Translations under genes and position numbers: made by a program
Part shown: positions 1 to 64,000 of the stretch, one piece after another
Layout of the letters: each line of letters begins with the position of its first letter
Position numbering within the stretch: the first letter of the stretch is position 1
The notes under the pieces: model-generated
What the model saw: the letters and a program-made list of their open reading frames with translations, nothing else
What the model was told of the DNA's origin: nothing
Databases searched by the model: none
NCBI GenBank assembly: GCA_015064015.1
Contig: SVTB01000001.1
Location: 2,762 to 66,761, forward strand
From: Oscillospiraceae bacterium
GTDB taxonomy: Bacteria > Bacillota > Clostridia > Oscillospirales > CAG-272
Reading direction: 5' to 3'
DNA: 64,000 nucleotides

Positions 1-492
1 CACCTTGTTGAGGTCGTACTCGGTGATCATGCTCCGCTCCACTAAGAGTTTGATGGGCTTGTAAGAATCCATCGATTTTGCCAGAATTTTTGCGTAGGCC
101 TCCTCGAAGTCTACCCAATCCCCGTCGTAGTTGACCTGCCACGTGGTACCGTCGTCCTCAGACAGACCCATCTGCTCGAAATCGGGAAACACGTACAGAG
201 TGCCTTCATGAATGCAGTAAAGGGGACCGTTGAGCTTCGCCCCGAATTTTACGGGGAGACCACGCGCCGCCACGCCGTTGTAACAGCGGTAGGCGGGGTC
301 GGAGGTAATGCCCATGGCGAACTTTTTCTTGAAAGCCGCGTAATAGGGAGATTTATAGTAAGCCTTTTTCGCTTTGGCGCGCTCGACGAGGATGAGGGGC
401 ACCGCGATTAAAGCCAGCAGGATAATGAAGGGAGAGCAGACGATGATGAGCAGGACAATCCATGCCTTGACGTACCATTTCATATTCTTCAT
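1..492 (-). CDS. hypothetical N-terminally membrane-anchored protein; C-terminus lies beyond the window edge
   Basis: Absent from the ORF track because there is no stop inside the window. Hand translation of the minus strand from ATG 490-492 gives MKNMKWYVKAWIVLLIIVCSPFIILLALIAVPLILVERAKAKK...EYDLNKV, 164 codons open to base 1. One TM helix. The ATG overlaps the metF stop (ATGA at 489-492). Confidence 0.55.
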   Translation of the reverse strand, partial: MKNMKWYVKAWIVLLIIVCSPFIILLALIAVPLILVERAKAKKAYYKSPYYAAFKKKFAMGITSDPAYRCYNGVAARGLPVKFGAKLNGPLYCIHEGTLYVFPDFEQMGLSEDDGTTWQVNYDGDWVDFEEAYAKILAKSMDSYKPIKLLVERSMITEYDLNKV

Positions 493-1364
493 CCCAGGAT
501 CTCCGACAGATTCTCCAGAATCTTCCTCGCCACGTCGGGCTTATTCATGGTGTACACGTGGACGTTCTTCACCCCGTTGGCGTACAGATCAATGATCTGA
601 TCCGTGGCGTAGGCGATGCCCGCCTGCTTCATGGCGGCGGGGCTCCCGCCGAACTTATCCACCAGGGACACGAAGCGGCGGGGCATGAAGGACCCCGACA
701 GCTGGATGGCGCGGGCCACCTGGTTCCCTGCCGTGATAGGCATGATACCGGGTACTACGGGGACCGTGATCCCCGCCTCGCGGATCTTGTAGAGGAAGTT
801 GTACAGGAGGTTGTTGTCGAAGAACATCTGGGTGGTAAGGAACTCCACCCCCGCGTCCACCTTCTCTTTGAGGTAGCGGATGTCCTCCTTTTGGTGGGGA
901 GATTCGGGATGCACCTCGGGGTAGCAGGCGCCGCCGATGCAGAAATTTGCACCGCTCTCCTTCAGCTCACGGACAAGGTCTACGGCGTAGCGGTAGGGCC
1001 AGTTCGACCGATCCATCCCCTGCATATCCGCGGGAATGTCACCCCGCAAAGCCATGACGTTCTCGATGCCCGCGGCCTTCATGTCTCGAATACGGGCGCG
1101 TACCGTCTCTCGGGTGGAGGAGACGCAGGTGAGGTGGGCGAGGGTGGGAACGCCGTGAGCTTCCTTGATGGTCTTAGCGATCTCCAGGGTGTACTGACTG
1201 GTACCGCCTCCCGCGCCATAGGTCACGCTCATGAAAGAGGGATGCAATTTGGCGATCTCCTCAGTCGCGTGCTTGACGCTTTCAAAAGAAGAATCTGTCT
1301 TGGGCGGAAACACTTCAAAGGAGAGCATCAGCTTATCTTGATTCAGAATATCTGTCAGTTTCAT
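489..1364 (-). CDS. metF: 5,10-methylenetetrahydrofolate reductase
   Basis: 291 aa. MetF/MTHFR signatures FEVFPPKT, SVTYGAGGGT, LAHLTC, ALRGD. Near-consensus promoter about 35 nt upstream. Confidence 0.92.
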   Translation of the reverse strand: MKLTDILNQDKLMLSFEVFPPKTDSSFESVKHATEEIAKLHPSFMSVTYGAGGGTSQYTLEIAKTIKEAHGVPTLAHLTCVSSTRETVRARIRDMKAAGIENVMALRGDIPADMQGMDRSNWPYRYAVDLVRELKESGANFCIGGACYPEVHPESPHQKEDIRYLKEKVDAGVEFLTTQMFFDNNLLYNFLYKIREAGITVPVVPGIMPITAGNQVARAIQLSGSFMPRRFVSLVDKFGGSPAAMKQAGIAYATDQIIDLYANGVKNVHVYTMNKPDVARKILENLSEILG

Positions 1365-1397
1365 ATGATACCTTCCGTATGTAATCTTATATGGTGT

Positions 1398-1426
1398 ATT
1401 ATATCACATTTTTTTCAAAAATGCAA
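1398..1426 (-). promoter_or_regulatory. sigma-A type promoter of metF
   Basis: Minus strand reads TTGCAT, 17 nt, TATAAT. It lies between the Nif3 terminator and the metF ATG. Confidence 0.6.
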
Positions 1427-1453
1427 GAGATGCGCGTCCATCTGTCACGTTCG

Positions 1454-1488
1454 GCAAAAAAATATCCCCACACTTTCGTGGGGATATT
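1454..1488 (-). terminator. intrinsic terminator after the Nif3-family gene
   Basis: Minus-strand hairpin AATATCCCCAC/GTGGGGATATT (11 bp, 6-nt loop) followed by a U-run. It starts 13 nt after the stop at 1501. Confidence 0.8.
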
Positions 1489-1500
1489 GATAATGACAGA

Positions 1501-2295
1501 TTACACGGCAAACATCCGACAATGCTCTCCGATGATGACAGGTACGAGTTCTTCTTCAGCTTCGTCATAAATATCCTCCACCATATCCCGCAAAGCGGCA
1601 CATACAGGAAACTCCGTGTGGTAATGTCCCGCCGCCACGAGGCTCATGCCCTCAAAGGGAATATCGCAAAGCTGATGATATTTCAGCTCTCCCGTAACAT
1701 ATACGTCTGCTCCGGCGTTCAGTGCGGCACTGACATCTCCGTCACCGCCGCCACCCAGCACCGCCACACACGAAATGAGCTCATCCGCCGATGCACACAG
1801 CACCGAAGGTGCATTCAAGCGCTCCTTAACCAGTTGTGTGAAATCTTCAGGAGACATAGGAGTGGGAAGGTATCCAATACGCCCCATTTCCTTGCCCTCT
1901 GCGTTGTCGCAGTCCCCGAAAGAAGTAATATCCAACAGCCCCAAGCGGGCGGCCAGCATATCATTAACACCTCCATCCACCGTATCCAGACGGGTGTGGA
2001 AGGCCATAGCCGAAAGGCCATTGATAATGAGATCGATCACCTTGCGGGAAACCGTTGTCTCTCCGCTGATTTCTCTGATTCCCTTGAACAAAAGGGGATG
2101 ATGTGTAAGCAGGACGTTACATTCATAATCCAAAGCAGCATTGACCGCGTCCTCGGTGGCATCCAGCGAAATATACACCCCCGTAACAGGCGCGTTCTTA
2201 TCGGGACAAACAGAGAGACCGTCGTTATCCCAAGGGCAGGATAAGGAACGGGGAACGCGGGCTTCCAAGGCTTCGTAAAGTTCGATGACGGTCAT
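1501..2295 (-). CDS. Nif3-like dinuclear metal centre protein (YqfO family)
   Basis: 264 aa. Motifs NVLLTHHPLLF and AAGHYHTEFP. Sits 4 nt downstream of trmK, a conserved Firmicutes gene pair. Confidence 0.88.
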   Translation of the reverse strand: MTVIELYEALEARVPRSLSCPWDNDGLSVCPDKNAPVTGVYISLDATEDAVNAALDYECNVLLTHHPLLFKGIREISGETTVSRKVIDLIINGLSAMAFHTRLDTVDGGVNDMLAARLGLLDITSFGDCDNAEGKEMGRIGYLPTPMSPEDFTQLVKERLNAPSVLCASADELISCVAVLGGGGDGDVSAALNAGADVYVTGELKYHQLCDIPFEGMSLVAAGHYHTEFPVCAALRDMVEDIYDEAEEELVPVIIGEHCRMFAV

Positions 2296-2299
2296 GATG

Positions 2300-3022
2300 C
2301 TACCCTCCTAAGGCTTCCAGTTGAATTTGAAGAGATGCCAGCAAAACATCCGATTCGGACGTGTCCTGCCCCGCCAGATTTTTGGCATTTCGGGCGCGGG
2401 ATTCCTTCTTGATGGTCTGTGTTACCAGCTGACGGTGCAAAGGCTTTTCGGCGGGGGAATAGAGACGTCCTGTCAGGGCCTCGGCAGGGCTCCGAGGCGG
2501 CTCGGCAGAGGCAGGGGCATAATCGGCACAGATGATCTGATACAGCCGATCCCCTTCCGCGCACAAGGACTCTCCCGTAATGGTGAAGCCCAATGTGGGC
2601 AACGCCGCCCTCAGCTTTTCGGGATGTGTCATGGGTTGAAGAATGAGCCTCACGCCGTCGGCTTGTATCCACGGCGCAGCCTCCAGAATGGACGCGATGA
2701 GCTCCCCACCCATACCAAAAACGATAATGGTTTTGGGGTCATAGCTTTCCAAGCCGTTGAGCCCATCTGTGCAAACAGTCTTGATGGTTCCGCTCAGCCG
2801 TTCGGCACGGATATGCTGTTCCGCTCTCTCCACAGGGCCTTTATTGATGTCCGAGGCAATAGCGGATAAGGTCTCCCCGTTCTTGGTTGCAACGGGGGTC
2901 AAGATGCGTTTTTGGCAAAGATAAATGGGTAAGTAAGCATGGTCGGTACCCACGTCAGCCAAAAGAAGGTTGGGGCGCACATAGGGAACCGCACACATCA
3001 ATCGCGGGGACAGATGAATCAT
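2300..3022 (-). CDS. trmK: tRNA (adenine22-N1)-methyltransferase
   Basis: 240 aa. Motifs LADVGTDHAYLPIYL, ASDINKGP, FGMGGELI are characteristic of TrmK/YqfN. GGAGG lies upstream of the ATG. Confidence 0.85.
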   Translation of the reverse strand: MIHLSPRLMCAVPYVRPNLLLADVGTDHAYLPIYLCQKRILTPVATKNGETLSAIASDINKGPVERAEQHIRAERLSGTIKTVCTDGLNGLESYDPKTIIVFGMGGELIASILEAAPWIQADGVRLILQPMTHPEKLRAALPTLGFTITGESLCAEGDRLYQIICADYAPASAEPPRSPAEALTGRLYSPAEKPLHRQLVTQTIKKESRARNAKNLAGQDTSESDVLLASLQIQLEALGG

Positions 3023-3049
3023 GATGCCTCCAAGCAGGGTCTTGATTTG

Positions 3050-3087
3050 CCAAAGGCCGCGAGCAAACGCGGCCTTTGGTGTTTTTT
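3050..3087. terminator. strong hairpin directly after the DUF1858 gene; the T-tract is on the plus-strand side
   Basis: Stem CCAAAGGCCGCG/CGCGGCCTTTGG (12 bp, loop AGCAAA) followed on the plus strand by TGTTTTTT. In the minus (gene) sense the A-run precedes the stem and no U-run follows. Confidence 0.5.
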
Positions 3088-3286
3088 AGTTGTTTTTGAG
3101 ATGCGCGTTGATCTTTTCTACCAGCGCATCGGCATCGGTACCGTGAACAGCGCAAGCCTGCTCGATGGTTTCGCCACGAGCAGAAGGACAGCCCAGACAG
3201 TGCATACCGATCTCAAAGAAATACACAGCGGTGTCGGGAGCCATGTCCAAAACGTCACCGATGATGGAATTCTTGGTTACTTTCAT
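3086..3286 (-). CDS. DUF1858 / hybrid-cluster-protein-associated redox disulfide domain protein
   Basis: ORF 3086..3355 trimmed to ATG 3286, with GGAGG 9 nt upstream. 66 aa. MHCLGCPSARGETIEQACAVHG matches the small CxxC DUF1858 family. Confidence 0.75.
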   Translation of the reverse strand: MKVTKNSIIGDVLDMAPDTAVYFFEIGMHCLGCPSARGETIEQACAVHGTDADALVEKINAHLKNN

Positions 3287-3399
3287 TTCTATATACCTCC
3301 ATTGGGAATTTGCTATCAGCACCTTTATTATACACGTTTTTACACCGTATGTCAAGTGGGAAGCTCAAGAATATTCAGGAAACGGTTGCTCTTGAAGGA

Positions 3400-6264
3400 T
3401 CACTTCCTTTTCCTCTTCAAGAGAGTCGGCATCGCAATCGCAGCATAAGCACATAGACCCAGCACGCCGCCCGTCAAAACAATCATGACCTTGAGATGGG
3501 TAGAGTACACATAGACCGTCGGTGCCGTTCCCTTAGGAGGCATGACTTCGGGAATATCCGATGGCTCGGTGCTTTCATCGGGATCATTTCCCACAGGCTC
3601 GGAGGCCTCGGGAAGGGTGTCCTCGGGGCGCTTGAGTCCCGGCAGTACGTCACTCTCCTCACGAGAGGGCTCGATGGAGCCATCGGCCGTTAGCAGAGCA
3701 TAGTCATCCACCGCCACCGCATCTCTGCCCTGTCCTTCGGGACAAATATACAGATATGCAAAGCGGTCGTTGGGCGCGGTATCACCCAAATCCATGAACT
3801 CCATGATATTGCCGTCAAGCGTGGAATTGTCTGCCCATTTGAAGCCGAGGGCCGTTGCTGTTCCCTCTATTTCCACAACCGATTTGGCAAGGCGAATGAC
3901 CATCCGTGATCCCTCGACCGTATAGAGAGCCTGACCAATGTGCTTCCCTTCCCAGCCGTCAGCCAAGGATTCCACCGAAACATAGTGACCATCTCTGGCT
4001 CGGTTGAGAACCAGATCAAAGCCCTCCCAGCCCGTGGCGGGGTTGTTGTCTGTGTCGATATAAAGGTTCATCCAGTTTTGACCGTCATCCACGATCACAT
4101 CTCTGGCGGTCTCTGCCATAAAGTAAAGATACTCGGCATCTTGAGAGACCTTCGCTGACACAAAGTCGTTACGGCCGCTGTTGTTGATATAGTTATGACC
4201 CGTGAAGTAGCCGTCCTCTTTCCGCCACGCTGTATCCTGCACGTTATCGCCATAAGTCGGGGTAACTGTTTCCCAAGATTCGGGAGCTCCCAGCGTAACA
4301 GAAATCTGACCTCCCGCTTCAGTCACCTTACCCGTCCCTTTAAAATCACGGATATAGGACGCCATTTGATAATAGAAATTATCTCCAAAGCCCACCTCTT
4401 GGCCACCACGGAGTTTCATGGGCTCGGCATCGCGGGAATACTCGGTATTGAACTGATCCACAAACTGGAATCCAAGGTCCGGTACGCCCGCAAAGGTATC
4501 ATACCCGCTGGAGGAATGATTCAAACCGGCAACCCATTCGTTCCAACCCGTGATCATCACCATATCGGGATCATAATATTTCACGGCTTCGTACTGGAAC
4601 GCAAAGCCGAGACCGGCACCCGAATCCAAGGAAAAGCCAAAGTCCTCGTTCTGGATCTGGGGGAATTTGGTATTGAGATAAGAACGCCCCTTGCTGGTGG
4701 TGGGATGGTGTCCCACACAGAGGGCAAGCTGTTCAAAATTGCCGTTCAAATCACGACCGGGACCACCCAAAACGTAACGGAAGGTGCCGTTACGCCCCTG
4801 GTATTCTTGGAGCCAGTTCCAAGCGCCGTCCGCATCTTTCCATGCCCAGCAATCACGCACAGTAAAGGTCTCGTTGATCCATTGGCCAAGCTCCGAGGTG
4901 TCCCCGGCACAGCTTGCCAGGGTCAAGGGCTTCCCTTTATACTGATAGAAAAGCTCTCCGTATTTGGCAAAGCCTGCCTCAGAGTACATTCCGCCGCGGA
5001 GCGAACCCATAACGGCATCATACTTGCCCGCGCTGAATACGCAAATATCGGGAGTGGAACCACCTTCCTTGCGAATGGCCAACCAAGTGTCCAGCAAAAC
5101 TTGAAGTCCTTCAGGATAGTAAGCACCATTGGTAAAATCCAAAAAGACGAAATCCACTCCTGCTGCCTCCAGCTGATAGGCATGCTTGCGGAAAACCCAG
5201 GAATCCACATTTTTATAGTAACCAAAGTAGGGCTCGGCCCAATAATAAGAACCGCTTTCTCTTGGATCGGTCAGATGCTCTTTGAGCCCGTCCAAACCGT
5301 CTTCCAAAAAGATCTTGGTATTATCCTGAATAAATTCAGAGTCCTCTCCCGTTTGACAGAGGAAATAGAAGACACCCACCTGCTTATCCTCGCGAAGCGC
5401 AACGTCCGTAGGGGTTGTGCGGTCGCGGTCGTCCGTGGCCACCCACGTGGAATAGTCCAAAGGCGCTCCCTGCACGTTGGCTTTTTGCACCGCAAGTTCA
5501 CTGTGCTCAAAGGTCAGGTTGTCGATATGACCCTCCATTCCGTCGGCAAACAAGGTGAAATAGCCGGCGGGACGGAGATCCGAGGATGCTTTTGAGGAAA
5601 GAATATCGCCTTGGGCATTCAAAACGGCCAAGGCACCGTTGTATCCGTTGTAGGTCACCGCGCAAAGAAGGGTATCATTTACATACAACTCAATAGCATC
5701 AGCCTTGTCTTTGACGGTGATTTTAGCCTCGGAAATTACGGAACTTGCCTGCACAACTGCTTTCAACCGGCTCTCAGGCTCGGTTACCGTAACGGTATTG
5801 GTGCCGTCCAACGTAAACCAAATACCCCGACGGTCGGTATCGGTGGCGGTGCGAGAAAGACGCACGCCCAGTGAGAGCTTGCCGCCCGTAATGTTGGTTT
5901 CCACCGACATATCGCCGCCATAAAGACCGTAATCGTCTCCCAAAATCAGAGAAGACCCAAAGGAAAAGCTCCCACCCGGCTTACAGGACAGCGTATTCCC
6001 GTCAAAGATCATATTGGTACGAAGAGAGGAGGTTGCCAGCACGGCATCGGTGGAGTAATCGGTGATCTCGGTAGAGGAGAAATCGTAGGTGTAAATCGTT
6101 TGGTTGGGAGTTACCCAATCGTATTCGCGGTCATCACGCTTAATATCTACGGCGGAAAGCGTAGGCTGTCCGTCTGCCACCACGGTCGTAGGGAAGGCAG
6201 TGATCCAAACGGCCAACAGCAACCCCCACGCCACCCATGGACATATCTTGAACTTCTGTTTCAT
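3400..6264 (-). CDS. secreted, C-terminally membrane-anchored putative glycoside hydrolase with an N-terminal ConA/LamG-like domain
   Basis: ORF 3400..6270 (TTG) trimmed to ATG 6264, 7 nt after the upstream stop. Signal peptide MKQKFKICPWVAWGLLLAVWITAFPTTVVA. The centre (VFYFLCQ..YYWAEPYFGYY..AGVDFVFLDFTN) looks like a TIM-barrel glycosidase-like family (DUF5010-like, from memory). NLYIDTDNNPATGW suggests a beta-sandwich. C-terminal TM helix plus KRKRK. Confidence 0.8.
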   Translation of the reverse strand: MKQKFKICPWVAWGLLLAVWITAFPTTVVADGQPTLSAVDIKRDDREYDWVTPNQTIYTYDFSSTEITDYSTDAVLATSSLRTNMIFDGNTLSCKPGGSFSFGSSLILGDDYGLYGGDMSVETNITGGKLSLGVRLSRTATDTDRRGIWFTLDGTNTVTVTEPESRLKAVVQASSVISEAKITVKDKADAIELYVNDTLLCAVTYNGYNGALAVLNAQGDILSSKASSDLRPAGYFTLFADGMEGHIDNLTFEHSELAVQKANVQGAPLDYSTWVATDDRDRTTPTDVALREDKQVGVFYFLCQTGEDSEFIQDNTKIFLEDGLDGLKEHLTDPRESGSYYWAEPYFGYYKNVDSWVFRKHAYQLEAAGVDFVFLDFTNGAYYPEGLQVLLDTWLAIRKEGGSTPDICVFSAGKYDAVMGSLRGGMYSEAGFAKYGELFYQYKGKPLTLASCAGDTSELGQWINETFTVRDCWAWKDADGAWNWLQEYQGRNGTFRYVLGGPGRDLNGNFEQLALCVGHHPTTSKGRSYLNTKFPQIQNEDFGFSLDSGAGLGFAFQYEAVKYYDPDMVMITGWNEWVAGLNHSSSGYDTFAGVPDLGFQFVDQFNTEYSRDAEPMKLRGGQEVGFGDNFYYQMASYIRDFKGTGKVTEAGGQISVTLGAPESWETVTPTYGDNVQDTAWRKEDGYFTGHNYINNSGRNDFVSAKVSQDAEYLYFMAETARDVIVDDGQNWMNLYIDTDNNPATGWEGFDLVLNRARDGHYVSVESLADGWEGKHIGQALYTVEGSRMVIRLAKSVVEIEGTATALGFKWADNSTLDGNIMEFMDLGDTAPNDRFAYLYICPEGQGRDAVAVDDYALLTADGSIEPSREESDVLPGLKRPEDTLPEASEPVGNDPDESTEPSDIPEVMPPKGTAPTVYVYSTHLKVMIVLTGGVLGLCAYAAIAMPTLLKRKRK

Positions 6265-6271
6265 AGCCAAC

Positions 6272-7552
6272 TCACTTTCTCACCTTGACAGTGATGTAGC
6301 CTGCGGTGATACCCACAGCTATCAACATAACGGCCGCAAGAATCCAAACAGCAAGGGAATCCTCCACCTCTACGATCACGGGTACAGTTGCCTCGGTTTC
6401 AGCCTCAGAGCGTTGCTCCGATGCGAGAGTCTCGGTGGGGGTTTCCGTTACGGAGTCAGTAGGAGCATCGATAGGCGCATCGGTAGGCGCATCCGTAGGT
6501 TCTTCCGTAGGGGGTTCGGTCGGCGTCTCGGTAACAGCCTCTATCGCAAGGATCCCGTCTTCGGCCTTGGTCAGCTTACTGTAATTGATAACCAGCGCCT
6601 TCCCTGCATCAGAAAGTGCATCGTACAGTGCACGCGCCTCAGCGACAAGCTCTTTGGCATCTTCCACATTCTTGTCCGTCACCTTGGCGGGCAGCTTGTT
6701 AATAGCCAGAATCGTCTGATACGAAGGATTTGCCTTCACACGGACGTTATCCACAGCCATATTGGCAGCGCGGGTTGTCCAACCCATAATGGATCCGTCG
6801 CTGGACAGCAACGGATGGGTATAGGTACCCTTTTCGTTGCCCTCGGCATCGTAGAGCTTGGCAGAGCCGAAGCACTTACCTTCAGACTCATGCTTATCAT
6901 AGACATGGCCGGGATCAGCCAAGGTAATGTAGCACATAAGCGTATCATTCACATAAATCGTCATTTCACTACCCGTGTCTGTCACGCGGAGATTGTAGGG
7001 ATATGAAGCTCCTGCGGGCAACGGGAAGGTTACGGTATTGTTTTTCAGGCGAGCAGTCTCGGCTGCCTGTTCGTCATAAGTCTTGACATTAACGCCCAGT
7101 TGGCCGCCACGAGTATAGAGAAATAAGCCCGACTGGCCCACCGAGGTATCAGGGTGTCCGTCACCCTCATAGAAGGCCGCCGTTGTCTTCGGCGCACGGA
7201 CAAATACACCCGTCTGCACGCTTCCCTGCGCCTCCAGAATATCCAGAGAAAATTCATAGGCGCCTACCACGGGCGTAGCGCAATAAATCTGCGTGAAAAC
7301 GTGAGAAAAAAGATACAGATTACCCGAAGCATCCTCCTGTACGTTGATGATGCCATCTCCGATGGAATTGTAATCGCAGACAAAGAAATTCGGCATGGTG
7401 GTGGAGCTGACATTGATATTCTTTTCGTACTCTTCAAAACTTTCCTCGAATATCACCGCCATGCTCCCGTTCTCGTCGGCAGAAACAAAAAACGTGGCTA
7501 AGCTAAAGAGCAGGCATAGGGTCATCAGCAGGACAAACAGATTTCGCTTCAT
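6272..7552 (-). CDS. surface protein: signal peptide, ConA/LamG-like domain, helical module, PT-rich linker, C-terminal TM anchor
   Basis: 426 aa. Signal peptide MKRNLFVLLMTLCLLFSLATFFVSA. MTIYVNDTLMCYITL is paralogous to IELYVNDTLLCAVTY in the next gene. Linker TETPTEPPTEEPTDAPTDAPIDAPTD. Terminal TM helix plus KVRK. Confidence 0.8.
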   Translation of the reverse strand: MKRNLFVLLMTLCLLFSLATFFVSADENGSMAVIFEESFEEYEKNINVSSTTMPNFFVCDYNSIGDGIINVQEDASGNLYLFSHVFTQIYCATPVVGAYEFSLDILEAQGSVQTGVFVRAPKTTAAFYEGDGHPDTSVGQSGLFLYTRGGQLGVNVKTYDEQAAETARLKNNTVTFPLPAGASYPYNLRVTDTGSEMTIYVNDTLMCYITLADPGHVYDKHESEGKCFGSAKLYDAEGNEKGTYTHPLLSSDGSIMGWTTRAANMAVDNVRVKANPSYQTILAINKLPAKVTDKNVEDAKELVAEARALYDALSDAGKALVINYSKLTKAEDGILAIEAVTETPTEPPTEEPTDAPTDAPIDAPTDSVTETPTETLASEQRSEAETEATVPVIVEVEDSLAVWILAAVMLIAVGITAGYITVKVRK

Positions 7553-7697
7553 GAAATACTCCTTTCGAATTCAAAAAGCCCCGAGGCGCGTATTCGGAAT
7601 TTCCCGACAAAGGGACTCTTCGCTCATATTCAAATACGCCAGTACCGCACGGGGTACTGACACTCCGATATACAATATCGCCCTTCATATCCTTTTC

Positions 7698-7753
7698 CAC
7701 AAAGGTTCTTAAAGAGGGCGTTGGGGAAACTTCTTTTAAGAAGTTTCCCCAAC
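7698..7753 (-). repeat. palindrome-plus-tail intergenic repeat, copy A
   Basis: Perfect 16-bp-arm palindrome GTTGGGGAAACTTCTT tt AAGAAGTTTCCCCAAC at 7720-7753. On the minus strand it is followed by the tail GCCCTCTTTAAGAACCTTTGTGG. Begins 8 nt after the GH4 stop. Confidence 0.7.
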
Positions 7754-7761
7754 AAAAGCAA

Positions 7762-9081
7762 TCAGAAAATAGGATACCCGGCCTTCTCGTGAGCCTCAAT
7801 GAGCTCGTCACAGAGGGAAACGATCTCGTCGGTGGACAGCTCGGCACCGGTATGAGGCTCCATCATAGCAGCCTGATACAAGGTCTCGCGCTTGCCGGTG
7901 TGAGCGGCCTCGATGGTCAGCATCTGAGGATAGATGTTGGAGGCGTTCATAGCAGCCAGCTGGAGAGGCAACTCACCAACATGAGTGGGAGTGATACCGT
8001 TGTTGTCTACGAGGCAAGGCACTTCCACGCAGGCATCCCAAGGCAAGTTGGAGATACAGCCGTGATTAAGTACGTTACCGCCGATCTTGTAAGGGGTGTT
8101 GGTCACGATGGCTTCCATAATATGGGATGCGTACTCCAAAGAACGGGTGTGCTGAACGTTGCCGCCGGCCATCAGCTCTTCCTTCTGCTTCTGCCAGCCC
8201 GCGATCTGGGCAACACAACGACGAGGATACTCGTCCAGCGGAATGTTGAACTTCTCAATCAGGTCGGGACGGTTGGGCTTGATGTAGAATGCGTTATACT
8301 CGGCGTTGTGCTCCGAGCTTTCAGTGCAGTAATAACCCAGCTTATCAATGTAGTCGAAGCGAACCATGTCATAATGCTTTTCGGTGGCGTTCTTCTCCTT
8401 GGCGCGGCGGCGGATTTCGGGATAGAGGTCATTGCCGTTCTTATCCTTGATCTCCAGCAGCCATGCCATGTGGTTAATACCCGCGATCTTTGACTGAGAG
8501 CCCTCAATCAGCTCGGGCATACCCACACCATGCAAAATGGCGGGCACGCAGACCTGAACGCTGTGGCACAAACCCACGGTCTTCACACCGGTATGTCTCT
8601 GCATATAGCCTGCCAGAATGGCCATAGGGTTGGTGTAGTTGAGGAACCATGCGTCAGGGCAAACCTCCTCCATGTCACGGGCAAAGCCCTTGAGAACGTG
8701 GATGGTTCTCATACCGCGCATAATACCGCCGATACCGAGGGTGTCTGCGATGGTCTGACGCAGACCGTACTTCTTGGGAATCTCGAAGTCAATGATGGTG
8801 CAGGGATCGTATAAGCCGACCTGAATGGCATCCACCACGAAGTTGGCACCGCGAAGAGCATCCTTGCGCTGTTCCACGCCCAAATACTTCTTAATAGTGG
8901 CGCGGCCCTGGTTGATGGTGTTGTTCATGGCGGTGATCAGGAGATAGGACTCCTCCAAGCGGTTGGCATCAATGTCGTAAAGCGCGATCTCTACATCGTG
9001 GAATGCAGGACACAACATGGTGTCACCCAAAACGTTTTTGGAAAATACGGTGCTGCCGGCACCCATAAATGTTACTTTCAT
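7762..9081 (-). CDS. glycoside hydrolase family 4 (NAD/Mn-dependent alpha-galactosidase/alpha-glucosidase type)
   Basis: 439 aa. N-terminal MKVTFMGAGSTVF Rossmann site, plus the GLCHSVQ and IAGINHMAW motifs typical of GH4 (MelA-like). Confidence 0.88.
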   Translation of the reverse strand: MKVTFMGAGSTVFSKNVLGDTMLCPAFHDVEIALYDIDANRLEESYLLITAMNNTINQGRATIKKYLGVEQRKDALRGANFVVDAIQVGLYDPCTIIDFEIPKKYGLRQTIADTLGIGGIMRGMRTIHVLKGFARDMEEVCPDAWFLNYTNPMAILAGYMQRHTGVKTVGLCHSVQVCVPAILHGVGMPELIEGSQSKIAGINHMAWLLEIKDKNGNDLYPEIRRRAKEKNATEKHYDMVRFDYIDKLGYYCTESSEHNAEYNAFYIKPNRPDLIEKFNIPLDEYPRRCVAQIAGWQKQKEELMAGGNVQHTRSLEYASHIMEAIVTNTPYKIGGNVLNHGCISNLPWDACVEVPCLVDNNGITPTHVGELPLQLAAMNASNIYPQMLTIEAAHTGKRETLYQAAMMEPHTGAELSTDEIVSLCDELIEAHEKAGYPIF

Positions 9082-9180
9082 GACAGACTCCTTTTATTTT
9101 TTATTTTATTTTTAAACAACGGAATACAACCCTCTATGTAGTCTCTCTATAGCCTTTTATAGTTCTTGAAGGGGCTCGCC

Positions 9181-10875
9181 TTATCTCACAATCTCGATAC
9201 CGAGGGGAGCTTCGATTTCAACGACGGTTTCGCCGTTTTGATCCTTGTGAGCCCAAACCTTGATCTCGCCCTTAGGGGTGGGGTAAGTGCCCTTGGCCCA
9301 ATCCAACCATGCCAGATCAGGCTTGACCTCGTACTTGCCGGGAGCAATATTCTTCACGCCCAGCACGTAGTTGGAGAGATAGGGACAGGGGCCGGAAGCC
9401 CAGCCATGGCAGAGGGAATGACGGAATTTGATATAGCAGTAGTTACCGTAGTCACCATGAATGTCCACCATACCCTCAGGAACTACCTCGTCGATACGAC
9501 CGGCGTTGATCATCCAATCGAGATCAAAGTCCTCCCAGAACGTGGTAGCACCCATATCCAGCATACCGCCCCAGTATTCCTTCATGTCGCGGAGCGCGCC
9601 TGCATGGTCACCCGCAGCGGCCTTGGCAGCCATAATGTAGTAGCCCATGAAGGTGGAATAGCCGTGACCGCCACCGGGAACCAGAACCTTTTCGTTGACC
9701 TCAACGGGATCAGCCAAACCTGCCAGCACCATGAAGGAGTTCGCCTGTTTGGCGGTGGTGGGCTCGGGCTTGTGAGCCTTCATGCGCTCGGCAGAGGCCT
9801 CACAGAGAGCGGCAGTCTCATCCTCGCCCAACTCGCGGAGCAGATAAGCACCGTTGTCCAGAGCCAACTTCAAAAGGCCTTGGAAGCCCACGTGCTTGGC
9901 CACAGGATCATCGTTGGTGGGCCAGTCCAGGAGACGGCCTTCGGGAAGGGTCTCGCCGCCGTCCTCGTCCACAAAGGAGGCAAGCAGGGTCAAGAGGCCG
10001 CGGAGATAATCTCTCTGCTCCTCCAGATATGCTTTGTTACCAAAAGCACGGTACCAGTCGCAGTGGATCAGGAGCCACCAGATGGAGTAAGCGGAAATGC
10101 CATTCATCCAGGCACCCACGGGGGTCTCGTCACGAACAACGTCCAGAGAGCGGGGCACAATTTCGTTGTAACCGAAGGTAGCCAAAATGGTGTTAACCTC
10201 AGTGTGCATATCACCGATCCATACCAGGCGGTCACGCTTGATGCCATCCCATAGGTATTCTTGCATATTGACGTGGGCGGTGTAAGCGGCGGTGTTCCAG
10301 ATGCGGGTCAGCTTTTCGTCGGAACAGGAGAAAGAGCCCTTGTAGTCAAGGTCGAGGTAATGAACCACACCCTGCACAGCCTTGAATTCCACAATGGCAT
10401 CATCATCAGCCAGCTCAATGCAAACAAATCGGAAGCCCGACTCGTTAGTCTCGTTGGCGGAGTAGAAGCCCACGTTCATGACGCGGTCGCGGGTGGCGTG
10501 ATCGTTGGTGGTGTTCTTCACCTTCAAGGGAGTGATCGCCTCCATAACGCTCTCACCGGTACGGACGATAATGTTGCAACGAGCGTCATCACCCATGCCC
10601 TTGGAGCCGGCATTCCAGATCATAAGGCGAACAGAGCCGGGGAACTCTATGCCGTAATCCAAAACGATCTTTGCGTGGGGCTGACCGGGCTTATTGATCA
10701 AGGCGCAACGGTCACCGGGCACCAGGGTAATCTGGTTGCTTCTCTCCTGCAAAAGAGATTCTGCGTTCGTAACGTTGCCCTCGGTGAGCACAACACGCTT
10801 GGGCGCGATGTAACGGCGAGTTCTGGGGTCAGTGATACTGCCGTTCAACGCTTGAAATTTTTCATTCAGCTTCAT
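9181..10875 (-). CDS. six-hairpin (alpha/alpha)6 glycosidase, GH78 alpha-L-rhamnosidase-like
   Basis: 564 aa. WDGIKRDRLVWIGDM and HGWASGP resemble the Bac_rhamnosid6H catalytic-domain motifs. No signal peptide. Confidence 0.65.
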   Translation of the reverse strand: MKLNEKFQALNGSITDPRTRRYIAPKRVVLTEGNVTNAESLLQERSNQITLVPGDRCALINKPGQPHAKIVLDYGIEFPGSVRLMIWNAGSKGMGDDARCNIIVRTGESVMEAITPLKVKNTTNDHATRDRVMNVGFYSANETNESGFRFVCIELADDDAIVEFKAVQGVVHYLDLDYKGSFSCSDEKLTRIWNTAAYTAHVNMQEYLWDGIKRDRLVWIGDMHTEVNTILATFGYNEIVPRSLDVVRDETPVGAWMNGISAYSIWWLLIHCDWYRAFGNKAYLEEQRDYLRGLLTLLASFVDEDGGETLPEGRLLDWPTNDDPVAKHVGFQGLLKLALDNGAYLLRELGEDETAALCEASAERMKAHKPEPTTAKQANSFMVLAGLADPVEVNEKVLVPGGGHGYSTFMGYYIMAAKAAAGDHAGALRDMKEYWGGMLDMGATTFWEDFDLDWMINAGRIDEVVPEGMVDIHGDYGNYCYIKFRHSLCHGWASGPCPYLSNYVLGVKNIAPGKYEVKPDLAWLDWAKGTYPTPKGEIKVWAHKDQNGETVVEIEAPLGIEIVR

Positions 10876-10955
10876 GATTGGGTCTCCTGTTTCGTTTTAT
10901 TCCAAAAAATTTTCAAATTTAATCACGGCCACATTGCGGCATCGTAACTATGAAT

Positions 10956-10984
10956 AATATACCATATTTTATATCGGCTGTCAA
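10956..10984 (-). promoter_or_regulatory. sigma-A type promoter of the GH78-like/GH4 operon
   Basis: Minus strand reads TTGACA, 17 nt (ending TGG), TATATT, about 80 nt upstream of ATG 10875. Confidence 0.6.
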
Positions 10985-11145
10985 TATATTTGGGTAAATT
11001 TCGCCATATAGCCCTTAAAATTTTCCAAGGCATTGGAACAAAAAATTTCCAAAATCCTCAGATTATTCATGATGCGGTCATGTTCTTGTGCTATCATAAA
11101 AAGGAATCCTCCCAACGCCGCCAAAACCTTCGGAAAGGAGACCCT

Positions 11146-12591
11146 ATGTTCACCTATGACCTAACCGTCAAAGACGGCCGTCCGCTCTATGAAAAGCTCA
11201 CCGCTTGCATCAGAAACGATATCCTGTCGGGAATTTATACTGCAGGCCAAAAGCTCCCCTCCAAGCGTCGTGCCGCAGTTGATCTCGGTATCAGCGTGGT
11301 AACGGTGCAGAGTGCCTACGATCAGCTGTTGGCCGAGGGATATCTTTGCGCAAGAGAAAGAAGCGGTTATTTTGTAGCATCCTTGGAAGAGCTCCCATCT
11401 CCCATGCAGAGCATATCGAAAGCACCTACCATGTCCGTGGCAGAACGGTCTCCCCGAGCCGGCGTGATCGACTTGGTCAGCCAGCGTGTATCGCCCCAGC
11501 TATTCCCTCTTTCCATCTGGACAAAGCTCTCCCGCCGTGTGCTCACCGAGCAGGGAGAGGCCCTGCTGGCACCCGCTCCCCCCATGGGTCTTCCTTCCCT
11601 GCGGGAAGCCATCGCCCGTACCCTACTGACCACCCGGGGAATTCACACCTCCCCCGATTGTATTCTCATCGGCGCCGGTAACCAAGGACTATACCATACC
11701 CTCTTGCTGTTGCTGGGACAGGAGCGTCTGTGGGCAACCGAAAATCCCGGGTATTCCCTAATCCCCCGCCTTTATCGCCAGATGGGAGCGCAGGTAACCT
11801 GTCTTCCCATGGACGAGCAGGGCGTGGAGCTCCTTCCCCTGGAGGCATCGGGAGCATCGGTGTTGCACATATCCCCTGCCCACCATTTTCCCACGGGTAT
11901 CCTTACGGGTGCCGCCCGCCGCCGCGAGCTTTTGCGTTGGGCGGAGGAAAATCATACGCCCAAACGATACATTTTGGAAGATGATTACGACAGCGAATTT
12001 CGCATGGGCGGCCGTCCCATCCCTCCCCTTTGCCGCGGCGCGGAGGAGTCCTCCGTTATCTATATCAATACCTTCTCCAAAACCATTTCCCCCTCCCTGC
12101 GTATTGCTTACGCCGTCCTGCCTCCTGCCTTGGCCGAAACCTATGAGCAGAAGCTATCATATCTGGCGTGCCCTGTTCCTTCCTTTGAACAATACGTTTT
12201 GGCGGCGTTTCTCAACGAGGGCTATTTCGAGCGGCACATCAACCGTACCCGCACCCGTTACCGAGAGCTCCGAAACGCTCTGCTCTCCGCCCTGTCCCAA
12301 AGCCCCTATGCTTCTAAGTATTCCGTCAAGGCCGCCGACGGAGGACTTCACTTTCTTCTGCAGCTGGAGATACCCCTTTCGGATCAAGTCATAAAGGCCA
12401 AAGCCGCCGATCTGGGCATTGAGGTCAAAACCCTGAGCGACTACTTTGATCCCACGGAGCCTATCCCCCATACCCGAACCTTGGTCGTCAGCTACGCAGG
12501 CCTTTCGGGAGAGCAGATCCCCTCGCTGATTTCTCGTCTTGACAAGCTCATATCGTCGTCATCCCGATCCCTTCCAAAATCCTCTGTGTAA
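11146..12591 (+). CDS. MocR/GabR-type regulator (GntR wHTH fused to an aminotransferase-like PLP domain)
   Basis: ORF 10990.. trimmed to ATG 11146, with AAAGGAG upstream. 481 aa. wHTH LPSKRRAAVDLGISVVTVQSAYDQLLAEGY. Fold-type-I aminotransferase region with NTFSKTISPSLRIAY. Confidence 0.85.
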   Translation: MFTYDLTVKDGRPLYEKLTACIRNDILSGIYTAGQKLPSKRRAAVDLGISVVTVQSAYDQLLAEGYLCARERSGYFVASLEELPSPMQSISKAPTMSVAERSPRAGVIDLVSQRVSPQLFPLSIWTKLSRRVLTEQGEALLAPAPPMGLPSLREAIARTLLTTRGIHTSPDCILIGAGNQGLYHTLLLLLGQERLWATENPGYSLIPRLYRQMGAQVTCLPMDEQGVELLPLEASGASVLHISPAHHFPTGILTGAARRRELLRWAEENHTPKRYILEDDYDSEFRMGGRPIPPLCRGAEESSVIYINTFSKTISPSLRIAYAVLPPALAETYEQKLSYLACPVPSFEQYVLAAFLNEGYFERHINRTRTRYRELRNALLSALSQSPYASKYSVKAADGGLHFLLQLEIPLSDQVIKAKAADLGIEVKTLSDYFDPTEPIPHTRTLVVSYAGLSGEQIPSLISRLDKLISSSSRSLPKSSV

Positions 12592-12639
12592 TGTACAAAA
12601 ACACATAGCCATCATTTAACTTTTTGTATATATTAACCG

Positions 12640-12668
12640 TTGAAAATGAATGAGTTGTATGATATAAT
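12640..12668 (+). promoter_or_regulatory. sigma-A type promoter of the amino-acid ABC operon
   Basis: TTGAAA, 17 nt, TATAAT. Inverted repeat TGCAT-attc-ATGCA at 12676-12689 lies just downstream and is a possible operator. Confidence 0.6.
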
Positions 12669-12716
12669 GTTGGCGTGCATATTCATGCAATCATTATTCA
12701 TTAAGGAGTAAAGAAA

Positions 12717-13559
12717 ATGAAAAAGTATTTGGCTATTTTTATGGCCCTGGTACTGGCTCTGTCCTGCATGGTGATCTTCTCTGCTTGCGGCGATAACAAC
12801 TGCGCCGATGGAGAGACCGCGGCCCCCACCGATGCAGCAGATTCTATTGCCGCTACCGAGGCAGGTACCACCGCCCCCGACGAAGGCGAAAAGCCCGTTC
12901 TAAAGATGGGTACCAACGCTTACTTCCAGCCCTACGAGTTCTACGAGGGTGAGAAGATCGTAGGTATCGATGCCGAAATCGCTGCTGCTATCGCAGAGAA
13001 GCTGGGCATGACCCTGGAGATCGTGGATATGGAGTTTGACTCCATCCTGACCGCCGTCAACGAGGGCTCCGTGGACTTCGGTATGGCCGGTATGACCATC
13101 ACCGATGATCGCCTCCTGGAGGTTGACTTCTCCATCAGCTACGCCAATGGCGTGCAGGCTATCATCGTCAAAGAAGATTCCCCCATCACCTCCGTGGACG
13201 ACCTCTACGCCGAGGGCGCTTCCTACAAGGTAGGCGTTCAGCTGGGCACCACCGGTGACGTTTACGCCACCGATGACTTCGGTTCTGACAACGTAACCAC
13301 CTACAGCAACGGCAACGAGGCTGTGCTGGCTCTGGCCGGTGGTTCCGTGGACTGCGTCATCATCGACAACGAGCCCGCCAAGGCTCTGGTGGCCGCTAAC
13401 TCCGGTCTCAAGATCCTGGAGACCGAGTACGCCAACGAGGACTACGCCATCTGCGTCAAGAAGGGCAACTCCGAGCTGCTGGATAAGATCAACGCCGCTA
13501 TCCTGGAGCTGACCGAGGACGGTACCATCGAAGGTATCGTGGCAAAGTACATCAAGTGA
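12717..13559 (+). CDS. polar amino-acid ABC transporter substrate-binding lipoprotein
   Basis: 280 aa. Lipobox VIFSAC. SBP_bac_3-type sequence (KMGTNAYFQPYEF, GIDAEIAAAIA, DFGMAGMTIT, KKGNSELLDKIN). Confidence 0.88.
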   Translation: MKKYLAIFMALVLALSCMVIFSACGDNNCADGETAAPTDAADSIAATEAGTTAPDEGEKPVLKMGTNAYFQPYEFYEGEKIVGIDAEIAAAIAEKLGMTLEIVDMEFDSILTAVNEGSVDFGMAGMTITDDRLLEVDFSISYANGVQAIIVKEDSPITSVDDLYAEGASYKVGVQLGTTGDVYATDDFGSDNVTTYSNGNEAVLALAGGSVDCVIIDNEPAKALVAANSGLKILETEYANEDYAICVKKGNSELLDKINAAILELTEDGTIEGIVAKYIK

Positions 13560-13596
13560 TCACGGTGGCATTCCGAAAACTCTTTTGAAAGCACCC

Positions 13597-13628
13597 GAAT
13601 GGGACGGGCAACCGTCCCATTCTTTCTA
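13597..13628 (+). terminator. intra-operon hairpin/partial terminator after the binding-protein gene
   Basis: Stem GAATGGGACGG gcaa CCGTCCCATTC followed by TTTCT, 38 nt after the stop at 13559 and upstream of the permease gene. Confidence 0.65.
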
Positions 13629-13771
13629 TGGATATCTTTGAAGCTTCGCGGCCAAAATCCTTGACCGTCAAGCTTTGCAGATATCACAAAGCTTCTCTTG
13701 AAACCCTATCGTCGAAAAACGACAAGACAACTTTAAAGCAGCCCATAGTCTTACGAAAGGAATGCGAAAGC

Positions 13772-15184
13772 ATGAATCATCATTCCAACAAAAAGAAACA
13801 AAGGCGGATCATCAACATAAGCTTGGTGGCCCTCTGTGTGGTCATTCTGCTCTCCGTGGTACTGGTTGACTTTATTTCCAACAAAAGTACCACCGCTTCT
13901 CTCACACCCGAAGAGGCGCAAATCCAAATCGACGAGCTGATCGCGAGCCTGCCCACAGCCGTAGCCAAATGCTCCAAATATGTGGTGGAAAACACCCATA
14001 TGCAGGTTTTATCGGTAGAGCCCGGCGACAAGCGGAACTTCGTAGTCAAGGTCAAGTACGATACCGTGGACGTGGCCTCCATGTACGAGGCGCACAAGGA
14101 TCAGATTTTTGAGACGGCCTGGAATTACGCCGAGGGTGTCAAGGCCGAGGGCAAGAAGGTCAACGCCACCATGATCCAGATCGAGGTGCAGAAATACATA
14201 CTGGCACAGCTTGAAAGTGGCACCTGGAAGATAAACGGCGAGGTGGAGGTATACTTTTACGATGTCCGCGCCGAAAAGCTGGAGATGTACCTTTCCGACG
14301 ATGCGCTGAATCACCTGCTGGGCGGCTATATCGCCGTCAAGGACGACATCAAAGCTACCACCGAGATCACCGTGGGCGGCAAGACGGTGTCTATCGCTTC
14401 AGACAATACCTTCCGTAACGGTATCAACCAGTGCTTTGGCTTGGACAATTACGATGCAGAAGTGCCCGATACATCCTCTCCCTTGCAGCAGAAGTGGAAC
14501 GCGGTCAAGGCGGATTTCCACAAGAACTTTATTGAAGACCAGCACTGGAAGTATATCGTGGAGGGTGTTGGCAATACCCTGGCACTCACGGGGCTTTCTC
14601 TCCTTCTGGGTATCGTGCTGGGTCTCTTTACCGCCATCGTCCGTGTGGTGTTCGAAAAGACGGATAGGCTGTATTACCTTGATAAAATTTGTAAGGCCTA
14701 CGTTGCCATCATCCGCGGCACGCCTCTGATGGTTCAGCTTCTCATCATTTACTTCGTCCTGCTGTTGCCCATCGGAATCGAAAAATTCCCTGCGGCGGTA
14801 CTGTGCTTCGGCCTCAACAGCGGTGCTTACGTCTCCGAGATCATCCGCGGTGGTATCATGTCGGTGGATGCGGGACAGACCGAGGCCGGCCGCTCCCTGG
14901 GCTTCGGTTACGGTGCCACCATGTTCCATATCGTTATGCCCCAGGCCTTTAAGGCTGTCCTGCCTGCGCTCTGTAACGAGTTTATCACGCTGCTCAAGGA
15001 GACCTCCGTAGCCTTCTACATCGGTGTGGCAGACCTGACACGAGCGGGCATCAAGATCCGTTCCATTACCTATAGCAACTTTATGCCCCTGGTGGCGGTT
15101 GCGCTCGTTTATCTGTTCTTGGTTCTGATCCTCACCAAGCTGGTGGGTATTCTCGAAAGGAGGCTGCGCAAGAGTGAACGCTGA
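13772..15184 (+). CDS. amino-acid ABC permease (HisM/GlnP type) with an extra N-terminal TM helix and an extracytoplasmic domain of about 250 aa
   Basis: ORF 13628.. trimmed to ATG 13772 ([12 protein letters not shown], then TM helix [19 protein letters not shown]). The C-terminal ~215 aa carry the permease core ([32 protein letters not shown]). Residues ~40-290 are unlike SBP_bac_3. Confidence 0.8.
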
Positions 15185-15920
15185 TAACGTACTGGTCAAG
15201 GTCACAGACCTCAAAAAGCATTATAGCGACGGCGAGGTTCACGCTCTGGACGGTGTCTCCATGAACATCAGCCGCGGCGAGGTGGTAGTCATCATCGGCC
15301 CCTCGGGCAGCGGCAAATCCACCTTCCTGCGCTCCCTGAACCTTTTAGAGGAGCCTACGGGCGGCGAGATCCTGGTAGGCGGTGTCAACCTCATGGACAA
15401 AAAGACCAACATCAACCTGCACCGCCAAAAGATGGGTATGGTCTTTCAGCACTTCAATTTGTTCCCCCACATGACCATCCTTCGCAATATGACCATCGCC
15501 CCCATGAAGCTCCTCAAAAAGTCCAAGGAGGAGGCCGAGGAGAAGGCCATGGAGCTTTTGCAGATGGTAGGGCTCAAGGACCGCGCCCTGGCCTATCCCA
15601 GCCAACTTTCCGGCGGACAAAAACAGCGTGTGGCCATCGTTCGTGCCCTTTGCATGGAACCCGAGATCATGCTCTTTGACGAGCCTACCTCTGCCCTTGA
15701 CCCCGAAATGGTTGGCGAGGTGCTGGAGGTCATGAAGAAGCTGGCACACGACGGCATGACCATGGTGGTGGTGACCCACGAGATGGGCTTTGCCCGTGAG
15801 GTGGGATCCCGCGTGGTCTTCATGGACGGGGGACAAGTCATTGAAGAGGGCACCCCCGACGAGATCTTCAACCACCCTAAGTCGGACAGATTACAGGGAT
15901 TTTTGGCCAAGGTACTCTAA
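15174..15920 (+). CDS. amino-acid ABC transporter ATP-binding protein (GlnQ/HisP type)
   Basis: GTG start overlaps the permease stop. Walker [10 protein letters not shown], signature LSGGQKQRV, Walker [12 protein letters not shown]. Confidence 0.92.
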
Positions 15921-15973
15921 TCAGGGGAAAGACTTGTCCTTCCCGAAATAATTGACACAATAAGGAGAAACGC

Positions 15974-16480
15974 ATGAATAAGCTGGTCATGGTCATCAAC
16001 GGACGCGGCGGCGTGGGTAAGGATGCCCTCTGCGACGCGCTGACCAAAGAATTTAAGGTGATCAACAAATCTTCCGTGGATCCCATCAAGGAAATCGCTA
16101 AAGCCTACGGCTGGCAGGGGGAAAAGACCCCAAAGGCACGGAAATTCTTGGCAGATCTCAAGCAGGTGTTTGTGGAGTACAACGATCTGCCCACCACCTA
16201 TCTGGTTAAACAATACGAGGCCTTCATGCAAAGCGATGCCGACATTCTCTGTGTCCATATCCGTGAAGCCTCGGAAATCGAAAAATTTGTGAAAAGAATC
16301 CCCTCCGCCTGTATCACCATGCTCATCCGCCGTCCCAATCCCGACGGAATACCCTATGGCAACGCCGCTGATGATGAGGTGGAAAACTACGTCTACGATC
16401 ACATATTTGACAACGTCCTGCCGCTGGAAGAAAGCGGAGAGGCCTTCCGCCTTGTGATCCGCGATTACCTTCTTGCATAA
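15974..16480 (+). CDS. small P-loop NTPase-like protein (possible nucleotide/nucleoside kinase fold)
   Basis: 168 aa. N-terminal VMVINGRGGVGKDAL is Walker-A-like. AAGGAG upstream. Function is not assignable from the sequence alone. Confidence 0.6.
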   Translation: MNKLVMVINGRGGVGKDALCDALTKEFKVINKSSVDPIKEIAKAYGWQGEKTPKARKFLADLKQVFVEYNDLPTTYLVKQYEAFMQSDADILCVHIREASEIEKFVKRIPSACITMLIRRPNPDGIPYGNAADDEVENYVYDHIFDNVLPLEESGEAFRLVIRDYLLA

Positions 16481-16484
16481 AGTC

Positions 16485-16516
16485 AAAACGCCCGCACTGG
16501 TTGCGGGCGTTTTTTA
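16485..16516. terminator. bidirectional intrinsic terminator between convergent genes
   Basis: Stem AACGCCCGCA ctggt TGCGGGCGTT, flanked by AAAA on the left and TTTTT on the right. Lies between stops 16480 (+) and 16522 (-). Confidence 0.85.
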
Positions 16517-16521
16517 ATGAA

Positions 16522-17070
16522 TCAGGATGCCGGCTTATCAAAGCCGTGAATAAATCCGCTGACATCGGCGGAGCAAATGTCTCCGCCGATTACGCGGTTG
16601 CGATAGACCAGTACATTGGCGTACACCGGCATTTGATACACCTTCCCTTCAAACTCACCGTAATTGGTAACCTTAAAGGTGTATCGGATAACCTCCTTCT
16701 TTTTATACTTGGACAGATCCAGCCCTTGCGACTTTTGTAACTCATTATACCCCGCAAAGATTTTGTCAAATTCTGCGGGAATGGTCACCGTAACGCTCTC
16801 TGCCGATCCTGCGTCTACCACCCAGCCAAACTGACCGAGAAAGCCCGCTGCATCATCGGAACAGCGCACTTTTTCATATTTGATGCTGACAGTCTGGGTT
16901 TCATCTTCTCGACCGCTGACTTGTACGTCCGGATTGACATTTCCCGCCGTGTTGCTCTGCCCTGATGCGTAGGCCGGCACAAAAGCAATCAGCGCCACCA
17001 GTGCGGCCAACGCCACACAAACAATACCAAAGAATTTAATGGTACTTGCACGCATGGAATAAATAAACAT
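16522..17070 (-). CDS. DUF4830 domain membrane-anchored protein
   Basis: 182 aa. N-terminal TM helix. GWVVD..VTIPAEFDKIFAGYNELQKSQGLDLSKYKKKEVIRYTFKV..IGGDICS matches my recollection of the Clostridia DUF4830 family. Confidence 0.75.
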   Translation of the reverse strand: MFIYSMRASTIKFFGIVCVALAALVALIAFVPAYASGQSNTAGNVNPDVQVSGREDETQTVSIKYEKVRCSDDAAGFLGQFGWVVDAGSAESVTVTIPAEFDKIFAGYNELQKSQGLDLSKYKKKEVIRYTFKVTNYGEFEGKVYQMPVYANVLVYRNRVIGGDICSADVSGFIHGFDKPAS

Positions 17071-17199
17071 ATCAATACCCCCATCAAAAATTCATTTTCT
17101 CGGTATAACCTATGCTTCGGCGTGGAATGATATGACAGACTACCGCATTTGCTTGAATCACTTCACCCCAAAATTTCCAATTTGTTGTTTATCTTTTTT

Positions 17200-17473
17200 C
17201 CACTTTCTTTCCTCGTCGAAAGAAAGTGGAGTAAAGAACGCCGCTCAAGGGAGATCTCTCAAGGTGACGCACGCCGCCTATGGCGGCAACAGCGTGTAAA
17301 GAACCTCCACACCCGATGCCCCGCCCCCACGGCGTTGGCTGACATAATACACGCGATAGCCGCCAAAGGCGGCGTGCGTCACGATGGGAGTTGGGTCCTG
17401 AGGGAGAACCGTAGGTTCTATCCCTCAGCGGCGCCTCTTTTGTAACTTTTCTCTCGACGAGGAGAAAAAAGTT
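17200..17473. other. GC-rich, heavily self-complementary intergenic element (candidate structured ncRNA or MITE-like element)
   Basis: Terminal hairpins at 17200-17229 (perfect 12-bp stem, loop CTCGTC) and 17444-17473 (12 bp with 1 mismatch, loop GACGAG, the reverse complement of the first loop). Central 119-nt rod at 17264-17382 (15+6+6 bp plus an apical CGCC/GGCG stem). Nested hairpin at 17398-17428. Only a weak 98-aa ORF overlaps it. Confidence 0.4.
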
Positions 17474-17631
17474 AGTAAGTTAAACAACAATTTATTTAAC
17501 CAATCCTTTCATATGGCGTAATTTTGCAAAAATATTTGAAAATTTTCCATGCAACCCCACTTTTGGGAATATCTTTCCGTATTAGATAGTGGAAGGCCAA
17601 ACACCCTTCACTACAGCAAAGGAGCACCGCT

Positions 17632-17871
17632 ATGAATATGAACGCAGAACAGCAAAGACAGCCAGCCATGAAACATCAAACTCAAAATATCAAGCCCAGT
17701 CTTTCCTACCGTTTGTTTTCCACCAACTGGGGACTTATTCTCGTGGGCGGCTTGCTCGCTTTCGCCATCGGGGCAGCCACCCTTCACAATGGTTACGTTG
17801 AGTCCAAAGCGCAAGAGGTTCCCGAAGTGGAAGTGGAAGCAGTTGCCGAAGCAGAAGCTTTCATCCCTTAA
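17632..17871 (+). CDS. small hypothetical membrane protein (79 aa)
   Basis: AAAGGAG lies 8 nt upstream of the ATG. One TM helix (WGLILVGGLLAFAIGAATL). Acidic EVPEVEVEAVAEAEA tail. Followed by a canonical terminator. Confidence 0.5.
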   Translation: MNMNAEQQRQPAMKHQTQNIKPSLSYRLFSTNWGLILVGGLLAFAIGAATLHNGYVESKAQEVPEVEVEAVAEAEAFIP

Positions 17872-17948
17872 ATTGCATCCTTCTTAATTGATATATTTTT
17901 CATTTTCTTCTTTCCTCCTCAAGTCCACCGAAAATCTCCATCGGTGGC

Positions 17949-17986
17949 AAGGGGTAGTATTCGTAGTACTACCCCTTCTTTTTTCA
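17949..17986 (+). terminator. intrinsic terminator after the 79-aa ORF
   Basis: Stem GGGGTAGTA...TACTACCCC followed by TTCTTTTTTC. Preceded by a second hairpin CCACCGA...TCGGTGG at 17925-17947. Confidence 0.75.
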
Positions 17987-18103
17987 GCCACACTCTCTTT
18001 TCTTTTTCCTTGCTCATGTCAATGGGCGGCCGAGGTGATTTTTGGGGTAAATCGCCTCGGTTTTTTTGCGGATCATGCCCCCTTCCTTTCAAAACATCCA
18101 ATC

Positions 18104-18144
18104 AAAAACTGCACCCTACGGTCACCCGCAGCGTGCAGTTTTTT
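18104..18144. terminator. terminator of the phosphodiester-glycosidase-family gene (bidirectional shape)
   Basis: AAAAACTGCAC...GTGCAGTTTTT has 11-bp arms including A/T runs on both sides. Ends 26 nt downstream of the stop at 18171 on the minus strand. Confidence 0.65.
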
Positions 18145-18170
18145 AGATTCATTTCTTACAAAGTGGCAAA

Positions 18171-20390
18171 TCAGCGATTCTCTCTCTTTTTGAGAAGAAG
18201 AGCGCCGCCGCAAAGAGCCATCAAGGTCATGGCGCTGATAGCCATAGCAGAAGCGCACCCGCCCTGGTCAGGTGTAGCGACCGTCGCATCGGGCTCGGTG
18301 ACTTCGGGAGTCGCAACGGGAGCTTCGGTGGGTACATCCGTGGGCGCGTCGGTAGCGACGGGTGCCTCGGTGAACGCATCCGTAGGCTCTTCGGTGGGGG
18401 CTTCGGTAGGCTCCTCAGTGGGCATCTCAGGCTCGGAAACCGCCACATTCTCTAATGTTAAGAAGTGGAGCAGCTTTTCGGTATTACCGGCGGCAACAAC
18501 ACCAAAGCGCAGGGTAACCGTCTCTGCATCAATGATGGAAAGATCGGCAGTAGCATCAGCAAATACAGCCTTGGCTCCAGCAGCAGAGGTCAGGTTGCCT
18601 GCGGTTGCCGCATTCTGAGCGATCTCATCGCTTGCATCCGAGCGAACGGTATTGGTGCAAGGATACCAAGTTTCACCGTCTACGGACCAGAACAGGTCAC
18701 CTTGTCCGCCGTTGACGAACACCCAGCCGCTGATTTTTACCTTTTTTTCCACGGCCGTCACGGTGTCGGAAACTACGGCAGGCTTGATGGAGGCAGCCTT
18801 TTCTGCGTCAGACCAAGAAGAGGTGTATTCGGGATCACGCAGACCCATGAGGTCGGCATATGCCACACCATTGATACTCTCGGTTTTACCAATATAACGG
18901 TAAGAATAAGAGGGAGTGGTCTTGAGCGCGCTGTCCTCAGGATTGGGCTCTTCGGGCTTATAGCCGCCCTCGGGATCGGGGAGAAAGGCCGTGTTATAGC
19001 TTTCCAAATTGCCGGGAGCAGCATCCACGCCCTCATACACGATGGCCAAGCCGTTGATAACGCCGCGAACGCTGTTGGCGCCGTCTACGGCGGCAGATCT
19101 GCGGACGTAGTTATCGCCGGACAGGGTCACCATGGTGGTAGATCCGCCTCCGTCAAAGAGAATGGCAGTCTTCAGACCCAGTTCTTCGCAAAGGCGGGAA
19201 AGATTCTCCATAGTACAAGAAGCGCGGGAACCATCGCCCTTGGGAGTGGTAGACACCAGCAAAGGAGAGCCGTCGGCGCGAAGGCCTACGATGGAGCAAG
19301 GATAGTTCGTCTTGTTGCCTTGCTGGCCGGTGTAGCGGCCGTTTTCAATCAAGGTGAAGAAGCCGGCGATCGCATCAGTCACGGTAACCCACTTTGCCTT
19401 CTGTGCGGAGCTCATGCTGTCGCTGTTCACCGAGCAGGCGAACATGATCTTGTCACCTACGCCATACTTGCCGTCGATATTCTTGATGCTGTTGCCGCGG
19501 GCGGAAATCACAATGGTGTTCTTGTCAATGGCGGGACGTTGGGTCTTGTCGCCGCTCTTGAAGATGTGGGTAACCGTACCCGTCACGGTTTCGCTGAGAG
19601 AAAACGCGGTATCAGCTGCATTGACGTAAATTTCATAGGCATCTTCAAAAGCCATGGACACGTCACCGCCGCGCTGGTTATAGATAATGATAGAGTTGGG
19701 CGCAGGCAGACGGTTGATGCCTTGAGCAGAAACGACAGAGCCCGAGCCTGTATTGGTCATCTTGATACCAATGCTGGGCTTACCGATCATATAAGAGCCG
19801 TCGGGCAGCACGGCAAACACCGGGCCGAGAGACGCGGGTGTGCCGCGCTCCACATTGTCCTTCTTCGCCAGGTTGTTTTCATCGTTGATCTGTGCGGTAG
19901 CCCAAATCTCGCCGTCAATGATCTGCAGACCACGGGACACGGATACGTGCTTGACAGCGGGGCCGCTGGCGGCTTCGCCGTCACCGTCATAGTCGGTGTG
20001 GTAAACGATCCAAGGGTCGCCGTTGACAGCGGCCAGCACGGTAGAGTCGGTGTGCGTCTCGTTGTACTTGAGAGCCGAATTACCCATGGTCGCACGGCTC
20101 CAGTTGTAGGTGCCGCCATTGAGTACCTTAAAGGTAACACCGACGGCGTCATTGACATCAATGACGTTTAAAAGACCCTCGCGGGAAAGGCTATATTTAG
20201 AGCCCGAGGTCAAGGTCATCTGGGTAAGGGTTACACCCGTATCCTTACCATTCAACTTGATATTTTCGGCGTGAATTACATCGGCACCTGTGATGGGGTC
20301 AACCGCAGACACCGACAGCATCATGGCGAAGATGCCCAGCACAAGGGACAGCGCCATAACGAGAGACAAACATTTGATGTTTCTTTTCAT
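18171..20390 (-). CDS. surface protein with a phosphodiester glycosidase (NAGPA/DUF2233) domain, PT-rich linker and GGC-TM-KKR C-terminal tail
   Basis: ORF 18171..20423 (GTG) trimmed to ATG 20390, with AAAGGA upstream. Signal peptide MKRNIKCLSLVMALSLVLGIFAMMLSVSA. LAAVNGDPW and ILFDGGGSTTMV are typical of the NAGPA family. Linker PTEEPTEAPTEEPTD. Tail QGGCASAMAISAMTLMALCGGALLLKKRENR. Confidence 0.8.
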   Translation of the reverse strand: MKRNIKCLSLVMALSLVLGIFAMMLSVSAVDPITGADVIHAENIKLNGKDTGVTLTQMTLTSGSKYSLSREGLLNVIDVNDAVGVTFKVLNGGTYNWSRATMGNSALKYNETHTDSTVLAAVNGDPWIVYHTDYDGDGEAASGPAVKHVSVSRGLQIIDGEIWATAQINDENNLAKKDNVERGTPASLGPVFAVLPDGSYMIGKPSIGIKMTNTGSGSVVSAQGINRLPAPNSIIIYNQRGGDVSMAFEDAYEIYVNAADTAFSLSETVTGTVTHIFKSGDKTQRPAIDKNTIVISARGNSIKNIDGKYGVGDKIMFACSVNSDSMSSAQKAKWVTVTDAIAGFFTLIENGRYTGQQGNKTNYPCSIVGLRADGSPLLVSTTPKGDGSRASCTMENLSRLCEELGLKTAILFDGGGSTTMVTLSGDNYVRRSAAVDGANSVRGVINGLAIVYEGVDAAPGNLESYNTAFLPDPEGGYKPEEPNPEDSALKTTPSYSYRYIGKTESINGVAYADLMGLRDPEYTSSWSDAEKAASIKPAVVSDTVTAVEKKVKISGWVFVNGGQGDLFWSVDGETWYPCTNTVRSDASDEIAQNAATAGNLTSAAGAKAVFADATADLSIIDAETVTLRFGVVAAGNTEKLLHFLTLENVAVSEPEMPTEEPTEAPTEEPTDAFTEAPVATDAPTDVPTEAPVATPEVTEPDATVATPDQGGCASAMAISAMTLMALCGGALLLKKRENR

Positions 20391-20439
20391 TGTTGCGATC
20401 CTTTCGCTTATTTTTTCAAACACAGTATTTCGTCCCTGA

Positions 20440-20481
20440 CGGATTCAAGGGAAAGCCTTTCTTTTAAAAGACCTTCCCTTG
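20440..20481 (-). repeat. palindrome-plus-tail repeat family, degenerate copy G
   Basis: Minus strand reads CAAGGGAAggtcttttaaaagaaaggcTTTCCCTTG followed by AATCCG. Begins 3 nt after the stop at 20484. Outer 8-bp arms are perfect. Confidence 0.5.
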
Positions 20482-20483
20482 GG

Positions 20484-20786
20484 TCATAGCACCATCATAG
20501 CCGGACTCAGTCCACCCATAAGAATCCACAAAATCAAGAACACAAGGCAAATAATACCCAACGTAATGAGCATAGGCACGAACATCATTTTCACAGCGCC
20601 GAAATAAGTCGATGAACATTCCTGAAATCGATTCATGGGCTTGCCGCGCTTGGTCAGGGGCTTTTGTTTATTCGGACGGTTACCGCCCAAGCCCTTCCCT
20701 ACCGGCGACATATCCACTACGGTGGAGCCGTCATCGATCCAGGTGATCTTTTCGCACTTTTTTTTAATGTTTTTCTTTTTGCTCAT
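20484..20786 (-). CDS. small hypothetical membrane protein at the 3' end of the Opp-type operon
   Basis: 100 aa. Lys-rich N-terminus and one C-terminal TM helix (MMFVPMLITLGIICLVFLILWIL). Start is 6 nt after the ATPase stop. Confidence 0.55.
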   Translation of the reverse strand: MSKKKNIKKKCEKITWIDDGSTVVDMSPVGKGLGGNRPNKQKPLTKRGKPMNRFQECSSTYFGAVKMMFVPMLITLGIICLVFLILWILMGGLSPAMMVL

Positions 20787-20792
20787 AACACA

Positions 20793-21779
20793 TCAGGTAT
20801 CCAACAGATGGCAAGCCGCGAAGTGGCCGGGCTCGTATTCACGGTATACAGGCACGTCGGTCTTGCATCTCTCGGTGGCGTGGGGACAACGGGTATGGAA
20901 GCGACAACCCTTGGGAGGATTGGCGGGCGAGGGAATGTCTCCCTTCAGCACGATGCGCTCCATCTTCTTGTCGGGATCGGGGTTGGGAATGGCGGAAAAC
21001 AGTGCTTGGGTATAGGGATGCAGGGGATTAGAGAAGATATCTTTCTTATTACCAAACTCCACCATACTACCCAAATACATAACACCGATCTTGTCAGAGA
21101 TAAACTTAACCACCGACAGGTCGTGGGAAATGAACAGATAGGTTAGGCCCCTCTCTTTCTGCAGCTTTTTGAGCAGATTAATGATCTGTGCCTGAATGGA
21201 CACGTCCAGCGCCGACACAGGCTCGTCGCACACCACCAACTTGGGGTTGACGGACAAGGCGCGAGCAATACAGATTCTCTGACGCTGACCGCCCGAAAAC
21301 TCATGGGGATAGCGCTCGTAGTAATAATCGCGGAGACCGCATTGCTCCATGAGCTTGAGAACGTAATTCTTTACCTCGAAGGGGGGAACGATCTTATGCA
21401 CCCTGACGGGCTCAGACAGAATATCGCCTACGGTGGCTCTGGGCGGCAGGGAGGAATAAGGATCCTGGAAAATAATCTGCATCTCGGTGCGCAAGGAACG
21501 CATCTGAGAATTTTTATAGTTGGTGATATCCTTGCCGTCAAAAATGATCTGTCCTCCGCTGGCGGGATGGAGCTTTAAGATGGTACGTCCCATGGTGGTC
21601 TTACCGCAACCCGATTCTCCGACGATACCCAAGGTCTCGCCCGGGTGGAGCTCGAAGGACACGTTATCCACGGCGATGAGCTCTTGCTCTACCTTACCCA
21701 TGAGAGACTTCTTGATGGGAAAGGCTTTTCTTAAATTGCGCACCTCCAGAATGGGGGCATCATTCATATGATCAGCCAT
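20793..21779 (-). CDS. oligopeptide/dipeptide ABC transporter ATP-binding protein (OppF/DppF type)
   Basis: 328 aa. Walker A GESGCGKTT, signature FSGGQRQRI, Walker B VCDEPVSALD. C-terminal oligo_HPY-type tail GCRFHTRCPHATERC..ACHL. Confidence 0.92.
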   Translation of the reverse strand: MADHMNDAPILEVRNLRKAFPIKKSLMGKVEQELIAVDNVSFELHPGETLGIVGESGCGKTTMGRTILKLHPASGGQIIFDGKDITNYKNSQMRSLRTEMQIIFQDPYSSLPPRATVGDILSEPVRVHKIVPPFEVKNYVLKLMEQCGLRDYYYERYPHEFSGGQRQRICIARALSVNPKLVVCDEPVSALDVSIQAQIINLLKKLQKERGLTYLFISHDLSVVKFISDKIGVMYLGSMVEFGNKKDIFSNPLHPYTQALFSAIPNPDPDKKMERIVLKGDIPSPANPPKGCRFHTRCPHATERCKTDVPVYREYEPGHFAACHLLDT

Positions 21780-22995
21780 GATACTCCTCCTCTCCGTACA
21801 GGTGACAAGACACGAAATGGGTGGGGCTGACTTGGATCATCCCGGGATAATCCCCCGAACACTTGCGTATACACTTGTCACAGCGCTCCTTGAAATAGCA
21901 ATGGTTGGGCATATTCACAGGGTTAGGGACATTGCCGGGGATGTTGAACAGCGTATCGGAATCCGAGTCCATGGTGGGCTTGGATTTTTGCAGACCGATG
22001 GTGTAGGGATGGCGGGGATCGTGGAAGATCTCCTGCACGGTTCCCTTCTCAATGACACGGCCGGCGTACATGACCACAACATAATCCGCCATTTCCGCGA
22101 TCACGCCAAGATCGTGGGTGATGAGCATAATGGATCCGTTGATTTTGTCCTTGAGGTCGCGAAGCAGATCCAGAATCTGCGCCTGAATGGTTACATCCAA
22201 GGCAGTAGTAGGCTCGTCTGCAATAATAAGGCGGGGATTGCAGGCCAACGCCATGGAAATCATGACACGCTGACGCATACCGCCCGACAACTCGTGGGGG
22301 AAGGCATCGTACACCCGCTCCGGGGCGGCGATACCTACCAGCTTGAGCATTTCCATGGAGCGGTTCTTGGCCGTCTCCTTGGTGGCACCGGGGGTATGGA
22401 TAAAGGTGACCTCGTCCAGCTGGTTACCAATGGTAAACACGGGGTTGAGGGAGGTCATGGGCTCCTGGAAGATCATGGAGATCTGGCGGCCGCGGATACG
22501 ATGAATCTCGCTCATGGGCATTTCCGCAATATCAAACACCTTGTCCTCCATCTCGTAGATGGGGTTACCGTTGGCATCCTTTTCCCCCGTGGGAATGGTA
22601 TTGCCGTGGGCATCACGCTTGAAATCGTGGGAATTGAAACGGATATGGCCGGAATAGATCTGACCTTGGGGCCCTTGGAGCAGGCGCATCACCGACATAC
22701 TGGTGACAGACTTACCACATCCCGACTCGCCTACGACGCCCACCACGGCATTACGGGGTACATCGAAAGACACGCCATTGACGGCCTTGACCACACCCTG
22801 ATCTGTGAAGAAGTAGGTGTGTAGATCCTCGATCTCCAAAATATTAGAAGAATCCCGCATCGCGGTCACATACTCGAATTCCTGCGCCCTGCGATACTTT
22901 TTTTTCTCTAACTCGTTCATGATCTTACGGTTAGACTTAGCAATAGCACGAATCTCTTTGCCGGATAAATAATGAGACTGTTTCTTTTCTGCCAT
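21772..22995 (-). CDS. oligopeptide ABC transporter ATP-binding protein (OppD type) with an N-terminal extension and an internal insertion
   Basis: 407 aa. Walker A GESGCGKSV, signature LSGGMRQRV, Walker B IADEPTTALD. About 50 aa of basic N-terminal extension. About 30 aa inserted after the Q-loop region (NSHDFKRDAHGNTIPTGEKDANGNPIYEMED). Cys-rich tail CYFKERCDKCIRKC. Confidence 0.9.
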   Translation of the reverse strand: MAEKKQSHYLSGKEIRAIAKSNRKIMNELEKKKYRRAQEFEYVTAMRDSSNILEIEDLHTYFFTDQGVVKAVNGVSFDVPRNAVVGVVGESGCGKSVTSMSVMRLLQGPQGQIYSGHIRFNSHDFKRDAHGNTIPTGEKDANGNPIYEMEDKVFDIAEMPMSEIHRIRGRQISMIFQEPMTSLNPVFTIGNQLDEVTFIHTPGATKETAKNRSMEMLKLVGIAAPERVYDAFPHELSGGMRQRVMISMALACNPRLIIADEPTTALDVTIQAQILDLLRDLKDKINGSIMLITHDLGVIAEMADYVVVMYAGRVIEKGTVQEIFHDPRHPYTIGLQKSKPTMDSDSDTLFNIPGNVPNPVNMPNHCYFKERCDKCIRKCSGDYPGMIQVSPTHFVSCHLYGEEEYHG

Positions 22996-22998
22996 GGT

Positions 22999-24093
22999 TT
23001 ACCTCCTCATCTTGGGGTCAAGGGCATCTCGCAGGCCATCGCCGACAAAGTTAAAGCCAAGCACGGCAATGATGATGCAGATACCGGGAGGTCCCCATAC
23101 GTTAAAGTAGTTTTTCAGAATATTGGGATCCTCTGCCACAATGTTAATCATGGTTCCCCAGGCAGCGTAAGGCGCGCGGACGCCCATGTTCAAGTAGGAG
23201 AGGGAAGCCTCATACAGGATCATGCTACCCAAAGACAGAGTCATAGACACAATGAGCTGGGGCATGACATTGGGGATCAGGTGCTTGAATATTTTACGAG
23301 GCACCGAATAACCCATCGCCTCAGCGGCCACCATGTATTCCTGCTCACGCAAGGACAGGATTTGGCCGCGCACCAAGCGGGCCGTACCCGGCCAGGAAAA
23401 CAGCGTCAGATAGGCCATCAGGTAGTAAATACGGTGCTGAGATTCCACGTCAGCGGCATCCAGCAGCGTACCGATGATCAACAAAATGGGGAATCCGGGC
23501 AGGCACATCAAAACGTCGCAAACTCTCATGATGACATTGTCCACCACGCCTCCGAAATAGCCGGCAATACCGCCGAAGACGATACCGAACAACGTGATGG
23601 CAAACACAGCGATAAAGCTGACCATCAAAGAGATACGCCCACCATACATGAGACGGGTAAAGACATCTCGACCGTACTTGTCCGTACCCAGGAAATGTCT
23701 TCCGTCGGGCTTGGCCAATGAGTTAACACCCTTGCCGGTTTCGACTACCTGGATGAAGGTATACTCTTCCCCGTCCACAGTAAAGGTAACCTCCTGCTGG
23801 GTGATCTCCAGCTTGCCCTCGTCCTGCTGCGTCTCACCCCAGGCGGTATACACCAGAGGGCCCAACCAGCAGAAGATGAATAGGCCGACCACCATCACCA
23901 ATCCCACAACGCTCAGTTTGGAACGGAAGAAACGGCGCATGACCATGCGACCGGGAGACATCAGGCGTACATTTTTGTCCAAAGGCTCGGTGTCCTCAAG
24001 GGTATCCGGGGTTTTCAGAAGTTCCTCGGCTACGGCCTCGGTCTGCGCGGGATATTTATTTGATTGACTCATATCTCTCGCCTCCTTAACCAA
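22999..24093 (-). CDS. oligopeptide ABC transporter permease (OppC type)
   Basis: 364 aa. OppC_N-like extracytoplasmic loop (HFLGTDKYGRDVFTR), then a BPD_transp_1 core with AAEAMGYS. 8-nt overlap with the upstream gene. Confidence 0.9.
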   Translation of the reverse strand: MVKEARDMSQSNKYPAQTEAVAEELLKTPDTLEDTEPLDKNVRLMSPGRMVMRRFFRSKLSVVGLVMVVGLFIFCWLGPLVYTAWGETQQDEGKLEITQQEVTFTVDGEEYTFIQVVETGKGVNSLAKPDGRHFLGTDKYGRDVFTRLMYGGRISLMVSFIAVFAITLFGIVFGGIAGYFGGVVDNVIMRVCDVLMCLPGFPILLIIGTLLDAADVESQHRIYYLMAYLTLFSWPGTARLVRGQILSLREQEYMVAAEAMGYSVPRKIFKHLIPNVMPQLIVSMTLSLGSMILYEASLSYLNMGVRAPYAAWGTMINIVAEDPNILKNYFNVWGPPGICIIIAVLGFNFVGDGLRDALDPKMRR

Positions 24094-25078
24094 GCTTAAC
24101 TCTGGGATCTACCACTGCATACATCAGGTCTGCCAACAGCACACCCAGCACGCTGAGTAGCGCCAGGAACATATTGTAGCCCATGATGAAGGGGATGTCC
24201 GCCACAATCATGGCCTTGTAAGCGATGTTACCGATACCGGGCAGGTCAAAGACCTGCTCGGTAATGATAGCACCCGAAAACAGCGACGGCAGAAGTCCTG
24301 CCAAAGAGGTGACCAAAGGAATGAGAGTATTACGAAAAGCGTGCTTGTAAATAACCTTGCTCTCCTTCAGGCCCTTGGCGCGTGCTGTACGGATATAATC
24401 CGAATTCAGCACCTCCAGCATATTGGTGCGGGTCATTCTCATACGGGCGCCGATACTTAGAATGACCACCGTCAAAACAGGAATAAACATATGCCTGAGG
24501 TAATCAAGGAAGAGAGACACGCCCGTGTAGGATTGTGTGGCATCCACCAGGCCCGACGGTGGGAACCACCCCATCTTATTGGCAAGCAGATCCTTCAGCA
24601 CTTGTCCAAAGAAGAACGCGGGCAAGGAAATACCCACCATGACGAGCACCGTCACAAGGTAATCGCGGAAGGAATACTGATGGGTCGCGGCGGTGATGCC
24701 CAAGGGAATGGCGATCATAAACTCAAAGATCGTTGCAATAAAAGCCACCGCGAAAGAAATTCCCATATGATCGCGGATAACGTCAATGACAGGGGAGCCG
24801 TACTTAAAACTGGTACCGAAATCAAAGCGACACAGCTTTACAAGCCAGTTGCCGTAGCCCTTGATGATACCGATGAAGCTGTCGTCTTCCAAGCCGTAGA
24901 GAATCTTCATGTTCTCCACCGTTGCCTCGTCGATAACAGCTCCGCCCTGGTTCATGGCGGCCACCTTGTCTTCAATGAAGTTCACGGGCATGGATCTGAC
25001 CAACACGTAGATGATCAGAGACACCCCCAAAAGGATCAGCACCGACAGGGCCAATCTTTTAATAATGTATTTAATCAT
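24086..25078 (-). CDS. oligopeptide ABC transporter permease (OppB type)
   Basis: 330 aa. MIKYIIKRLALSVLILLGVSLIIYVL is a typical OppB N-terminus. DYIRTARAKGL EAA loop. Confidence 0.92.
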   Translation of the reverse strand: MIKYIIKRLALSVLILLGVSLIIYVLVRSMPVNFIEDKVAAMNQGGAVIDEATVENMKILYGLEDDSFIGIIKGYGNWLVKLCRFDFGTSFKYGSPVIDVIRDHMGISFAVAFIATIFEFMIAIPLGITAATHQYSFRDYLVTVLVMVGISLPAFFFGQVLKDLLANKMGWFPPSGLVDATQSYTGVSLFLDYLRHMFIPVLTVVILSIGARMRMTRTNMLEVLNSDYIRTARAKGLKESKVIYKHAFRNTLIPLVTSLAGLLPSLFSGAIITEQVFDLPGIGNIAYKAMIVADIPFIMGYNMFLALLSVLGVLLADLMYAVVDPRVKLG

Positions 25079-25104
25079 AATTCATTTCTCCCGACAGGTT
25101 AGTA

Positions 25105-27684
25105 TCAGTCGGCGAATTCGATTTCCCAAATACGATCCAGAGGAGAGGTGTAGGGGTTGAGATCAGCGGCGCTGGGAATAGAATCAGCCTTGATGATCTT
25201 TGCGTCGTAAGCATACAATACCTTTCTCTGGTAAACAGGCAGTTCCACAGCCAAATCCAGCACCTTGCTCATAGCCTGCTTGTAAAGGTCGGTACGGATG
25301 GTTTTATCTTCGGTCTCGCGGGCGCTGTCAATGAGCTCACTGAGGGTATTCAAGATCTGAGTCTCCTCAGGATAGGAGGCAGGAGATGCCAGAATCTCAC
25401 GGTAACCCCAAGCCAGCGTGCTGGTGGCAGAAGAGTTTTTGTGGTAAACCTGATACATATCGGGGTCAATGGTGGAGCCCCAAGCGGCGGCCCAAACAGA
25501 CAGAGAACCGGTGGAGAGCTTGGTCAAAGCCTGGGTGTCGGGCACCACTTCGATATCCCAACCACACTCATTGAGCAGATCAGCGGCGGTCTGGAAGGTC
25601 TGGTAAGTAGGGTGCTCGGTCAGGTTGGCACCTGCAATGGTAAAGTCGATGGACAAAGAAGCGTCACCTGCGGAAACGCCGGCAGCCTCCATGTAGTCCA
25701 AAATGGCCGTCTTGGCCTCTTCTCTGTTGAAGCGGATGGCAGGATAGCTGTGGAAGTTATCACGGCTGTTATTACCGCTGTCATCCTTGGGATAAGCCCA
25801 AGAAACGGTGGACATAGGCCAATAGATAGTCTCAGCCGTACCGGTGGAATAGTAGGACAGGGCCATGCTGGTATCCATAGCTGTCATAATGGCCTTACGG
25901 ATATTGATGTTGGGCACCTTGCCTGCGTTGATACCGATATAGCCGTAACCCAGCTGATCGGTGTAAGCCTTTTCGATCCCCTTGGAAGCCATGCCGTTGA
26001 TACGGTCGATATTATCCTGGGTAAACTGGGGAGTTACGAAGTGAACCGAGCCGGACTCCAAAGCGTTCAGGGCGTTAGCGGCGCTGACTACCTGATATCT
26101 GATCTTCTCGATCTTGGGCTGACCCATGAGGAAGTGCTGGCTGGCCTTGAAGTAAACCACGTTGTTGCTGAAGAACTCGGTGCCGGAGGGGTTGTCGCCG
26201 TTCTGGCTGTTGGTAGCCACGTACGCGCCTGCACCCATGGGAACCTTGATGTTACGAGAGGACTGAAGCACGTCGGTGTGGAACTCAAAGGATCCGTATG
26301 CCACGCCGAACTTGTTGTTGGGAATGTCTACTTCGTAGCCCTCAGCGTAGTAATGCTGAGGAGCCACGGCGAAAGCAAAGTTCCAAATCGCCTTGGGGTC
26401 AACACCGTTGATGGTGATTTCCAAAACGTCGTATTCGCCTTCGTTTTTAACAGTACCGTCAGCATTGTGCTCGTGAGCCACGGTGTAGGTGCCGCCGTTG
26501 GCGGTAACGGAGGTTTTATCAGAGGTGTGGCCCAGGGAAACGATACCCGAAACGTTGGGGATGGCCAGCTGGCCGTCTTTTACGTTCTCGTGGAGGATAA
26601 CTTCCTTGGCCTGAGCGGTGTACTCGGTCATGAGCTTCTGCGCGGTAGCCCAGTACATGAGGATGAGGTGCAGCTCCTGCTCCACCTTAGAATCGTATAC
26701 ATACTTGATAGCGGATTCCTTATCCTTTACCACATCGGGGTTGTAGAGACGGATCACTTCCTTGATCTTGGACTTGATATCCTTGTTATTCTCGTCCTTC
26801 TCGTATTCGATATTGACGTAGCCCTCGGCATACATGAAGGAGGTCACCTCATCAAACTCACCGGTGGACTTATAGGGCTCCTCCAGGTAAGCTTCCTTGG
26901 CAGAAGCATAGTCGGTGTTCAGCTCTTCCTTAAAGTACTGCAGGGTCTTTTCATAGTCGGCCTTCAGTTGATCCACAGTAACGGAGGCGGCATCGTTGGC
27001 TACAGCCTCCTTATAACCGTTGGACAGGCTATGGGTGTTGATAGCGTCGATCATCTGTGCATAGGTAGCGCTGTAAGAGCCCTGGGTTTGGGTTTTGCCT
27101 ACCTGCATATACAGGTTGATGAGCTCGTTGATTCTGTTCTTGGCACGAGCGGTAGCATTTTGGGAAATGGTATCGTCGGTGTTGGTAGAACCCGAACCCA
27201 GCACCTGAGTACGGTAATCCTGCAAACCTACGATATCGGTGGAATACATGGTGTTGGAGCCGGTGTATACGGGATCCAGATACACATACAGGTTGAACAG
27301 AACGTCCTCGATGGTCAAGGGGTGACCGTCTGAGAACTTGATGCCGTTCTTGATAACGAAGGTATAGGTGGTCTGATCCTTCGCGGAGTCATAGTTCACG
27401 GCGTAATCCTTGACAACTACGGCGTGTCCGTCACCACAAGCAACCTTAACCTCGCCGCCCACATAATCCGTGGTCAGCATACTGATCTGGGTCATGCCCA
27501 CGATGGTACCGTCGGGGGCGGTGGTCGAATAGAAGGGGTTGAACAAGCCGTCCAGCTCTTCGGTCATGATAACCAGCGCGTCGGGCTTGCCTTTGCTCTG
27601 CTCCCCTGCGCAGGATGCAAACATGGCCACACAGCCAAGAAGCATGGACAAGCAAAGGACCAGACTGATGATTCTTGTCTTCAT
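25105..27684 (-). CDS. unusually large (859 aa) family-5 (OppA-like) substrate-binding lipoprotein
   Basis: ORF 25105..27729 trimmed to ATG 27684, with GGAGG upstream. Lipobox MFASCAG. The SBP_bac_5-like N-terminal region (FNPFYSTT..KFSDGHPLTIEDVLFN) is interrupted by a helical Lys/Glu-rich insertion of about 230 aa. Confidence 0.85.
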   Translation of the reverse strand: MKTRIISLVLCLSMLLGCVAMFASCAGEQSKGKPDALVIMTEELDGLFNPFYSTTAPDGTIVGMTQISMLTTDYVGGEVKVACGDGHAVVVKDYAVNYDSAKDQTTYTFVIKNGIKFSDGHPLTIEDVLFNLYVYLDPVYTGSNTMYSTDIVGLQDYRTQVLGSGSTNTDDTISQNATARAKNRINELINLYMQVGKTQTQGSYSATYAQMIDAINTHSLSNGYKEAVANDAASVTVDQLKADYEKTLQYFKEELNTDYASAKEAYLEEPYKSTGEFDEVTSFMYAEGYVNIEYEKDENNKDIKSKIKEVIRLYNPDVVKDKESAIKYVYDSKVEQELHLILMYWATAQKLMTEYTAQAKEVILHENVKDGQLAIPNVSGIVSLGHTSDKTSVTANGGTYTVAHEHNADGTVKNEGEYDVLEITINGVDPKAIWNFAFAVAPQHYYAEGYEVDIPNNKFGVAYGSFEFHTDVLQSSRNIKVPMGAGAYVATNSQNGDNPSGTEFFSNNVVYFKASQHFLMGQPKIEKIRYQVVSAANALNALESGSVHFVTPQFTQDNIDRINGMASKGIEKAYTDQLGYGYIGINAGKVPNINIRKAIMTAMDTSMALSYYSTGTAETIYWPMSTVSWAYPKDDSGNNSRDNFHSYPAIRFNREEAKTAILDYMEAAGVSAGDASLSIDFTIAGANLTEHPTYQTFQTAADLLNECGWDIEVVPDTQALTKLSTGSLSVWAAAWGSTIDPDMYQVYHKNSSATSTLAWGYREILASPASYPEETQILNTLSELIDSARETEDKTIRTDLYKQAMSKVLDLAVELPVYQRKVLYAYDAKIIKADSIPSAADLNPYTSPLDRIWEIEFAD

Positions 27685-27728
27685 TTTTCTTTCCTCCAAA
27701 TATAATAATACAAAATAATAACGGTACA

Positions 27729-36860: not shown

Positions 36861-39677
36861 ATGAAAGCGAACAAAAAAATTCTCGCTCTGCTGCTCGCGC
36901 TGATCATGGCTTTGTCGGCTATGGTTACGGTTTTCACGGGCTGCACGGGCTCCGCCGACCCCGGCGAAACTTCCACGGGTACTCAGGAAACTCAGCCTTC
37001 CGAGACCACCCCGCCTTCCTCCGACAACAAGGTCAGCTATAGTGTCAAGCTGCAGACCATGGGCGGTATGCTCATGGAGGGCATCAACGTCTACGTATAC
37101 AGCAACGAGGCACTGGACGAAATGGTGGAGTATACCGCCACCGACAAAAACGGTGTCGCGCAGTTCTCTCTCAAGTACAGCAGCGACTACCGCATCGTGC
37201 TTTCGGGCATTCCCGCAGGCTATAACGTAGAAGACAGCTATACCTTCGACACATCCCGCAACGCGAATATCACCCTCTCCTCCTCGGTTATCTCCGATAC
37301 CGACCTGAGCGGCGTCAACTACAAGCTGGGCAGCGTCATGCACGACTTCACCGTAACGGATTCCGACGGTGTCTCCCACACCCTCTCCAAGATCCTCAAG
37401 GAGAAGAAGGCCTGCGTGCTGAACTTCTGGTATACCACCTGCTCCTATTGCGTAGAGGAATTCCCCTATCTGAACGCCACCTATGAGGCTTACAAGGATA
37501 AGGTCGAGGTTCTCGCTCTGAACAACTACAGTAGCGATGACGAGGAGTCCGTCAAGCTGTTCAAGTCCTCTTACGGTCTTACCTTCCCCATGGCCAAGGA
37601 CTACTCCGCTTTGGGTAACGCCATCGGCCTGGAAGGCTATCCCACCACCGTGGTCATTGACCGCTACGGTGTCATCGTGCTTTCCATCACCGGCGGCACC
37701 TCCGAGGCCGTGTTCCGCGCCGCCTTTGAATATGTTTCCTCCGACGAGTACCAGCAAAAGCTGTTCCAAAACATGGAGGATCTGGTTCCCGCAGAAAAGC
37801 CCAATATTCAAATGCCTTCCTCCGATGAGATGGCCGCCGTTCTCAATAAGGGTGACATCACCGTTACCTATGCCCCCGAGACCGCGATGCCCGATGCCGA
37901 ATATTCCTGGCCCTTCATCATCGGCGAAAAGAACGGAACCGCTTGCGTCTACCCATCCAATGCGGGTAAGGATAATTCCTTCGCTATGCTGTATGCCAAC
38001 GTAGAGCTGAAGGCGGGTCAGGCTTTGGCCTTTGACTTCCTGTCCTCCTCTGAATCCGCCGCCGACATTCTGTTCGTGCTGGTGGATCGAAAGGATGTCT
38101 ACCAGATCTCCGGCGAAAGCGCCGATTGGGCCACCTGTTATCCCTTCGTAGCCATTGAGGACGGCACCTACGAGCTCGCGCTCTGCTATTTCAAGGATGA
38201 ATCCACCAATGTAGGCGACGATACAGTTTATCTGAAGGATCTGCGCGTTGTCTCCGCCGACAGCATCAATGCTCCCACTTATATCCCCCGCTTTGCCGCC
38301 AACCACCTCCGCGAGGATGGTTTTGGCTACGAGAGTTATGTTTCCGTCGTTTATAACGAGGCTGACGGCTACTATCACGTGGGCACCGCGGACGGACCCA
38401 TCCTTTTGGCTGACCTTATGGGCTCCACTCGCTTCTCCGGAGAGTCCGTCTACAGCCTTGCCTACAACGGCAAAATCATCGTCGAGGGCAAAAACTATTA
38501 CGAAGCCATTCTTCCTTACTGCACTATGGCCTCCAACGCCACCGTCAACGGCCTGTGCAGCGTTACCAAGGAGCTTGCCGAGCTTCTCAAGATCGTGGCT
38601 GTTGCCGAGGGTATCGAGACCGGCAACGAGAATCAGTGGTTGCAGATGTGCTGCTACTACGATGCCTACGGCACGAACGGCGTTCAATTCCCCAGCCCCG
38701 TGTTAGGTCTCTCTGCAGAGACAGCCTACAAGGCACAGCTGGGTGACGAAAACTATGTAACCTACACCCGCGTGATCATGCCCCGTGGTCTGTGGTATGA
38801 ATTCATTCCCACCCAATCCGGCGCATACCGCATCACCTCCCACAGCGATATTTTGGTGGAAGGCTGGATCTTCATGGCTGACAAGACGCAGTATTATGAG
38901 TACGGCGGCGGTGAGCGCCTGTACTTTATGACCCAGCCCGAGGCTTATGCCACAAACGTCTCCATGGTCGTCTATATGGAGGCCGGCACTCCCTATTATA
39001 TCGACATCGCCTACGGCGACGTATATCAGGTTGGCACTTTCAACTTCAGCGTAGAATATTTGGGCGAGAGCTACAAGCAGTTTACCGCCGCTTCACCCGG
39101 ATTCTACACCGTACCCGATGACGGTGAAATCTCCGATGATCCCGCTGTCATTGAGGCTCTCGGCATTGACGTTATGCTGGGCGCCGATGGCTACTATCAT
39201 GAAAAGCTGGCCGACGGCTCCGAGGGCTCCATCGTATATGCCGACTTCACCCAGGCCTCCGTGCTCTTCAATATGAGCATCAACGAAATGATCGAGCTTG
39301 GCGCCTTCGACTTCTCCCGTACCGAGACGGATCAGCAGGTTCAGACCTATATCAATCAGTACGGTGACAAGACTAAGGAAAAGCTCAAGGAAATCTACGG
39401 CGATAGCTTCGACGAGTGGGCCGAATTTGTTAAGCTGGATGAATGTTTGGCAGGCATCACCCATGGCGCGGGCAAAAATATGACCGATGCCATCAAGGCT
39501 TTCGCGGCTTTGGCCATTACTGATGAATCCACCCCTGAGCTGGTGGGCTGTGTGCCCGTCAACGCCGAGCTCATGGAGCTTCTTCAGGCTCTCGTAGGAA
39601 AATATTCCTTCGGTGTGGAAAACGCTTGGCTTAAGGTGTGCTACTACTACAGAAACGTGAATCACGTTGGCGCATAA
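36861..39677 (+). CDS. 938-aa lipoprotein: CarboxypepD_reg-like domain, TlpA/ResA-like thioredoxin domain (CSYC), beta-sandwich/PPC-like domains and two copies of an unrecognised Cys-containing module
   Basis: Lipobox VFTGC. KVSYSVKLQT..DKNGVAQFSL has a prealbumin-like pattern. ACVLNFWYTTCSYCVEEFPYL..GYPTTVVIDRYG is the TlpA family pattern. Module copies end QWLQMCCYYDAYG and AWLKVCYYYRNV. The opposite-strand 614-aa ORF is a shadow. Confidence 0.88.
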   Translation: MKANKKILALLLALIMALSAMVTVFTGCTGSADPGETSTGTQETQPSETTPPSSDNKVSYSVKLQTMGGMLMEGINVYVYSNEALDEMVEYTATDKNGVAQFSLKYSSDYRIVLSGIPAGYNVEDSYTFDTSRNANITLSSSVISDTDLSGVNYKLGSVMHDFTVTDSDGVSHTLSKILKEKKACVLNFWYTTCSYCVEEFPYLNATYEAYKDKVEVLALNNYSSDDEESVKLFKSSYGLTFPMAKDYSALGNAIGLEGYPTTVVIDRYGVIVLSITGGTSEAVFRAAFEYVSSDEYQQKLFQNMEDLVPAEKPNIQMPSSDEMAAVLNKGDITVTYAPETAMPDAEYSWPFIIGEKNGTACVYPSNAGKDNSFAMLYANVELKAGQALAFDFLSSSESAADILFVLVDRKDVYQISGESADWATCYPFVAIEDGTYELALCYFKDESTNVGDDTVYLKDLRVVSADSINAPTYIPRFAANHLREDGFGYESYVSVVYNEADGYYHVGTADGPILLADLMGSTRFSGESVYSLAYNGKIIVEGKNYYEAILPYCTMASNATVNGLCSVTKELAELLKIVAVAEGIETGNENQWLQMCCYYDAYGTNGVQFPSPVLGLSAETAYKAQLGDENYVTYTRVIMPRGLWYEFIPTQSGAYRITSHSDILVEGWIFMADKTQYYEYGGGERLYFMTQPEAYATNVSMVVYMEAGTPYYIDIAYGDVYQVGTFNFSVEYLGESYKQFTAASPGFYTVPDDGEISDDPAVIEALGIDVMLGADGYYHEKLADGSEGSIVYADFTQASVLFNMSINEMIELGAFDFSRTETDQQVQTYINQYGDKTKEKLKEIYGDSFDEWAEFVKLDECLAGITHGAGKNMTDAIKAFAALAITDESTPELVGCVPVNAELMELLQALVGKYSFGVENAWLKVCYYYRNVNHVGA

Positions 39678-39692
39678 ATGATACCACTTACA

Positions 39693-39726
39693 GGGCAGAT
39701 CACTTGTGTGATCTGCCCCGCTTTTG
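39693..39726 (+). terminator. intrinsic terminator after the 938-aa lipoprotein gene
   Basis: Stem GGGCAGATCAC ttgt GTGATCTGCCC followed by CGCTTTTGG, 16 nt after the stop. Confidence 0.75.
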
Positions 39727-39777
39727 GTTGCTACTGCCTTTATGGCGTGGATAATTTTGTAAATTTTTTTAAAACGC

Positions 39778-39806
39778 TTGCAATCCGGCGCGTAAAGTGC
39801 TATAAT
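39778..39806 (+). promoter_or_regulatory. sigma-A type promoter of the second lipoprotein gene
   Basis: TTGCAA, 17 nt, TATAAT, 52 nt upstream of ATG 39858. Confidence 0.65.
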
Positions 39807-39857
39807 AAGGCGCATATGTCTCAAAACAAGCAATCGAAAAAGTTAGGAGGATCCCCC

Positions 39858-41120
39858 ATGAGGCACTTTTTCCGCCCTGCAACCCTGTTAACTGCGGGCT
39901 TGCTGGCCGTCACCCTGCTCACGGGTTGCCAAGCCGAAACCGATCTCCCAAATGAATCTATGTCCTCTACGGAAACTGACATACAAACCGAAGCCGCCGC
40001 ATCTACGTTGGATTACACCGTCACCGTTTTGGATTATCAGGGAACCCCCCTGTCCGACGTGGTCGTTACCATCCTCAAAGCCGGCGAGGAAGTTAAGAAA
40101 AACGTCTCTAAGGCCGACGGCACCGCCAAATTCAAGCTGGATGCTGACAACTACGAGGTCTCCGTCACCTCTACGGCAGGGGATTTCTACTACGATGCCC
40201 AAACGGCAGTTCTCTCCCCCAACGCGACAAGCCTGACCCTGACCCTTTACAGTAAGGCAAGCACAGAACACGCCGTCACCATTTGGCCCGCAGGCGGCGA
40301 AAGGAACGCACTCCCCGTAGGCGAAGGCGCTACCTTTGTAGCCCTCGACGGCGGCATGACCTACGTGGTCTTCCGTCCCGAACGCGACGGTGTCTACGAG
40401 ATCTCCTATTTGGCCGACGGCAACATTGATCTGGGTTATTACGGCTCTCCTATGGTGGTCTTTGACACCAAGATGTTGGAAACCATCGACAATAAAATAA
40501 TTCTCTCCGTTCACGCCTCCAGCATCAACACAGAAGGCGCCACCGCCATGTTCGTGTTCGGTTTAGAGCCCGATGCCGTGGAAACCGACGGCTGTATCGT
40601 CACCGTCACCCGCACGGGGGATCCCGAAAAAACCCCCGCCGATGAGCCTTGGATCGAGTATAGGCCCACCCAGGTCAAGGCCTATGAGGGTACTGTGAGC
40701 GGCACATTTAAAGATATTGACGTAACCAATCCCTCCGTGACTGTTGTCTATAACGAGACTGACGGTTACTACCATTATGGCACCGCCGACGGTCCCGTGG
40801 TGTTCATCCGTATCACCACCGACAGCCCATATTTGGCCGCGCTGACCACGGTGGCTGAAAAGAGCCGCGTGGGTGTTTATCAGTACGATGAAAACGGCAA
40901 GTTCACAGGCAAGGAAAGCTATCACAATATGATCGCCGCCTATGCAGAGATTGTCAACGGTGACGGTGTCTGCCCCCTGACCCCCGAGCTGGAGTACATG
41001 ATCAAGACCTTTGGCGAATATCAAAAATGGTGGGATCTGTCCTTTAGCGGCAACATCTTCCAAGATAAGATCGTCGCTCCCGAAACAGCCTGGCTGTTTA
41101 TCTGCGGTTACTACGCGTAA
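39858..41120 (+). CDS. 420-aa lipoprotein: CarboxypepD_reg-like domain, PPC-like beta-sandwich and one copy of the Cys-containing module
   Basis: ORF 39678.. trimmed to ATG 39858, with AGGAGG 7 nt upstream. Lipobox LLTGC. VVYNETDGYYHYGTADGPVVF...GVCPLTPELEYMIK...AWLFICGYYA is paralogous to the upstream gene. Confidence 0.85.
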   Translation: MRHFFRPATLLTAGLLAVTLLTGCQAETDLPNESMSSTETDIQTEAAASTLDYTVTVLDYQGTPLSDVVVTILKAGEEVKKNVSKADGTAKFKLDADNYEVSVTSTAGDFYYDAQTAVLSPNATSLTLTLYSKASTEHAVTIWPAGGERNALPVGEGATFVALDGGMTYVVFRPERDGVYEISYLADGNIDLGYYGSPMVVFDTKMLETIDNKIILSVHASSINTEGATAMFVFGLEPDAVETDGCIVTVTRTGDPEKTPADEPWIEYRPTQVKAYEGTVSGTFKDIDVTNPSVTVVYNETDGYYHYGTADGPVVFIRITTDSPYLAALTTVAEKSRVGVYQYDENGKFTGKESYHNMIAAYAEIVNGDGVCPLTPELEYMIKTFGEYQKWWDLSFSGNIFQDKIVAPETAWLFICGYYA

Positions 41121-41184
41121 CCCCTTCCCTATCGTAGCTTAACGGCTAAATATACACGAAAAATTTTTATTGGAGGTTCATACA

Positions 41185-42636
41185 ATGAACAAGAAAACTC
41201 TCACAGGGCTTCTGTCCGTGCTGTGCGTGCTTCTCTGCTCTTTGGTGATCTTCTGCGCTTGCACCGGCGAAAACACCCCCGCCGAGACCAATGCGACTGA
41301 AGCACCCACCGAGGCACCCGCAACCGAGACCGTTCCCGAAACCAACGAAGAAACCAATCCCGAGACCGACCCCGAGACCGTCGTCGACGGTAAGGTCACC
41401 TACACCATCATCGTCGTTGACGCTGACGGCAACCCCGTAGAGGGTGTTGAAGTGCAGATGTGCGACGTTGACGGCACCTGCCTCCTGCCCGTAAAGACCG
41501 ACGCCAACGGTGTCGCCACCTTTGAAAAGGACGAGGCTACCTACTACGTCACCATCGCCGCTTGCCCCGAAGGCTTTGTCGCTGACAGCGAGACCAAGCA
41601 CAACTTCGCCGAGGGTACTACCGAGATGACCGTGACCATCGAGAAGGCCGCTGCAGAGCAGCCCTCCGAGGAGCCCACCGAAGAGCCTACCGAGGAGCCT
41701 ACGGAAGCTCCCACCGAGCCCGAGAAGTATCCCGCATGGGAGGATGCCAAGGACGTTGTCACTCACCAGTCCTTTGACCAGCTCTACACCGGCACCGGCA
41801 CGGCTGACGAGGCCACCAACGGCGGTCTGAATCTGTTTACCCCCGGCGCTTCCGCTGATTGGGATCGCATCGCTGACCTTACCAATTCCGATGCCACCGC
41901 CCTCACCTACTGGGGTTGGGTCGGCGTGAAGGGTACAGTTGGACAGTTCGGCTACATGATCGACGACAATACCCCCATCTACAACGACGAATGGACTCAT
42001 GCCACTGAGCAGCCCGTCATTGACGCCGCTCTCGCCTTCGGTGGTGACACCGGTTCTCGCATGAAGATCGCCATCGACCTCTCCGGTCTGATCGGCGAGC
42101 ACACCGTTCGCGTACTGTACAAGTCCGTTGACGGCGCAGAAATCACCCTTTGCCTGTTCACCGTCAAGCTGGCTCTTCCCGAGGTATATTACGCATCCAA
42201 CCACTCCTCCGACATTCTCCAGATCATTAGCACCGATCTCGTTCCCTCTGAACACGTTTACACACCCGGTACTTACAACGAGTGGGAAGAAAAGACCTTC
42301 ACCCTGAAGGTAGGCCAGACCGGCGGCTTCTGGGATCTGGGCTTTGTGGCTCTGAACACCGACGTTTATGAGTTTGGTTATCTCTTTGGCGGCGCCAGCC
42401 CTCTGAATAACGGCGCGTACTTCTTCCCCGGTGCCGCTTACACCGCTATGGTAACCGCTGATCAGCTGGCAACCGCTCAGGAGCTGGGTTACAGCACTGC
42501 CGGTGCATTCCAGTGCATGTGTGCTGAGGCCGCTCTGGGTGTTGGCGAGAACTATATCCAGGTCGTTGTTAAGCTGAACAACAGCAACGATGAGATTTAT
42601 GTACTCCGCGAGTACACCGTCATCCTCGAAGCTTAA
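41185..42636 (+). CDS. 483-aa lipoprotein: PT/E-rich linkers, CarboxypepD_reg-like domain, C-terminal beta-sandwich-like domains
   Basis: ORF 41170 (TTG) trimmed to ATG 41185, with GGAGG 8 nt upstream. Lipobox IFCAC. GKVTYTIIVVDADGNPVEGVEVQMCD..TDANGVATFE. Linker EQPSEEPTEEPTEEPTEAPTEPE. Confidence 0.85.
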   Translation: MNKKTLTGLLSVLCVLLCSLVIFCACTGENTPAETNATEAPTEAPATETVPETNEETNPETDPETVVDGKVTYTIIVVDADGNPVEGVEVQMCDVDGTCLLPVKTDANGVATFEKDEATYYVTIAACPEGFVADSETKHNFAEGTTEMTVTIEKAAAEQPSEEPTEEPTEEPTEAPTEPEKYPAWEDAKDVVTHQSFDQLYTGTGTADEATNGGLNLFTPGASADWDRIADLTNSDATALTYWGWVGVKGTVGQFGYMIDDNTPIYNDEWTHATEQPVIDAALAFGGDTGSRMKIAIDLSGLIGEHTVRVLYKSVDGAEITLCLFTVKLALPEVYYASNHSSDILQIISTDLVPSEHVYTPGTYNEWEEKTFTLKVGQTGGFWDLGFVALNTDVYEFGYLFGGASPLNNGAYFFPGAAYTAMVTADQLATAQELGYSTAGAFQCMCAEAALGVGENYIQVVVKLNNSNDEIYVLREYTVILEA

Positions 42637-42644
42637 TACTTTTG

Positions 42645-42677
42645 ATCCCACCCCTTTTTTGGGGGTGGGATTTTTTG
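42645..42677 (+). terminator. intrinsic terminator after the lipoprotein triad
   Basis: Stem ATCCCACCCC ttttttg GGGGTGGGAT followed by TTTTT. Confidence 0.85.
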
Positions 42678-42773
42678 ATTTCACGGTTGAATCTGCAATT
42701 TTTTTGGGAATATGTCCATACTAAAAACAGGAGCCCTTGATCAGCTCCACCTCATTGTGAAAGGAATTAACGT

Positions 42774-43250
42774 ATGGAAACAGCAACCAAAGTCTCCGCC
42801 GTCGGAGAAGAAAAGAAATCCCCGGCCGTGGAATTAGCCACCGAGCTCTACAAAAACATTACCATGGGCAGCGATGCCATCATTCACCTGCTCCCCAAGG
42901 TTAAGGATAACGGCATGAAGACCTCTATGACCGCCTCTATGTGCTATTACGAAAAAGCCGCAGGCAAGGTCAAAGCATTTCTCAAGGAACACGGTGCCGA
43001 AGCCAAGGAAGAGCCGCTCATGACCCGTATGGCCTCCCGTATGGGTATCGTCATGAATACTGCCTTGGATGCCACGTCCTCTCATATCGCCCAAATGCTC
43101 ATTGAGGGCTCTACCATGGCTATCACCGAAGCCACCCGCCTGTGCCACAGATTTGAGAGACAGGCGGGTTGCGAAGAGATGCTGACCGTGGCAAAAGAGC
43201 TGGCGGAATTTGAGCAGGCTCACATTGAAAAGCTCAAGTCTTTCTTGTGA
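42774..43250 (+). CDS. hypothetical all-helical cytoplasmic protein (158 aa)
   Basis: GAAAGGA upstream of the ATG. Helix-rich sequence with no signal peptide. I recognise no family with confidence. Confidence 0.6.
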   Translation: METATKVSAVGEEKKSPAVELATELYKNITMGSDAIIHLLPKVKDNGMKTSMTASMCYYEKAAGKVKAFLKEHGAEAKEEPLMTRMASRMGIVMNTALDATSSHIAQMLIEGSTMAITEATRLCHRFERQAGCEEMLTVAKELAEFEQAHIEKLKSFL

Positions 43251-43350
43251 TTTTCAAGTTTTTTTCGCTCTTCTGCCCTTTTTCGTGGGTGTTGCCCAAA
43301 AAAATGACGGTCAAACAGGAATTTTTCTCAACAAAAATTCAAAAAAGCTC

Positions 43351-43379
43351 TTGCATTTCAAGGAAAAGTGTGTTATACT
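43351..43379 (+). promoter_or_regulatory. sigma-A type promoter of the rimP-nusA-infB operon
   Basis: TTGCAT, 17 nt, TATACT. Confidence 0.65.
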
Positions 43380-43399
43380 GTTAATGTAGAAGAGTATGG

Positions 43400-43440
43400 T
43401 AAGAGTGGGTTTCGCAAAATCCACTCTTAACTTTTGTTTC
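43400..43440 (+). promoter_or_regulatory. leader hairpin plus U-rich tract (candidate attenuator) upstream of rimP
   Basis: Stem TAAGAGTGG (12-nt loop) CCACTCTTA followed by ACTTTTGTTTC. Lies between the promoter and the rimP RBS. Confidence 0.5.
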
Positions 43441-43473
43441 GGAAAATGCTTCACAAGCAGGAAAGGAGCCCTT

Positions 43474-43995
43474 ATGTCAGACCAGCAGACACCTGCCAAT
43501 AAGCCGCTTCGCGCCATTCGCCGTCCCTCCGGGAGCCGCTCCCGCGTGGCCGAGGTCGTGCGTGAGCTCATTACCCCCGTGGCCGACGAGCTCGGTTATT
43601 TCCTCTGGGATGTAGAATACGTCAAGGAGGGCGCGGATATGATCCTTCGTGTTACCATCGACACCGACGAGGGCATTACCATCGACGATTGTGAACGCAT
43701 GACACGCGCCATTGATCCCCTTTTGGACGAAGCCGATCCCATTGAAGCCGCCTATCTTTTGGAGGTATCCTCCCCCGGCATTGAGAGAGATTTGACCCGC
43801 CCCGAGCACTTTGAGGTCTGCATCGGAGACGAGGTGGAGCTCCGTCTATTCGCCCCCATCGACGGCAGCAAGATTTGGCGCGGCATCCTCAAGGGACTAA
43901 CCGAAGAAGGTCAGATCGTCATTGAGGTAGCCGGCAACGATCGTGCCTTCGAGACCTCTGCCGTATCCAAAACCAAGACCGTCTTTGATTTTTAA
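43474..43995 (+). CDS. rimP: ribosome maturation factor RimP
   Basis: ORF 43396.. trimmed to ATG 43474, with AAAGGAG upstream. LLEVSSPGIERDLTRPEHF is the RimP signature. Located upstream of nusA. Confidence 0.9.
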   Translation: MSDQQTPANKPLRAIRRPSGSRSRVAEVVRELITPVADELGYFLWDVEYVKEGADMILRVTIDTDEGITIDDCERMTRAIDPLLDEADPIEAAYLLEVSSPGIERDLTRPEHFEVCIGDEVELRLFAPIDGSKIWRGILKGLTEEGQIVIEVAGNDRAFETSAVSKTKTVFDF

Positions 43996-44049
43996 TTGGT
44001 CTATATTATTCACACATAAAAAATAAATGATCCGAAAGGAAGAACGAGT

Positions 44050-45075
44050 ATGAACGCGGAATTCTTCGCCGCCCTTGAACAGCTTGAAAAGGAAAAGGGC
44101 ATTCCCCAGTCTTATATGCTTGAAAAGATCGAGGCTACCCTCCTCTCTGCTTTTAAGAAGGAGTACGGTGCCACGGCCATGATGCGCATTGACATGAACA
44201 CCGAAAAGAAAAAGATGAAGGTATTCCGTCAGCGCACCGTCGTAGAAGAGGTACTGGATCCCGCCTGCGAGATCACCCTGGAAGAGGCCAAGACCATTTC
44301 CAAACGCGCTACCTTGGGTGGCGTAGTGGAAAACGAGGTTAAAACCGAGAACTTCCGCCGTCTCAGCGCCGCAGCCGGTAAGTCCATCTTCATTCAGGCC
44401 ATCCGTGAGGGTGAGCATCAAGCCGCTCAGGAAGCCTACCGCAACCGCAAGGAGGAGATCATGACGGCTACCGTCAGCAAGATCAATCTCCCCGACGGCG
44501 CTATCCTTCTGGAAATGGATAAGGGTACCAACATCCTGACCCTGTCTGAGCAAATCCCCGGCGAGCAGTTCACCGTGGGCCAAAAGCTCAAGGTCTACGT
44601 GACCGAGATCAACAAAGATGTCAGCGAGCCCGTGGTCAATCTTTCCCGCATACACCCCAAGATGGTATGGCGTCTCTTTGAGCTGGAGGTTCCCGAGATT
44701 CAGGAGGGTGTCGTTCTGGTCAAGGGTGTATCCCGCGAGGCCGGCTCTCGCTCCAAAATCTCCGTGATCTCCCGCGATCCCGATGTGGATGCCGTTGGCG
44801 CTTGTATCGGTACCCACAACATGAGAATTGATAATATTCTCTCCGAGCTTGATGGTGAGAAAATCGACATCATCACCTATAGCGATATCCCCGAAGAATA
44901 CATCGCCGCCGCGCTGGCCCCCGCTACCGTCAATTCCGTAACCATGATTGACGAGCGCAGCTGCGTGGTCAAGGTCAACGCCGACCAGCTGTCCCTGGCC
45001 ATCGGCGCCAAGGGTCAAAACGTGCGTCTGGCCGCCAGACTCACCGGCTACAAGATCGATATCAAGGCTGAATAA
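44050..45075 (+). CDS. nusA: transcription termination/antitermination factor NusA
   Basis: 341 aa. N-terminal domain, S1 and two KH regions ([55 protein letters not shown]). Confidence 0.95.
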
Positions 45076-45092
45076 GTCAGGAGGTGCGCCAC

Positions 45093-45395
45093 ATGAGCGG
45101 TAAATCTCCCGCCACAGGCGGAAAAATCAAAAAGATCCCCATGCGGCAGTGCCTTGGTTGTAATGAGCACAAGCCCAAAGGAGAGCTTCTGCGGGTGGTG
45201 CGCAGTCCCGAGGGAGAAGTTTCCTTGGACTTTACGGGCAAGAAATCAGGCAGAGGTGCCTATATCTGTCATTCTCTCGCCTGTCTCAAAAAGGTGCGTA
45301 AGAGCCGCCGTTTGGAGCATAACCTTGAGTGTCCCATCTCCCCTGAGGTCTACGACCGCATGGAAGCCGAGCTGACACAGGAGGAAAACGTATGA
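45093..45395 (+). CDS. ylxR: YlxR/RnpM family RNA-binding protein (DUF448)
   Basis: ORF 45084 (GTG) trimmed to ATG 45093, with AGGAGG 8 nt upstream. [28 protein letters not shown] is the DUF448 signature. Confidence 0.85.
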
Positions 45396-45730
45396 AAGAC
45401 GTAAACACCTCCGATGAACGACACCTGCTCTCCACACTGGGTCTCTGCCGCCGCGCAGGCGGGCTCATATCAGGAACGCCTATGGTATGTAATGCCATGA
45501 GAGAAAAGAAAGGTGTGTTAGCTGTCATCGAAGCAGCCGACACCTCGGAAAACACCCACGAAAAGCTGTCATCCAAATGCGCTTTTTATCAAGTTCCTCT
45601 TTACCGCATTTCGGTTTCTACCCAAGACCTGGCACGCGCCATCGGAAAATCCGGCGCCGTAGCCGCCGTGGGCATCATCCACGAGGGGCTTATGACCGCC
45701 ATTCAAAAGCATCTTTCCCGGAATCCCTGA
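45392..45730 (+). CDS. ylxQ: L7Ae-family ribosome-associated protein (YlxQ type)
   Basis: 112 aa. ATGA overlap with ylxR. LGLCRRAGGLISG motif. Conserved position before infB. Confidence 0.85.
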   Translation: MKDVNTSDERHLLSTLGLCRRAGGLISGTPMVCNAMREKKGVLAVIEAADTSENTHEKLSSKCAFYQVPLYRISVSTQDLARAIGKSGAVAAVGIIHEGLMTAIQKHLSRNP

Positions 45731-45825
45731 CAGGATTGGGTAATCTTTCCCTGCTTGTCACAAACGACACGTTCGAATTTTAAAACATATGTATGCCGCC
45801 GCAAAGCGGCGGAATGGAGATTTAT

Positions 45826-48800
45826 ATGGCAGTATTCAATCCGCAATTTAAAATCAACCAAATGGCAAAGGATATGGGTCTGAAGAGCAAAGATCTGACA
45901 GAACTGTTGGCCGCCAAAGGTATTTCGGACGTCAAGACGCAGAAGTCTCTGTCCGAAAGAGAATTTAATTTGCTGTTATCCTCCCTCACCGAGGCCAATC
46001 AGGTAGACAATATCTACGATTACATGGATGGAGTCACCCGTATTCCCTCCAAGAAAGCCGCAGAAAAGGCCGCTAAGATGGCCGAAGAGAAGGCCGCTGC
46101 CGAAAAGGCCGCTGCTGAGAAAGCCGCCGCCGAAAAGGCTGCCGCTGAAAAGGCCGCCGCTGAGAAAGCTGCCGCCGAAAAGGCTGCCGCTGAAAAGGCC
46201 GCTGCCGAAAAAGCTGCCGCCGAAAAGGCTGCCGCTGAAAAGGCCGCTGCCGAAAAAGCCGCTGCTGAGAAGGCTGCCGCCGAAAGAGCCGCTGCTGAGA
46301 AGGCTGCTGCCGAAAAGGTTGCCGCCGAGAAGGCTGCCGCTGAAAAGGCTGCCGCCGAAAAAGCTGCCGCCGAGCGCGCCGCCGAGAAGGTCGCCGCGGA
46401 ACGTGCCGCCATCGAGCGCACCGCCAAGGCATTGGCCGCTCAGCGTCAAGCCACCAACCAAAACAATAAAACCAATGACCGCCGCCAGGATCGCCCCGCT
46501 CAGGATCGTCCCCGCAATAGTGAGACGCCCCGTACCCCTGCGGCCGGTGGACGTGATACCCGTCCCGCGCAAGGACAGGGGCAGAAAAACGATCGCTTTG
46601 CTCAGGCAGGTGCCGGCCGTCCCGATAACCGTCAGGACAGCCGTGACAGCCGTGATAATCGCGACAACCGCGATAGCCGCGATAATCGTAGCCAGCAGAA
46701 AAACGATCGGGCCCAGAATGCGCGTTCCGACTATCGTCAGGACAATCGCATGGATGGCCGTGAGCGCGGCGAGGACTACGTACCCAGCACACCCCGTGAG
46801 CGCTTCCAGGTGCAGGCCATTGTTCGTGAGCAGACCCCCAAGGGCGGTATCCAGCAGACCAAGCCCCGCGGTGCTACCCGTGTGGTTGACACCCGCTCTG
46901 CCGACAGCGTGGATCTCTCCAAGTATGATGAGCGTTTGGACTCTTTCGTGTCTGAGCGCGTACAGGATACCCACGGCGGAAGCCAGAAGATCGGCAAGAA
47001 GCCCGGTCAGCAAGCAAACGGCCGTCCCGGCTCCAAGAAGCAGCAGCCTCAGCCCATGATGAAGGGCGGCAAGCCCGTGCCCGGCAAGAAACAGGCACCC
47101 GTCAAGAAGCAGCCCCTTAACGTGGAAATTCCCGACGAGATCGTGGTCAGCGATTTGGCCGCCCGTCTCAAGGTTACGGTTGGCGAAGTCGTCAAGCGTC
47201 TCATGATGATGGGTATGATGGTCACCGTCAACCAAACCGTAGACTTTGACACCGCCGCCATCGTGGCAGACGAGCTTGGTGCTGTGGTTACCAAAGAAGT
47301 GGTGGTTACCATCGAAGAAAAGCTGTTTGACACCACCGAGGACACCGAGGATATGCTGAAGCCCCGCGCCCCCGTTGTGTGCGTCATGGGCCACGTTGAC
47401 CACGGTAAGACTTCCCTTTTGGACGCCATCCGTCACACCCACGTTACCGCAGGCGAGGCCGGCGGTATCACTCAGCACATCGGTGCTTACCGTGTGCAGA
47501 TCAATGACCAAGACATTACCTTCCTGGACACCCCCGGTCACGAGGCCTTCACCGCTATGCGTGCCCGCGGTGCTCAAGCAACCGATATCGCCATCCTTGT
47601 GGTAGCCGCAGACGATGGTATCATGCCTCAAACCGTTGAGGCAATCAACCACGCCAAGGCCGCAGGCATTGACATTATCGTGGCCATCAACAAGATGGAT
47701 AAGCCCGGTGCTGATCCCGAAAATATCAAGCAGGAGCTCACCAAATATGATCTCGTACCCGAAGAGTGGGGCGGCGACGTCATTTGCGTTCCCGTATCGG
47801 CTTTGACCCGTATGGGTATTGACGACCTGCTGGAAAATGTCCTTCTGGTAGCCGAGGTTAAGGAGCTCAAGGCCAACCCCGCAAGACGCGCCAAGGGTAT
47901 CGTCATCGAAGCCAAGCTGGATAAGGGCCGCGGCCCTGTTGCCACCGTTCTTGTACAGAACGGTACGCTGAAGAGCGGTGATATTGTCATCGCAGGCACC
48001 GCTGTGGGTCACGTCAGAGTAATGAGCGACCATAACGGCCGCACTGTTAAGGTAGCAGGCCCCTCCGTTCCTGTAGAAATTACCGGCCTTTCCGACGTGC
48101 CGGACGCAGGTGATGAGTTCGAGGCAGTTGTCGACGAGCGTATGGCTCGCGAACTGGCCGAACAGCGCCGCGCCAAAGCCAAGGAAGAGGTCTTTAAGGC
48201 CAACGCGAGAGCGAACCTGAACGATCTGTTCAGCCAGTTGAATGCGGGTATCAAGGATCTCAACATCATCGTTAAAGCGGACGTAGACGGTACGGTGGAA
48301 GCCGTGAAGGCTTCTCTCATGAAGCTGTCCAACGAAGAAGTCCGTGTCCGCGTAATCCACGCCGCTTGCGGCGGTATCACCGAGGGCGACGTCACCTTTG
48401 CCGCCGCCTCCAACGCCATCATCGTCGGATTTAACGTCCGTCCCGACCGTCAAGCTTTGGATTCTGCCGACAGACAGAATGTGGAAATCAGAACCTACCG
48501 TGTCATTTACGAGTGCCTGGAGGAAATCGAGGCCGCTATGAAGGGTATGCTGGCGCCCAAGTTCCGTGAGAATCTTTTGGGCCACGCCGAGGTTCGCCAG
48601 ACTATCCACGTGCCCAACGTGGGTACCATCGCCGGTTCTTATATCACCGACGGTAAGATCATCCGTTCCGCCCAGATCCGTATCGTCCGCGACGGTATCG
48701 TGATCTTTGAAGACAAGATCAGTTCTCTCCGCCGCTTCAAGGACGACGTCAAGGAAGTGGCCACCGGCTATGAGTGCGGTGTCGGTCTTGACCGCTTTAA

Positions 48801-48858
48801 CGACATCAAGGTCGGAGACGTACTGGAAGCCTTCGTCATGGAAGAAGTTCCTCAGTAA
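45826..48858 (+). CDS. infB: translation initiation factor IF-2
   Basis: ORF 45793.. trimmed to ATG 45826, with GGAGA upstream. G domain [26 protein letters not shown]. Long low-complexity N-terminal region. Confidence 0.95.
46057..46410 (+). repeat. in-frame 15-nt tandem repeat inside infB encoding (AAEKA)n
   Basis: About 23 consecutive units GCC GCT GCC GAA AAG with synonymous variation. Followed at about 46624-46695 by a DNR/DSR repeat ([18 protein letters not shown]). Confidence 0.9.
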
Positions 48859-48869
48859 GAGGAGTACCG

Positions 48870-48918
48870 CAAGGAACCTTTTTGAAAAAGGTTCCTTGAC
48901 CTCCCAAAACTTTTAAAC
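48870..48918 (+). repeat. palindrome-plus-tail intergenic repeat, copy C
   Basis: CAAGGAACCTTTTT g AAAAAGGTTCCTTG followed by the tail ACCTCCCAAAACTTTTAAAC. Begins 12 nt after the infB stop. Confidence 0.7.
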
Positions 48919-49072
48919 AGTTAAAGCAGGCCACAACCCCAAGTATGATTAAATTTTGGGATATATCAAGAGATGTGATGGATCTGCCGATCACATAGAT
49001 TCCCTACCCCATTTTGCTATTTAAGTATCATCAAAAACGAAAGAAAAGCCACCAAAGAAGGAGTGATGAAAA

Positions 49073-49501
49073 ATGGCAATCACCTATGAAAAATCTTGTG
49101 GAGCCTTGGTATTCCGCCAAGACCCCAAAACAGGACGCTTGTACATACTCATGATCCGCCACAAGCATGGCGGCCATCGCTCTTTCCCTAAGGGACACGT
49201 AGAGGCGGGGGAAACCGAACACCAGACGGCCATCCGCGAGGTGGAGGAAGAAACCGCTGTGAAGATCCGCATCACCTCGGATTTCTCCGAGAAGGTACAC
49301 TACAGCCCCATGCCGGGTGTGCGTAAGGAAGTCGTCTACTTCTTAGCGTTGACGGATCAGAAGCATACCAGACCCCGCGACGGTGAGATCGCCGATGTCA
49401 GCTGGGTACCTGCGGAAAATGCCGAACATTCCCTCACCCATGAAAATGACAAAATCGTTTTCCGTGCCGCCATGGCCAAGCTCAACGAAATGATTTCCTG
49501 A
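49073..49501 (+). CDS. NUDIX hydrolase
   Basis: 142 aa. Nudix box GHVEAGETEHQTAIREVEEETAV. Confidence 0.88.
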   Translation: MAITYEKSCGALVFRQDPKTGRLYILMIRHKHGGHRSFPKGHVEAGETEHQTAIREVEEETAVKIRITSDFSEKVHYSPMPGVRKEVVYFLALTDQKHTRPRDGEIADVSWVPAENAEHSLTHENDKIVFRAAMAKLNEMIS

Positions 49502-49516
49502 GCGCCTACATACGAA

Positions 49517-49557
49517 AGAAATCCCCGACGACATATCTCGTCGGGGATTTTGCTTTG
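49517..49557. terminator. bidirectional intrinsic terminator between convergent genes
   Basis: Stem AAATCCCCGACGA catatc TCGTCGGGGATTT, with A-rich sequence on the left and TTTGCTTTG on the right. Lies between stops 49501 (+) and 49590 (-). Confidence 0.85.
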
Positions 49558-49589
49558 TCTTCACTTGGCGTTGATATCAGGAATCATCC

Positions 49590-50027
49590 TTACTTGCCAT
49601 TGACATAGCCGCGTCGACCGCGCATACCTGTACCCGTGCCGGGTGCCGTCGTTGCGGCGGAGGTGCTTGTCTCCACGCGGCTTTCTGCCTCAGTGCCGGG
49701 CATTGTGCCGATACCGGGCATGGTGGCCGTACCGCTCTGCTGTTCGCCTGCGGTAGGCATTTCCGTGACCTTCTCGGTCACCTTCTCCGTGCGCTTTTCG
49801 GTAGCCTTATCGGTAGGGGAGGAAGTGACAGACCCCACGTTGCTGTCTGCAACGGTGCCATCATTTTTCTCGGGCCCACCCGTGCAGGATGCACAGGAAA
49901 CCAAAAGGGATACCGCCATGGCGCAGAGAAGCCCTGTGTTCCAAAAGATCAGCCATCTGCGATGGGGCTTTTGGGCGCTGTGGGTGCTTTTCTTGTTTGC
50001 GTTCATTCGTATGACCATACCTTTCAT
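49590..50027 (-). CDS. small low-complexity lipoprotein (145 aa)
   Basis: Signal/lipobox LLCAMAVSLLVSCASC. The mature part is T/E/K/G-rich (TEKRTEKVTEKVTEMPT). The exact start is uncertain (three in-frame Met in the first 8 codons). Confidence 0.5.
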   Translation of the reverse strand: MKGMVIRMNANKKSTHSAQKPHRRWLIFWNTGLLCAMAVSLLVSCASCTGGPEKNDGTVADSNVGSVTSSPTDKATEKRTEKVTEKVTEMPTAGEQQSGTATMPGIGTMPGTEAESRVETSTSAATTAPGTGTGMRGRRGYVNGK

Positions 50028-50437
50028 GCCTGTATCCCACGCAAAATTCTCGGATGATCCAAAACTTTTCGTAGCATCCGAGCATAAGCGTGGATCTCCA
50101 ACCGAGTCACAGCGTCACCCTCGGCTCCATGAAGACCGATGCTGATGTTGCCGCCCTATGCTTCATCGACACAATACCTTTGTGCGAAGTATACGCGGCG
50201 TACTGCTGATGTGCGAACCGATGCGCCTGTCCGAAGTACGGAACGTCCCGACGCTCAAGTGATTTTGTGGCTCTGTGCATAGTATGTCGCGCTTTCCTTG
50301 GGTTACACGAGGAAAATTTTGAGTTTTTAACGCAAAGATCGAAATATATGATATTTGGCCATCTCTAAAAACCCTCTCACTGATAAATCGGCGGCACTTT
50401 CCTTTGAATTTTCAAAAATTTTGAAAGGGGTATGAGA

Positions 50438-50474
50438 AAAGGCACCCACCTGCAAGGGGCAGATGGGTGCCTTT
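50438..50474 (-). terminator. terminator after the CBM9-like surface protein gene
   Basis: Minus strand reads AAAGGCACCCATCTGC cccttg? GCAGGTGGGTGCCTTT (16-bp arms, 1 mismatch) followed by TCTCAT and a family-like tail CCCCTTTCAAAATTTTTGAAAATTC. Confidence 0.65.
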
Positions 50475-50501
50475 GATTAGGTTGTTATGTAAGATACAGG
50501 A

Positions 50502-51713
50502 TTAGTCCTTCTTCTTCAGAACAACAGCTGCAGCTGCTGCGGACAAGATCACTGCCACGGCGCCAAAGCCGATAACGCTACCGCAACCGCCGTCCTCAGT
50601 GGGCTTCTCGTTGTTAGCGGGAGCCTGAGTAGGAGCCTCGGTGGGAGCATCGGTAGGAGCATCGGTGGGAGCGTCGGTAGGAGCTGCGGTGGGAGCCTCA
50701 GTGGGTTCCTCAGTGGGTTCCTCGGGAGCCTCGGTGTGAGGAGGAGGAGTCTCGCTGGCAGCGTACACCTTGATGAACTCGCAGGTGAACTCCAGATCGG
50801 GATCGTAGGGGAGCTCGAGGTACATACCGTTGTCAGCGGGAGCCCAGGTAACCTCAGGGGTTACACCGGCTTCCTGAGCCTTCAGAGTACCTGCAGCCCA
50901 CAGAACTTCACCACCGGTGGTGGCACGGTCGAGGTAGTACAGAGCGCAGTTAACTTCCAGGGGGTCGCCCTCCCAAACGTCGCAAACGTAACCGTCAGCA
51001 AAGCCTCTCCATGCGAAGTCATGGTACAGCTTGGACCAAGCAAGTGCGAACTCTGCGCACCAGCCGGCCTCGGTCTTAGCGGTGGTACCCTTAACCAGGG
51101 TCACGCCGGGCAGATCCTCGTCCTCGGATTCCTCGGTGATAACGCCGTCGTCATCGTTGTGCTGGATCATAATCTGAATGGGAGTAGGATCCTCGCCCAG
51201 AGGAGAGAAGGAGTAGAAGATGCACTGCTGGTTGGAAGAGAACAGATCGGGATCTGCCTCGATAGCCTTACCCAGAGCACGGTCGAAGTCGATGGAGATC
51301 TGGAAAGCGTCGCCGTTGTAGCCGGCTGCGTTGTTAGAAATAGCAACAGCAGGATCGGTTACGTAGAAGCCGATGTACAGGAAATCCTTATCGGCTACGA
51401 AGTAAGACTGGATACCCCAGTTCTCGGGGATACCACCAGCCTGGTTGTCAGCGGTACCGCCAACCCAGGAGATCATCTGGCTGGGACCGATGGGGGTGAG
51501 GTTGTAACCGGCCTCTACCCAGTCGTTCATATCGCCGTCGGAGAGATCCAGCTTCTCGGAAGCTTGGGTATCCCACTCGATGGTGATACGGCCAACGGTA
51601 GAGAAGTTCTCCTCAGAACCGCCGCAGTAGAAACCGGGAGTAGCGGATGCGAAAACAACGCTCAGAGAGAGCAGCATAACTACGCTCAGAGCAATCGCAA
51701 GAATCTTTTTCAT
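50502..51713 (-). CDS. secreted CBM9/DOMON-like surface protein with a PT-rich linker and GGC-TM-KKK C-terminal tail
   Basis: ORF trimmed to ATG 51713, with GGAGG 8 nt upstream. Signal peptide MKKILAIALSVVMLLSLSVVFASA. DKDFLYIGFYVTD and GDAFQISIDF suggest a carbohydrate-binding beta-sandwich. Linker EAPEEPTEEPTEAPTAAPTDAPTDAPTDAPTEAPT. Tail EDGGCGSVIGFGAVAVILSAAAAAVVLKKKD. Confidence 0.8.
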   Translation of the reverse strand: MKKILAIALSVVMLLSLSVVFASATPGFYCGGSEENFSTVGRITIEWDTQASEKLDLSDGDMNDWVEAGYNLTPIGPSQMISWVGGTADNQAGGIPENWGIQSYFVADKDFLYIGFYVTDPAVAISNNAAGYNGDAFQISIDFDRALGKAIEADPDLFSSNQQCIFYSFSPLGEDPTPIQIMIQHNDDDGVITEESEDEDLPGVTLVKGTTAKTEAGWCAEFALAWSKLYHDFAWRGFADGYVCDVWEGDPLEVNCALYYLDRATTGGEVLWAAGTLKAQEAGVTPEVTWAPADNGMYLELPYDPDLEFTCEFIKVYAASETPPPHTEAPEEPTEEPTEAPTAAPTDAPTDAPTDAPTEAPTQAPANNEKPTEDGGCGSVIGFGAVAVILSAAAAAVVLKKKD

Positions 51714-51884
51714 TGTTTTTTCCTCCATAGAAAATTAAATGGAAATAAAACTATCCCCCCCTTGAGGATAGTTATTCACATTCATTATCATACACCAAAA
51801 TTATGAACGGCGTGACACAAATTTGTAAATATAGTTAAACGAAACCGCGAAATCAACAAAAAAATTGATATTTTTATATAGAAT

Positions 51885-51921
51885 ACACAAAAATCCCCTG
51901 CCGAAAATCTCGGCAGGGGAT
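51885..51921 (-). terminator. intrinsic terminator after the GLUG-type lipoprotein gene
   Basis: Minus strand reads ATCCCCTGCCGA gattt TCGGCAGGGGAT followed by TTTTGTGT, 15 nt after the stop at 51936. Confidence 0.8.
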
Positions 51922-51935
51922 AAGGGCAAGAAGGA

Positions 51936-53090
51936 TCAAGCGCCTGCGGCGGCTTCCTCGCGGGTCCAGGAACGGAACTCAGCGGGGGTATACTCAGCGT
52001 TTTCAGCGCTCCAGTCAAAGAAGCTGATGCTGGAGTAGGTGTTGCCCGTCTCTACGCAGAAGTCGATGTTGTCACCCCAGTTGGCTGCATTATAGAACAC
52101 GGACACGAACTTACGAGGCATATCCACGGTGTAGGAGGCGGCCAGGCAGTAGGAGAAGGTCATCTCGGCGTTGTTGACCACGCACTCCTCAAAGCTGTAC
52201 TCGTCCACCATGCCGGTAGCATCATAACCAAGAATACCTGCCAGGTTGTGGAAACCGGAGAGCTTAATGTTCTCAACGGTGCACTGATAGAAGGTAGCAG
52301 GGCCCCAAGCGGCACCCATGATACCGGCCACGCGGAAAGCGATGGGACGGCCACCGTTGGCGGGATCGGTATTGTTGTAGTCCATCCAACCGTTGACGGT
52401 GAAGTTGGTAACCTTTACGTTGGTGAAATCGCAAGAGGCACCGTTCCAGCTCTTACCTACCAGGCAGCCTACGTGACGCTCGTTGGCATCGATGGTGCAG
52501 TTGTCAAAGGTGATATCCTCAAAGTAAAGAGCATCCAGCGCAACGCCCACAAAGCCGGCGCCGATTTGATCCTCGGGGATCGTCTCGCAAGCCTCGTTGT
52601 AGTTGATGTACATATTGGAGATGGTGTGGCCGTTGCCATCGAAGGTGGTACCGCCCAGGCAGTAGCCATCCAGAGGCTGCCAGGTATAGCCGGTCAGGTC
52701 AATGTCATCCAGGAAAACGACGGTCATATCAAAGAAGACCTCGCCATCCTCGTTGATGGCCTTGTTGAATGCCATCAAATCTTCGGCAGTACGGATCACC
52801 ACATAGTATGCGGGATCGTACTCATCGTCACCGCCAAGGGTGTTGTCGGTGTTTTCCTCACCGTCTTCGGTGGGGGTTTCTACGGGAGCGTCGGTAGTCT
52901 CCTCGGTGGGAGCCTCGGTAACTTCCTCGGTGGGGGCCTCGGTAACTTCCTCGGTAGGAGCATTGGTGGGAGTGTTGACGGGTGCCTTGGTACCCTCGCC
53001 ACCGGACTCGCCGCCGTCACAAGCGACGAAAGTCAGCACGCAGGTGAGAGCCAATACCAAGCAAATCAGCATAGCGCGAATGTTTTTCAT
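51936..53090 (-). CDS. lipoprotein with an N-terminal PT-rich linker and a GLUG-like beta-helix domain
   Basis: ORF trimmed to ATG 53090. Lipobox TFVACDG. Linker NAPTEEVTEAPTEEVTEAPTEETTDAPVETPTE. DDIDLTGYTWQPL..FDGNGHTISN..IGAGFVG is paralogous to the C-terminal half of the 27729..29075 product. Confidence 0.8.
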   Translation of the reverse strand: MKNIRAMLICLVLALTCVLTFVACDGGESGGEGTKAPVNTPTNAPTEEVTEAPTEEVTEAPTEETTDAPVETPTEDGEENTDNTLGGDDEYDPAYYVVIRTAEDLMAFNKAINEDGEVFFDMTVVFLDDIDLTGYTWQPLDGYCLGGTTFDGNGHTISNMYINYNEACETIPEDQIGAGFVGVALDALYFEDITFDNCTIDANERHVGCLVGKSWNGASCDFTNVKVTNFTVNGWMDYNNTDPANGGRPIAFRVAGIMGAAWGPATFYQCTVENIKLSGFHNLAGILGYDATGMVDEYSFEECVVNNAEMTFSYCLAASYTVDMPRKFVSVFYNAANWGDNIDFCVETGNTYSSISFFDWSAENAEYTPAEFRSWTREEAAAGA

Positions 53091-53132
53091 GATGTTACTT
53101 TTCCTTTCTGGAATATAAATATGGTCGGATAT

Positions 53133-53161
53133 ATTGTATCTCATTTTTCTCGCTTTGTCAA
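53133..53161 (-). promoter_or_regulatory. sigma-A type promoter of the GLUG-type lipoprotein gene
   Basis: Minus strand reads TTGACA, 17 nt, TACAAT, about 43 nt upstream of ATG 53090. Confidence 0.65.
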
Positions 53162-53196
53162 GAGCGCAAGGAAAAAATTCGCATACTCTTTACGAT

Positions 53197-54555
53197 TCAT
53201 TCACCCAGCATGATGCGAATGATCTCTCTGTCGGTGCCGCTCATACCGTCGCGGGCCAATCGCCCCACGTTGCGGATGGTGTTCTCCACGCCCTTGGTCA
53301 CGATACCATCGCCGCCGTAGAACTGGTGACCCGATTTCATCATCTCATAGCCCATGATACCCGCCTCCACCGCCATGGCGATCTTAGCGGCGCAGGAAGG
53401 CTTGGCACCGTCACAAATGGTGCCTGACAGAATGGCAATAGCGTTGACCAGCGTATGCGCGATCTCGTAATAACGACCGCCCTGGAGATAACAGATACCC
53501 GCACCGCATCCGCATCCCGCGCTGATGGCGCCGCAATAGGCCGAAAGACAGCCGATGCCCGTCTTTTGATGGATGGTGATGAGGGAAGAAACCAACAGGC
53601 CTCGCAGGATGGTATCTTCATCCAAGCCCATGGCTCGGCCGTAGATCACGACAGGCACCGAGGCCGTGATGCCTTGGTTGCCGCTGCCCGACAAAATACA
53701 CACAGGCATCTCACAGCCGCTCATACGGGCATCAGAGCCTGCGGCGGCATACGCGCGCGCCTTGTTGCGTAGGCTGATGGGATCGAGTCGGTTTCCGTTG
53801 TCCTCATTGACATACGCGCCGTAGAGCAAACGTCCGATGGCAGCGCCCCATTCGTTTTGGACGCCTTCTTCCGCGATGGCCATGTTCATGTCCATTTGAC
53901 GTTTCAGAAGAGGTTTAAGCTCTGAAAGGTCTACCTCGTCGGCAAAGGCCACGATGTTTTTGACCGTCAAAAGCTCTCTTGCGGCGGCGTGGGCGCAATC
54001 ATCGTCCTCCGTCGCCGTGTCACAAGGTGGCATCAAGGCACCGCCTACTGCTCCCTTATGAGTGTACACCGCAGTGAGATCCTCACCGTTGCGGGTAACG
54101 GCGGCAATATTGGTATGGCGGCGCACCAAATGCACCGAGGCAACACTTTCGTGATGATATCCCGTCAAAATCACTTCAAAGGGATGGGGCGTATCCAATT
54201 CTGTGAGTTGCATCGGTGTGTTTTCCATGTAATCCGCGATAGCGGCATGATCATCGGGAGTGAGACACCCCAAGACCTCCAGCTTTTTGTCGGGTCTGCC
54301 CGAAATAATCCCTGCCGCGACCGCCGCAGAAATGCCGTGCATTCCGCCCGTGGCAGGAACGATAACGGATTTAACATTCTTGATGATGTTACCGCTGAGG
54401 GCCACGTCCAATTTTTCAGGGCGATGACCTAGGGCATGGCGCAAAATCGCGGCGGCGTAGGCGATGGCGATGGGCTCGGTACAGCCCATCGCAGGCACCA
54501 ACTCTTCTTTCAGAATGTTCGTGTAGGTAATGACGATGCTTTGATCCAATGGCAT
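53197..54555 (-). CDS. L-cysteine desulfidase family protein (UPF0597/YhaM-like, serine dehydratase alpha-like fold)
   Basis: 452 aa. N-terminal VPAMGCTEPIAIAYAAA and SGSGNQG motifs are typical of the UPF0597 family. Confidence 0.85.
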   Translation of the reverse strand: MPLDQSIVITYTNILKEELVPAMGCTEPIAIAYAAAILRHALGHRPEKLDVALSGNIIKNVKSVIVPATGGMHGISAAVAAGIISGRPDKKLEVLGCLTPDDHAAIADYMENTPMQLTELDTPHPFEVILTGYHHESVASVHLVRRHTNIAAVTRNGEDLTAVYTHKGAVGGALMPPCDTATEDDDCAHAAARELLTVKNIVAFADEVDLSELKPLLKRQMDMNMAIAEEGVQNEWGAAIGRLLYGAYVNEDNGNRLDPISLRNKARAYAAAGSDARMSGCEMPVCILSGSGNQGITASVPVVIYGRAMGLDEDTILRGLLVSSLITIHQKTGIGCLSAYCGAISAGCGCGAGICYLQGGRYYEIAHTLVNAIAILSGTICDGAKPSCAAKIAMAVEAGIMGYEMMKSGHQFYGGDGIVTKGVENTIRNVGRLARDGMSGTDREIIRIMLGE

Positions 54556-54647
54556 GGTGAAATTCCTTTATGTATATTTTAAGTCAAGCTCTTTTCAAGG
54601 ACCTGAACGGCGTTGAGATCTTTGAAAAAAGCTTCATCACCTAATGT

Positions 54648-54702
54648 GTTTTTCAAGTTCTTGAGGGGGGCATGGGGGAACCTCTTTCAAGAAGTTCCCC
54701 CA
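54648..54702 (-). repeat. palindrome-plus-tail intergenic repeat, copy B
   Basis: Minus strand reads TGGGGGAAC ttcttgaaagag GTTCCCCCA followed by the tail TGCCCCCCTCAAGAACTTGAAAAA. Begins 9 nt after the stop at 54711. Confidence 0.65.
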
Positions 54703-54710
54703 AAAAAATC

Positions 54711-55439
54711 TTACTCCTGTGCCTTCAGGAAATCAATGCAGCGCTTGACTTCTTCGAGGCCGGTGGGATCGAGGCCTTCGCTCTCCACCACCATGCGGAT
54801 ATTCTGCTTGATGGCATACTCACGAACCTTGAGGACAGGGGCTTCACCCTGACCGAGGGATTTGCCCTGACCGCCCTTAAAGCCGTCCTTCAGGTGGATG
54901 ACCTTGACACGGCCGGAGAGGCGCTTCAGGGTTTCCACGGGGTCGATACCCGCATTAAACGCCCAGAAGGTGTCGATCTCGAAATCAAAAGTACCCCGCT
55001 TTTCCAGCTCGGAGTGGATGGTGGAGCCCCAAGGCATGACCACAAACTCATGGCTGTGGTTGTGGTAGCCAAGGGAAATACCCTCCTCTGCCAAGCGAAG
55101 CTGTGCCTTATTCATGACAGCACAGAAGTCGATGATCTTATCCAGGGTGGAAAGATCCGCGCCGGGGATGATGTAATTGGGGTTGCCGATGGTTTTGTGG
55201 TAGGCGATGGTAGCCTCGATGTTCTCGGGGAGCAGTTCTACCCAGCCGGAGTGAGTGCCGCTGCACTTCAGTCCGTATTTGTCCTGCCACTCCTTGACCT
55301 GCTCGGCAGAGTGGCCGAAGAAGCCTGCGTACTCCACGTACTTGTAGCCCATCTCGGAAACTGCCTTGAGAGTGCCTTCCAGATCCTTGTCCGTAACGTC
55401 TCTGACGCTGAAAAGTTGAAGTCCGTATTCGATTGCCAT
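54711..55439 (-). CDS. sugar phosphate isomerase/epimerase (xylose isomerase-like TIM barrel)
   Basis: 242 aa. LQLFSVRD..MGYKYVEYAGFF..VIHLKDG pattern of the AP_endonuc_2 family. Confidence 0.85.
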   Translation of the reverse strand: MAIEYGLQLFSVRDVTDKDLEGTLKAVSEMGYKYVEYAGFFGHSAEQVKEWQDKYGLKCSGTHSGWVELLPENIEATIAYHKTIGNPNYIIPGADLSTLDKIIDFCAVMNKAQLRLAEEGISLGYHNHSHEFVVMPWGSTIHSELEKRGTFDFEIDTFWAFNAGIDPVETLKRLSGRVKVIHLKDGFKGGQGKSLGQGEAPVLKVREYAIKQNIRMVVESEGLDPTGLEEVKRCIDFLKAQE

Positions 55440-55462
55440 GTTTTTTCTCCTTTATTTTTTTG

Positions 55463-55520
55463 CCAAAGGAAACTTTTTGAAAAAAGTTTCCTTTGGAATC
55501 CTTCAAAAACTTTTAAATTG
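55463..55520 (+). repeat. palindrome-plus-tail intergenic repeat, copy D
   Basis: CCAAAGGAAACTTTTT ga AAAAAGTTTCCTTTGG (perfect 16-bp arms) followed by the tail AATCCTTCAAAAACTTTTAAATTG. Confidence 0.75.
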
Positions 55521-55655
55521 TAAAACTAAAATGTGCCCGAAAGAGAAATAAAGCTTTCAGAGGTATGGTCGAGGGAAATGATCGAATCGTACAAGCATAT
55601 CACCCGACCACATGGGGCCCCTGCCCCATTCTGATATTTTGGACACGCAAGAACC

Positions 55656-55702
55656 CTTCTTAAAAAAGTTTCCTTTGGAATCCTTCAAAAACCTTTAAAT
55701 GG
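55656..55702 (+). repeat. palindrome-plus-tail intergenic repeat, copy E (left arm missing)
   Basis: AAAAAGTTTCCTTTGGAATCCTTCAAAAAC is 30/30 identical to copy D, which lies about 180 bp upstream in direct orientation. Confidence 0.75.
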
Positions 55703-55773
55703 TAAAGCAAATATATCCCGACATCCTTTCCAAAAAGGCTCAGGTGGGGATGTGGGTGCGAATCCCTATGCTC

Positions 55774-57753
55774 TTACTTATACTCAACCGTGATAGAAAC
55801 CGCAGTTGAGTCGTAGGAGGTATTTAAATTTTTGTTGACGAGGAAAGCAATTTCGTCACCCTGCTTCACCGAGAGAGTGATAGTATCATCACCGGGAGTG
55901 TCGTGGGTCACGAGAATACCGCCGTTGCGGGCTTCTCCGATGGTGATTTTTTCGCCGTTGTGCAGAATATAGAAGATGATACCGTCTCCGTCGGAGGATG
56001 CCATCGACAGGCTGTACGAGCAGGAGATGTCGCCATCCTTAGGCGCGGTAAATACAATGGCGGTGTCAGCCGCATCGGGATGCACGCTGCCGCTTGAAAC
56101 AAGATTGAAGCTTCCGTTGCCTTGCCAACGGTTGTTGGCAGCATCAAAGGTCATGGGAACCAATTTTTTACGCGTATAAACGCAGTAGCTCCATCCCTTG
56201 ACCCCTTGCTCGGTAGCGAAGTCTCCGGGGAAGCTGTAAGCCAGCAAAGGCTCTGTAGGCACTTGAGTGGTCAGATCATCCAACACCTTGATATACACAA
56301 AGCGTCCGCCCTCAGCCAGCTTGTTATACCGACCAATATATCCATCGGGATTGCGCTTTTTAAAGAGATCCAGCAAGGAGATCTCCAAGATAGGCGAGCT
56401 CTCGGTAGGCTGCACCACGCCGGGAGCATTGTCCCCCAGCCATGTGGAGGATATCTCCTGCCAAACAGGACGATAAGTCTCATAGTTGGCATCTATGCTC
56501 CAGTTGGCGGCGCTAACGTAGGTACAACCGCGCTCGAAGCAGACAAGTCCCTGCGCTAAATATCTTTCCGGGGTTGCTCCATTTTGGTGAGGACCATCAA
56601 TTTCTTGAGCCAGCTCCACCGAAGCCGGCAAGACCGAACGGATGTAGTCCATGGAAAAATGATGGTTCATAAGAGGGCCATCGTCGATCCACACCACATC
56701 GGCGTGCTCGGCCAAATCGGCCACGCCATAGGTACCGCGCAGAGCCGAGACCGTATCATACACACACCCCAACTGGAGAGCAAATTTGCTATTGGCGGTC
56801 ACTTCATCCTGAGCAACAGCCAAACGATCAATTACATTTTTGAGGCTTTGGTGACGGAAGGTATACCAAAGCTGCCCCACATTGTTGCCCGCCGTAGTGC
56901 TCGGAGGCAGAACCTCTTCAAAGCTTCCGTAAGAGGTATCCAAGGCTTTATTCAAAGCCGCGATATCTTGATAGTTTTCCTTCAGGAAGGTGCGGAAGGC
57001 CGCAACCGCATGGGTTGAATGATCGTATTCCGCCGTACACCAGTATTCCGTTTCAGCATACTGGGAAAAAGCGGGAAGATAGAACAGCACGTCCTCTCCG
57101 TACAGGCCATCGTAATGCTTGACTGCATTTTGGTAGAACGCAACGCACTTGGAAACGGCGTTTTCGGAATTGAAGGAAATCTGAAGACGATCCCCCGTCA
57201 TAGAGCCGCCCATACAAAGATTTCCACTCGGATCCCGCATGATATCGTCCTCGGAAAGCACGGTGTCACCCTTGCGGCGGGTCATATCCAAGGAGATAGC
57301 CACCTTCATACCCTTCTCTCTGACCACGTAGTTAATGAGGGGGTCAAAGGCGGTGTACTCATAGACACCTGCCGTAGTCTCTACATGATGCCACGGAATA
57401 TGTACCTTAATGGCGTTGAATCCGTCGGCCGCCACTGTATCAACAATATTTTTAAAAGCGTCGAGGGAATTGATTTCAAAATTCCATATACGGAAAATGA
57501 AATACCGTTCGCCGATCTCCAAGGGCTCAACGGGCATGGTGGGTTCCTCCTCGGTGGGTGTTTCGTCGGGTACTCCGGTAGGAATGTCGGTAGGCGCACT
57601 CGTTTCTGCCTGTATGGGCGCATGAGTCCCTGCTTGTGTCGCGCCCTCCGTAGGCGCTGAAGTACCATGCTCTCCCGATGATTCCGAGGAACACGCCGGC
57701 AAGACGGACAAGGCCATGGCAAAGCAAAGCAAAAGCAACAGAATTTTTTTCAT
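55774..57753 (-). CDS. lipoprotein, GH42-like (beta-galactosidase-type TIM barrel) glycoside hydrolase
   Basis: ORF (TTG 57780) trimmed to ATG 57753, with AAGGAGG upstream. Lipobox VLPACSS. PT-rich linker. AIKVHIPWHHVETTAGVYEYTAFDPLINYV and AAFRTFLKENYQDIAALNKAL resemble the GH42 N-terminal domain. Confidence 0.7.
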   Translation of the reverse strand: MKKILLLLLCFAMALSVLPACSSESSGEHGTSAPTEGATQAGTHAPIQAETSAPTDIPTGVPDETPTEEEPTMPVEPLEIGERYFIFRIWNFEINSLDAFKNIVDTVAADGFNAIKVHIPWHHVETTAGVYEYTAFDPLINYVVREKGMKVAISLDMTRRKGDTVLSEDDIMRDPSGNLCMGGSMTGDRLQISFNSENAVSKCVAFYQNAVKHYDGLYGEDVLFYLPAFSQYAETEYWCTAEYDHSTHAVAAFRTFLKENYQDIAALNKALDTSYGSFEEVLPPSTTAGNNVGQLWYTFRHQSLKNVIDRLAVAQDEVTANSKFALQLGCVYDTVSALRGTYGVADLAEHADVVWIDDGPLMNHHFSMDYIRSVLPASVELAQEIDGPHQNGATPERYLAQGLVCFERGCTYVSAANWSIDANYETYRPVWQEISSTWLGDNAPGVVQPTESSPILEISLLDLFKKRNPDGYIGRYNKLAEGGRFVYIKVLDDLTTQVPTEPLLAYSFPGDFATEQGVKGWSYCVYTRKKLVPMTFDAANNRWQGNGSFNLVSSGSVHPDAADTAIVFTAPKDGDISCSYSLSMASSDGDGIIFYILHNGEKITIGEARNGGILVTHDTPGDDTITLSVKQGDEIAFLVNKNLNTSYDSTAVSITVEYK

Positions 57754-57769
57754 TTCTACGGACACCTCC

Positions 57770-58522
57770 TTATGCTTCAAAGGGTTTTTTAATACCCATT
57801 TCCGTCAAGCGGTTGCAATAGTCCTTCACGCGTTCGGGGAGATAATCCTCCACCCTATGTCCGTCAAAGCCCACACTGACACGAACACCCGACTTTCGGA
57901 CGATCTCCTGCTTTTGAGTATTCTCAAAGAAATTCAACATATATGCGTGTTGGCGGTAGCCATGGATGGAATCATAGCTCACATTCATTTCCCAGAAAAT
58001 ATTCTCATCCGCCATGCGCTTGAAATAATCCAGAGGATCAGTACCCAGTTTCGCAATATGCGCAAACAGATCGGTATGAGCCACACCTACCACAGGGGTG
58101 CCGCAGCGCTTGGCAAAGGCAAAGAGATCTCCCCCCGTCATGGAGGTAGCGGCATCCACGTTTTCGACGAGGCAATAATCAAAATAAGAGATATCTGCCC
58201 CGTCGGGTAAAGAGAAATTGGGATGTTGCTCGCTCTTCAAGGTGCATATTTCAATGCCCCGCAAAACCTTAATGCGAGAAGCGTATTTTTCACGAATCAA
58301 GTTGATATGGTCGTAGTAGCGGCGCAGAGTGCGCTCGTAATTGTCCAGTTCCATATTGGCTGTAGCGCAGAAAACGCTGTGACGGGCATATCCGATGCCG
58401 TAGTTATGGTCAGTGATGCCAAACAGCTCCAGTCCCCCGTCAATGGCGGCCTCCACGATGGCCTCGGGCGTATCCTTTCCGCAGAAAGAATAGTAGGTGT
58501 GAGAATGTAGGTCTTGCAGCAT
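57770..58522 (-). CDS. PHP-domain phosphoesterase (histidinol-phosphatase family)
   Basis: ORF 57770..58642 trimmed to ATG 58522 (MLQDLHSHTYYSFCGKD, the classical PHP N-terminus). The upstream 40 codons run through repeat copy F and a leader terminator. Confidence 0.8.
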   Translation of the reverse strand: MLQDLHSHTYYSFCGKDTPEAIVEAAIDGGLELFGITDHNYGIGYARHSVFCATANMELDNYERTLRRYYDHINLIREKYASRIKVLRGIEICTLKSEQHPNFSLPDGADISYFDYCLVENVDAATSMTGGDLFAFAKRCGTPVVGVAHTDLFAHIAKLGTDPLDYFKRMADENIFWEMNVSYDSIHGYRQHAYMLNFFENTQKQEIVRKSGVRVSVGFDGHRVEDYLPERVKDYCNRLTEMGIKKPFEA

Positions 58523-58539
58523 GATATTCCCTTTCTTGC

Positions 58540-58597
58540 ATAAAAGTTTTTGAAAGAGGGTTCCCAGGGAGAATACTTTTTTCAAAAAATTTCTTTC
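58540..58597 (-). repeat. palindrome-plus-tail repeat, degenerate copy F
   Basis: Minus strand reads GAAAGAAATTTTTTGAAAAAAGTATTCTC followed by the tail CCTGGGAACCCTCTTTCAAAAACTTTTAT, immediately upstream of the PHP gene RBS. Confidence 0.55.
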
Positions 58598-58605
58598 GCT
58601 ATAAT

Positions 58606-58642
58606 TAAAAAGGTGGAAAGCGCGAAAAATCGCACCCTCCAC
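58606..58642 (-). promoter_or_regulatory. terminator-shaped hairpin in the leader of the PHP/GH42-like operon (attenuator, or 3' end of a ~70-nt sRNA)
   Basis: Minus strand reads GGTGGAGGGTGCGA tttt TCGCGCTTTCCACC (14 pairs including G-U) followed by TTTTTAATT. Begins about 32 nt after the predicted start site of the consensus promoter at 58681-58709. Confidence 0.5.
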
Positions 58643-58680
58643 CGTCCGTCGAATGACTTATTAGATCAGTTCCATACAAG

Positions 58681-58709
58681 CATTATACTACTTTTGCTCT
58701 TCATTGTCA
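58681..58709 (-). promoter_or_regulatory. perfect-consensus sigma-A promoter
   Basis: Minus strand reads TTGACA, 17 nt, TATAAT. Confidence 0.7.
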
Positions 58710-58825
58710 ATGAATCCCTTTAGAACTTTACGGATAATTTACAAAGATATTTTGCGCTTTTTGCATTTTCTGTTTACCCTATTCGAAAAAAGCCATCCCC
58801 CGTATCTACTCCCGGAAAACAGGGG

Positions 58826-58854
58826 TTGACAAAACTGTTAAGTTAACTTAAAAT
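58826..58854 (+). promoter_or_regulatory. sigma-A type promoter of the small-ORF/metallophosphoesterase pair
   Basis: TTGACA, 17 nt, TAAAAT, 59 nt upstream of ATG 58913. Divergent from the promoter at 58681-58709. Confidence 0.65.
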
Positions 58855-58912
58855 ATAAGCAGCGGCGCGCGGGCAGGACGAGCCGCCCAAGTTTTTTAGG
58901 AGGTATTTGATT

Positions 58913-59137
58913 ATGTTTGAAGTCATTCATAAGACGCAAGGCAGCGGTGAAAGATCCAAATACAAATACGTAGATATCTACGTCAAGGATTTGGCCGAGG
59001 CCATGAAAGTCAAAAAAAACAAACTGGTTCAGGGAAGCAAGCTGTTTATTGTGGAAACAGCATCGCTGTATGTTCTGAACGAGGATGAAGGCGTTTGGTG
59101 CAGCGCGGTAGACGGCACGGTGCTGGGGGAGGCTTGA
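58913..59137 (+). CDS. hypothetical small protein (74 aa)
   Basis: AGGAGG lies 9 nt upstream of ATG 58913. The stop is 1 nt before the next ATG (TGATATG). No recognisable family. Confidence 0.6.
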   Translation: MFEVIHKTQGSGERSKYKYVDIYVKDLAEAMKVKKNKLVQGSKLFIVETASLYVLNEDEGVWCSAVDGTVLGEA

Positions 59138-59138
59138 T

Positions 59139-60728
59139 ATGGGGGTTGGATTTAATGATTTAACCATGATGCTGGGGAAACAGCCCTCTCAATCCAAGCC
59201 GCAGGAGCCGTCCGCTACCCTTCCCTACTACTGGCAGGATGAGGTCAATGACACCGTAGCGAAAATCAAATCCATTCAAGAAAACGGAGATCATTCGGTC
59301 GTTTGCTTCGGACTGGTCTCTGATATCCACATGGACGACGGGACATACCCCTTTTGCAAAAATATCGGCAAGGTAGCCGCCGCCGTCATGAAAGAATGTG
59401 ATATTCCCGTATTCGTGAATGATGGCGATCTTCTGACCGGTAACACAGCAAAGACCAAAGAAGAAATTCTGTCATGCTACGACACCCTCAACAAGGTTCT
59501 CTCCCCCATCGGGGATGATCACCTTCTCTCGGTTTTCGGAAACCACGACGGTGCTTACGGCTACTCCACAAACGCCAACGGAGAAATAACGTATTACGAT
59601 TACAGTCTGACAGACGGAGAGCTGTATAACAAGGTGTTCCGCCGGCAAGCCAAGGATTTCAGAAGAGTATTCGGTCCCGACGGTGTTTATTTCTATCTGG
59701 ACAACATTCCCCAAAAATTCCGCATGATCTGTCTCGATGGGCGATTTGTCAAATACGTCGCCGACACAGACGGAACCACCATCATAAATCGGCAAAAGTC
59801 CGGCGGCTTTGGCGGCAACCAGCTGAACTGGCTGGTTCACGAGGCTTTGAACATGGAGGAGGGATGGACAGCGGCCATCTTCACCCATATTCCTCCCCTT
59901 TTAGAGTTCACCGAGAGAGATTACAATATCTTCCGAAGTATCATTACAAATTTCTGCAACAAAACCAAAATTGCAGACAGCAGCGGAAATTTGATTCCCC
60001 AAACTTATACAGGGGCATACGAATGGATGAATGTCAGCGTGAACATTGATTTCACCGCCGCCAAAGGCGAGCTACTGGGTATCTTTTGCGGACACAAGCA
60101 TCAGGATTTCATATATCCCGACGTGCTTCCCTGCCCCATCACAACCACCATCTGTGCGACCCGCTACGAGCCTTATGACGGATCGGCTGATCTCCGCATA
60201 GAAGGAACCTCCACCGAAACGGCCATGGACTTTTTCTGCATCAACACGCAAACGCACGACATCCACATCATCCGTTGCGGTATCGGTGATGACCGCCTTT
60301 TGACTCATGGTGGATCAACCCCCGATGACATTGAGCCCGATTATACAAACTTTGCCGACCTCACAAGCAAAGACTGGAAAACGGATCACCGCTGTAATTC
60401 CGTAGGTGTCGTCGCTTTTGAGGGATTGACCGTAACCAACTTTATTCAGTGCGAAAAAGATGACTACGTGTATGTATACGGATTAGATATGGAAAATGTT
60501 GTCAACGGGCAGACACCCAAGCAACAGTTCCATGCGTCAACCATTGGTAACCTTTCCAACGTCTCCCTTGTTGATGCGGGGTGGTATGTAGGAAAGACGG
60601 ATGACGGCGGATACATCTTTGGCGAATACGGTGCTGATGAAAACCGTTATTACCGTTTTTGCGGCGCGCCTATCAACGGCGAGGAGAATATCATCATTAA
60701 AGTCAAGCGTAATGGCGCATGGCTTTAA
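59139..60728 (+). CDS. calcineurin-like metallophosphoesterase with a C-terminal domain of about 150 aa and unknown function
   Basis: 529 aa. All five metallophosphoesterase motifs are present in order: SDIHMD, NDGDLLTGN, FGNHDG, FTHIPP, CGHKHQD. Confidence 0.85.
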   Translation: MGVGFNDLTMMLGKQPSQSKPQEPSATLPYYWQDEVNDTVAKIKSIQENGDHSVVCFGLVSDIHMDDGTYPFCKNIGKVAAAVMKECDIPVFVNDGDLLTGNTAKTKEEILSCYDTLNKVLSPIGDDHLLSVFGNHDGAYGYSTNANGEITYYDYSLTDGELYNKVFRRQAKDFRRVFGPDGVYFYLDNIPQKFRMICLDGRFVKYVADTDGTTIINRQKSGGFGGNQLNWLVHEALNMEEGWTAAIFTHIPPLLEFTERDYNIFRSIITNFCNKTKIADSSGNLIPQTYTGAYEWMNVSVNIDFTAAKGELLGIFCGHKHQDFIYPDVLPCPITTTICATRYEPYDGSADLRIEGTSTETAMDFFCINTQTHDIHIIRCGIGDDRLLTHGGSTPDDIEPDYTNFADLTSKDWKTDHRCNSVGVVAFEGLTVTNFIQCEKDDYVYVYGLDMENVVNGQTPKQQFHASTIGNLSNVSLVDAGWYVGKTDDGGYIFGEYGADENRYYRFCGAPINGEENIIIKVKRNGAWL

Positions 60729-60769
60729 TACCTGGCAAGCATCTGAGATAATGTGATCTTTGATGTATA

Positions 60770-60817
60770 AAAGTCCCTCTCGCGGCAGATATTTTCGCCG
60801 TGAGAGGGACTTTGTTT
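60770..60817 (+). terminator. intrinsic terminator between convergent genes
   Basis: 17-bp stem AAAGTCCCTCTCGCGGC ... GCCGTGAGAGGGACTTT (one G-U pair) followed by GTTT. Lies between stops 60728 (+) and 60833 (-). Confidence 0.75.
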
Positions 60818-60832
60818 ATAAAGATTTACGAA

Positions 60833-62113
60833 TTATTTGATGCGCTTCAAGAAAATGGCCTCTATCATCAGCTTTGAATTCTCACGAAGTCCCTTAATGA
60901 AAAACGGAACCACCATAGTTGTTAGTACCTGTGCGACTAAGGAAGCCACGGCGGCACCCGATGCTCCCCAGAGGGGAATAAACACAAGATTCAGAACCAC
61001 GTTGGCAAGCGCGGCAGAAAAATACACATATTTCAAATATTTCTGCTTTTCTTTGCACACGATCCAAGCATTTCTCGCGACACCAAGATAAGAAAACGCT
61101 GTATACCATGTAACGATTCTCAAGGGACTCACCGAAGGAAGGTAGGCCTCGCCGTACAAAAGCAAAATAACCCATTCGGCAAAAGCAGTCAATATCAAGG
61201 ATACAACCACCGACACATAAAAGATGATCGCGTAGAGCTGCCTGTTTCGCTTGGCAAACATTTCCTCGTCCTTCTTATGCGCCTCCATGATGGAGGGGTA
61301 CATGGAATCAATGATGGCAGACAGCACAAAACACCACATACTACACACGGCAAGGGCGGTGGAGTAATAGCCGATCTCCGCGTCGCTGATCATTTGCTTG
61401 AGCATGATTTTATCCGTTTGACCGTATATGGCTACCATCAAGCTCGGCAAGATAAAATGATAGCTTTTAGACAGCAGCTGTTTTCCGTATTGAAAGGAAA
61501 AAGCAAGCCTCTCTCCGTAATATTTGCGATAAACTACCAAAAGTATGATGCCCACGCATATGTAGTCCACAGAGGTTGCAAAGGCAAACCAAGCCACGCT
61601 CTGTCCGGTTATCAGAAGGATCACCTTGTACACCGCCGTCAGGGTATACGCCACCAGCGAAGCGATAGCGGTCACCTTAGACTGTAAGTGTGACTGAAAC
61701 AGATAATTGATGGTCTCAAATATATGGAATATCAAACCTAAGCTGGAAAGTCCCACAACAAGGATGGTCTCCGTCTCTCCCGCATCCACGATGCTGACAA
61801 TGCACACTACCGTCACTGCGGACAAAAAGCTGGCCATCGCTTTCAAAACCAACGCCGTGCCGATGACCTTGCCTTCAGAGCCTCGGTTATCCACAAATTC
61901 CTTGACAAGCACCGAGTTGATACCCAGCGTGCAGAAGGAAGAGAAAAAGGCGGTATAAGCAGCCGCGTAGTTGATGAGACCGTAGTTGGAGGGGCCCAAA
62001 TACCGTGCGGTCAGAAGCCCCACCACCAAGCTGATCATCATTTGAACAACCTTGCCACCAATCAGCCATCCCGCATTTTTAAAGGTTTTATTTTTCAGTA
62101 TTTTCGTTATCAT
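60833..62113 (-). CDS. oligosaccharide flippase (Wzx/MOP superfamily polysaccharide biosynthesis protein)
   Basis: 426 aa, about 12 predicted TM helices. N-terminal KNAGWLIGGKVVQMMISLVVGLLTARYLGPSNYG is typical of the Polysacc_synt family. Confidence 0.85.
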   Translation of the reverse strand: MITKILKNKTFKNAGWLIGGKVVQMMISLVVGLLTARYLGPSNYGLINYAAAYTAFFSSFCTLGINSVLVKEFVDNRGSEGKVIGTALVLKAMASFLSAVTVVCIVSIVDAGETETILVVGLSSLGLIFHIFETINYLFQSHLQSKVTAIASLVAYTLTAVYKVILLITGQSVAWFAFATSVDYICVGIILLVVYRKYYGERLAFSFQYGKQLLSKSYHFILPSLMVAIYGQTDKIMLKQMISDAEIGYYSTALAVCSMWCFVLSAIIDSMYPSIMEAHKKDEEMFAKRNRQLYAIIFYVSVVVSLILTAFAEWVILLLYGEAYLPSVSPLRIVTWYTAFSYLGVARNAWIVCKEKQKYLKYVYFSAALANVVLNLVFIPLWGASGAAVASLVAQVLTTMVVPFFIKGLRENSKLMIEAIFLKRIK

Positions 62114-62606
62114 CTATTCTTCTTATCACCTTGGCGGGAATACCGCCAACCAGCGTATCACTCTCCACGTCTTTGACCACGCAAGAGCACGCGGCAATCA
62201 CGCATCCATCTTGAATGGTAACGCCGCCCAAAATGGTGCTTCTCGCACCAATCCAACAACCGTTTCCCACCTTGCTTTCAAACCGAATACCCTTGCCTGC
62301 TCTTCTCTCATGCGTACCGATCTCATGGCCGCCGGTTTGAAAGATCACTTCGGGCGCAATATCGCAGTTATCTCCGATGGTGACCGTTCCGTTTCCATTG
62401 ACAATGAAATTCTTGCCCACCCAACAATTTTCTCCAATGCGGAGCGTAGCGGTGCATTCAAAGGGGCCCACTACCTTCGTTCCCTTTCCAATGCTATACC
62501 CTGCCCAGTTCAAAAGTTTCCTTTTCTTCTCGAAGTGCTTCGCGCCTACAAACAGGCGATTGACGCAGAAAGATGTAATTTTTCTCTTTATTCCCAAAAA
62601 AGCCAC
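62088..62606 (-). CDS. hexapeptide-repeat (LbH) O-acetyltransferase
   Basis: 172 aa. Repeated [LIV]G-x4 hexads (IGENCWVGKNFIVNGNGTVTIGDNCDIAPEV, IGARSTILGGVTIQDGCVIAACSCV). Ends GGIPAKVIR. Confidence 0.85.
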   Translation of the reverse strand: MAFLGIKRKITSFCVNRLFVGAKHFEKKRKLLNWAGYSIGKGTKVVGPFECTATLRIGENCWVGKNFIVNGNGTVTIGDNCDIAPEVIFQTGGHEIGTHERRAGKGIRFESKVGNGCWIGARSTILGGVTIQDGCVIAACSCVVKDVESDTLVGGIPAKVIRRIDDNENTEK

Positions 62607-62611
62607 TGTCT

Positions 62612-63766
62612 TTATCCTTTAAACCAATTATTTTTTAAAATTTCCGCTTTGCTGCAAGGCCCGTCCTCGTACAAGGTACAAACCCTTCCCTCGCTTATTT
62701 CCTCGGCCAATCGGAGGAATCTCTCCGCGGCCACCTCGGCATTCCACTTTGTCGCGATGGTTTCATATGCCGCACGCCCCATGCGAAGCTGTTCCTCGGG
62801 TGTATTTAAAAGAAATGTGACCTTGCCGTACATATCTTCAAAATTTCCGTAGCGATAGATCAACCCGTTCTCCTTATTTTGAATCAGGAAGGGCGCGGCA
62901 CCGATGGCATGGCTTGCCACAACAGCACAACCGCTGTTCATAGATTCGTTCAAGACCGCTCCCCAGCCTTCTTCAAAATCACTGGTGAACAGGAAAATTC
63001 CCGCCCTTTCCATATGTTCCCGAACCTGTTCGGGCTTCATAGCACCCAGCAAATGGACACAATCTTCCAGCCCCTTTTGGCGGATCATTTCCTCGGTTTG
63101 ATCCTTCAGAGGCCCTATGCCGATACAATCAAGATCAAAACGGTAGTTTTCCTTTTTCAAACGCTCCGCGAGGGCAACCATATGCTCGGGATGCTTGCAG
63201 TCGATGAATCTGGCGCACCACAGAATTTTTCTGTTGTCTTTGGATCTCATCAGAGCATTCGCGTCATATTTTTTGGTTTCAGGGAAATATCCCCACTTGT
63301 ACGCCCGATTGATAAAGGTTCTCGTGATGGCGAAATCCGCCGATGTATACGCCCCGGCACAAAGTAAATACTGATTCTTTTTCAAAGAATACCGCTGTCT
63401 GAACTTGAGTGCCCTCACAGGCCACTTATACAGCTGATATCCCTTACGGTATAGTCTTTCACTATAGCGAAAAATCAACTTTCCTTGTTTTTTTCTGTTC
63501 TCGATGTACTCCTCCGGCGCACTGCCGATGATGACCACATCCGCCGCATCGATAAGATCAAGGCATTTCCGCTTGTCCTCCTCACCGGTATATGCATATG
63601 CAATGTAGGAAGGATAGCTCTCCAACTCATATCCCAGCTTTCGGCGGTCCTCCCGCATCTCGCGGGTAGAAACAAACGTAAAGTCATCGGAAATCTTGGC
63701 ATAAATCGCTTCGCAAAAAGGTTTTTGATGATGATTAAAATAATTTGATACAAAAACAATTTTCAT
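62612..63766 (-). CDS. glycosyltransferase family 1 (GT4-type, GT-B fold)
   Basis: ORF 62612..63925 (GTG) trimmed to ATG 63766, with GGAGA upstream. MKIVFVSNYFNHHQ N-terminus. C-terminal FLFTSDFEEGWGAVLNESMNSGCAVVAS carries the E-x7-E-type motif. Confidence 0.85.
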   Translation of the reverse strand: MKIVFVSNYFNHHQKPFCEAIYAKISDDFTFVSTREMREDRRKLGYELESYPSYIAYAYTGEEDKRKCLDLIDAADVVIIGSAPEEYIENRKKQGKLIFRYSERLYRKGYQLYKWPVRALKFRQRYSLKKNQYLLCAGAYTSADFAITRTFINRAYKWGYFPETKKYDANALMRSKDNRKILWCARFIDCKHPEHMVALAERLKKENYRFDLDCIGIGPLKDQTEEMIRQKGLEDCVHLLGAMKPEQVREHMERAGIFLFTSDFEEGWGAVLNESMNSGCAVVASHAIGAAPFLIQNKENGLIYRYGNFEDMYGKVTFLLNTPEEQLRMGRAAYETIATKWNAEVAAERFLRLAEEISEGRVCTLYEDGPCSKAEILKNNWFKG

Positions 63767-63909
63767 AAGTGATCTCCATTCTGTCGCTTTACGGCAGTAC
63801 AAATACTCAATTAGAACCTCTGAAAACTCTGTTGGCGGAAAAACTGCCTTAGCTTTTCCGTCAACAGAGTTCTGAGAGGGAAGTTCTGAGAAAGCATATA
63901 CTTGATACG

Positions 63910-63942
63910 CCCACCTCGCAGGCACAAAGCCTGCGAGGTGGG
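63910..63942. other. perfect 14-bp hairpin upstream of the glycosyltransferase gene
   Basis: Stem CCCACCTCGCAGGC acaaa GCCTGCGAGGTGGG. T-rich sequence lies only on the plus-strand side. Probably marks the 3' end of a gene beyond the window. Confidence 0.4.
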
Positions 63943-64000
63943 TATATTTATGCTTTCATTTATACGCAAATCGTGGGACACATCATGCGGAGGTGTATCC

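Follow-up and report, generated by a model that had tools for sequence, protein, structure and literature searches.

Short palindromes followed by a similar tail recur between the genes of an Oscillospiraceae bacterium, which raises the question of whether they form one repeat family and, if so, what kind of element it would be. For the window, the whole 64-kb stretch of DNA that was analysed, the original prediction counted at least seven intergenic copies, A to G, and regarded them as REP/BIME-like or terminator-associated and possibly mobile.

Copies in the window

Six of the seven copies (A-F) proved to be family members at their predicted positions, all of them intergenic (Table 1). A covariance model seeded solely with copies from other genomes, the window copies being left out, scores D at 69.8 bits (E = 3e-13), B at 57.4, A at 55.7 (E = 4e-10), C at 51.4, F at 39.1 (E = 2e-6) and E at 24.6 bits (E = 0.003), and gives no matches in approximately 370 kb of unrelated DNA and loci. 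The seeds were collected through a fixed hairpin or tail core, and the sample is thus one of elements with that core. When the window hairpins are read on the opposite strand they score 20-35 bits lower, which is therefore the contribution of the tail. Candidate G was rejected, as it scores 9.3 bits (E = 5.8) and is a hairpin only, with no tail. The apex pattern CTTYTTNNAARAAG (at most one mismatch) occurs 10 times against 0.58 expected, and the tail core 21 times against 8.1 expected.

The hairpins of A, B, C and D are 13-16 bp long and perfect or near-perfect, each followed by the tail, and of the window copies D alone fits the strict hairpin pattern. As predicted, A, B and C start shortly past a stop codon (8-11 nt) in the orientation of the gene, D lies upstream of a gene, and E has no working left arm; E forms no hairpin and lies 182 nt from D, of which it is an 84% direct repeat (repeat family D9). 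Despite the decayed palindrome of F, its tail is still a mirror of the right arm GTATTCTCCC. In C, D and E the common sequence extends beyond the tail (repeat family D17), which fits duplicative spread. The position of C is occupied by an element with the same model score in each of four independent assemblies that carry an identical neighbouring NUDIX protein, and a fifth assembly holds D and B, so that an assembly artefact is excluded.

Two tail-like sequences lack a hairpin of the family. The one at 9155-9172 (10.9 bits, E = 2.7, not significant) may be an element remnant. The tail-like sequence noted earlier after the terminator near 50438-50474 is borderline (18 bits, E = 0.07, for 50407-50478), and its comparison with the arm of the adjoining terminator gave no mirror relation.

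Table 1. Coordinates of family members and related sequences in the window.
Feature	Position	Strand	Parts	Context
Copy A	7698-7753	-	left arm 7753-7738 (GTTGGGGAAACTTCTT), loop AA, right arm 7735-7720, tail 7719-7698 (GCCCTCTTTAAGAACCTTTGTGG)	8 nt past stop codon of GH4 gene 7762-9081
Copy B	54648-54702	-	left arm 54702-54689, loop GA, right arm 54686-54673 (one T.G pair), tail 54672-54648 (TGCCCCCCTCAAGAACTTGAAAAAC)	8 nt past stop codon of gene 54711-55439
Copy C	48870-48918	+	left arm 48870-48883, loop G, right arm 48885-48898, tail 48899-48918 (ACCTCCCAAAACTTTTAAAC)	11 nt past infB (IF-2) stop codon
Copy D	55463-55520	+	left arm 55463-55478, loop GA, right arm 55481-55496, tail 55497-55520 (AATCCTTCAAAAACTTTTAAATTG)	antisense, 23 nt upstream of ATG (55439) of minus-strand gene
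Copy E (partial)	55651-55719	+	AAGAACCCTTCTT in place of left arm, right arm 55662-55678, tail 55679-55702	
Copy F	58539-58597	-	decayed palindrome 58597-58567, tail 58566-58539 (..CCCTCTTTCAAAAACTTTTATG)	between canonical terminator 58643-58612 and ATG at 58521
Candidate G (rejected)	20440-20481	-	16-bp hairpin with G.U pairs, no tail	
Orphan tail-like	9155-9172	-	CCTTCAAGAACTATAAAA, no hairpin	directly past stop codon of gene 9181-10875
Orphan tail-like	50407-50430	-	CCCCTTTCAAAATTTTTGAAAA	past canonical terminator 50465-50443

Distribution and turnover

A hairpin-only pattern, which does not require the tail, matches at least 117 loci in species-representative genomes, against approximately two expected under uniform base composition by our own estimate. 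Gut Clostridia make up the majority, and other matches fall in Desulfovibrionaceae, Acidobacteriota, Omnitrophota, Opitutales, Planctomycetota and Aminicenantes; a lineage-specific family is therefore rejected, given its occurrence in several phyla (Clostridia and at least six other phylum-level groups). The tail lies on exactly one side in 97 of 128 pattern matches and on both sides in none. Conversely, a search by tail alone finds a perfect hairpin of at least 9 bp directly upstream in 114 of 143 tails, 32 of these 114 hairpins having arms outside the hairpin search pattern.

Close relatives differ through gain, loss or replacement of copies, in line with the mobility first suggested, to which the likeness of C, D and E beyond the tail also speaks. 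D and E are absent from relatives with 83-94% protein identity, and at the position of B, L125 and L131 hold different family members.

Anatomy and the mirror rule

The repeat is a dispersed, non-coding unit of about 55-65 nt built on a perfect palindrome of 10-18 bp. Its 5' arm runs from a purine block (GGGGAAA-type) through C to TTYTT, the apex is usually GA (GA 68, TC 5 in the tail orientation), and past a turn of 1-3 nt the tail repeats the 3' arm backwards, CCCCTTT-C-AARAA-C, before ending in TTTYAAAA. The inner palindrome sequence is conserved and the outer stems are freely variable. Stems are almost perfect, with 18 mismatches in 136 stems (about 2000 pairs), among them six G.T and eight A.C.

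The arms had been thought to covary beside a conserved tail, a view that does not hold, as the tail also covaries with the arms and does so as a mirror, that is, in reverse rather than in reverse complement. The match of the tail to the reversed right arm gives z = 7.4-9.0 against permuted pairings, compared with at most 4.3 for direct, complement and reverse-complement relations, and outside the stem the top covarying column pairs connect each arm column to a tail column. In A, for example, the right arm AAGAA-G-TTT-CCCC stands against the reversed tail AAGAA-TTT-CTCCC, and in B AAGAG-G-TT-CCCCC against AAGAA-C-T-CCCCCC. In four elements with asymmetric inner arms the tail follows the mirror, not a direct copy. 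Among 334 perfect hairpins, 58 reach a mirror score of at least 8, compared with 2 when tails are shuffled.

Set against the stem in this way, the tail would form canonical triples (C.G-C, T.A-T, A.A-T, G.G-C) at 87% of levels, compared with 70 +/- 1% for permuted tails, in a fixed register whose one skipped level was picked post hoc after viewing the data and which was used in the permutations as well. At the variable outer levels the fraction is 75% against 48 +/- 2%, and none of 1000 permutations reaches the observed value. With one element per genome (44 MAGs) it is 75% against 49% (0 of 4000 permutations), and relatedness between copies may still inflate these statistics. At the junction level a tail C faces a C-G pair, which is a non-canonical triple, and of the outer levels about one in four is non-canonical, in most cases through an A at the turn.

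A potential intrastrand triplex

The order of purine strand, Watson-Crick pyrimidine strand and mirror-image third strand is, judged from sequence, the design of an intrastrand triple helix. The reading that we consider best, at somewhat better than even probability, is that of a REP/BoxC-like dispersed repeat, mostly placed directly past stop codons, that is a potential intrastrand triplex, belonging to class III when read on the tail strand and to class I on the other. As the arms are mixed, a purine block followed by a pyrimidine block, the third strand would have to switch arms, and the sequence places this change at the purine/pyrimidine junction. Alternate-strand crossover has been demonstrated with synthetic oligonucleotides; to our knowledge it has not been demonstrated for a natural element.

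In the mechanism envisaged, the DNA would become single-stranded, as a lagging-strand template or through supercoil-driven extrusion, the arms would snap into a hairpin and the tail would settle in its major groove; less likely, the transcript rather than the DNA would take this fold. The tail-strand triplex should be weak at neutral pH because C-rich third strands need protonation, and the opposite strand, with G.G-C and T.A-T triples that need none, should therefore form the triplex better. The folded knot could act as a barrier at gene boundaries and as a rearrangement hot spot. Copies may spread by duplication or through a trans-acting enzyme, and would persist in intergenic DNA, often at the usual place of a terminator hairpin. 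Bacteria are known to carry intrastrand triplex repeats (BoxC/TMECO), which fold into triplexes in vitro and have been linked to loci that are rearranged (PMC4666352). Counting against a triplex, the cores are near-identical across phyla, which a purely structural requirement does not explain.

Alternative explanations

One alternative, unlikely yet deserving weight, is an RNA element at the 3' end of genes, in which hairpin and pyrimidine tail would form a major-groove triple helix (U.A-U, C+.G-C) that shields the mRNA 3' end from exonucleases or aids release of RNA polymerase without a U-tract. In 47 of the 82 cases that lie between genes, the hairpin side adjoins a sense stop codon, the median distance being 18 nt, and the element is usually the sole strong 3' structure, since a canonical terminator lies within 110 nt downstream in only 11 of 110. 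Among relatives, the same position is taken by a canonical terminator in L126 and by a further family member in L125, and stop-codon proximity together with the GA:TC apex bias could reflect a strand-specific role of this kind. However, G.U pairing has left no signature in the stems, between tandem genes the orientations are equal (18 sense, 18 antisense), there is no U-tract, and at neutral pH a run of C+ is unfavourable. RNA can form intrastrand triplexes of class III (the pyrimidine motif), whereas the inner AARAA of the tail obeys the purine-motif code, for which formation in RNA is reported not to occur (PMC4666352). On the best reading, the lack of a G.T excess among the mismatches, the balanced orientation and the purine-type inner triples count for DNA rather than RNA.

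Somewhat less probable is a classical REP/REPIN-type non-autonomous mobile element, whose hairpin foot would be recognised, and whose tail cut, by an HUH/Y1, RAYT-like single-strand transposase, the triplex-like relation of tail and arm then representing DNA-DNA contacts in the transpososome, not a free-standing fold. In IS200/IS605 transposases, base triples are known to join guide and cleavage sequences beside a hairpin. The high density (six copies in 64 kb), the variable presence among relatives, several loci with matches near contig ends, tail-to-tail doublets resembling REPINs (L013, L059, L091) and master-like copies, several of which share CAAG-GGAAAC...CTTG-ACCCTTC in the MAG JAFTIL01, are consistent with such an element. 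Against it, the 10-14 nt mirror far exceeds the 4-nt guide/cleavage contacts of IS608, and neither target-site duplications nor fixed ends are seen. The REP-like assignment first proposed stands insofar as the family is dispersed, multi-copy, intergenic and palindromic, but it cannot be called a canonical REP: of 120 stem feet, just 5 and 7 on the two strands carry the defining GT[AG]G tag, and none carries CGTC. The 25 Pfam families that occur most often in 115 neighbouring ORFs include no transposase family. A REP sequence is as a rule restricted to one lineage, unlike the core of this element, which is common to several phyla.

Ordinary intrinsic terminators, or unrelated hairpins with a downstream likeness from chance or base composition, are highly improbable: such terminators do occur in the window, and the placement of A, B and C past stop codons would suit them, but the first 10 nt past the stem hold a mean of 2.2 T, a terminator scan flags no element, and the tail, besides its weight in the model, accompanies the hairpin in many phyla and covaries with it. 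The one-sided tails, triple covariation and model scores refute this reading for practical purposes. There is equally little to be said for an operator-like site with a dimeric DNA-binding protein on the palindrome and a further subunit on the tail as third half-site, which the perfect palindrome, the conserved inner sequence and the AARAA block common to tail and right arm might suggest, as such a half-site would be a direct or inverted copy, a mirror tail is not readable as the same site by a chiral protein, the hundreds of sites lie beside unrelated housekeeping genes, and the outer stems vary freely.

Comparison with known systems

Closest to the potential triplex favoured here are BoxC/TMECO and the other potential intrastrand triplex (PIT) repeats of E. 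coli and other bacteria (Hoyne et al., 2000; Holder et al., 2015, PMC4666352). These, too, are short, multi-copy, intergenic repeats in which a hairpin is followed by a third block mirroring one arm, all three blocks fitting the triplex code, and their copy number differs sharply between close relatives, with rearranged loci. TMECO, however, is of class II, pyrimidine, purine, purine (CCCTCNCCC-N3-6-GGGNGAGGG-N3-GGGNGAGGG), G/C-rich and confined to Proteobacteria, whereas the window family, found across the phyla listed above, is of class III on one strand and class I on the other, with mixed arms, an A/T-rich apex CTTYTT-GA-AARAAG and a further CTTTYAAAA. The ITxF criteria (uniform stems, loops of 1-6 nt) would miss it.

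With REP/BIME/REPIN sequences, which RAYT (TnpA-REP) transposases mobilise, the family shares dispersed extragenic palindromes of 20-40 bp in many copies, often near gene ends, inverted doublets in some genomes and polymorphic presence; it differs in the missing foot tags, in stems that are perfect rather than imperfect, in the mirror-coded 3' tail, in a core common to several phyla and in having no associated transposase among the neighbouring ORFs. Intrinsic (Rho-independent) terminators likewise place a strong hairpin a few to about 20 nt past a stop codon, and the element often stands where relatives have one. Unlike them, it has an A/T-rich stem top, no U-tract and a conserved downstream sequence that covaries with the stem, and it is as frequent antisense as sense between tandem genes.

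RNA triple-helix stability elements (ENE with its A-rich tail, MALAT1) are eukaryotic or viral; their U-rich internal loop clamps the A-rich tail, and they show normal RNA covariation with G.U pairs. The likeness lies in a 3' tail that would fold back on a stem, where major-groove triples could hide the 3' end, but none of the U-rich clamp, the eukaryotic or viral origin and the G.U covariation is seen in the window family. Finally, the outer right arm and the first half of the tail form a pyrimidine mirror repeat (e.g., TTTCCCTCC..CCTCCCTT), the classical requirement for an intramolecular triplex in H-DNA. Compared with the homopurine-homopyrimidine mirror repeats of H-DNA, the tract is short (2 x 6-10 nt), and, because it adjoins a palindrome, the duplex acceptor would be the hairpin of the same strand rather than the neighbouring duplex.

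Copies in the window

Six copies of the hairpin-plus-tail repeat (A to F, hereafter the tail family) occur in the 64 kb of the window, every one of them intergenic. They were scored with a covariance model built from 68 copies, none of which came from the window (Table). Folding gave perfect or near-perfect stems of 13-16 bp in A, B, C, D and G, only a decayed hairpin in F, and no hairpin in E. About 26 nt after the hairpin are common to C, D and E, and D and E form a direct repeat (84%, 182 nt apart). The original prediction listed seven copies. Its coordinates hold for all seven and its membership for A to F, but G lies outside the tail family by its model score, its AT-rich apex being the sole likeness. 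Two tail-like sequences lacking a matching hairpin may be remnants of lost elements.

In its gene content (infB, a NUDIX gene, and genes for a GH4 glycosidase and GH42) the window resembles the genome of a gut clostridium, and its G+C content is near 52%. An identical NUDIX protein is encoded in GCA_045590235.1 and three other metagenome assemblies, and in all four an element of equal model score occupies the position of C, while D and B were found in a fifth assembly. Since these positions recur in other assemblies, the elements are not assembly artefacts. No Rfam family reached its gathering score in the window, with only sub-threshold chance matches around B, D and E, and no tRNA was found there. 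The window also contains several other repeats. Among these, the 12-nt periodic repeats of six genes resemble one another so closely from gene to gene that they fall into one repeat family, and one of the six proteins has a weak PT-repeat match.

Table. Positions of tail-family copies and other repeats in the window and in loci (L-numbers) fetched from other genomes and metagenomes
Feature	Position	Strand	Model score (bits)	Description
A	7698-7753	-	55.7	tail family
B	54648-54702	-	57.4	tail family
C	48870-48918	+	51.4	tail family
D	55463-55520	+	69.8	tail family
E	55651-55719	+	24.6	tail family
F	58539-58597	-	39.1	tail family
G	20440-20481	-	9.3 (E = 5.8; E-values of this home-made model are rough)	16-bp hairpin with G.U pairs, 2-3 nt past stop codon, without tail
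Tail-like sequence	9155-9172	-		after stop codon
Tail-like sequence	50407-50430	-		after canonical terminator
12-nt periodic coding repeats	6418-6538, 18307-18437, 41641-41723, 50608-50744, 52865-52997, 57549-57597			encode Pro/Thr/Glu-rich linkers
infB N-terminal part	46024-46428			~27 tandem 15-nt units, Glu-Lys-Ala-Ala-Ala-like; IF-2 unusually long (1021 aa)
ORF	29183-36550	-		2455 aa, internal repeated segments
Inverted repeat	17256-17390			43-nt arms, 84% complementary, 49 nt apart; own GCCGCC..GGCGGC mini-hairpin in each arm; gene-poor stretch
Inverted repeat	63817-63879			29-nt arms, 86% complementary, 5-nt loop; downstream of canonical terminator 63909-63943; unrelated to tail family
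Identical 46-nt element	L022 611-666; L089 6304-6359; L035 6439-6494			CCAGGAACCTTTTTGAAAAAAGGTTCCTGGACCTCCAAAAACTTTT; Acidobacteriota MAG (L022, L089) and Omnitrophota MAG (L035)
Element doublets	L013 120-270; L059 1840-1970; L091 160-290, 2610-2740			tail to tail, AT-rich spacer, conserved flank GATAAATTGTTGTTTATGGGGGTACGC
~85-nt repeat	L091 ~3490-3575; L131 ~560-650			GTCTCGCTGCGGCTCGGTCACGCCGCGGCTCTG...CGCTTCGCTACCC, common to two MAGs
G-rich hairpin-plus-mirror repeat	L128 2479-2530; L129 3621-3670, 4915-5181; L130 upstream			CCCCCTTCCCC..GGGGAAGGGGG..GGGGGGATAGGGGG

Mirror relation of the tail and the right arm

In the original prediction the arms co-varied while the tail was conserved; this proved incorrect, as the tail itself co-varies with the arms as the mirror of the right arm. 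Read outward from AARAA, the right arm equals the tail read backwards from AARAA, variable outer stem included, as in the right-arm/reversed-tail pairs GTTTCCCTCCCCCG/CTTCCCTCCCCC, GGTTCTCC/CCTCTCC and TCCCCTCTCGC/CCCCTCTCG. Arms of the TTTTT/AAAAA type are accompanied by the tail AAAAAC in 58 cases vs 1, and those of the TTCTT/AAGAA type by AAGAAC in 36 vs 1. The window copies follow the same rule: in D, AAAAA-G-TTT-CC-T of the right arm corresponds to AAAAA-C-TT-CC-T of the reversed tail. Two departures from the mirror are regular: C replaces the G or Gs adjoining AARAA, and in most cases one T is missing.

Against permuted pairings, the mirror relation reached z = 7.4-9.0, and the direct, complement and reverse-complement relations z ≤4.3. 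Mutual information between arm and tail columns equals that of some stem pairs. Canonical triplets (left arm-right arm-tail G-C-C, A-T-T, T-A-A and C-G-G) account for 87% of levels in one fixed register, which was picked after inspection, and for 70 ± 1% with the tails permuted among elements. For the variable outer levels alone the values are 75% and 48 ± 2% (observed value reached in 0 of 1000 permutations, here as for all levels), and for one element per genome (44 MAGs) 75% and 49 ± 3% (0 of 4000). The fetched DNA contains 334 hairpins that are perfect over 11 bp or more; 58 of these have mirror scores of 8 or higher, vs 2 once the tails are shuffled.

A Watson-Crick alternative, in which the tail pairs with the left arm and loop, was considered and rejected. 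All four elements whose inner purine block is asymmetric (AGAAAGG/CCAAAGA, AAGAAAG/CAAAGAA twice, and AAGAG/CAGAA) carry the mirror and not a direct copy; in addition, the C that precedes AARAA never varies, unlike the loop G.

Size and spread of the family

The family extends far beyond the window. In species-representative genomes, a hairpin-only pattern from which the tail was left out (GGAAMCTTYTT-N1-2-AARAAGKTTCC) matches at least 117 loci. Most of the listed loci belong to gut Clostridia/Eubacteriales MAGs, the other listed carriers being Desulfovibrionaceae (two complete chromosomes), Acidobacteriota, Omnitrophota, Opitutales, Thermoguttaceae/Planctomycetota, Aminicenantes, Thermodesulfobacteriota and Desulfomonilaceae. 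Every record title among the matches listed begins with 'MAG', which may reflect scan order. A tail is present on exactly one side in 97 of 128 hairpin matches, and on both sides in none, among the matches listed. Conversely, a tail-only search of 860 kb gave 143 tails, and upstream of 114 of them, within 16 nt, lies a perfect hairpin with 9 bp or more; in 32 of these 114 hairpins the arms fall outside the hairpin search pattern. The covariance model, whose seeds came via a fixed core, gave ~140 full-length matches above 45 bits in the 681 kb of pattern-selected loci, and none in ~370 kb of soil and other loci fetched for an unrelated purpose, except in close relatives of the window.

One 46-nt element is identical in three loci, and its presence in MAGs of two phyla suggests horizontal spread or very tight constraint. 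As BLAST against plasmids and phages gave no match and the hairpin pattern occurs on only three viral contigs, phages and plasmids are not the main carriers of the element.

Position, strand and turnover

Using crude gene calls (simple longest-ORF), 82 intergenic elements were placed relative to their neighbours. Next to the hairpin side lies, in 47 of them, a sense stop codon at a median distance of 18 nt and, in 29, a divergent start at a median distance of 44 nt; the tail side faces the longer spacer. Tandem-gene contexts are divided equally between sense and antisense (18 each), with 18 convergent and 8 divergent contexts. The stems are nearly perfect, with 18 mismatches in 136 elements, among them six G.T and eight A.C. 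In functional RNAs, G.U pairs normally occur on just the strand that is transcribed; here no wobble-pair asymmetry singled out an RNA strand. Read in the tail orientation, 68 of 121 elements have GA at the apex and 5 have TC, and local GC skew places the tail on the C-rich strand in 63 vs 43 cases (p = 0.06), a weak replication-strand bias. A structure at the DNA level is favoured, and a role in RNA is possible because of the stop-codon proximity and the apex bias.

The gene flanked by B and D (54711-55439) was compared with its metagenome relatives. Upstream, the window has a spacer of 334 nt containing E and D; in four relatives (83-94% protein identity) the spacer is 41-60 nt long, with only a small G+C hairpin near the position of D's hairpin. 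In L125 (93% identity) the place of B is taken by a different member, which has a tail to match its own arms (CCAGAACCC.../ACTCCCAAAAAC) and precedes a canonical terminator; in L131 (97% identity) another member again stands there, amid different neighbours. At this place L126 has a plain terminator, and L127, L128 and L130 have nothing. Because these relatives of one gene differ, the elements come, go and replace one another at gene ends faster than the proteins diverge. As regards the terminal inverted repeats and target-site duplications that mark a MITE, the inner stem is the conserved part and the outer stem varies, and no duplication was visible at the filled and empty sites compared, whose flanks are unalignable. 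The 115 ORFs adjoining elements include no transposase family among their 25 commonest Pfam families. The idea of a linked protein was dropped, the neighbours being unrelated housekeeping genes. In L091, one element has the ~85-nt repeat precisely at the junction of its hairpin and tail, which gives the look of an insertion.

Terminator and other functional readings

The tail family is not an intrinsic terminator. There is no U-tract, the stem being followed by a mean of 2.2 T in the first 10 nt, and a terminator scan left B, C, D and F unflagged while detecting the ordinary terminators of the window. A canonical terminator lies within 110 nt past the tail in only 11 of 110 elements, against a background of 14 of 600 random windows. 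A promoter, with TTGAAA in the tail or apex as the -35 element, was likewise rejected, as inspection revealed no consistent -10 at 16-18 nt and there was no promoter call on the elements, save a weak one inside F. A small ORF is contradicted by stops and by frames that, on inspection, are unconserved because the outer stem varies in length. The candidate 5' flanks GGAGTACGC and GCCTCCGGCGGC are subfamily-specific, information upstream of the stem being ~0 overall. An IHF site (TCAANNNNTT) is matched only in part, and Firmicutes are generally held to be without IHF.

The proposed triple-helix reading

Polymerases produce reverse complements rather than mirror images, and a chiral protein cannot treat a site and its mirror image alike; only for the triple helix is it established that one strand has to repeat another backwards. 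There, third strands of pyrimidines lie parallel to the purine strand (T.A-T, C+.G-C), and those of purines antiparallel to it (A.A-T, G.G-C). On the tail strand, a purine-rich outer left arm is followed by a pyrimidine-rich outer right arm and, from the stem foot, a pyrimidine tail. By the intrastrand-triplex classes of Hoyne/Maher and Holder et al., this block order is class III, and that of the opposite strand class I (PMC4666352). Nearer the apex, the purines switch arm and the tail turns from pyrimidine to purine, a pair of switches that an alternate-strand triplex would require. The skipped level and the odd C fall exactly at this purine/pyrimidine crossover. Triples of the opposite strand would be G.G-C in the outer part and T.A-T in the inner part; since neither needs protonation, standard triplex chemistry implies that this strand should form a triplex more readily at neutral pH than the tail strand.

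The analysis shows the family and how widely it occurs, its mirror covariation and turnover, and its want of terminator and REP hallmarks; the actual formation of a triplex, the nucleic acid on which it would form, its effect and the way in which copies spread are inferred. In its fullest version, which we offer tentatively and regard as somewhat unlikely, the triple-helix reading would be of an alternate-strand intramolecular triplex occurring in nature, with selection holding its three strands in register in hundreds of copies from at least seven phylum-level groups. It would form a sequence-encoded knot put to use at gene boundaries by cells or by a selfish element. Such a knot might act as a U-tract-independent polymerase stop, or as a recognition structure for a putative structure-specific mobilising enzyme.

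Bacterial triple-helix repeats are known mainly from one G-rich family. Here, three-way covariation of arm, arm and tail extends over dozens of stems and many genomes; comparative evidence of this kind for base triples is, to our knowledge, rare. The variants provide natural mutants for biophysics and reporter assays. Abundant as they are in uncultured gut Clostridia, the elements might break assemblies, seed spurious small ORFs, occupy expected terminator sites, and mark intergenic regions that rearrange between close relatives, making them relevant to annotation, operon prediction and a possible role of non-B DNA in bacterial genome dynamics.

Comparison with known repeat classes

A full-text search of limited coverage found nothing on the tail family, and one general paper on triplex repeats. 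The original description of the family as REP-like and perhaps mobile was half right, and it missed the relation of the tail to the arm as a third-strand copy. Its members are multi-copy, extragenic palindromes of 20-40 bp, in agreement with the size of REP/BIME elements, and they turn over. However, the definition of REP includes a GTAG/CGTC tag (PMC6006769), expected 0-2 nt 5' of the hairpin. Of 120 elements, 5 have GT[AG]G within -6 to +4 of the stem foot on the tail strand and 7 have it there on the other strand, and none has CGTC at the stem foot; lacking this tag, the tail family is not canonical REP. The tail-to-tail doublets in three loci resemble REPIN composites. In L027, L048, L066, L102 and L110, elements have small GGGGC-N3-4-GCCCC hairpins, frequently as tandem copies, immediately upstream, and the resulting mosaic clusters recall BIMEs.

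Among intrastrand triplex repeats, the canonical triples of the tail family reproduce the three-block layout of PIT/TM (purine, Watson-Crick pyrimidine, and mirroring third strand). The family departs from the ITxF definition, which specifies uniform homopurine/homopyrimidine stems of 6-15 nt and loops of 1-6 nt: each arm combines a purine block with a pyrimidine block and, counting the outer block only, the 'loop' is a 14-nt mini-hairpin. It is therefore a variant of PIT/TM rather than a standard member, and these mixed arms and the 14-nt 'loop' would let it escape published search criteria. The G-rich repeat of the close relatives L128-L130 has the class II layout of TMECO/BoxC, so that two kinds of triplex-coded repeat coexist in the lineage.

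BoxC/TMECO is the nearest in kind to the tail family, likewise combining a hairpin with a mirror block in multiple intergenic copies. These repeats form triplexes in vitro, as physically shown for TMECO, and are linked to rearranged loci, with no proven function (PMC4666352). The window copies differ in order and sequence from the TMECO pattern CCCTCNCCC-N3-6-GGGNGAGGG-N3-GGGNGAGGG. Compared with BoxC/TMECO, the tail family has another strand order that requires a strand switch, an A/T-rich apex, an extra CTTTYAAAA, and a distribution that spreads across phyla.

Follow-up and report, generated by a model that had tools for sequence, protein, structure and literature searches.

A GC-rich palindromic element in an Oscillospiraceae bacterium is in all likelihood an internally deleted copy of a non-autonomous mobile repeat

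Analysis of a 64,000-nucleotide stretch of an Oscillospiraceae genome (hereafter the window, to which all unassigned coordinates refer) led us to a GC-rich intergenic element at positions 17178-17494. In all likelihood, this element belongs to a mobile repeat, non-coding and non-autonomous, that is found in uncultured Oscillospiraceae/Clostridia of the ruminant gut; the window would hold a decaying copy with an internal deletion. Most likely, it is not a dedicated RNA gene. Two options had been offered in an initial annotation made from the same DNA, a structured non-coding RNA (ncRNA) and a MITE; the comparisons described below support the MITE-type option and lend none to the structured ncRNA.

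The element lies in a gap of 561 bp (17071-17631), as the annotated figure of about 560 bp had indicated, between two divergent coding sequences. On its left is the minus-strand gene of a DUF4830 protein (16522-17070), with 108 nt separating its start codon from the element; on its right, a plus-strand ORF of 79 amino acids (17632-17871) starts 138 nt from the right end. The latter matches no family and lacks homologues in other species. The GC-rich core described earlier is evident, GC content being 0.54-0.64 over 17200-17449 against 0.28-0.40 in flanking windows. The accompanying argument, that high GC in a long intergenic region of a Firmicute points to a structured RNA, is not well framed: the 64-kb window has an overall GC content of 52%, and the premise of an AT-rich Firmicute is therefore weak.

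Every hairpin and repeat reported in the initial annotation is present, but the interval assigned to them, 17200-17473, proved too short. The true unit measures 317 bp (17178-17494) and forms an imperfect palindrome with 14-nt termini TAAATTGTTGTTTA / TAAACAACAATTTA, closed by an outermost inverted repeat of 14-17 nt. Its left boundary is set by three independent comparisons, with L005, with L026 and with L015, L016 and L024, in all of which similarity breaks off at precisely 17178/17179 (L-numbers denote contigs or loci from other samples, the first set of which was fetched with the DUF4830 protein). The right boundary comes from the L024 comparison together with the terminal motif. The left terminus, CAATTTGTTGTTTA (17178-17191, plus strand), is a variant of the family terminus with two mismatches, and the near-identical strain sequence L001 has AAATTGTTGTTT at this position; the right terminus (17481-17494, minus strand) is a perfect inverted copy of the family terminus. 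Across the window, the 14-nt terminus occurs four times at up to two mismatches, compared with 0.3 occurrences expected by chance. Two of these occurrences are the ends of the element, and the remaining two are apparently fortuitous. No second copy of the element was found elsewhere in the 64 kb. The only ORFs that overlap it are spurious ones of 55 and 98 amino acids.

Each arm of the palindrome contains the same succession of parts. The left terminal hairpin (17200-17229), recovered by inverted-repeat search, by folding and in the arm copies, has the perfect 12-bp stem ascribed to it, and the related right hairpin (17444-17473) pairs at 11 of 12 positions, with one C/A mismatch on the plus strand. 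The loops, ctcgtc and gacgag, are reverse complements of each other as had been noticed, and the terminal inverted repeat to which they belong extends over 17204-17225 and 17448-17469 with 86% complementarity. Next comes a second hairpin, which we refer to as hairpin 2. In the left arm only a remnant is left at 17239-17263, its 3' half being gone; in the right arm it occupies 17398-17428 (CTGAGGGA...TCCCTCAG) with an extra inner GAACC/GGTTC hairpin, and is the nested hairpin of the earlier description. The GC-rich inner segments of the left arm (17264-17298, including the local palindrome GCCGCCTATGGCGGC) and of the right arm (17348-17382) pair with each other, and the inner rod as a whole has arms 17256-17298 and 17348-17390 complementary at 84%. 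Within the left inner segment, GTGACGCACGCCGCC...GGCGGCAACAGCGTGT is identical in L003, L004, L005, L015 and L016 except for the 3-nt loop of L016. The alternative pairing proposed earlier can likewise be drawn (17239-17250 with 17422-17433, 83% complementary); as for the mutually exclusive structures deduced from it, they are a by-product of local palindromes within long inverted arms.

A metagenome scan revealed the full-length form of the element; L024 carries it in its entirety (832-1420) in the spacer that separates recG from an amidase gene. This form is about 580-590 bp long and consists of two inverted arms of about 197 nt each and a centre of about 205 nt. Each arm starts with the terminus TAAATTGTTGTTTA, followed by the conserved hairpin, the second hairpin and the GC-rich segment. 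The two arms of L024 are complementary to each other at 75%, and the inversion spans 197 nt there as compared with about 150 nt in the window copy. The centre contains a conserved 29-mer and is flanked by a perfect inverted repeat of at least 31 nt, CGCCCCCACGGCGGAGCGCCTCGGGGCTCATC. The ORFs of the L024 element, only 61-105 amino acids long, lie over each other on the two strands of the palindrome, and none of them is credible. The long form matches no Rfam family, and its fold z-scores are -21 and -18 on the two strands.

The long form also occupies the window's own locus in another strain (assembly GCA_045590235.1). One contig of this assembly, L001, covers the left flank and the left arm up to 17319; another, L083, covers the centre, the right arm and then a right flank 100% identical to that of the window. 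L003 and L004 likewise carry the long form at the window locus, and L083 supports its presence there independently of these two. The long form has two copies of the hexamer ACGGCG, one in each arm and close to its inner end: the left arm reads ...CCCCCACGGCG/GAGCGCC (L003, L005 and L024) and the right arm ...GTGAACGGCG/TTGGCTGAC (L024 1270-1279 and L083 275-284). The window copy is devoid of about 265 bp between these two microhomologies, that is, of the inner arm ends and the centre of about 205 nt, and a single ACGGCG is left at the deletion junction (17329-17334). Such a loss would be explained by slippage from one ACGGCG copy to the other at the tip of the hairpin. With the tip deleted, the 119-nt rod of the initial annotation is simply the remainder of the two arms.

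Smaller losses are seen as well. Alignments with L005, L015 and L016 show that the window copy lacks 19 nt corresponding to the 3' half of the left hairpin 2, a loss which took place in the same lineage as the central deletion. In L083, in turn, 20 nt are missing from the right hairpin 2. All differences between the window and L083, four SNPs and the 20-nt indel, fall inside the element, and there are none in 146 nt of flank; judged from this alignment, the element appears to decay faster than its flank.

Copies of the element were found in a number of other contigs. Wherever L002, L025, L027 and L028 cover the element they do not differ from the window, and L026 is nearly identical. In L003 and L004 the left flank is 99.9% identical to that of the window, but the match extends only as far as 17334, with one SNP 11 nt before the junction, continuing thereafter with a different sequence, GAGCGCCTCGGGGCTCATCGACGTG... 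This sequence led us to L005, a contig with genes for a terminase large subunit (TerL) and a P22-like portal protein, which is 86% identical to the window over 17179-17334 and has no match to it in the rest of the contig. Arms situated at contig ends adjoin dnaE in L015 (an Oscillospiraceae MAG) and a potA-like ABC ATPase gene in L016 (Clostridia MAG RGIG3848). L026 carries the window's short element and right flank but has a cysK left flank, with the switch exactly at the element boundary; it could be an assembly chimera formed through the repeat. In every comparison, homology begins at TAAATTGTTGTTTA and at the same base. Altogether, the arm copies have at least six different flanking contexts, their unrelated neighbours including dnaE, the potA-like ABC ATPase gene, cysK, amidase/recG and a phage terminase/portal module. 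The copies occupy AT-rich, promoter-proximal intergenic DNA by unrelated genes, and a phage. At least two elements with these termini are present in MAG RGIG3848 (L007 and L016). In about nine assemblies, short-read contigs end within the element, as is expected of a repeat or palindrome.

Scanning a genome collection for the arm pattern gave 14 matches, of which only L015 and L016 are real, the other 12 (including L020) being chance matches in GC-rich Actinobacteria and similar organisms. In scans of viral contigs only L005 is real, and 31 matches to the 18-mer terminus were chance occurrences in AT-rich phage genes. BLAST of the window copy against plasmids and phages gave no match, and that of the long form gave one, of 44 nt, to MT837065.1. 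This record carries a homologous two-hairpin module as well as a T-box leader, and because of the leader it is probably bacterial.

Next, we turned to the site of insertion. AATT adjoins both ends of every copy, that of the window included. One pair of empty and filled sites was obtained, for a sister element with the same termini: the amidase/ymdB junction reads GTGTAAATTTATCT in L007/L008 and GTGTAAATT[GTTGTTTA...TAAACAAC]AATTTATCT in L038, where the amidase stop codon TAA falls within the terminus. Insertion took place at the palindromic TAAATTTA, with AATT on both sides. As read from these sequences, the pair would fit a duplication of AATT within the target TAAATTTA, and it would fit equally well a model with no duplication, in which an element ending in AATT is inserted 3' of AATT. 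Multiple copies with target-site duplications had been named at the outset as the observation that would speak for a MITE and against an RNA gene; this is in large part what was found. No empty site for the window locus was found with either DUF4830 homologues, since gene neighbours differ in the relatives, or the 79-aa ORF. Likewise, no autonomous insertion sequence with the same termini and no transposase was found in the 64-kb window or the fetched loci.

The terminus is not confined to this element. The same 14 nt begin about 30 further distinct modules in related MAGs and loci, each composed of the terminus and at least one GC-rich hairpin, with interiors that are otherwise unrelated. They include a solitary unit with the terminus at one end and the inverted copy at the other (L007 6829-7041), a nested set of terminus-bounded modules (L038 2207-2635) and a tandem array with a period of 88 nt and 2.7 copies (L041 1330-1566). 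An extra unit of about 90 nt precedes the left arm in L015, L016 and L024. The recG/amidase and amidase/ymdB spacers harbour different family members in different species, and an element with these termini lies upstream of recG in every related species examined. The modules have no match to Rfam and contain no tRNA. A literature search did not find the terminal motif and returned nothing relevant on Clostridial or rumen MITEs; the family appears to be undescribed.

We propose that the element would be mobilised in trans by a presumed enzyme, for which no candidate gene was found in the fetched loci. This might be a DDE transposase making a 4-bp staggered cut at AATT. Alternatively, a HUH/RAYT-like enzyme might act on the terminus and hairpin in single-stranded DNA, a model in favour of which only 14 nt are kept as sequence while the adjacent hairpin is kept as structure. 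Ends of the classic IS200/IS605 type are made less likely by the inverted orientation seen here. A bolder claim, which we consider rather unlikely, is that TAAATTGTTGTTTA defines a new Clostridial superfamily of hairpin modules that are moved by an enzyme, perhaps HUH/RAYT-like, and target a palindromic TAAATTTA regenerated by the module ends themselves, or else that the form of about 590 nt is a functional RNA or an invertible DNA device. If true, the self-regenerated target would explain why mosaics are nested and tandem and why unrelated cassettes are replaced at orthologous sites.

The positions of some copies raise the question of host function. The start codons or ribosome-binding sites of cysK, dnaE and recG are only 16-45 nt from copies, and these genes would therefore have to be transcribed from within or through the element. 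This, along with the occurrence upstream of recG and the amidase stop codon inside the terminus of L038, would be consistent with a cis-regulator of REP/BIME-like type exapted by the host, whether it served as a structured 5'-UTR, stabilised mRNA, bound a protein at its palindrome or supplied an outward promoter to the adjacent divergent genes. The unrelated interiors at orthologous sites, however, argue against a conserved regulatory sequence. Furthermore, the window copy keeps distances of 108 and 138 nt from its neighbours, neither a sigma-70-type promoter nor an intrinsic terminator was detected in 16900-17900, and long- and short-form strains coexist with near-identical flanks, suggesting that the deletion is tolerated. 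We regard such exaptation as improbable. The end hairpins were also considered as terminators and rejected, the T-run standing before the stem and not after it and the terminator scan finding none. Correia, ERIC and REP elements are known to be transcribed in UTRs (PMC10969869). The elements described here are probably often transcribed within UTRs too, by co-transcription and not as RNA genes, and the window copy may be co-transcribed with its neighbouring genes and may affect them, as do other bacterial MITE/REP elements.

The same data bear on a stand-alone structured ncRNA gene, according to which the long form would be an ornate RNA of about 590 nt shared by hosts and phages and the window copy its truncated variant. 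Its fold is extremely stable: the plus strand of the window element reaches -149.2 kcal/mol (z = -11.8), with 0 of 200 shuffles as good. The opposite strand folds equally well, however (-150.5 kcal/mol, z = -10.3, again 0 of 200 shuffles), and we infer that the predicted fold is an automatic consequence of the long inverted arms and no evidence for an RNA gene. Long-range pairing of the arms is without strand bias, G:T versus A:C mismatches numbering 2 versus 8 in the window and 8 versus 5 in L024; a G:U bias in favour of an RNA is thus lacking. A near-continuous duplex of about 197 bp is, moreover, typical of transposon arms and unlike known ornate RNAs.

Local structure behaves differently from the long-range fold. 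The stem of the terminal hairpin is 98.6% paired across six distinct arm copies. Six of its 12 pairs carry changes in both partners, and the two changes that affect one partner only are U-G when read on the terminus-forward strand. The covariation score was reached by no shuffle, the six distinct arms being few and related sequences. For this calculation 30-mers of equal length were aligned by hand, the automatic MAFFT alignment of the arms having misregistered the hairpins, and covariation of the local hairpins relies on only 6-7 arm copies. The terminal hairpin is clearly maintained. Terminus-proximal hairpins are, in addition, slightly more stable on the forward strand (19 cases versus 8), which is weak evidence because the units are related to one another. 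The bias is seen in both arms, and as these are on opposite strands no one transcript can account for it; it would be expected if each end were recognised on the strand it occupies. Another possible source of such a bias is the templated correction that quasi-palindromes undergo in replication. The local covariation fits selection on structure in single-stranded DNA or RNA, so that some structural function is conceivable.

The absence of a known RNA family, recorded in the initial annotation, was borne out by the search with Rfam 15. Nothing matched at the gathering threshold across the whole window or in any relative, and even at E <= 10 the interval 17000-17700 gave no family match, only hairpin look-alikes. 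The best sub-threshold matches among the window and relatives were MIR473 (E = 0.09) and Thermales-rpoB (26 bits, compared with a gathering score of 77). ROOL and GOLLD, both of them Rfam families, are large ornate bacterial ncRNAs known from phages and from gut and rumen metagenomes. The long form resembles them in its size of about 590 nt, in its occurrence in rumen/gut Clostridia and phage, in being GC-rich and in being highly structured, but it matches no Rfam model, forms one long duplex instead of a multi-domain fold and shows no strand asymmetry. Several other identities were rejected. No RT gene or other partner gene that would indicate a retron lies near the element, nor does any partner gene of a T-box or riboswitch; a tRNA-like nature was dismissed, no tRNAs being found, and so was an integron attC, the GTTRRRY-like match at the junction being imperfect and situated at the stem apex and not at its base.

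Apart from the stable fold and the maintained hairpin, an RNA gene could draw on the conserved 29-mer of the centre and on a consensus TTGACA-17-TATAAT promoter in the L005 phage contig, which ends about 12 nt upstream of the element and reads into it. In 16900-17900 of the window no promoter or terminator was detected, however, copies decay by losing hairpin halves and the entire centre, and relatives have unrelated interiors at orthologous sites. We consider a dedicated ncRNA gene highly improbable.

An invertible DNA switch, whose centre of about 205 nt would have been flipped via the inner arm ends and then lost in the window copy, might be read from the opposite orientation of the centre relative to the arms in L024 as against L083, L003 and L005, from the long perfect inverted repeat around the centre and from the breaking of contigs at that repeat, but it is scarcely credible: no recombinase gene adjoins any copy, the centre has no conserved promoter, both orientations occur among different copies but were not seen at one and the same locus, the window copy is without the centre entirely, and one historical inversion by homologous recombination explains the data. 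The inversion as such is suggested by the L083 centre, which is 73% identical over 188 columns to the reverse complement of the L024 centre (score 167 versus 28), and presupposes that left and right arms can be distinguished, the arm of L005 being 84.6% identical to the left arm of L024 and 71.7% to its right arm.

With the mobile repeat as the preferred explanation, we compared the element with known systems. It resembles prokaryotic MITEs such as Correia/NEMIS, ERIC, Coxiella QMITE and Chunjie (PMC10969869; PMC2229807) in being non-coding with terminal inverted repeats, in residing at AT-rich intergenic sites at several loci, often in UTRs of neighbouring genes, in having size-variable and truncated copies and short flanking direct repeats (here AATT), and in that its transcripts would fold into very stable stem-loops. 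It differs by its GC-rich core (54-64% GC), typical MITEs being AT-rich, by arms of about 197 nt instead of the usual terminal inverted repeats (TIRs) of 4-30 bp, and by a long form of about 590 bp compared with the usual size below 500 bp (the window copy has 317 bp), these values for MITE size, TIR length and AT-richness being typical ones and not strict criteria (PMC10969869). Furthermore, only the 14-nt tips are common to the subfamilies of the present element, and no parent insertion sequence is known.

BIMEs are mosaics of REP sequences in enterobacteria. Relatives of our element (L038 and L041) share with BIMEs and REPINs a mosaic, nested and tandem arrangement in extragenic DNA. REPINs, which are mobilised by RAYT transposases (PMC3116915), are also hairpins of two inverted halves, each half composed of a short conserved motif followed by a palindrome with a covarying stem. 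The element, however, lacks a REP head of the GTAG type, its head being TAAATTGTTGTTTA; units of its family measure 90-600 nt as compared with 20-40 nt for REPs; it belongs to Clostridia and not to Proteobacteria; and its copy number is apparently low (one in 64 kb), with no RAYT gene seen at the fetched loci. The ends of IS200/IS605 elements are not inverted repeats, and both of their hairpins lie on the same strand. PATEs derived from IS200/IS605 likewise have subterminal hairpins beside a short conserved flank motif, and their insertion beside a short specific target, possibly without true duplication, would fit our empty-site data. The element differs from them in its inverted termini and in its loops, which are reverse complements and therefore testify to a true inverted orientation.

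Taken together, we assign the element to a new family within a known kind, the non-autonomous palindromic interspersed repeats, and to no named family; its atypical size, TIR length and GC content and the missing GTAG head are the reasons for filing it outside the named ones. By analogy, it would work like a prokaryotic MITE or a giant repeat of REPIN/BIME type. Its recognition removes a tempting false positive, since what underlies both the extreme fold energy and the alternative structures is in all likelihood a palindromic repeat in decay, and neither a riboswitch nor a new RNA gene. This matters for MAG quality, for studies of genome plasticity and for ncRNA screens that start from GC-rich or highly structured intergenic DNA. 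In uncultured ruminant-gut Oscillospiraceae, the activity of the family suffices for strains to be unlike at a single locus, for the 5' regions of the housekeeping genes recG, dnaE and cysK to be occupied, for a copy to appear in a phage and for short-read assemblies to break.

Window positions 17335-17494 differ from positions 281-420 of L083, which carries the long form at the same locus in another strain, by four SNPs and a 20-nt indel. All these changes lie inside the element, and the 146-nt flank shows 0 differences between the two. Half of one local hairpin is missing in the window copy and likewise in L083, in different arms. This pattern of differences suggests mutagenesis driven by hairpins.

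The long form also varies in the orientation of its ~205-nt centre. Relative to the distinguishable arms, the centre in L024 (1033-1232), a contig with a complete long form, is oriented oppositely to that in the window-locus long form (L083 36-236) and in the phage contig L005 (5586-5662), the segments compared also including L003 1-27. A perfect inverted repeat of at least 31 nt is present on both sides of the centre. The opposite orientations could be a product of inversion, past or ongoing.

The element is a systematic breaker of assemblies in these MAGs. Ends of short-read contigs from many independent assemblies fall inside it (L001, L003, L004, L005, L015, L016, L027, L028 and L083), most of them stopping where the inner ends of the arms form a perfect palindrome. 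Positions 1-340 of contig L026 comprise the short element and the same right flank as in the window, with cysK as left neighbour instead, at a distance of only 28 nt from the end of the element. This arrangement is either a second short copy, the product of two copies having recombined, or a chimera created in assembly. Downstream of the element in the window lies a 79-aa ORF (17632-17871), annotated as 67 aa in the NCBI Ruminococcaceae MAG P0241. It contains a hydrophobic stretch, Pfam gave no match to it, and no homologue was found outside its own species; it may or may not be a genuine gene.

In the phage contig L005 (IMGVR_UViG_3300029305_010985; 5340-5400) the element copy adjoins the terminase/portal module, and a consensus promoter (TTGACA-17-TATAAT), ending ~12 nt before the element, is directed into it. 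L052 (MT837065.1; regions of note 4519-4769 and 7654-8290), a 'Bacteriophage sp.' record from human faeces, is probably of bacterial origin, because a T-box leader (102 bits) is present in it. At its end lies a 470-bp direct repeat with two-hairpin modules that share homology with the element's outer arm and are arranged as hairpin - TGGCGTTCTTTGGT - AACTTTCTGCCGCTATTGGCAGAAAGTT.

In units of ~89 nt, the terminus is joined to a short hairpin whose stem covaries (GCGGGC/GCCCGC, CCACC/GGTGG and GCCGGC/GCCGGC) and to ~60 further nt. These units form direct tandem arrays as well as mirrored arms flanking other elements (L041 959-1566, L038 2207-2635; both contigs from the related set), TRF reporting period 88 and 2.7 copies at L041 1330-1566. 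L015, L016 and L024 each have one such unit before their left arm.

The stop codon of the amidase gene, TAA, doubles as bases 1-3 of the element's terminus or of the target site (GTG TAA ATT...) at L038 2200-2212 and L007 7715-7730. The preferred target TAAATTTA can thus overlap a gene end non-destructively.

In all orthologous recG/amidase and amidase/ymdB spacers of related MAGs, modules are bounded by TAAATTGTTGTTTA (L007 6829-7041; L024 745-1420; L038 1235-1447 and 2207-2635; L046 1361-1532 and 2206-2452; L048; L049), and their interiors are unrelated between species. These spacer cassettes look as if they had been replaced while their termini stayed fixed.

Follow-up and report, generated by a model that had tools for sequence, protein, structure and literature searches.

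An unclassified domain repeated in two adjacent lipoproteins, one of them carrying a ResA-like thioredoxin, beside a cell-envelope-type protease locus

INTRODUCTION

Membrane-tethered extracytoplasmic thioredoxin folds with a CxxC motif are found in the ResA/TlpA/CcmG-type oxidoreductases and in the Etrx lipoproteins of Streptococcus pneumoniae. The known members are single-domain proteins of ~150 to 190 amino acids (aa), and the pneumococcal Etrx lipoproteins act in oxidative-damage repair. Methionine sulfoxide reductases (Msr) and peroxiredoxins (Prx) are recycled by thioredoxin and occur as 1-Cys and 2-Cys variants, in which the catalytic Cys is invariant and the resolving Cys varies. In Lactococcus, the lipoprotein gene prtM is transcribed divergently from prtP (PMC8037685).

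We analyzed a stretch of 64,000 nucleotides (nt; the window) from an uncultured gut-type Clostridia bacterium. Its gene A encodes a lipoprotein that, like the oxidoreductases above, has a membrane-tethered extracytoplasmic thioredoxin fold with a CxxC. It shares the C..C..EFPY context of ResA, and its best Pfam, NCBIfam, and PDB matches are Redoxin and ResA. Unlike these proteins, gene A has ~650 aa more, forming arms in which a beta-sandwich is followed by a domain that we call MOD; we know of no characterized ResA/TlpA/CcmG/Etrx-type member with such arms. Nor, in further contrast to ResA, did the neighborhood of gene A show CcdA or a context of cytochrome c maturation or sporulation. The surrounding genes are arranged as follows:

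20793..29153, minus strand, remaining genes of the protease operon: 474-aa protein of unassigned family, 874-aa OppA-like binding protein, OppB, OppC, OppD, and OppF
29183..36550, minus strand, S8 protease of 2455 aa (S8 + PA + fn3_5 + BspA-type LRR_5 by Pfam)
36861..39677, plus strand, gene A, open reading frame of a 938-aa lipoprotein
39858..41120, plus strand, gene B, 420-aa lipoprotein with an Ig-like domain, a PPC/collagen-binding-like sandwich, and MOD3
41185..42636, plus strand, gene C, third lipoprotein of the operon, with an N-terminal Ig-like domain

As in the lactococcal PrtP/PrtM/Opp system, an S8+PA+fn3_5 cell-envelope-type protease, a divergent lipoprotein gene, and an oligopeptide ABC importer occur together (PMC8037685). 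By their predicted domains, the window lipoproteins differ from PrtM in having a thioredoxin and MOD arms rather than a PrsA/PpiC-like domain, and the protease differs from PrtP in its very long BspA-type LRR region.

RESULTS AND DISCUSSION

Three copies of an unclassified domain

A module HMM run against all six frames of the window returned exactly three matches, the number of copies given by the original prediction and close to the positions it had proposed:

38325..38675, plus strand, MOD copy 1 (MOD1; gene A aa 490-606; HMM i-E 7.7e-44)
39147..39665, plus strand, MOD copy 2 (MOD2; gene A aa 764-936; HMM i-E 5.8e-34)
40719..41117, plus strand, MOD copy 3 (MOD3; gene B aa 288-420; HMM i-E 2.2e-40)

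The copies are 117, 173, and 133 aa long, respectively, and MOD2 has an extra helical insert of ~55 aa. Their likeness is far above chance. MOD1 and MOD3 align over 130 aa with 31.5% identity (BLASTP, E 1e-12), a profile of gene B homologues only picks up MOD1 (i-E 2e-10), and family profiles of MOD1 and MOD2, based on 118 homologues, match along their full length (hhalign, 109 columns, probability 97.2%, E 4e-11). The sequence motifs previously quoted for the copies were all found, and the DNA identity of ~80% claimed for the core of copies 1 and 3 amounts, over VVYNE-DGYYH-GTADGP, to 43 of 54 positions, or 79.6% (38346-38399 versus 40743-40796).

MOD is a real and widespread domain that is named in no database. 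Checked against existing families, it had no match in Pfam, NCBIfam, or PDB sequences, and the proposal of an extracytoplasmic domain family without a known relative is borne out for these three resources. The family comprises 1392 clusters at 50% identity. MOD is compact in high-confidence AF2 models of MOD1 (gene A aa 486-610; pLDDT 92.6, pTM 0.85) and of the gene B sandwich with MOD3 (aa 140-420; pLDDT 95.5, pTM 0.77). The predicted elements run in the same order in both modules (three strands, helix, hairpin, helix, strand, two helices, strand), with DGYYH as a hairpin in MOD1. Foldseek found no match for the MOD1 model in PDB or BFVD, and none of the PDB Foldseek matches listed for the gene B model covers its MOD3 part.

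Architecture of the two lipoproteins

Gene A is laid out as a lipoprotein signal, an Ig-like domain, a ResA-like thioredoxin, beta-sandwich 1, MOD1, beta-sandwich 2, and MOD2. The domains outside MOD are:

37329..37724, plus strand, thioredoxin-fold (Redoxin/ResA-like) domain (gene A aa 157-288)
37812..38297, plus strand, beta-rich domain 1 (gene A aa 318-479), ahead of MOD1, with the conserved Cys pair C426/C442
38679..39137, plus strand, beta-rich domain 2 (gene A aa 607-759), ahead of MOD2

The signal peptide ends in a lipobox Cys (VFTGC28) that is 100% conserved. The thioredoxin-like domain that had been suspected in this protein is genuine (Pfam Redoxin, aa 157-281, E 1.8e-18; AhpC-TSA, E 8.7e-17). 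It scores 83.7 bits against the NCBIfam ResA subfamily, under the cut-off of 170, and its top PDB sequence match is ResA (4nmu, E 1.3e-16). Its CxxC (C194-S-Y-C197, nt 37440-37451, inside NFWYTTCSYCVEEFPY), both Cys of which are 100% conserved, stands in a ResA-like CxxC...EFPY context. Weaker PDB matches include the Etrx-type 4hqs, 4hqz, and 2yp6. Neither beta-rich domain matched Pfam, and the two are not alike (hhalign E 0.054). In the first, C426 is 100% and C442 97% conserved; the second matches the gene B sandwich only locally, over 23 columns (hhalign probability 80%, E 1.4e-5), and is tentatively PPC-like.

This architecture is the usual one for the family. At least 1821 gene A homologues exist, under the sole name "redoxin family protein [Clostridia bacterium]". 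Among the best 150 family representatives, a thioredoxin domain was scored N-terminal to the modules in ~130, and 92 are exactly Ig-Trx-sandwich-MOD-sandwich-MOD; atypical long family proteins likewise contain Redoxin. The presence of MOD and a thioredoxin-like domain in one protein, as originally described, is thus the rule across the family.

Gene B, which starts at 39858 behind an AGGAGG Shine-Dalgarno sequence and whose signal peptide ends in a lipobox Cys (LLTGC24), belongs to a family of at least 146 proteins and lies directly downstream of A in six other loci (L001-L006). Ahead of MOD3 it has:

40275..40619, plus strand, PPC/collagen-binding-domain-like beta-sandwich (gene B aa 140-254; AF2 model and Foldseek)

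The sandwich superposes with PPC and collagen-binding domains of clostridial and Bacillus collagenases and with the C-terminal domain of Clostridium perfringens enterotoxin (C-CPE). Foldseek matches include the Bacillus anthracis collagenase PPC domain 5sv5 (E 7.6e-4, TM 0.61 on target), the ColG CBD 1nqj, and C-CPE. The likeness is at fold level only, with ~10% identity and no Pfam PPC match, and to our knowledge nothing MOD-like follows the sandwich in those proteins. Because all of these are binding modules, we infer by analogy that the arms may have a binding role. Furthermore, the pTM of the two-domain gene B model and a linker pLDDT above 90 argue for a fixed sandwich-MOD unit.

The explanation that we tentatively prefer, at somewhat less than an even chance, is that MOD is a new non-catalytic alpha/beta domain and that sandwich and MOD form rigid arms on a disulfide reductase that works at the cell surface in protein degradation. 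MOD, unclassified until now, would fold independently as ~115 to 130 aa and always sit behind a beta-sandwich binding-type domain, the ordered linker making a rigid two-domain arm. Gene A would carry two arms behind its reducing-type CxxC thioredoxin, tethered to the membrane's outer face by the lipid anchor and Ig-like stalk, and gene B would add one more arm in trans. The size of the family and its near-constant architecture with thioredoxin also count for this reading.

Conserved residues of MOD

Two conserved Cys had been proposed for MOD. The C-terminal Cys (WLxxC) is indeed conserved, but its partner is not: in a diverse set of representatives, the two occur in 98 and 39% of first modules, 91 and 63% of second modules, and 90 and 61% of B-type modules, respectively. 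The shared Cys pattern likewise holds for the last Cys but not for the first, which, measured from the conserved Gly and from the helix after the Cys, comes one residue earlier in MOD2 (G-C, not G-x-C); this one-residue difference separates module types in general. Moreover, 31 of 138 first modules have one Cys only. Since the partner is absent in 37 to 61% of modules and single-Cys modules exist, the fold does not require the pair, nor is the pair an obligatory redox couple, and the idea of a disulfide as the defining stabilizer of MOD falls. A disulfide from the C-terminal Cys to a nearby strand would be optional, in some lineages, and may form in all three window copies, whose Cys positions are:

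38556 and 38649, plus strand, MOD1 C566 and C597 (gene A)
39549 and 39639, plus strand, MOD2 C897 and C927 (gene A)
40971 and 41103, plus strand, MOD3 C372 and C416 (gene B)

One near-invariant and one variable or absent Cys, in a domain fused to thioredoxin, recall Msr/Prx-type enzymes. MOD could itself be a thiol-redox domain, with a catalytic or relay C-terminal Cys and a resolving second Cys, recycled by the fused ResA-like thioredoxin, which a membrane polyferredoxin-redoxin fusion would feed in some genomes. Conservation of 90 to 98% in an exported domain seems high for a mere core residue and counts against our preferred reading. The partner varies in both presence and position, in the B family it is found only with the C-terminal Cys present (57 of 57), and fusion with or adjacency to a thioredoxin domain is near-obligatory. 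Fer4_5+Redoxin membrane fusions occur in three loci (L004, L006, and L007) and the L005 B homologue contains a rubredoxin insert; these recurring redox neighbors suggest that the cluster may concern electron transfer more than binding. However, MOD is unlike any thiol enzyme in sequence or fold, leaving a resemblance of logic only, and six of nine second modules without the C-terminal Cys still have the partner, so the two are not coupled. W, L, and C of WLxxC, at i, i+1, and i+4, occupy one helical face, and the Cys appears in the MOD1 model to end a short helix with a hydrophobic W/L face, which would suit a buried core rather than a nucleophile. We consider a thiol-redox MOD doubtful. Under the non-catalytic reading, this Cys would be a core residue, sharing its helical face with the invariant Trp and Leu.

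First-type and B-type modules hardly ever vary in the D and H of DGYYH. These residues could signal an active site or a metal site, a point against a non-catalytic MOD and in favor of thiol-redox chemistry, but the His is Tyr or Arg in ~40% of second modules. The same loss bears on a small metal-binding domain with this D and H and the invariant Cys as ligands. These three are the most conserved polar residues of first-type and B-type modules, yet MOD is also unlike any known metal site, and we hold metal binding to be highly improbable.

Genomic neighborhood

The cell-envelope-type S8/LRR protease is transcribed divergently from gene A, and a protease of this kind (~2500 aa) adjoins the A/B pair in 9 of 10 loci. 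Adjacency to A homologues was seen in L001-L008, down to 42% identity of A; in L009, the protease is absent on the one viewable side of the A homologue. The Opp genes were assigned by Pfam (SBP_bac_5, BPD_transp_1, OppC_N, ABC_tran, and oligo_HPY). An SBP_bac_5 peptide-binding gene lies beside the protease in four loci (window, L005, L007, and L008); only the window showed the Opp operon in full. Note that synteny is association, not mechanism. Under our preferred reading, the A/B locus would be the functional partner of the divergent protease and importer operon. The arms would keep either a protein substrate outside the cell or the protease complex close to the thioredoxin site; the thioredoxin would reduce disulfide bonds, the protease would cleave, and Opp would import the peptides. 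Against this reading, no CcdA/DsbD-type electron donor was identified among the window ORFs scanned.

The divergent arrangement and the prtP/prtM precedent (PMC8037685) also fit a role of A, B, and C as maturation or assembly factors of the protease, like PrtM. MOD arms would dock onto the protease, whose BspA-type LRR region has many single Cys, and the thioredoxin would keep these correctly reduced during folding. Of the 21 Cys in the protease, nine fall within AFxGCxxL-type LRR motifs. However, the lipoproteins have no PpiC/PrsA-type domain and no likeness to PrtM, the L009 homologue lacks the protease on its viewable side, and at least three large multidomain lipoproteins per locus are many for a dedicated foldase. 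This role is rather improbable.

The protease/Opp linkage might instead be regulatory or coincidental, with MOD a purely structural cap or spacer and the thioredoxin lipoprotein in an unrelated envelope pathway, such as oxidative-damage repair. Gly and aromatic or aliphatic residues, such as usually make up a fold core, account for most invariant MOD positions; the three subtypes have no conserved polar cluster in common, and the Etrx-type matches of the thioredoxin point the same way. Against this, conserved motifs that differ by subtype, such as ASN (first modules), THG.G and PEL.GC (second modules), and WWD (B type), suggest specific surfaces, synteny persists among the diverged A homologues, and an Msr gene was seen in none of the loci listed. 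We find a mere spacer quite unlikely.

The module HMM gave no match in gene C, which likely starts at ATG 41185 with GGAGG ahead. Its Ig-like domain and the Ig-like domains of A and B are paralogs (BLASTP A versus C, E 1e-10; B versus C, E 3e-6).

Three homologous modules in neighboring lipoproteins

Three copies of the Cys-containing module, and exactly three, are present in the window (nt 38325-38675, 39147-39665 and 40719-41117; module HMM, all six frames). Copies 1 and 2 lie in gene A and copy 3 in gene B, and the same six-frame scan detected no fourth copy, for example in gene C. These three co-directional genes encode putative lipoproteins:

Gene A: nt 36861-39677, plus strand, 938 aa; Ig-like domain, thioredoxin domain, sandwich 1, module copy 1, sandwich 2, module copy 2
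Gene B: nt 39858-41120, plus strand, 420 aa; AGGAGG Shine-Dalgarno sequence and LLTGC lipobox; Ig-like domain, PPC/collagen-binding-like sandwich, module copy 3
Gene C: most likely from the ATG at nt 41185 to 42636, plus strand; third lipoprotein

Copies 1 and 3 share 31.5% identity over 130 aa (BLASTP, E = 1e-12). Copies 1 and 2 have diverged beyond the reach of pairwise BLAST, but their family profiles, made from 118 full-length homologues, align over the whole length (hhalign probability 97%, E = 4e-11), with a helical insert of ~55 residues in copy 2. A profile made only from gene B homologues still detects copy 1 (i-E = 2e-10). Because the HMM scan, the BLASTP comparison of copies 1 and 3 and the profile alignments agree, the three copies of the original prediction are confirmed with refined boundaries, and the ~80% DNA identity that it gave for copies 1 and 3 over the YNE-DGYYH-GTADGP core was measured at 43/54 (79.6%). 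Since beta domains 1 and 2 of gene A have no similarity detectable by hhalign, and beta domain 2 has only a local 23-column match to the gene B sandwich, duplication of sandwich and module as a unit is not established.

Each of the three proteins appears to start with a signal peptide that ends in a lipobox, as bacterial lipoproteins do (read from the sequence as ...MVTVFTGC28 in A, ...VTLLTGC24 in B and ...VIFCAC in C); Cys28 of gene A is 100% conserved among homologues. Their N-terminal Ig-like domains are paralogous (BLASTP, E = 1e-10 for A versus C and 3e-6 for B versus C). We place the true start of gene B at 39858 because its signal peptide and Shine-Dalgarno sequence point there. The longest open reading frame for this gene (39678-41120, 480 aa) begins 180 nt upstream, abutting the stop codon of gene A, and its start is adopted by at least one public gene call (P0271). 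Overlapping gene A on the minus strand is a 614-aa frame (36843-38687), which we treat as a shadow ORF because its plus-strand counterpart has thousands of homologues. Gene C shares only the Ig-like domain with A and B; its ~300 C-terminal residues match no family. At three of the nine loci elsewhere that carry a gene A homologue (L001 to L009), namely the distant L004 to L006, the gene corresponding to C is cut down to an Ig-like lipoprotein of 135 to 151 aa.

A widespread domain absent from family libraries

The module is real, widespread and absent from the family libraries that we searched. No Pfam or NCBIfam model covers residues 300-938 of A or 140-420 of B, even at E ≤ 1, and when 20 diverse modules were searched one by one at E ≤ 10, isolated matches to these libraries were all that appeared (best E = 0.053), none of them consistent. 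The module profile found nothing among PDB sequences (best E = 0.35). AlphaFold2 models of copy 1 alone (pLDDT 92.6, pTM 0.85) and of residues 140-420 of B (pLDDT 95.5, pTM 0.77) have a common order of elements: three strands, helix, hairpin, helix, strand, two helices and strand. Foldseek returned no neighbor of the copy 1 model in the PDB (best E = 3, TM ≤ 0.2) or in BFVD, and with the B model as query it matched the sandwich alone in the PDB, not copy 3. The module was predicted to be unrecognized, and neither profile nor structure searches of Pfam, NCBIfam and PDB assign it to a known family.

By fold, the sandwich before copy 3 resembles PPC/collagen-binding domains. Foldseek matches it to the B. 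anthracis collagenase PPC domain (5sv5; E = 7.6e-4, probability 1.00, TM 0.61 on the target), and its other matches are ColG collagen-binding domains and C-CPE; 1nqj and 4hpk align at TM 0.55 to 0.61. The Pfam PPC model (PF04151) gave no sequence match in this domain at E ≤ 1.

The C-terminal 638 aa of gene A recover at least 1821 homologues, nearly all of ~940 aa; the sole name that their sources give is "redoxin family protein [Clostridia bacterium]." When 1.84 billion representatives were searched exhaustively with the module profile (HMMER), 1392 clusters reached E ≤ 1e-3 and 701 of them E ≤ 1e-10; most contain two modules per protein. Exactly the architecture of A (Ig-like, thioredoxin, sandwich 1, module, sandwich 2, module) is found in 92 of the 150 best representatives, the remainder being mostly variants or fragments of it, and all six unusually long members carry Redoxin/AhpC-TSA. 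The gene B family comprises at least 146 proteins of 410 to 510 aa, named "hypothetical" or "Ig-like domain-containing." The named sources are metagenome-assembled genomes of Clostridia, Eubacteriales and Oscillospiraceae (one from roe deer cecum) and one of Anaeroplasmataceae. Copy 3 alone as a word-indexed query returned only three fragments, the family emerging only with longer queries and profiles. Starting from a single protein, a related-locus search yielded no more than three loci, all of them close. Genomes differ in their set of modules. At L006 (10001-14998), a 588-aa Ig-sandwich-module-module protein is followed by a 1067-aa protein with an A-like N terminus (Ig-like and thioredoxin domains) and a B-like C terminus (sandwich and module). 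At the least, the module merits a domain-family entry, for which these data are a solid lead.

One invariant cysteine and a variable partner

In close homologues (≥51% identity), each module appears to conserve both of its Cys. Over diverse representatives, the predicted conserved pair holds for one member only: the C-terminal Cys (WLxxC) is nearly invariant, whereas the proposed partner is often missing and shifts by one residue between module types.

Cysteine conservation by module type, over diverse representatives
First modules of A-type proteins: C-terminal Cys 98%; partner Cys 39% (G-x-C)
Second modules of A-type proteins: C-terminal Cys 91%; partner Cys 63% (G-C, one residue earlier)
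B-type modules: C-terminal Cys 90%; partner Cys 61%

Furthermore, only one Cys is present in 31 of 138 first modules. Within the B family, the partner is never seen without the C-terminal Cys (57/57), and six of the nine second modules that lack the C-terminal Cys retain the partner; these co-occurrence statistics are suggestive, but they are confounded by phylogeny and do not prove a disulfide. Both Cys fall in short strands of the AlphaFold2 models (residues 80-82 and 112-113 for copy 1; 232-234 and 277-280 for copy 3), a placement compatible with proximity without proving a bond. A disulfide is possible in many members, including all three window copies. With the partner often absent or shifted and with single-Cys modules present, it is neither a defining feature nor a universal stabilizer, and the idea of a disulfide-stabilized domain is not supported for the family as a whole. 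In the copy 1 model, the invariant Cys follows an invariant Trp and Leu at i, i + 1 and i + 4 of a short helix, a spacing that suggests a buried, core-facing position. We consider it highly improbable that the module carries a metal site of Asp, His and Cys.

A ResA-like thioredoxin domain in a large accessory context

Residues 157-288 of gene A form a thioredoxin-fold domain (Pfam Redoxin, E = 1.8e-18; AhpC-TSA also matched), which bears out the prediction of such a domain in the same protein as the module. Its CxxC motif is C194-S-Y-C197, with 100% conservation of both Cys across 118 homologues. In NCBIfam and the PDB, its nearest relatives are ResA (PDB matches down to E = 1.3e-16); at 83.7 bits, gene A scores below the NCBIfam ResA subfamily cut-off of 170, so we call it ResA-like and not a ResA orthologue. 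The beta domain before copy 1 has its own Cys pair (gene A residues 426 and 442, window 38136-38186; 100% and 97% conserved among homologues). With 14 Cys (1.5%), gene A ranks highest among the exported proteins checked in the window, save gene C (2%).

The known extracytoplasmic thioredoxin lipoproteins are small enzymes of a single domain that serve defined clients, for example in cytochrome c maturation, spore cortex synthesis or Msr repair. In the present family, well over a thousand proteins of uncultured Clostridia join a thioredoxin domain to ~650 residues described in no database, including a compact domain without a recognizable structural relative. What is known is thus the extracytoplasmic thioredoxin lipoprotein; what is new is its large accessory apparatus, one domain of which has no recognized family, in a conserved proteolysis locus. 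We found no description of a system of this kind in the literature.

Genomic association with surface proteolysis and peptide-uptake genes

Upstream of gene A lies an operon that reads as a complete surface proteolysis and peptide-uptake unit:

Protease/Opp operon: window 20793-36550, minus strand, divergent from gene A; a 2455-aa Peptidase_S8+PA+fn3_5+BspA-type LRR_5 protein, a 474-aa protein matching no family, an unusually long 874-aa OppA-like binding protein, OppB, OppC, OppD and OppF

The S8/LRR protease adjoins or lies near the A homologue in 9 of 10 loci (the window and L001 to L008), at A identities down to 42%. It is divergent from the lipoprotein gene in the window and at L001 to L003, L005, L007 and L008; on the same strand, it lies downstream of A at L004 and nearby at L006. 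At L009, shikimate-pathway genes lie upstream of the A homologue, and downstream are only a small Ig-like gene and one uncharacterized gene cut by the contig end. B homologues (31 to 35% identity) directly follow A at L004 to L006, the genes after A at L007 and L008 being outside this comparison. A complete Opp importer stands beside the family in the window, and a peptide-binding gene was seen next to the protease at L005, L007 and L008.

The window locus resembles lactococcal prtP/prtM/opp, in which a lipoprotein gene divergent from that of the S8 cell-envelope protease is required for protease maturation (PMC8037685). Genes A, B and C could likewise encode factors that, in the manner of PrtM, mature or assemble the Cys-bearing LRR protease, as the divergent arrangement in the window and most other loci would suggest. 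Unlike a PrtM-type maturase, however, none of the three has a PrsA/PpiC-like rotamase domain in a Pfam scan, and we regard this role as improbable.

In the likeliest working model, A-type proteins would be surface-tethered, ResA-like disulfide reductases with two sandwich-module arms. These arms, with an extra one from B-type proteins, would hold either protein substrates or the protease complex in place, and the opening of disulfides by A would thereby be linked to S8/LRR protease cleavage and peptide import by Opp. A rigid sandwich-module unit is supported by the high pTM and well-ordered linker of the B model. The structural relatives of the gene B sandwich found by Foldseek are all binding modules. 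That the module is instead a purely structural cap, with the thioredoxin lipoprotein serving another pathway, we hold to be distinctly unlikely.

A possible electron source

None of the 20 window ORFs scanned against Pfam encodes a CcdA/DsbD-type membrane electron donor. Three other loci carry a membrane fusion of a Fer4_5 polyferredoxin to a C-terminal Redoxin domain (NapH-like; WGTWCGPC), each paired with a neighboring 250- to 270-aa membrane protein matching no family:

L004: 8434-9909
L006: 18296-19777
L007: 17890-19866

This pair, beside the A/B cluster, may be a transmembrane electron source; a homologue of the fusion was sought in the window and is absent. At L005 (13097-14554), a 485-aa B homologue contains an inserted rubredoxin-like motif (YACQTCG...WACPGKCG; Pfam Rubredoxin is on record), and its signal peptide includes an RARRG stretch, possibly a twin-arginine motif. 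To our knowledge, an extracytoplasmic rubredoxin would be unusual.

Recurrent polyferredoxin-redoxin and rubredoxin neighbors would fit a module that is itself redox-active, with the invariant Cys as its reactive thiol, a variable resolving Cys and recycling by thioredoxin. The invariant Cys looks buried, however, and the module resembles no enzyme, so that we think such activity rather unlikely. We also view with considerable doubt a more extended scheme, in which the module would be a new thiol-redox domain ending an undescribed electron route to the gut-anaerobe surface. Cytoplasmic ferredoxin-type carriers would supply the electrons, which would travel through the NapH-like fusion to the ResA-like thioredoxin of A and on to the invariant Cys of the module; some B-type proteins would contribute a rubredoxin insert. 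In this way, dietary or host proteins rich in disulfides would be reduced and made usable by the adjacent S8/LRR protease and Opp.

The preferred reading, a surface reductase with substrate- or protease-positioning arms, offers a testable hypothesis drawn from sequence and models. If the protease link is functional, it would suggest that gut and rumen anaerobes reductively unlock disulfide-bonded proteins when they forage for protein, and the many proteins annotated as "redoxin family" or "hypothetical" would gain a concrete, testable role.

Two further features lie downstream of the lipoprotein genes. Between their operon and rimP-nusA-infB, a 158-aa protein (window 42774-43250) without a signal peptide has a weak match to DUF2383 (ferritin-like). 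In infB (45793-48858), the IF-2 N-terminal region contains a long, near-perfect (AAEKA)n repeat of ~25 units (window 46050-46450).
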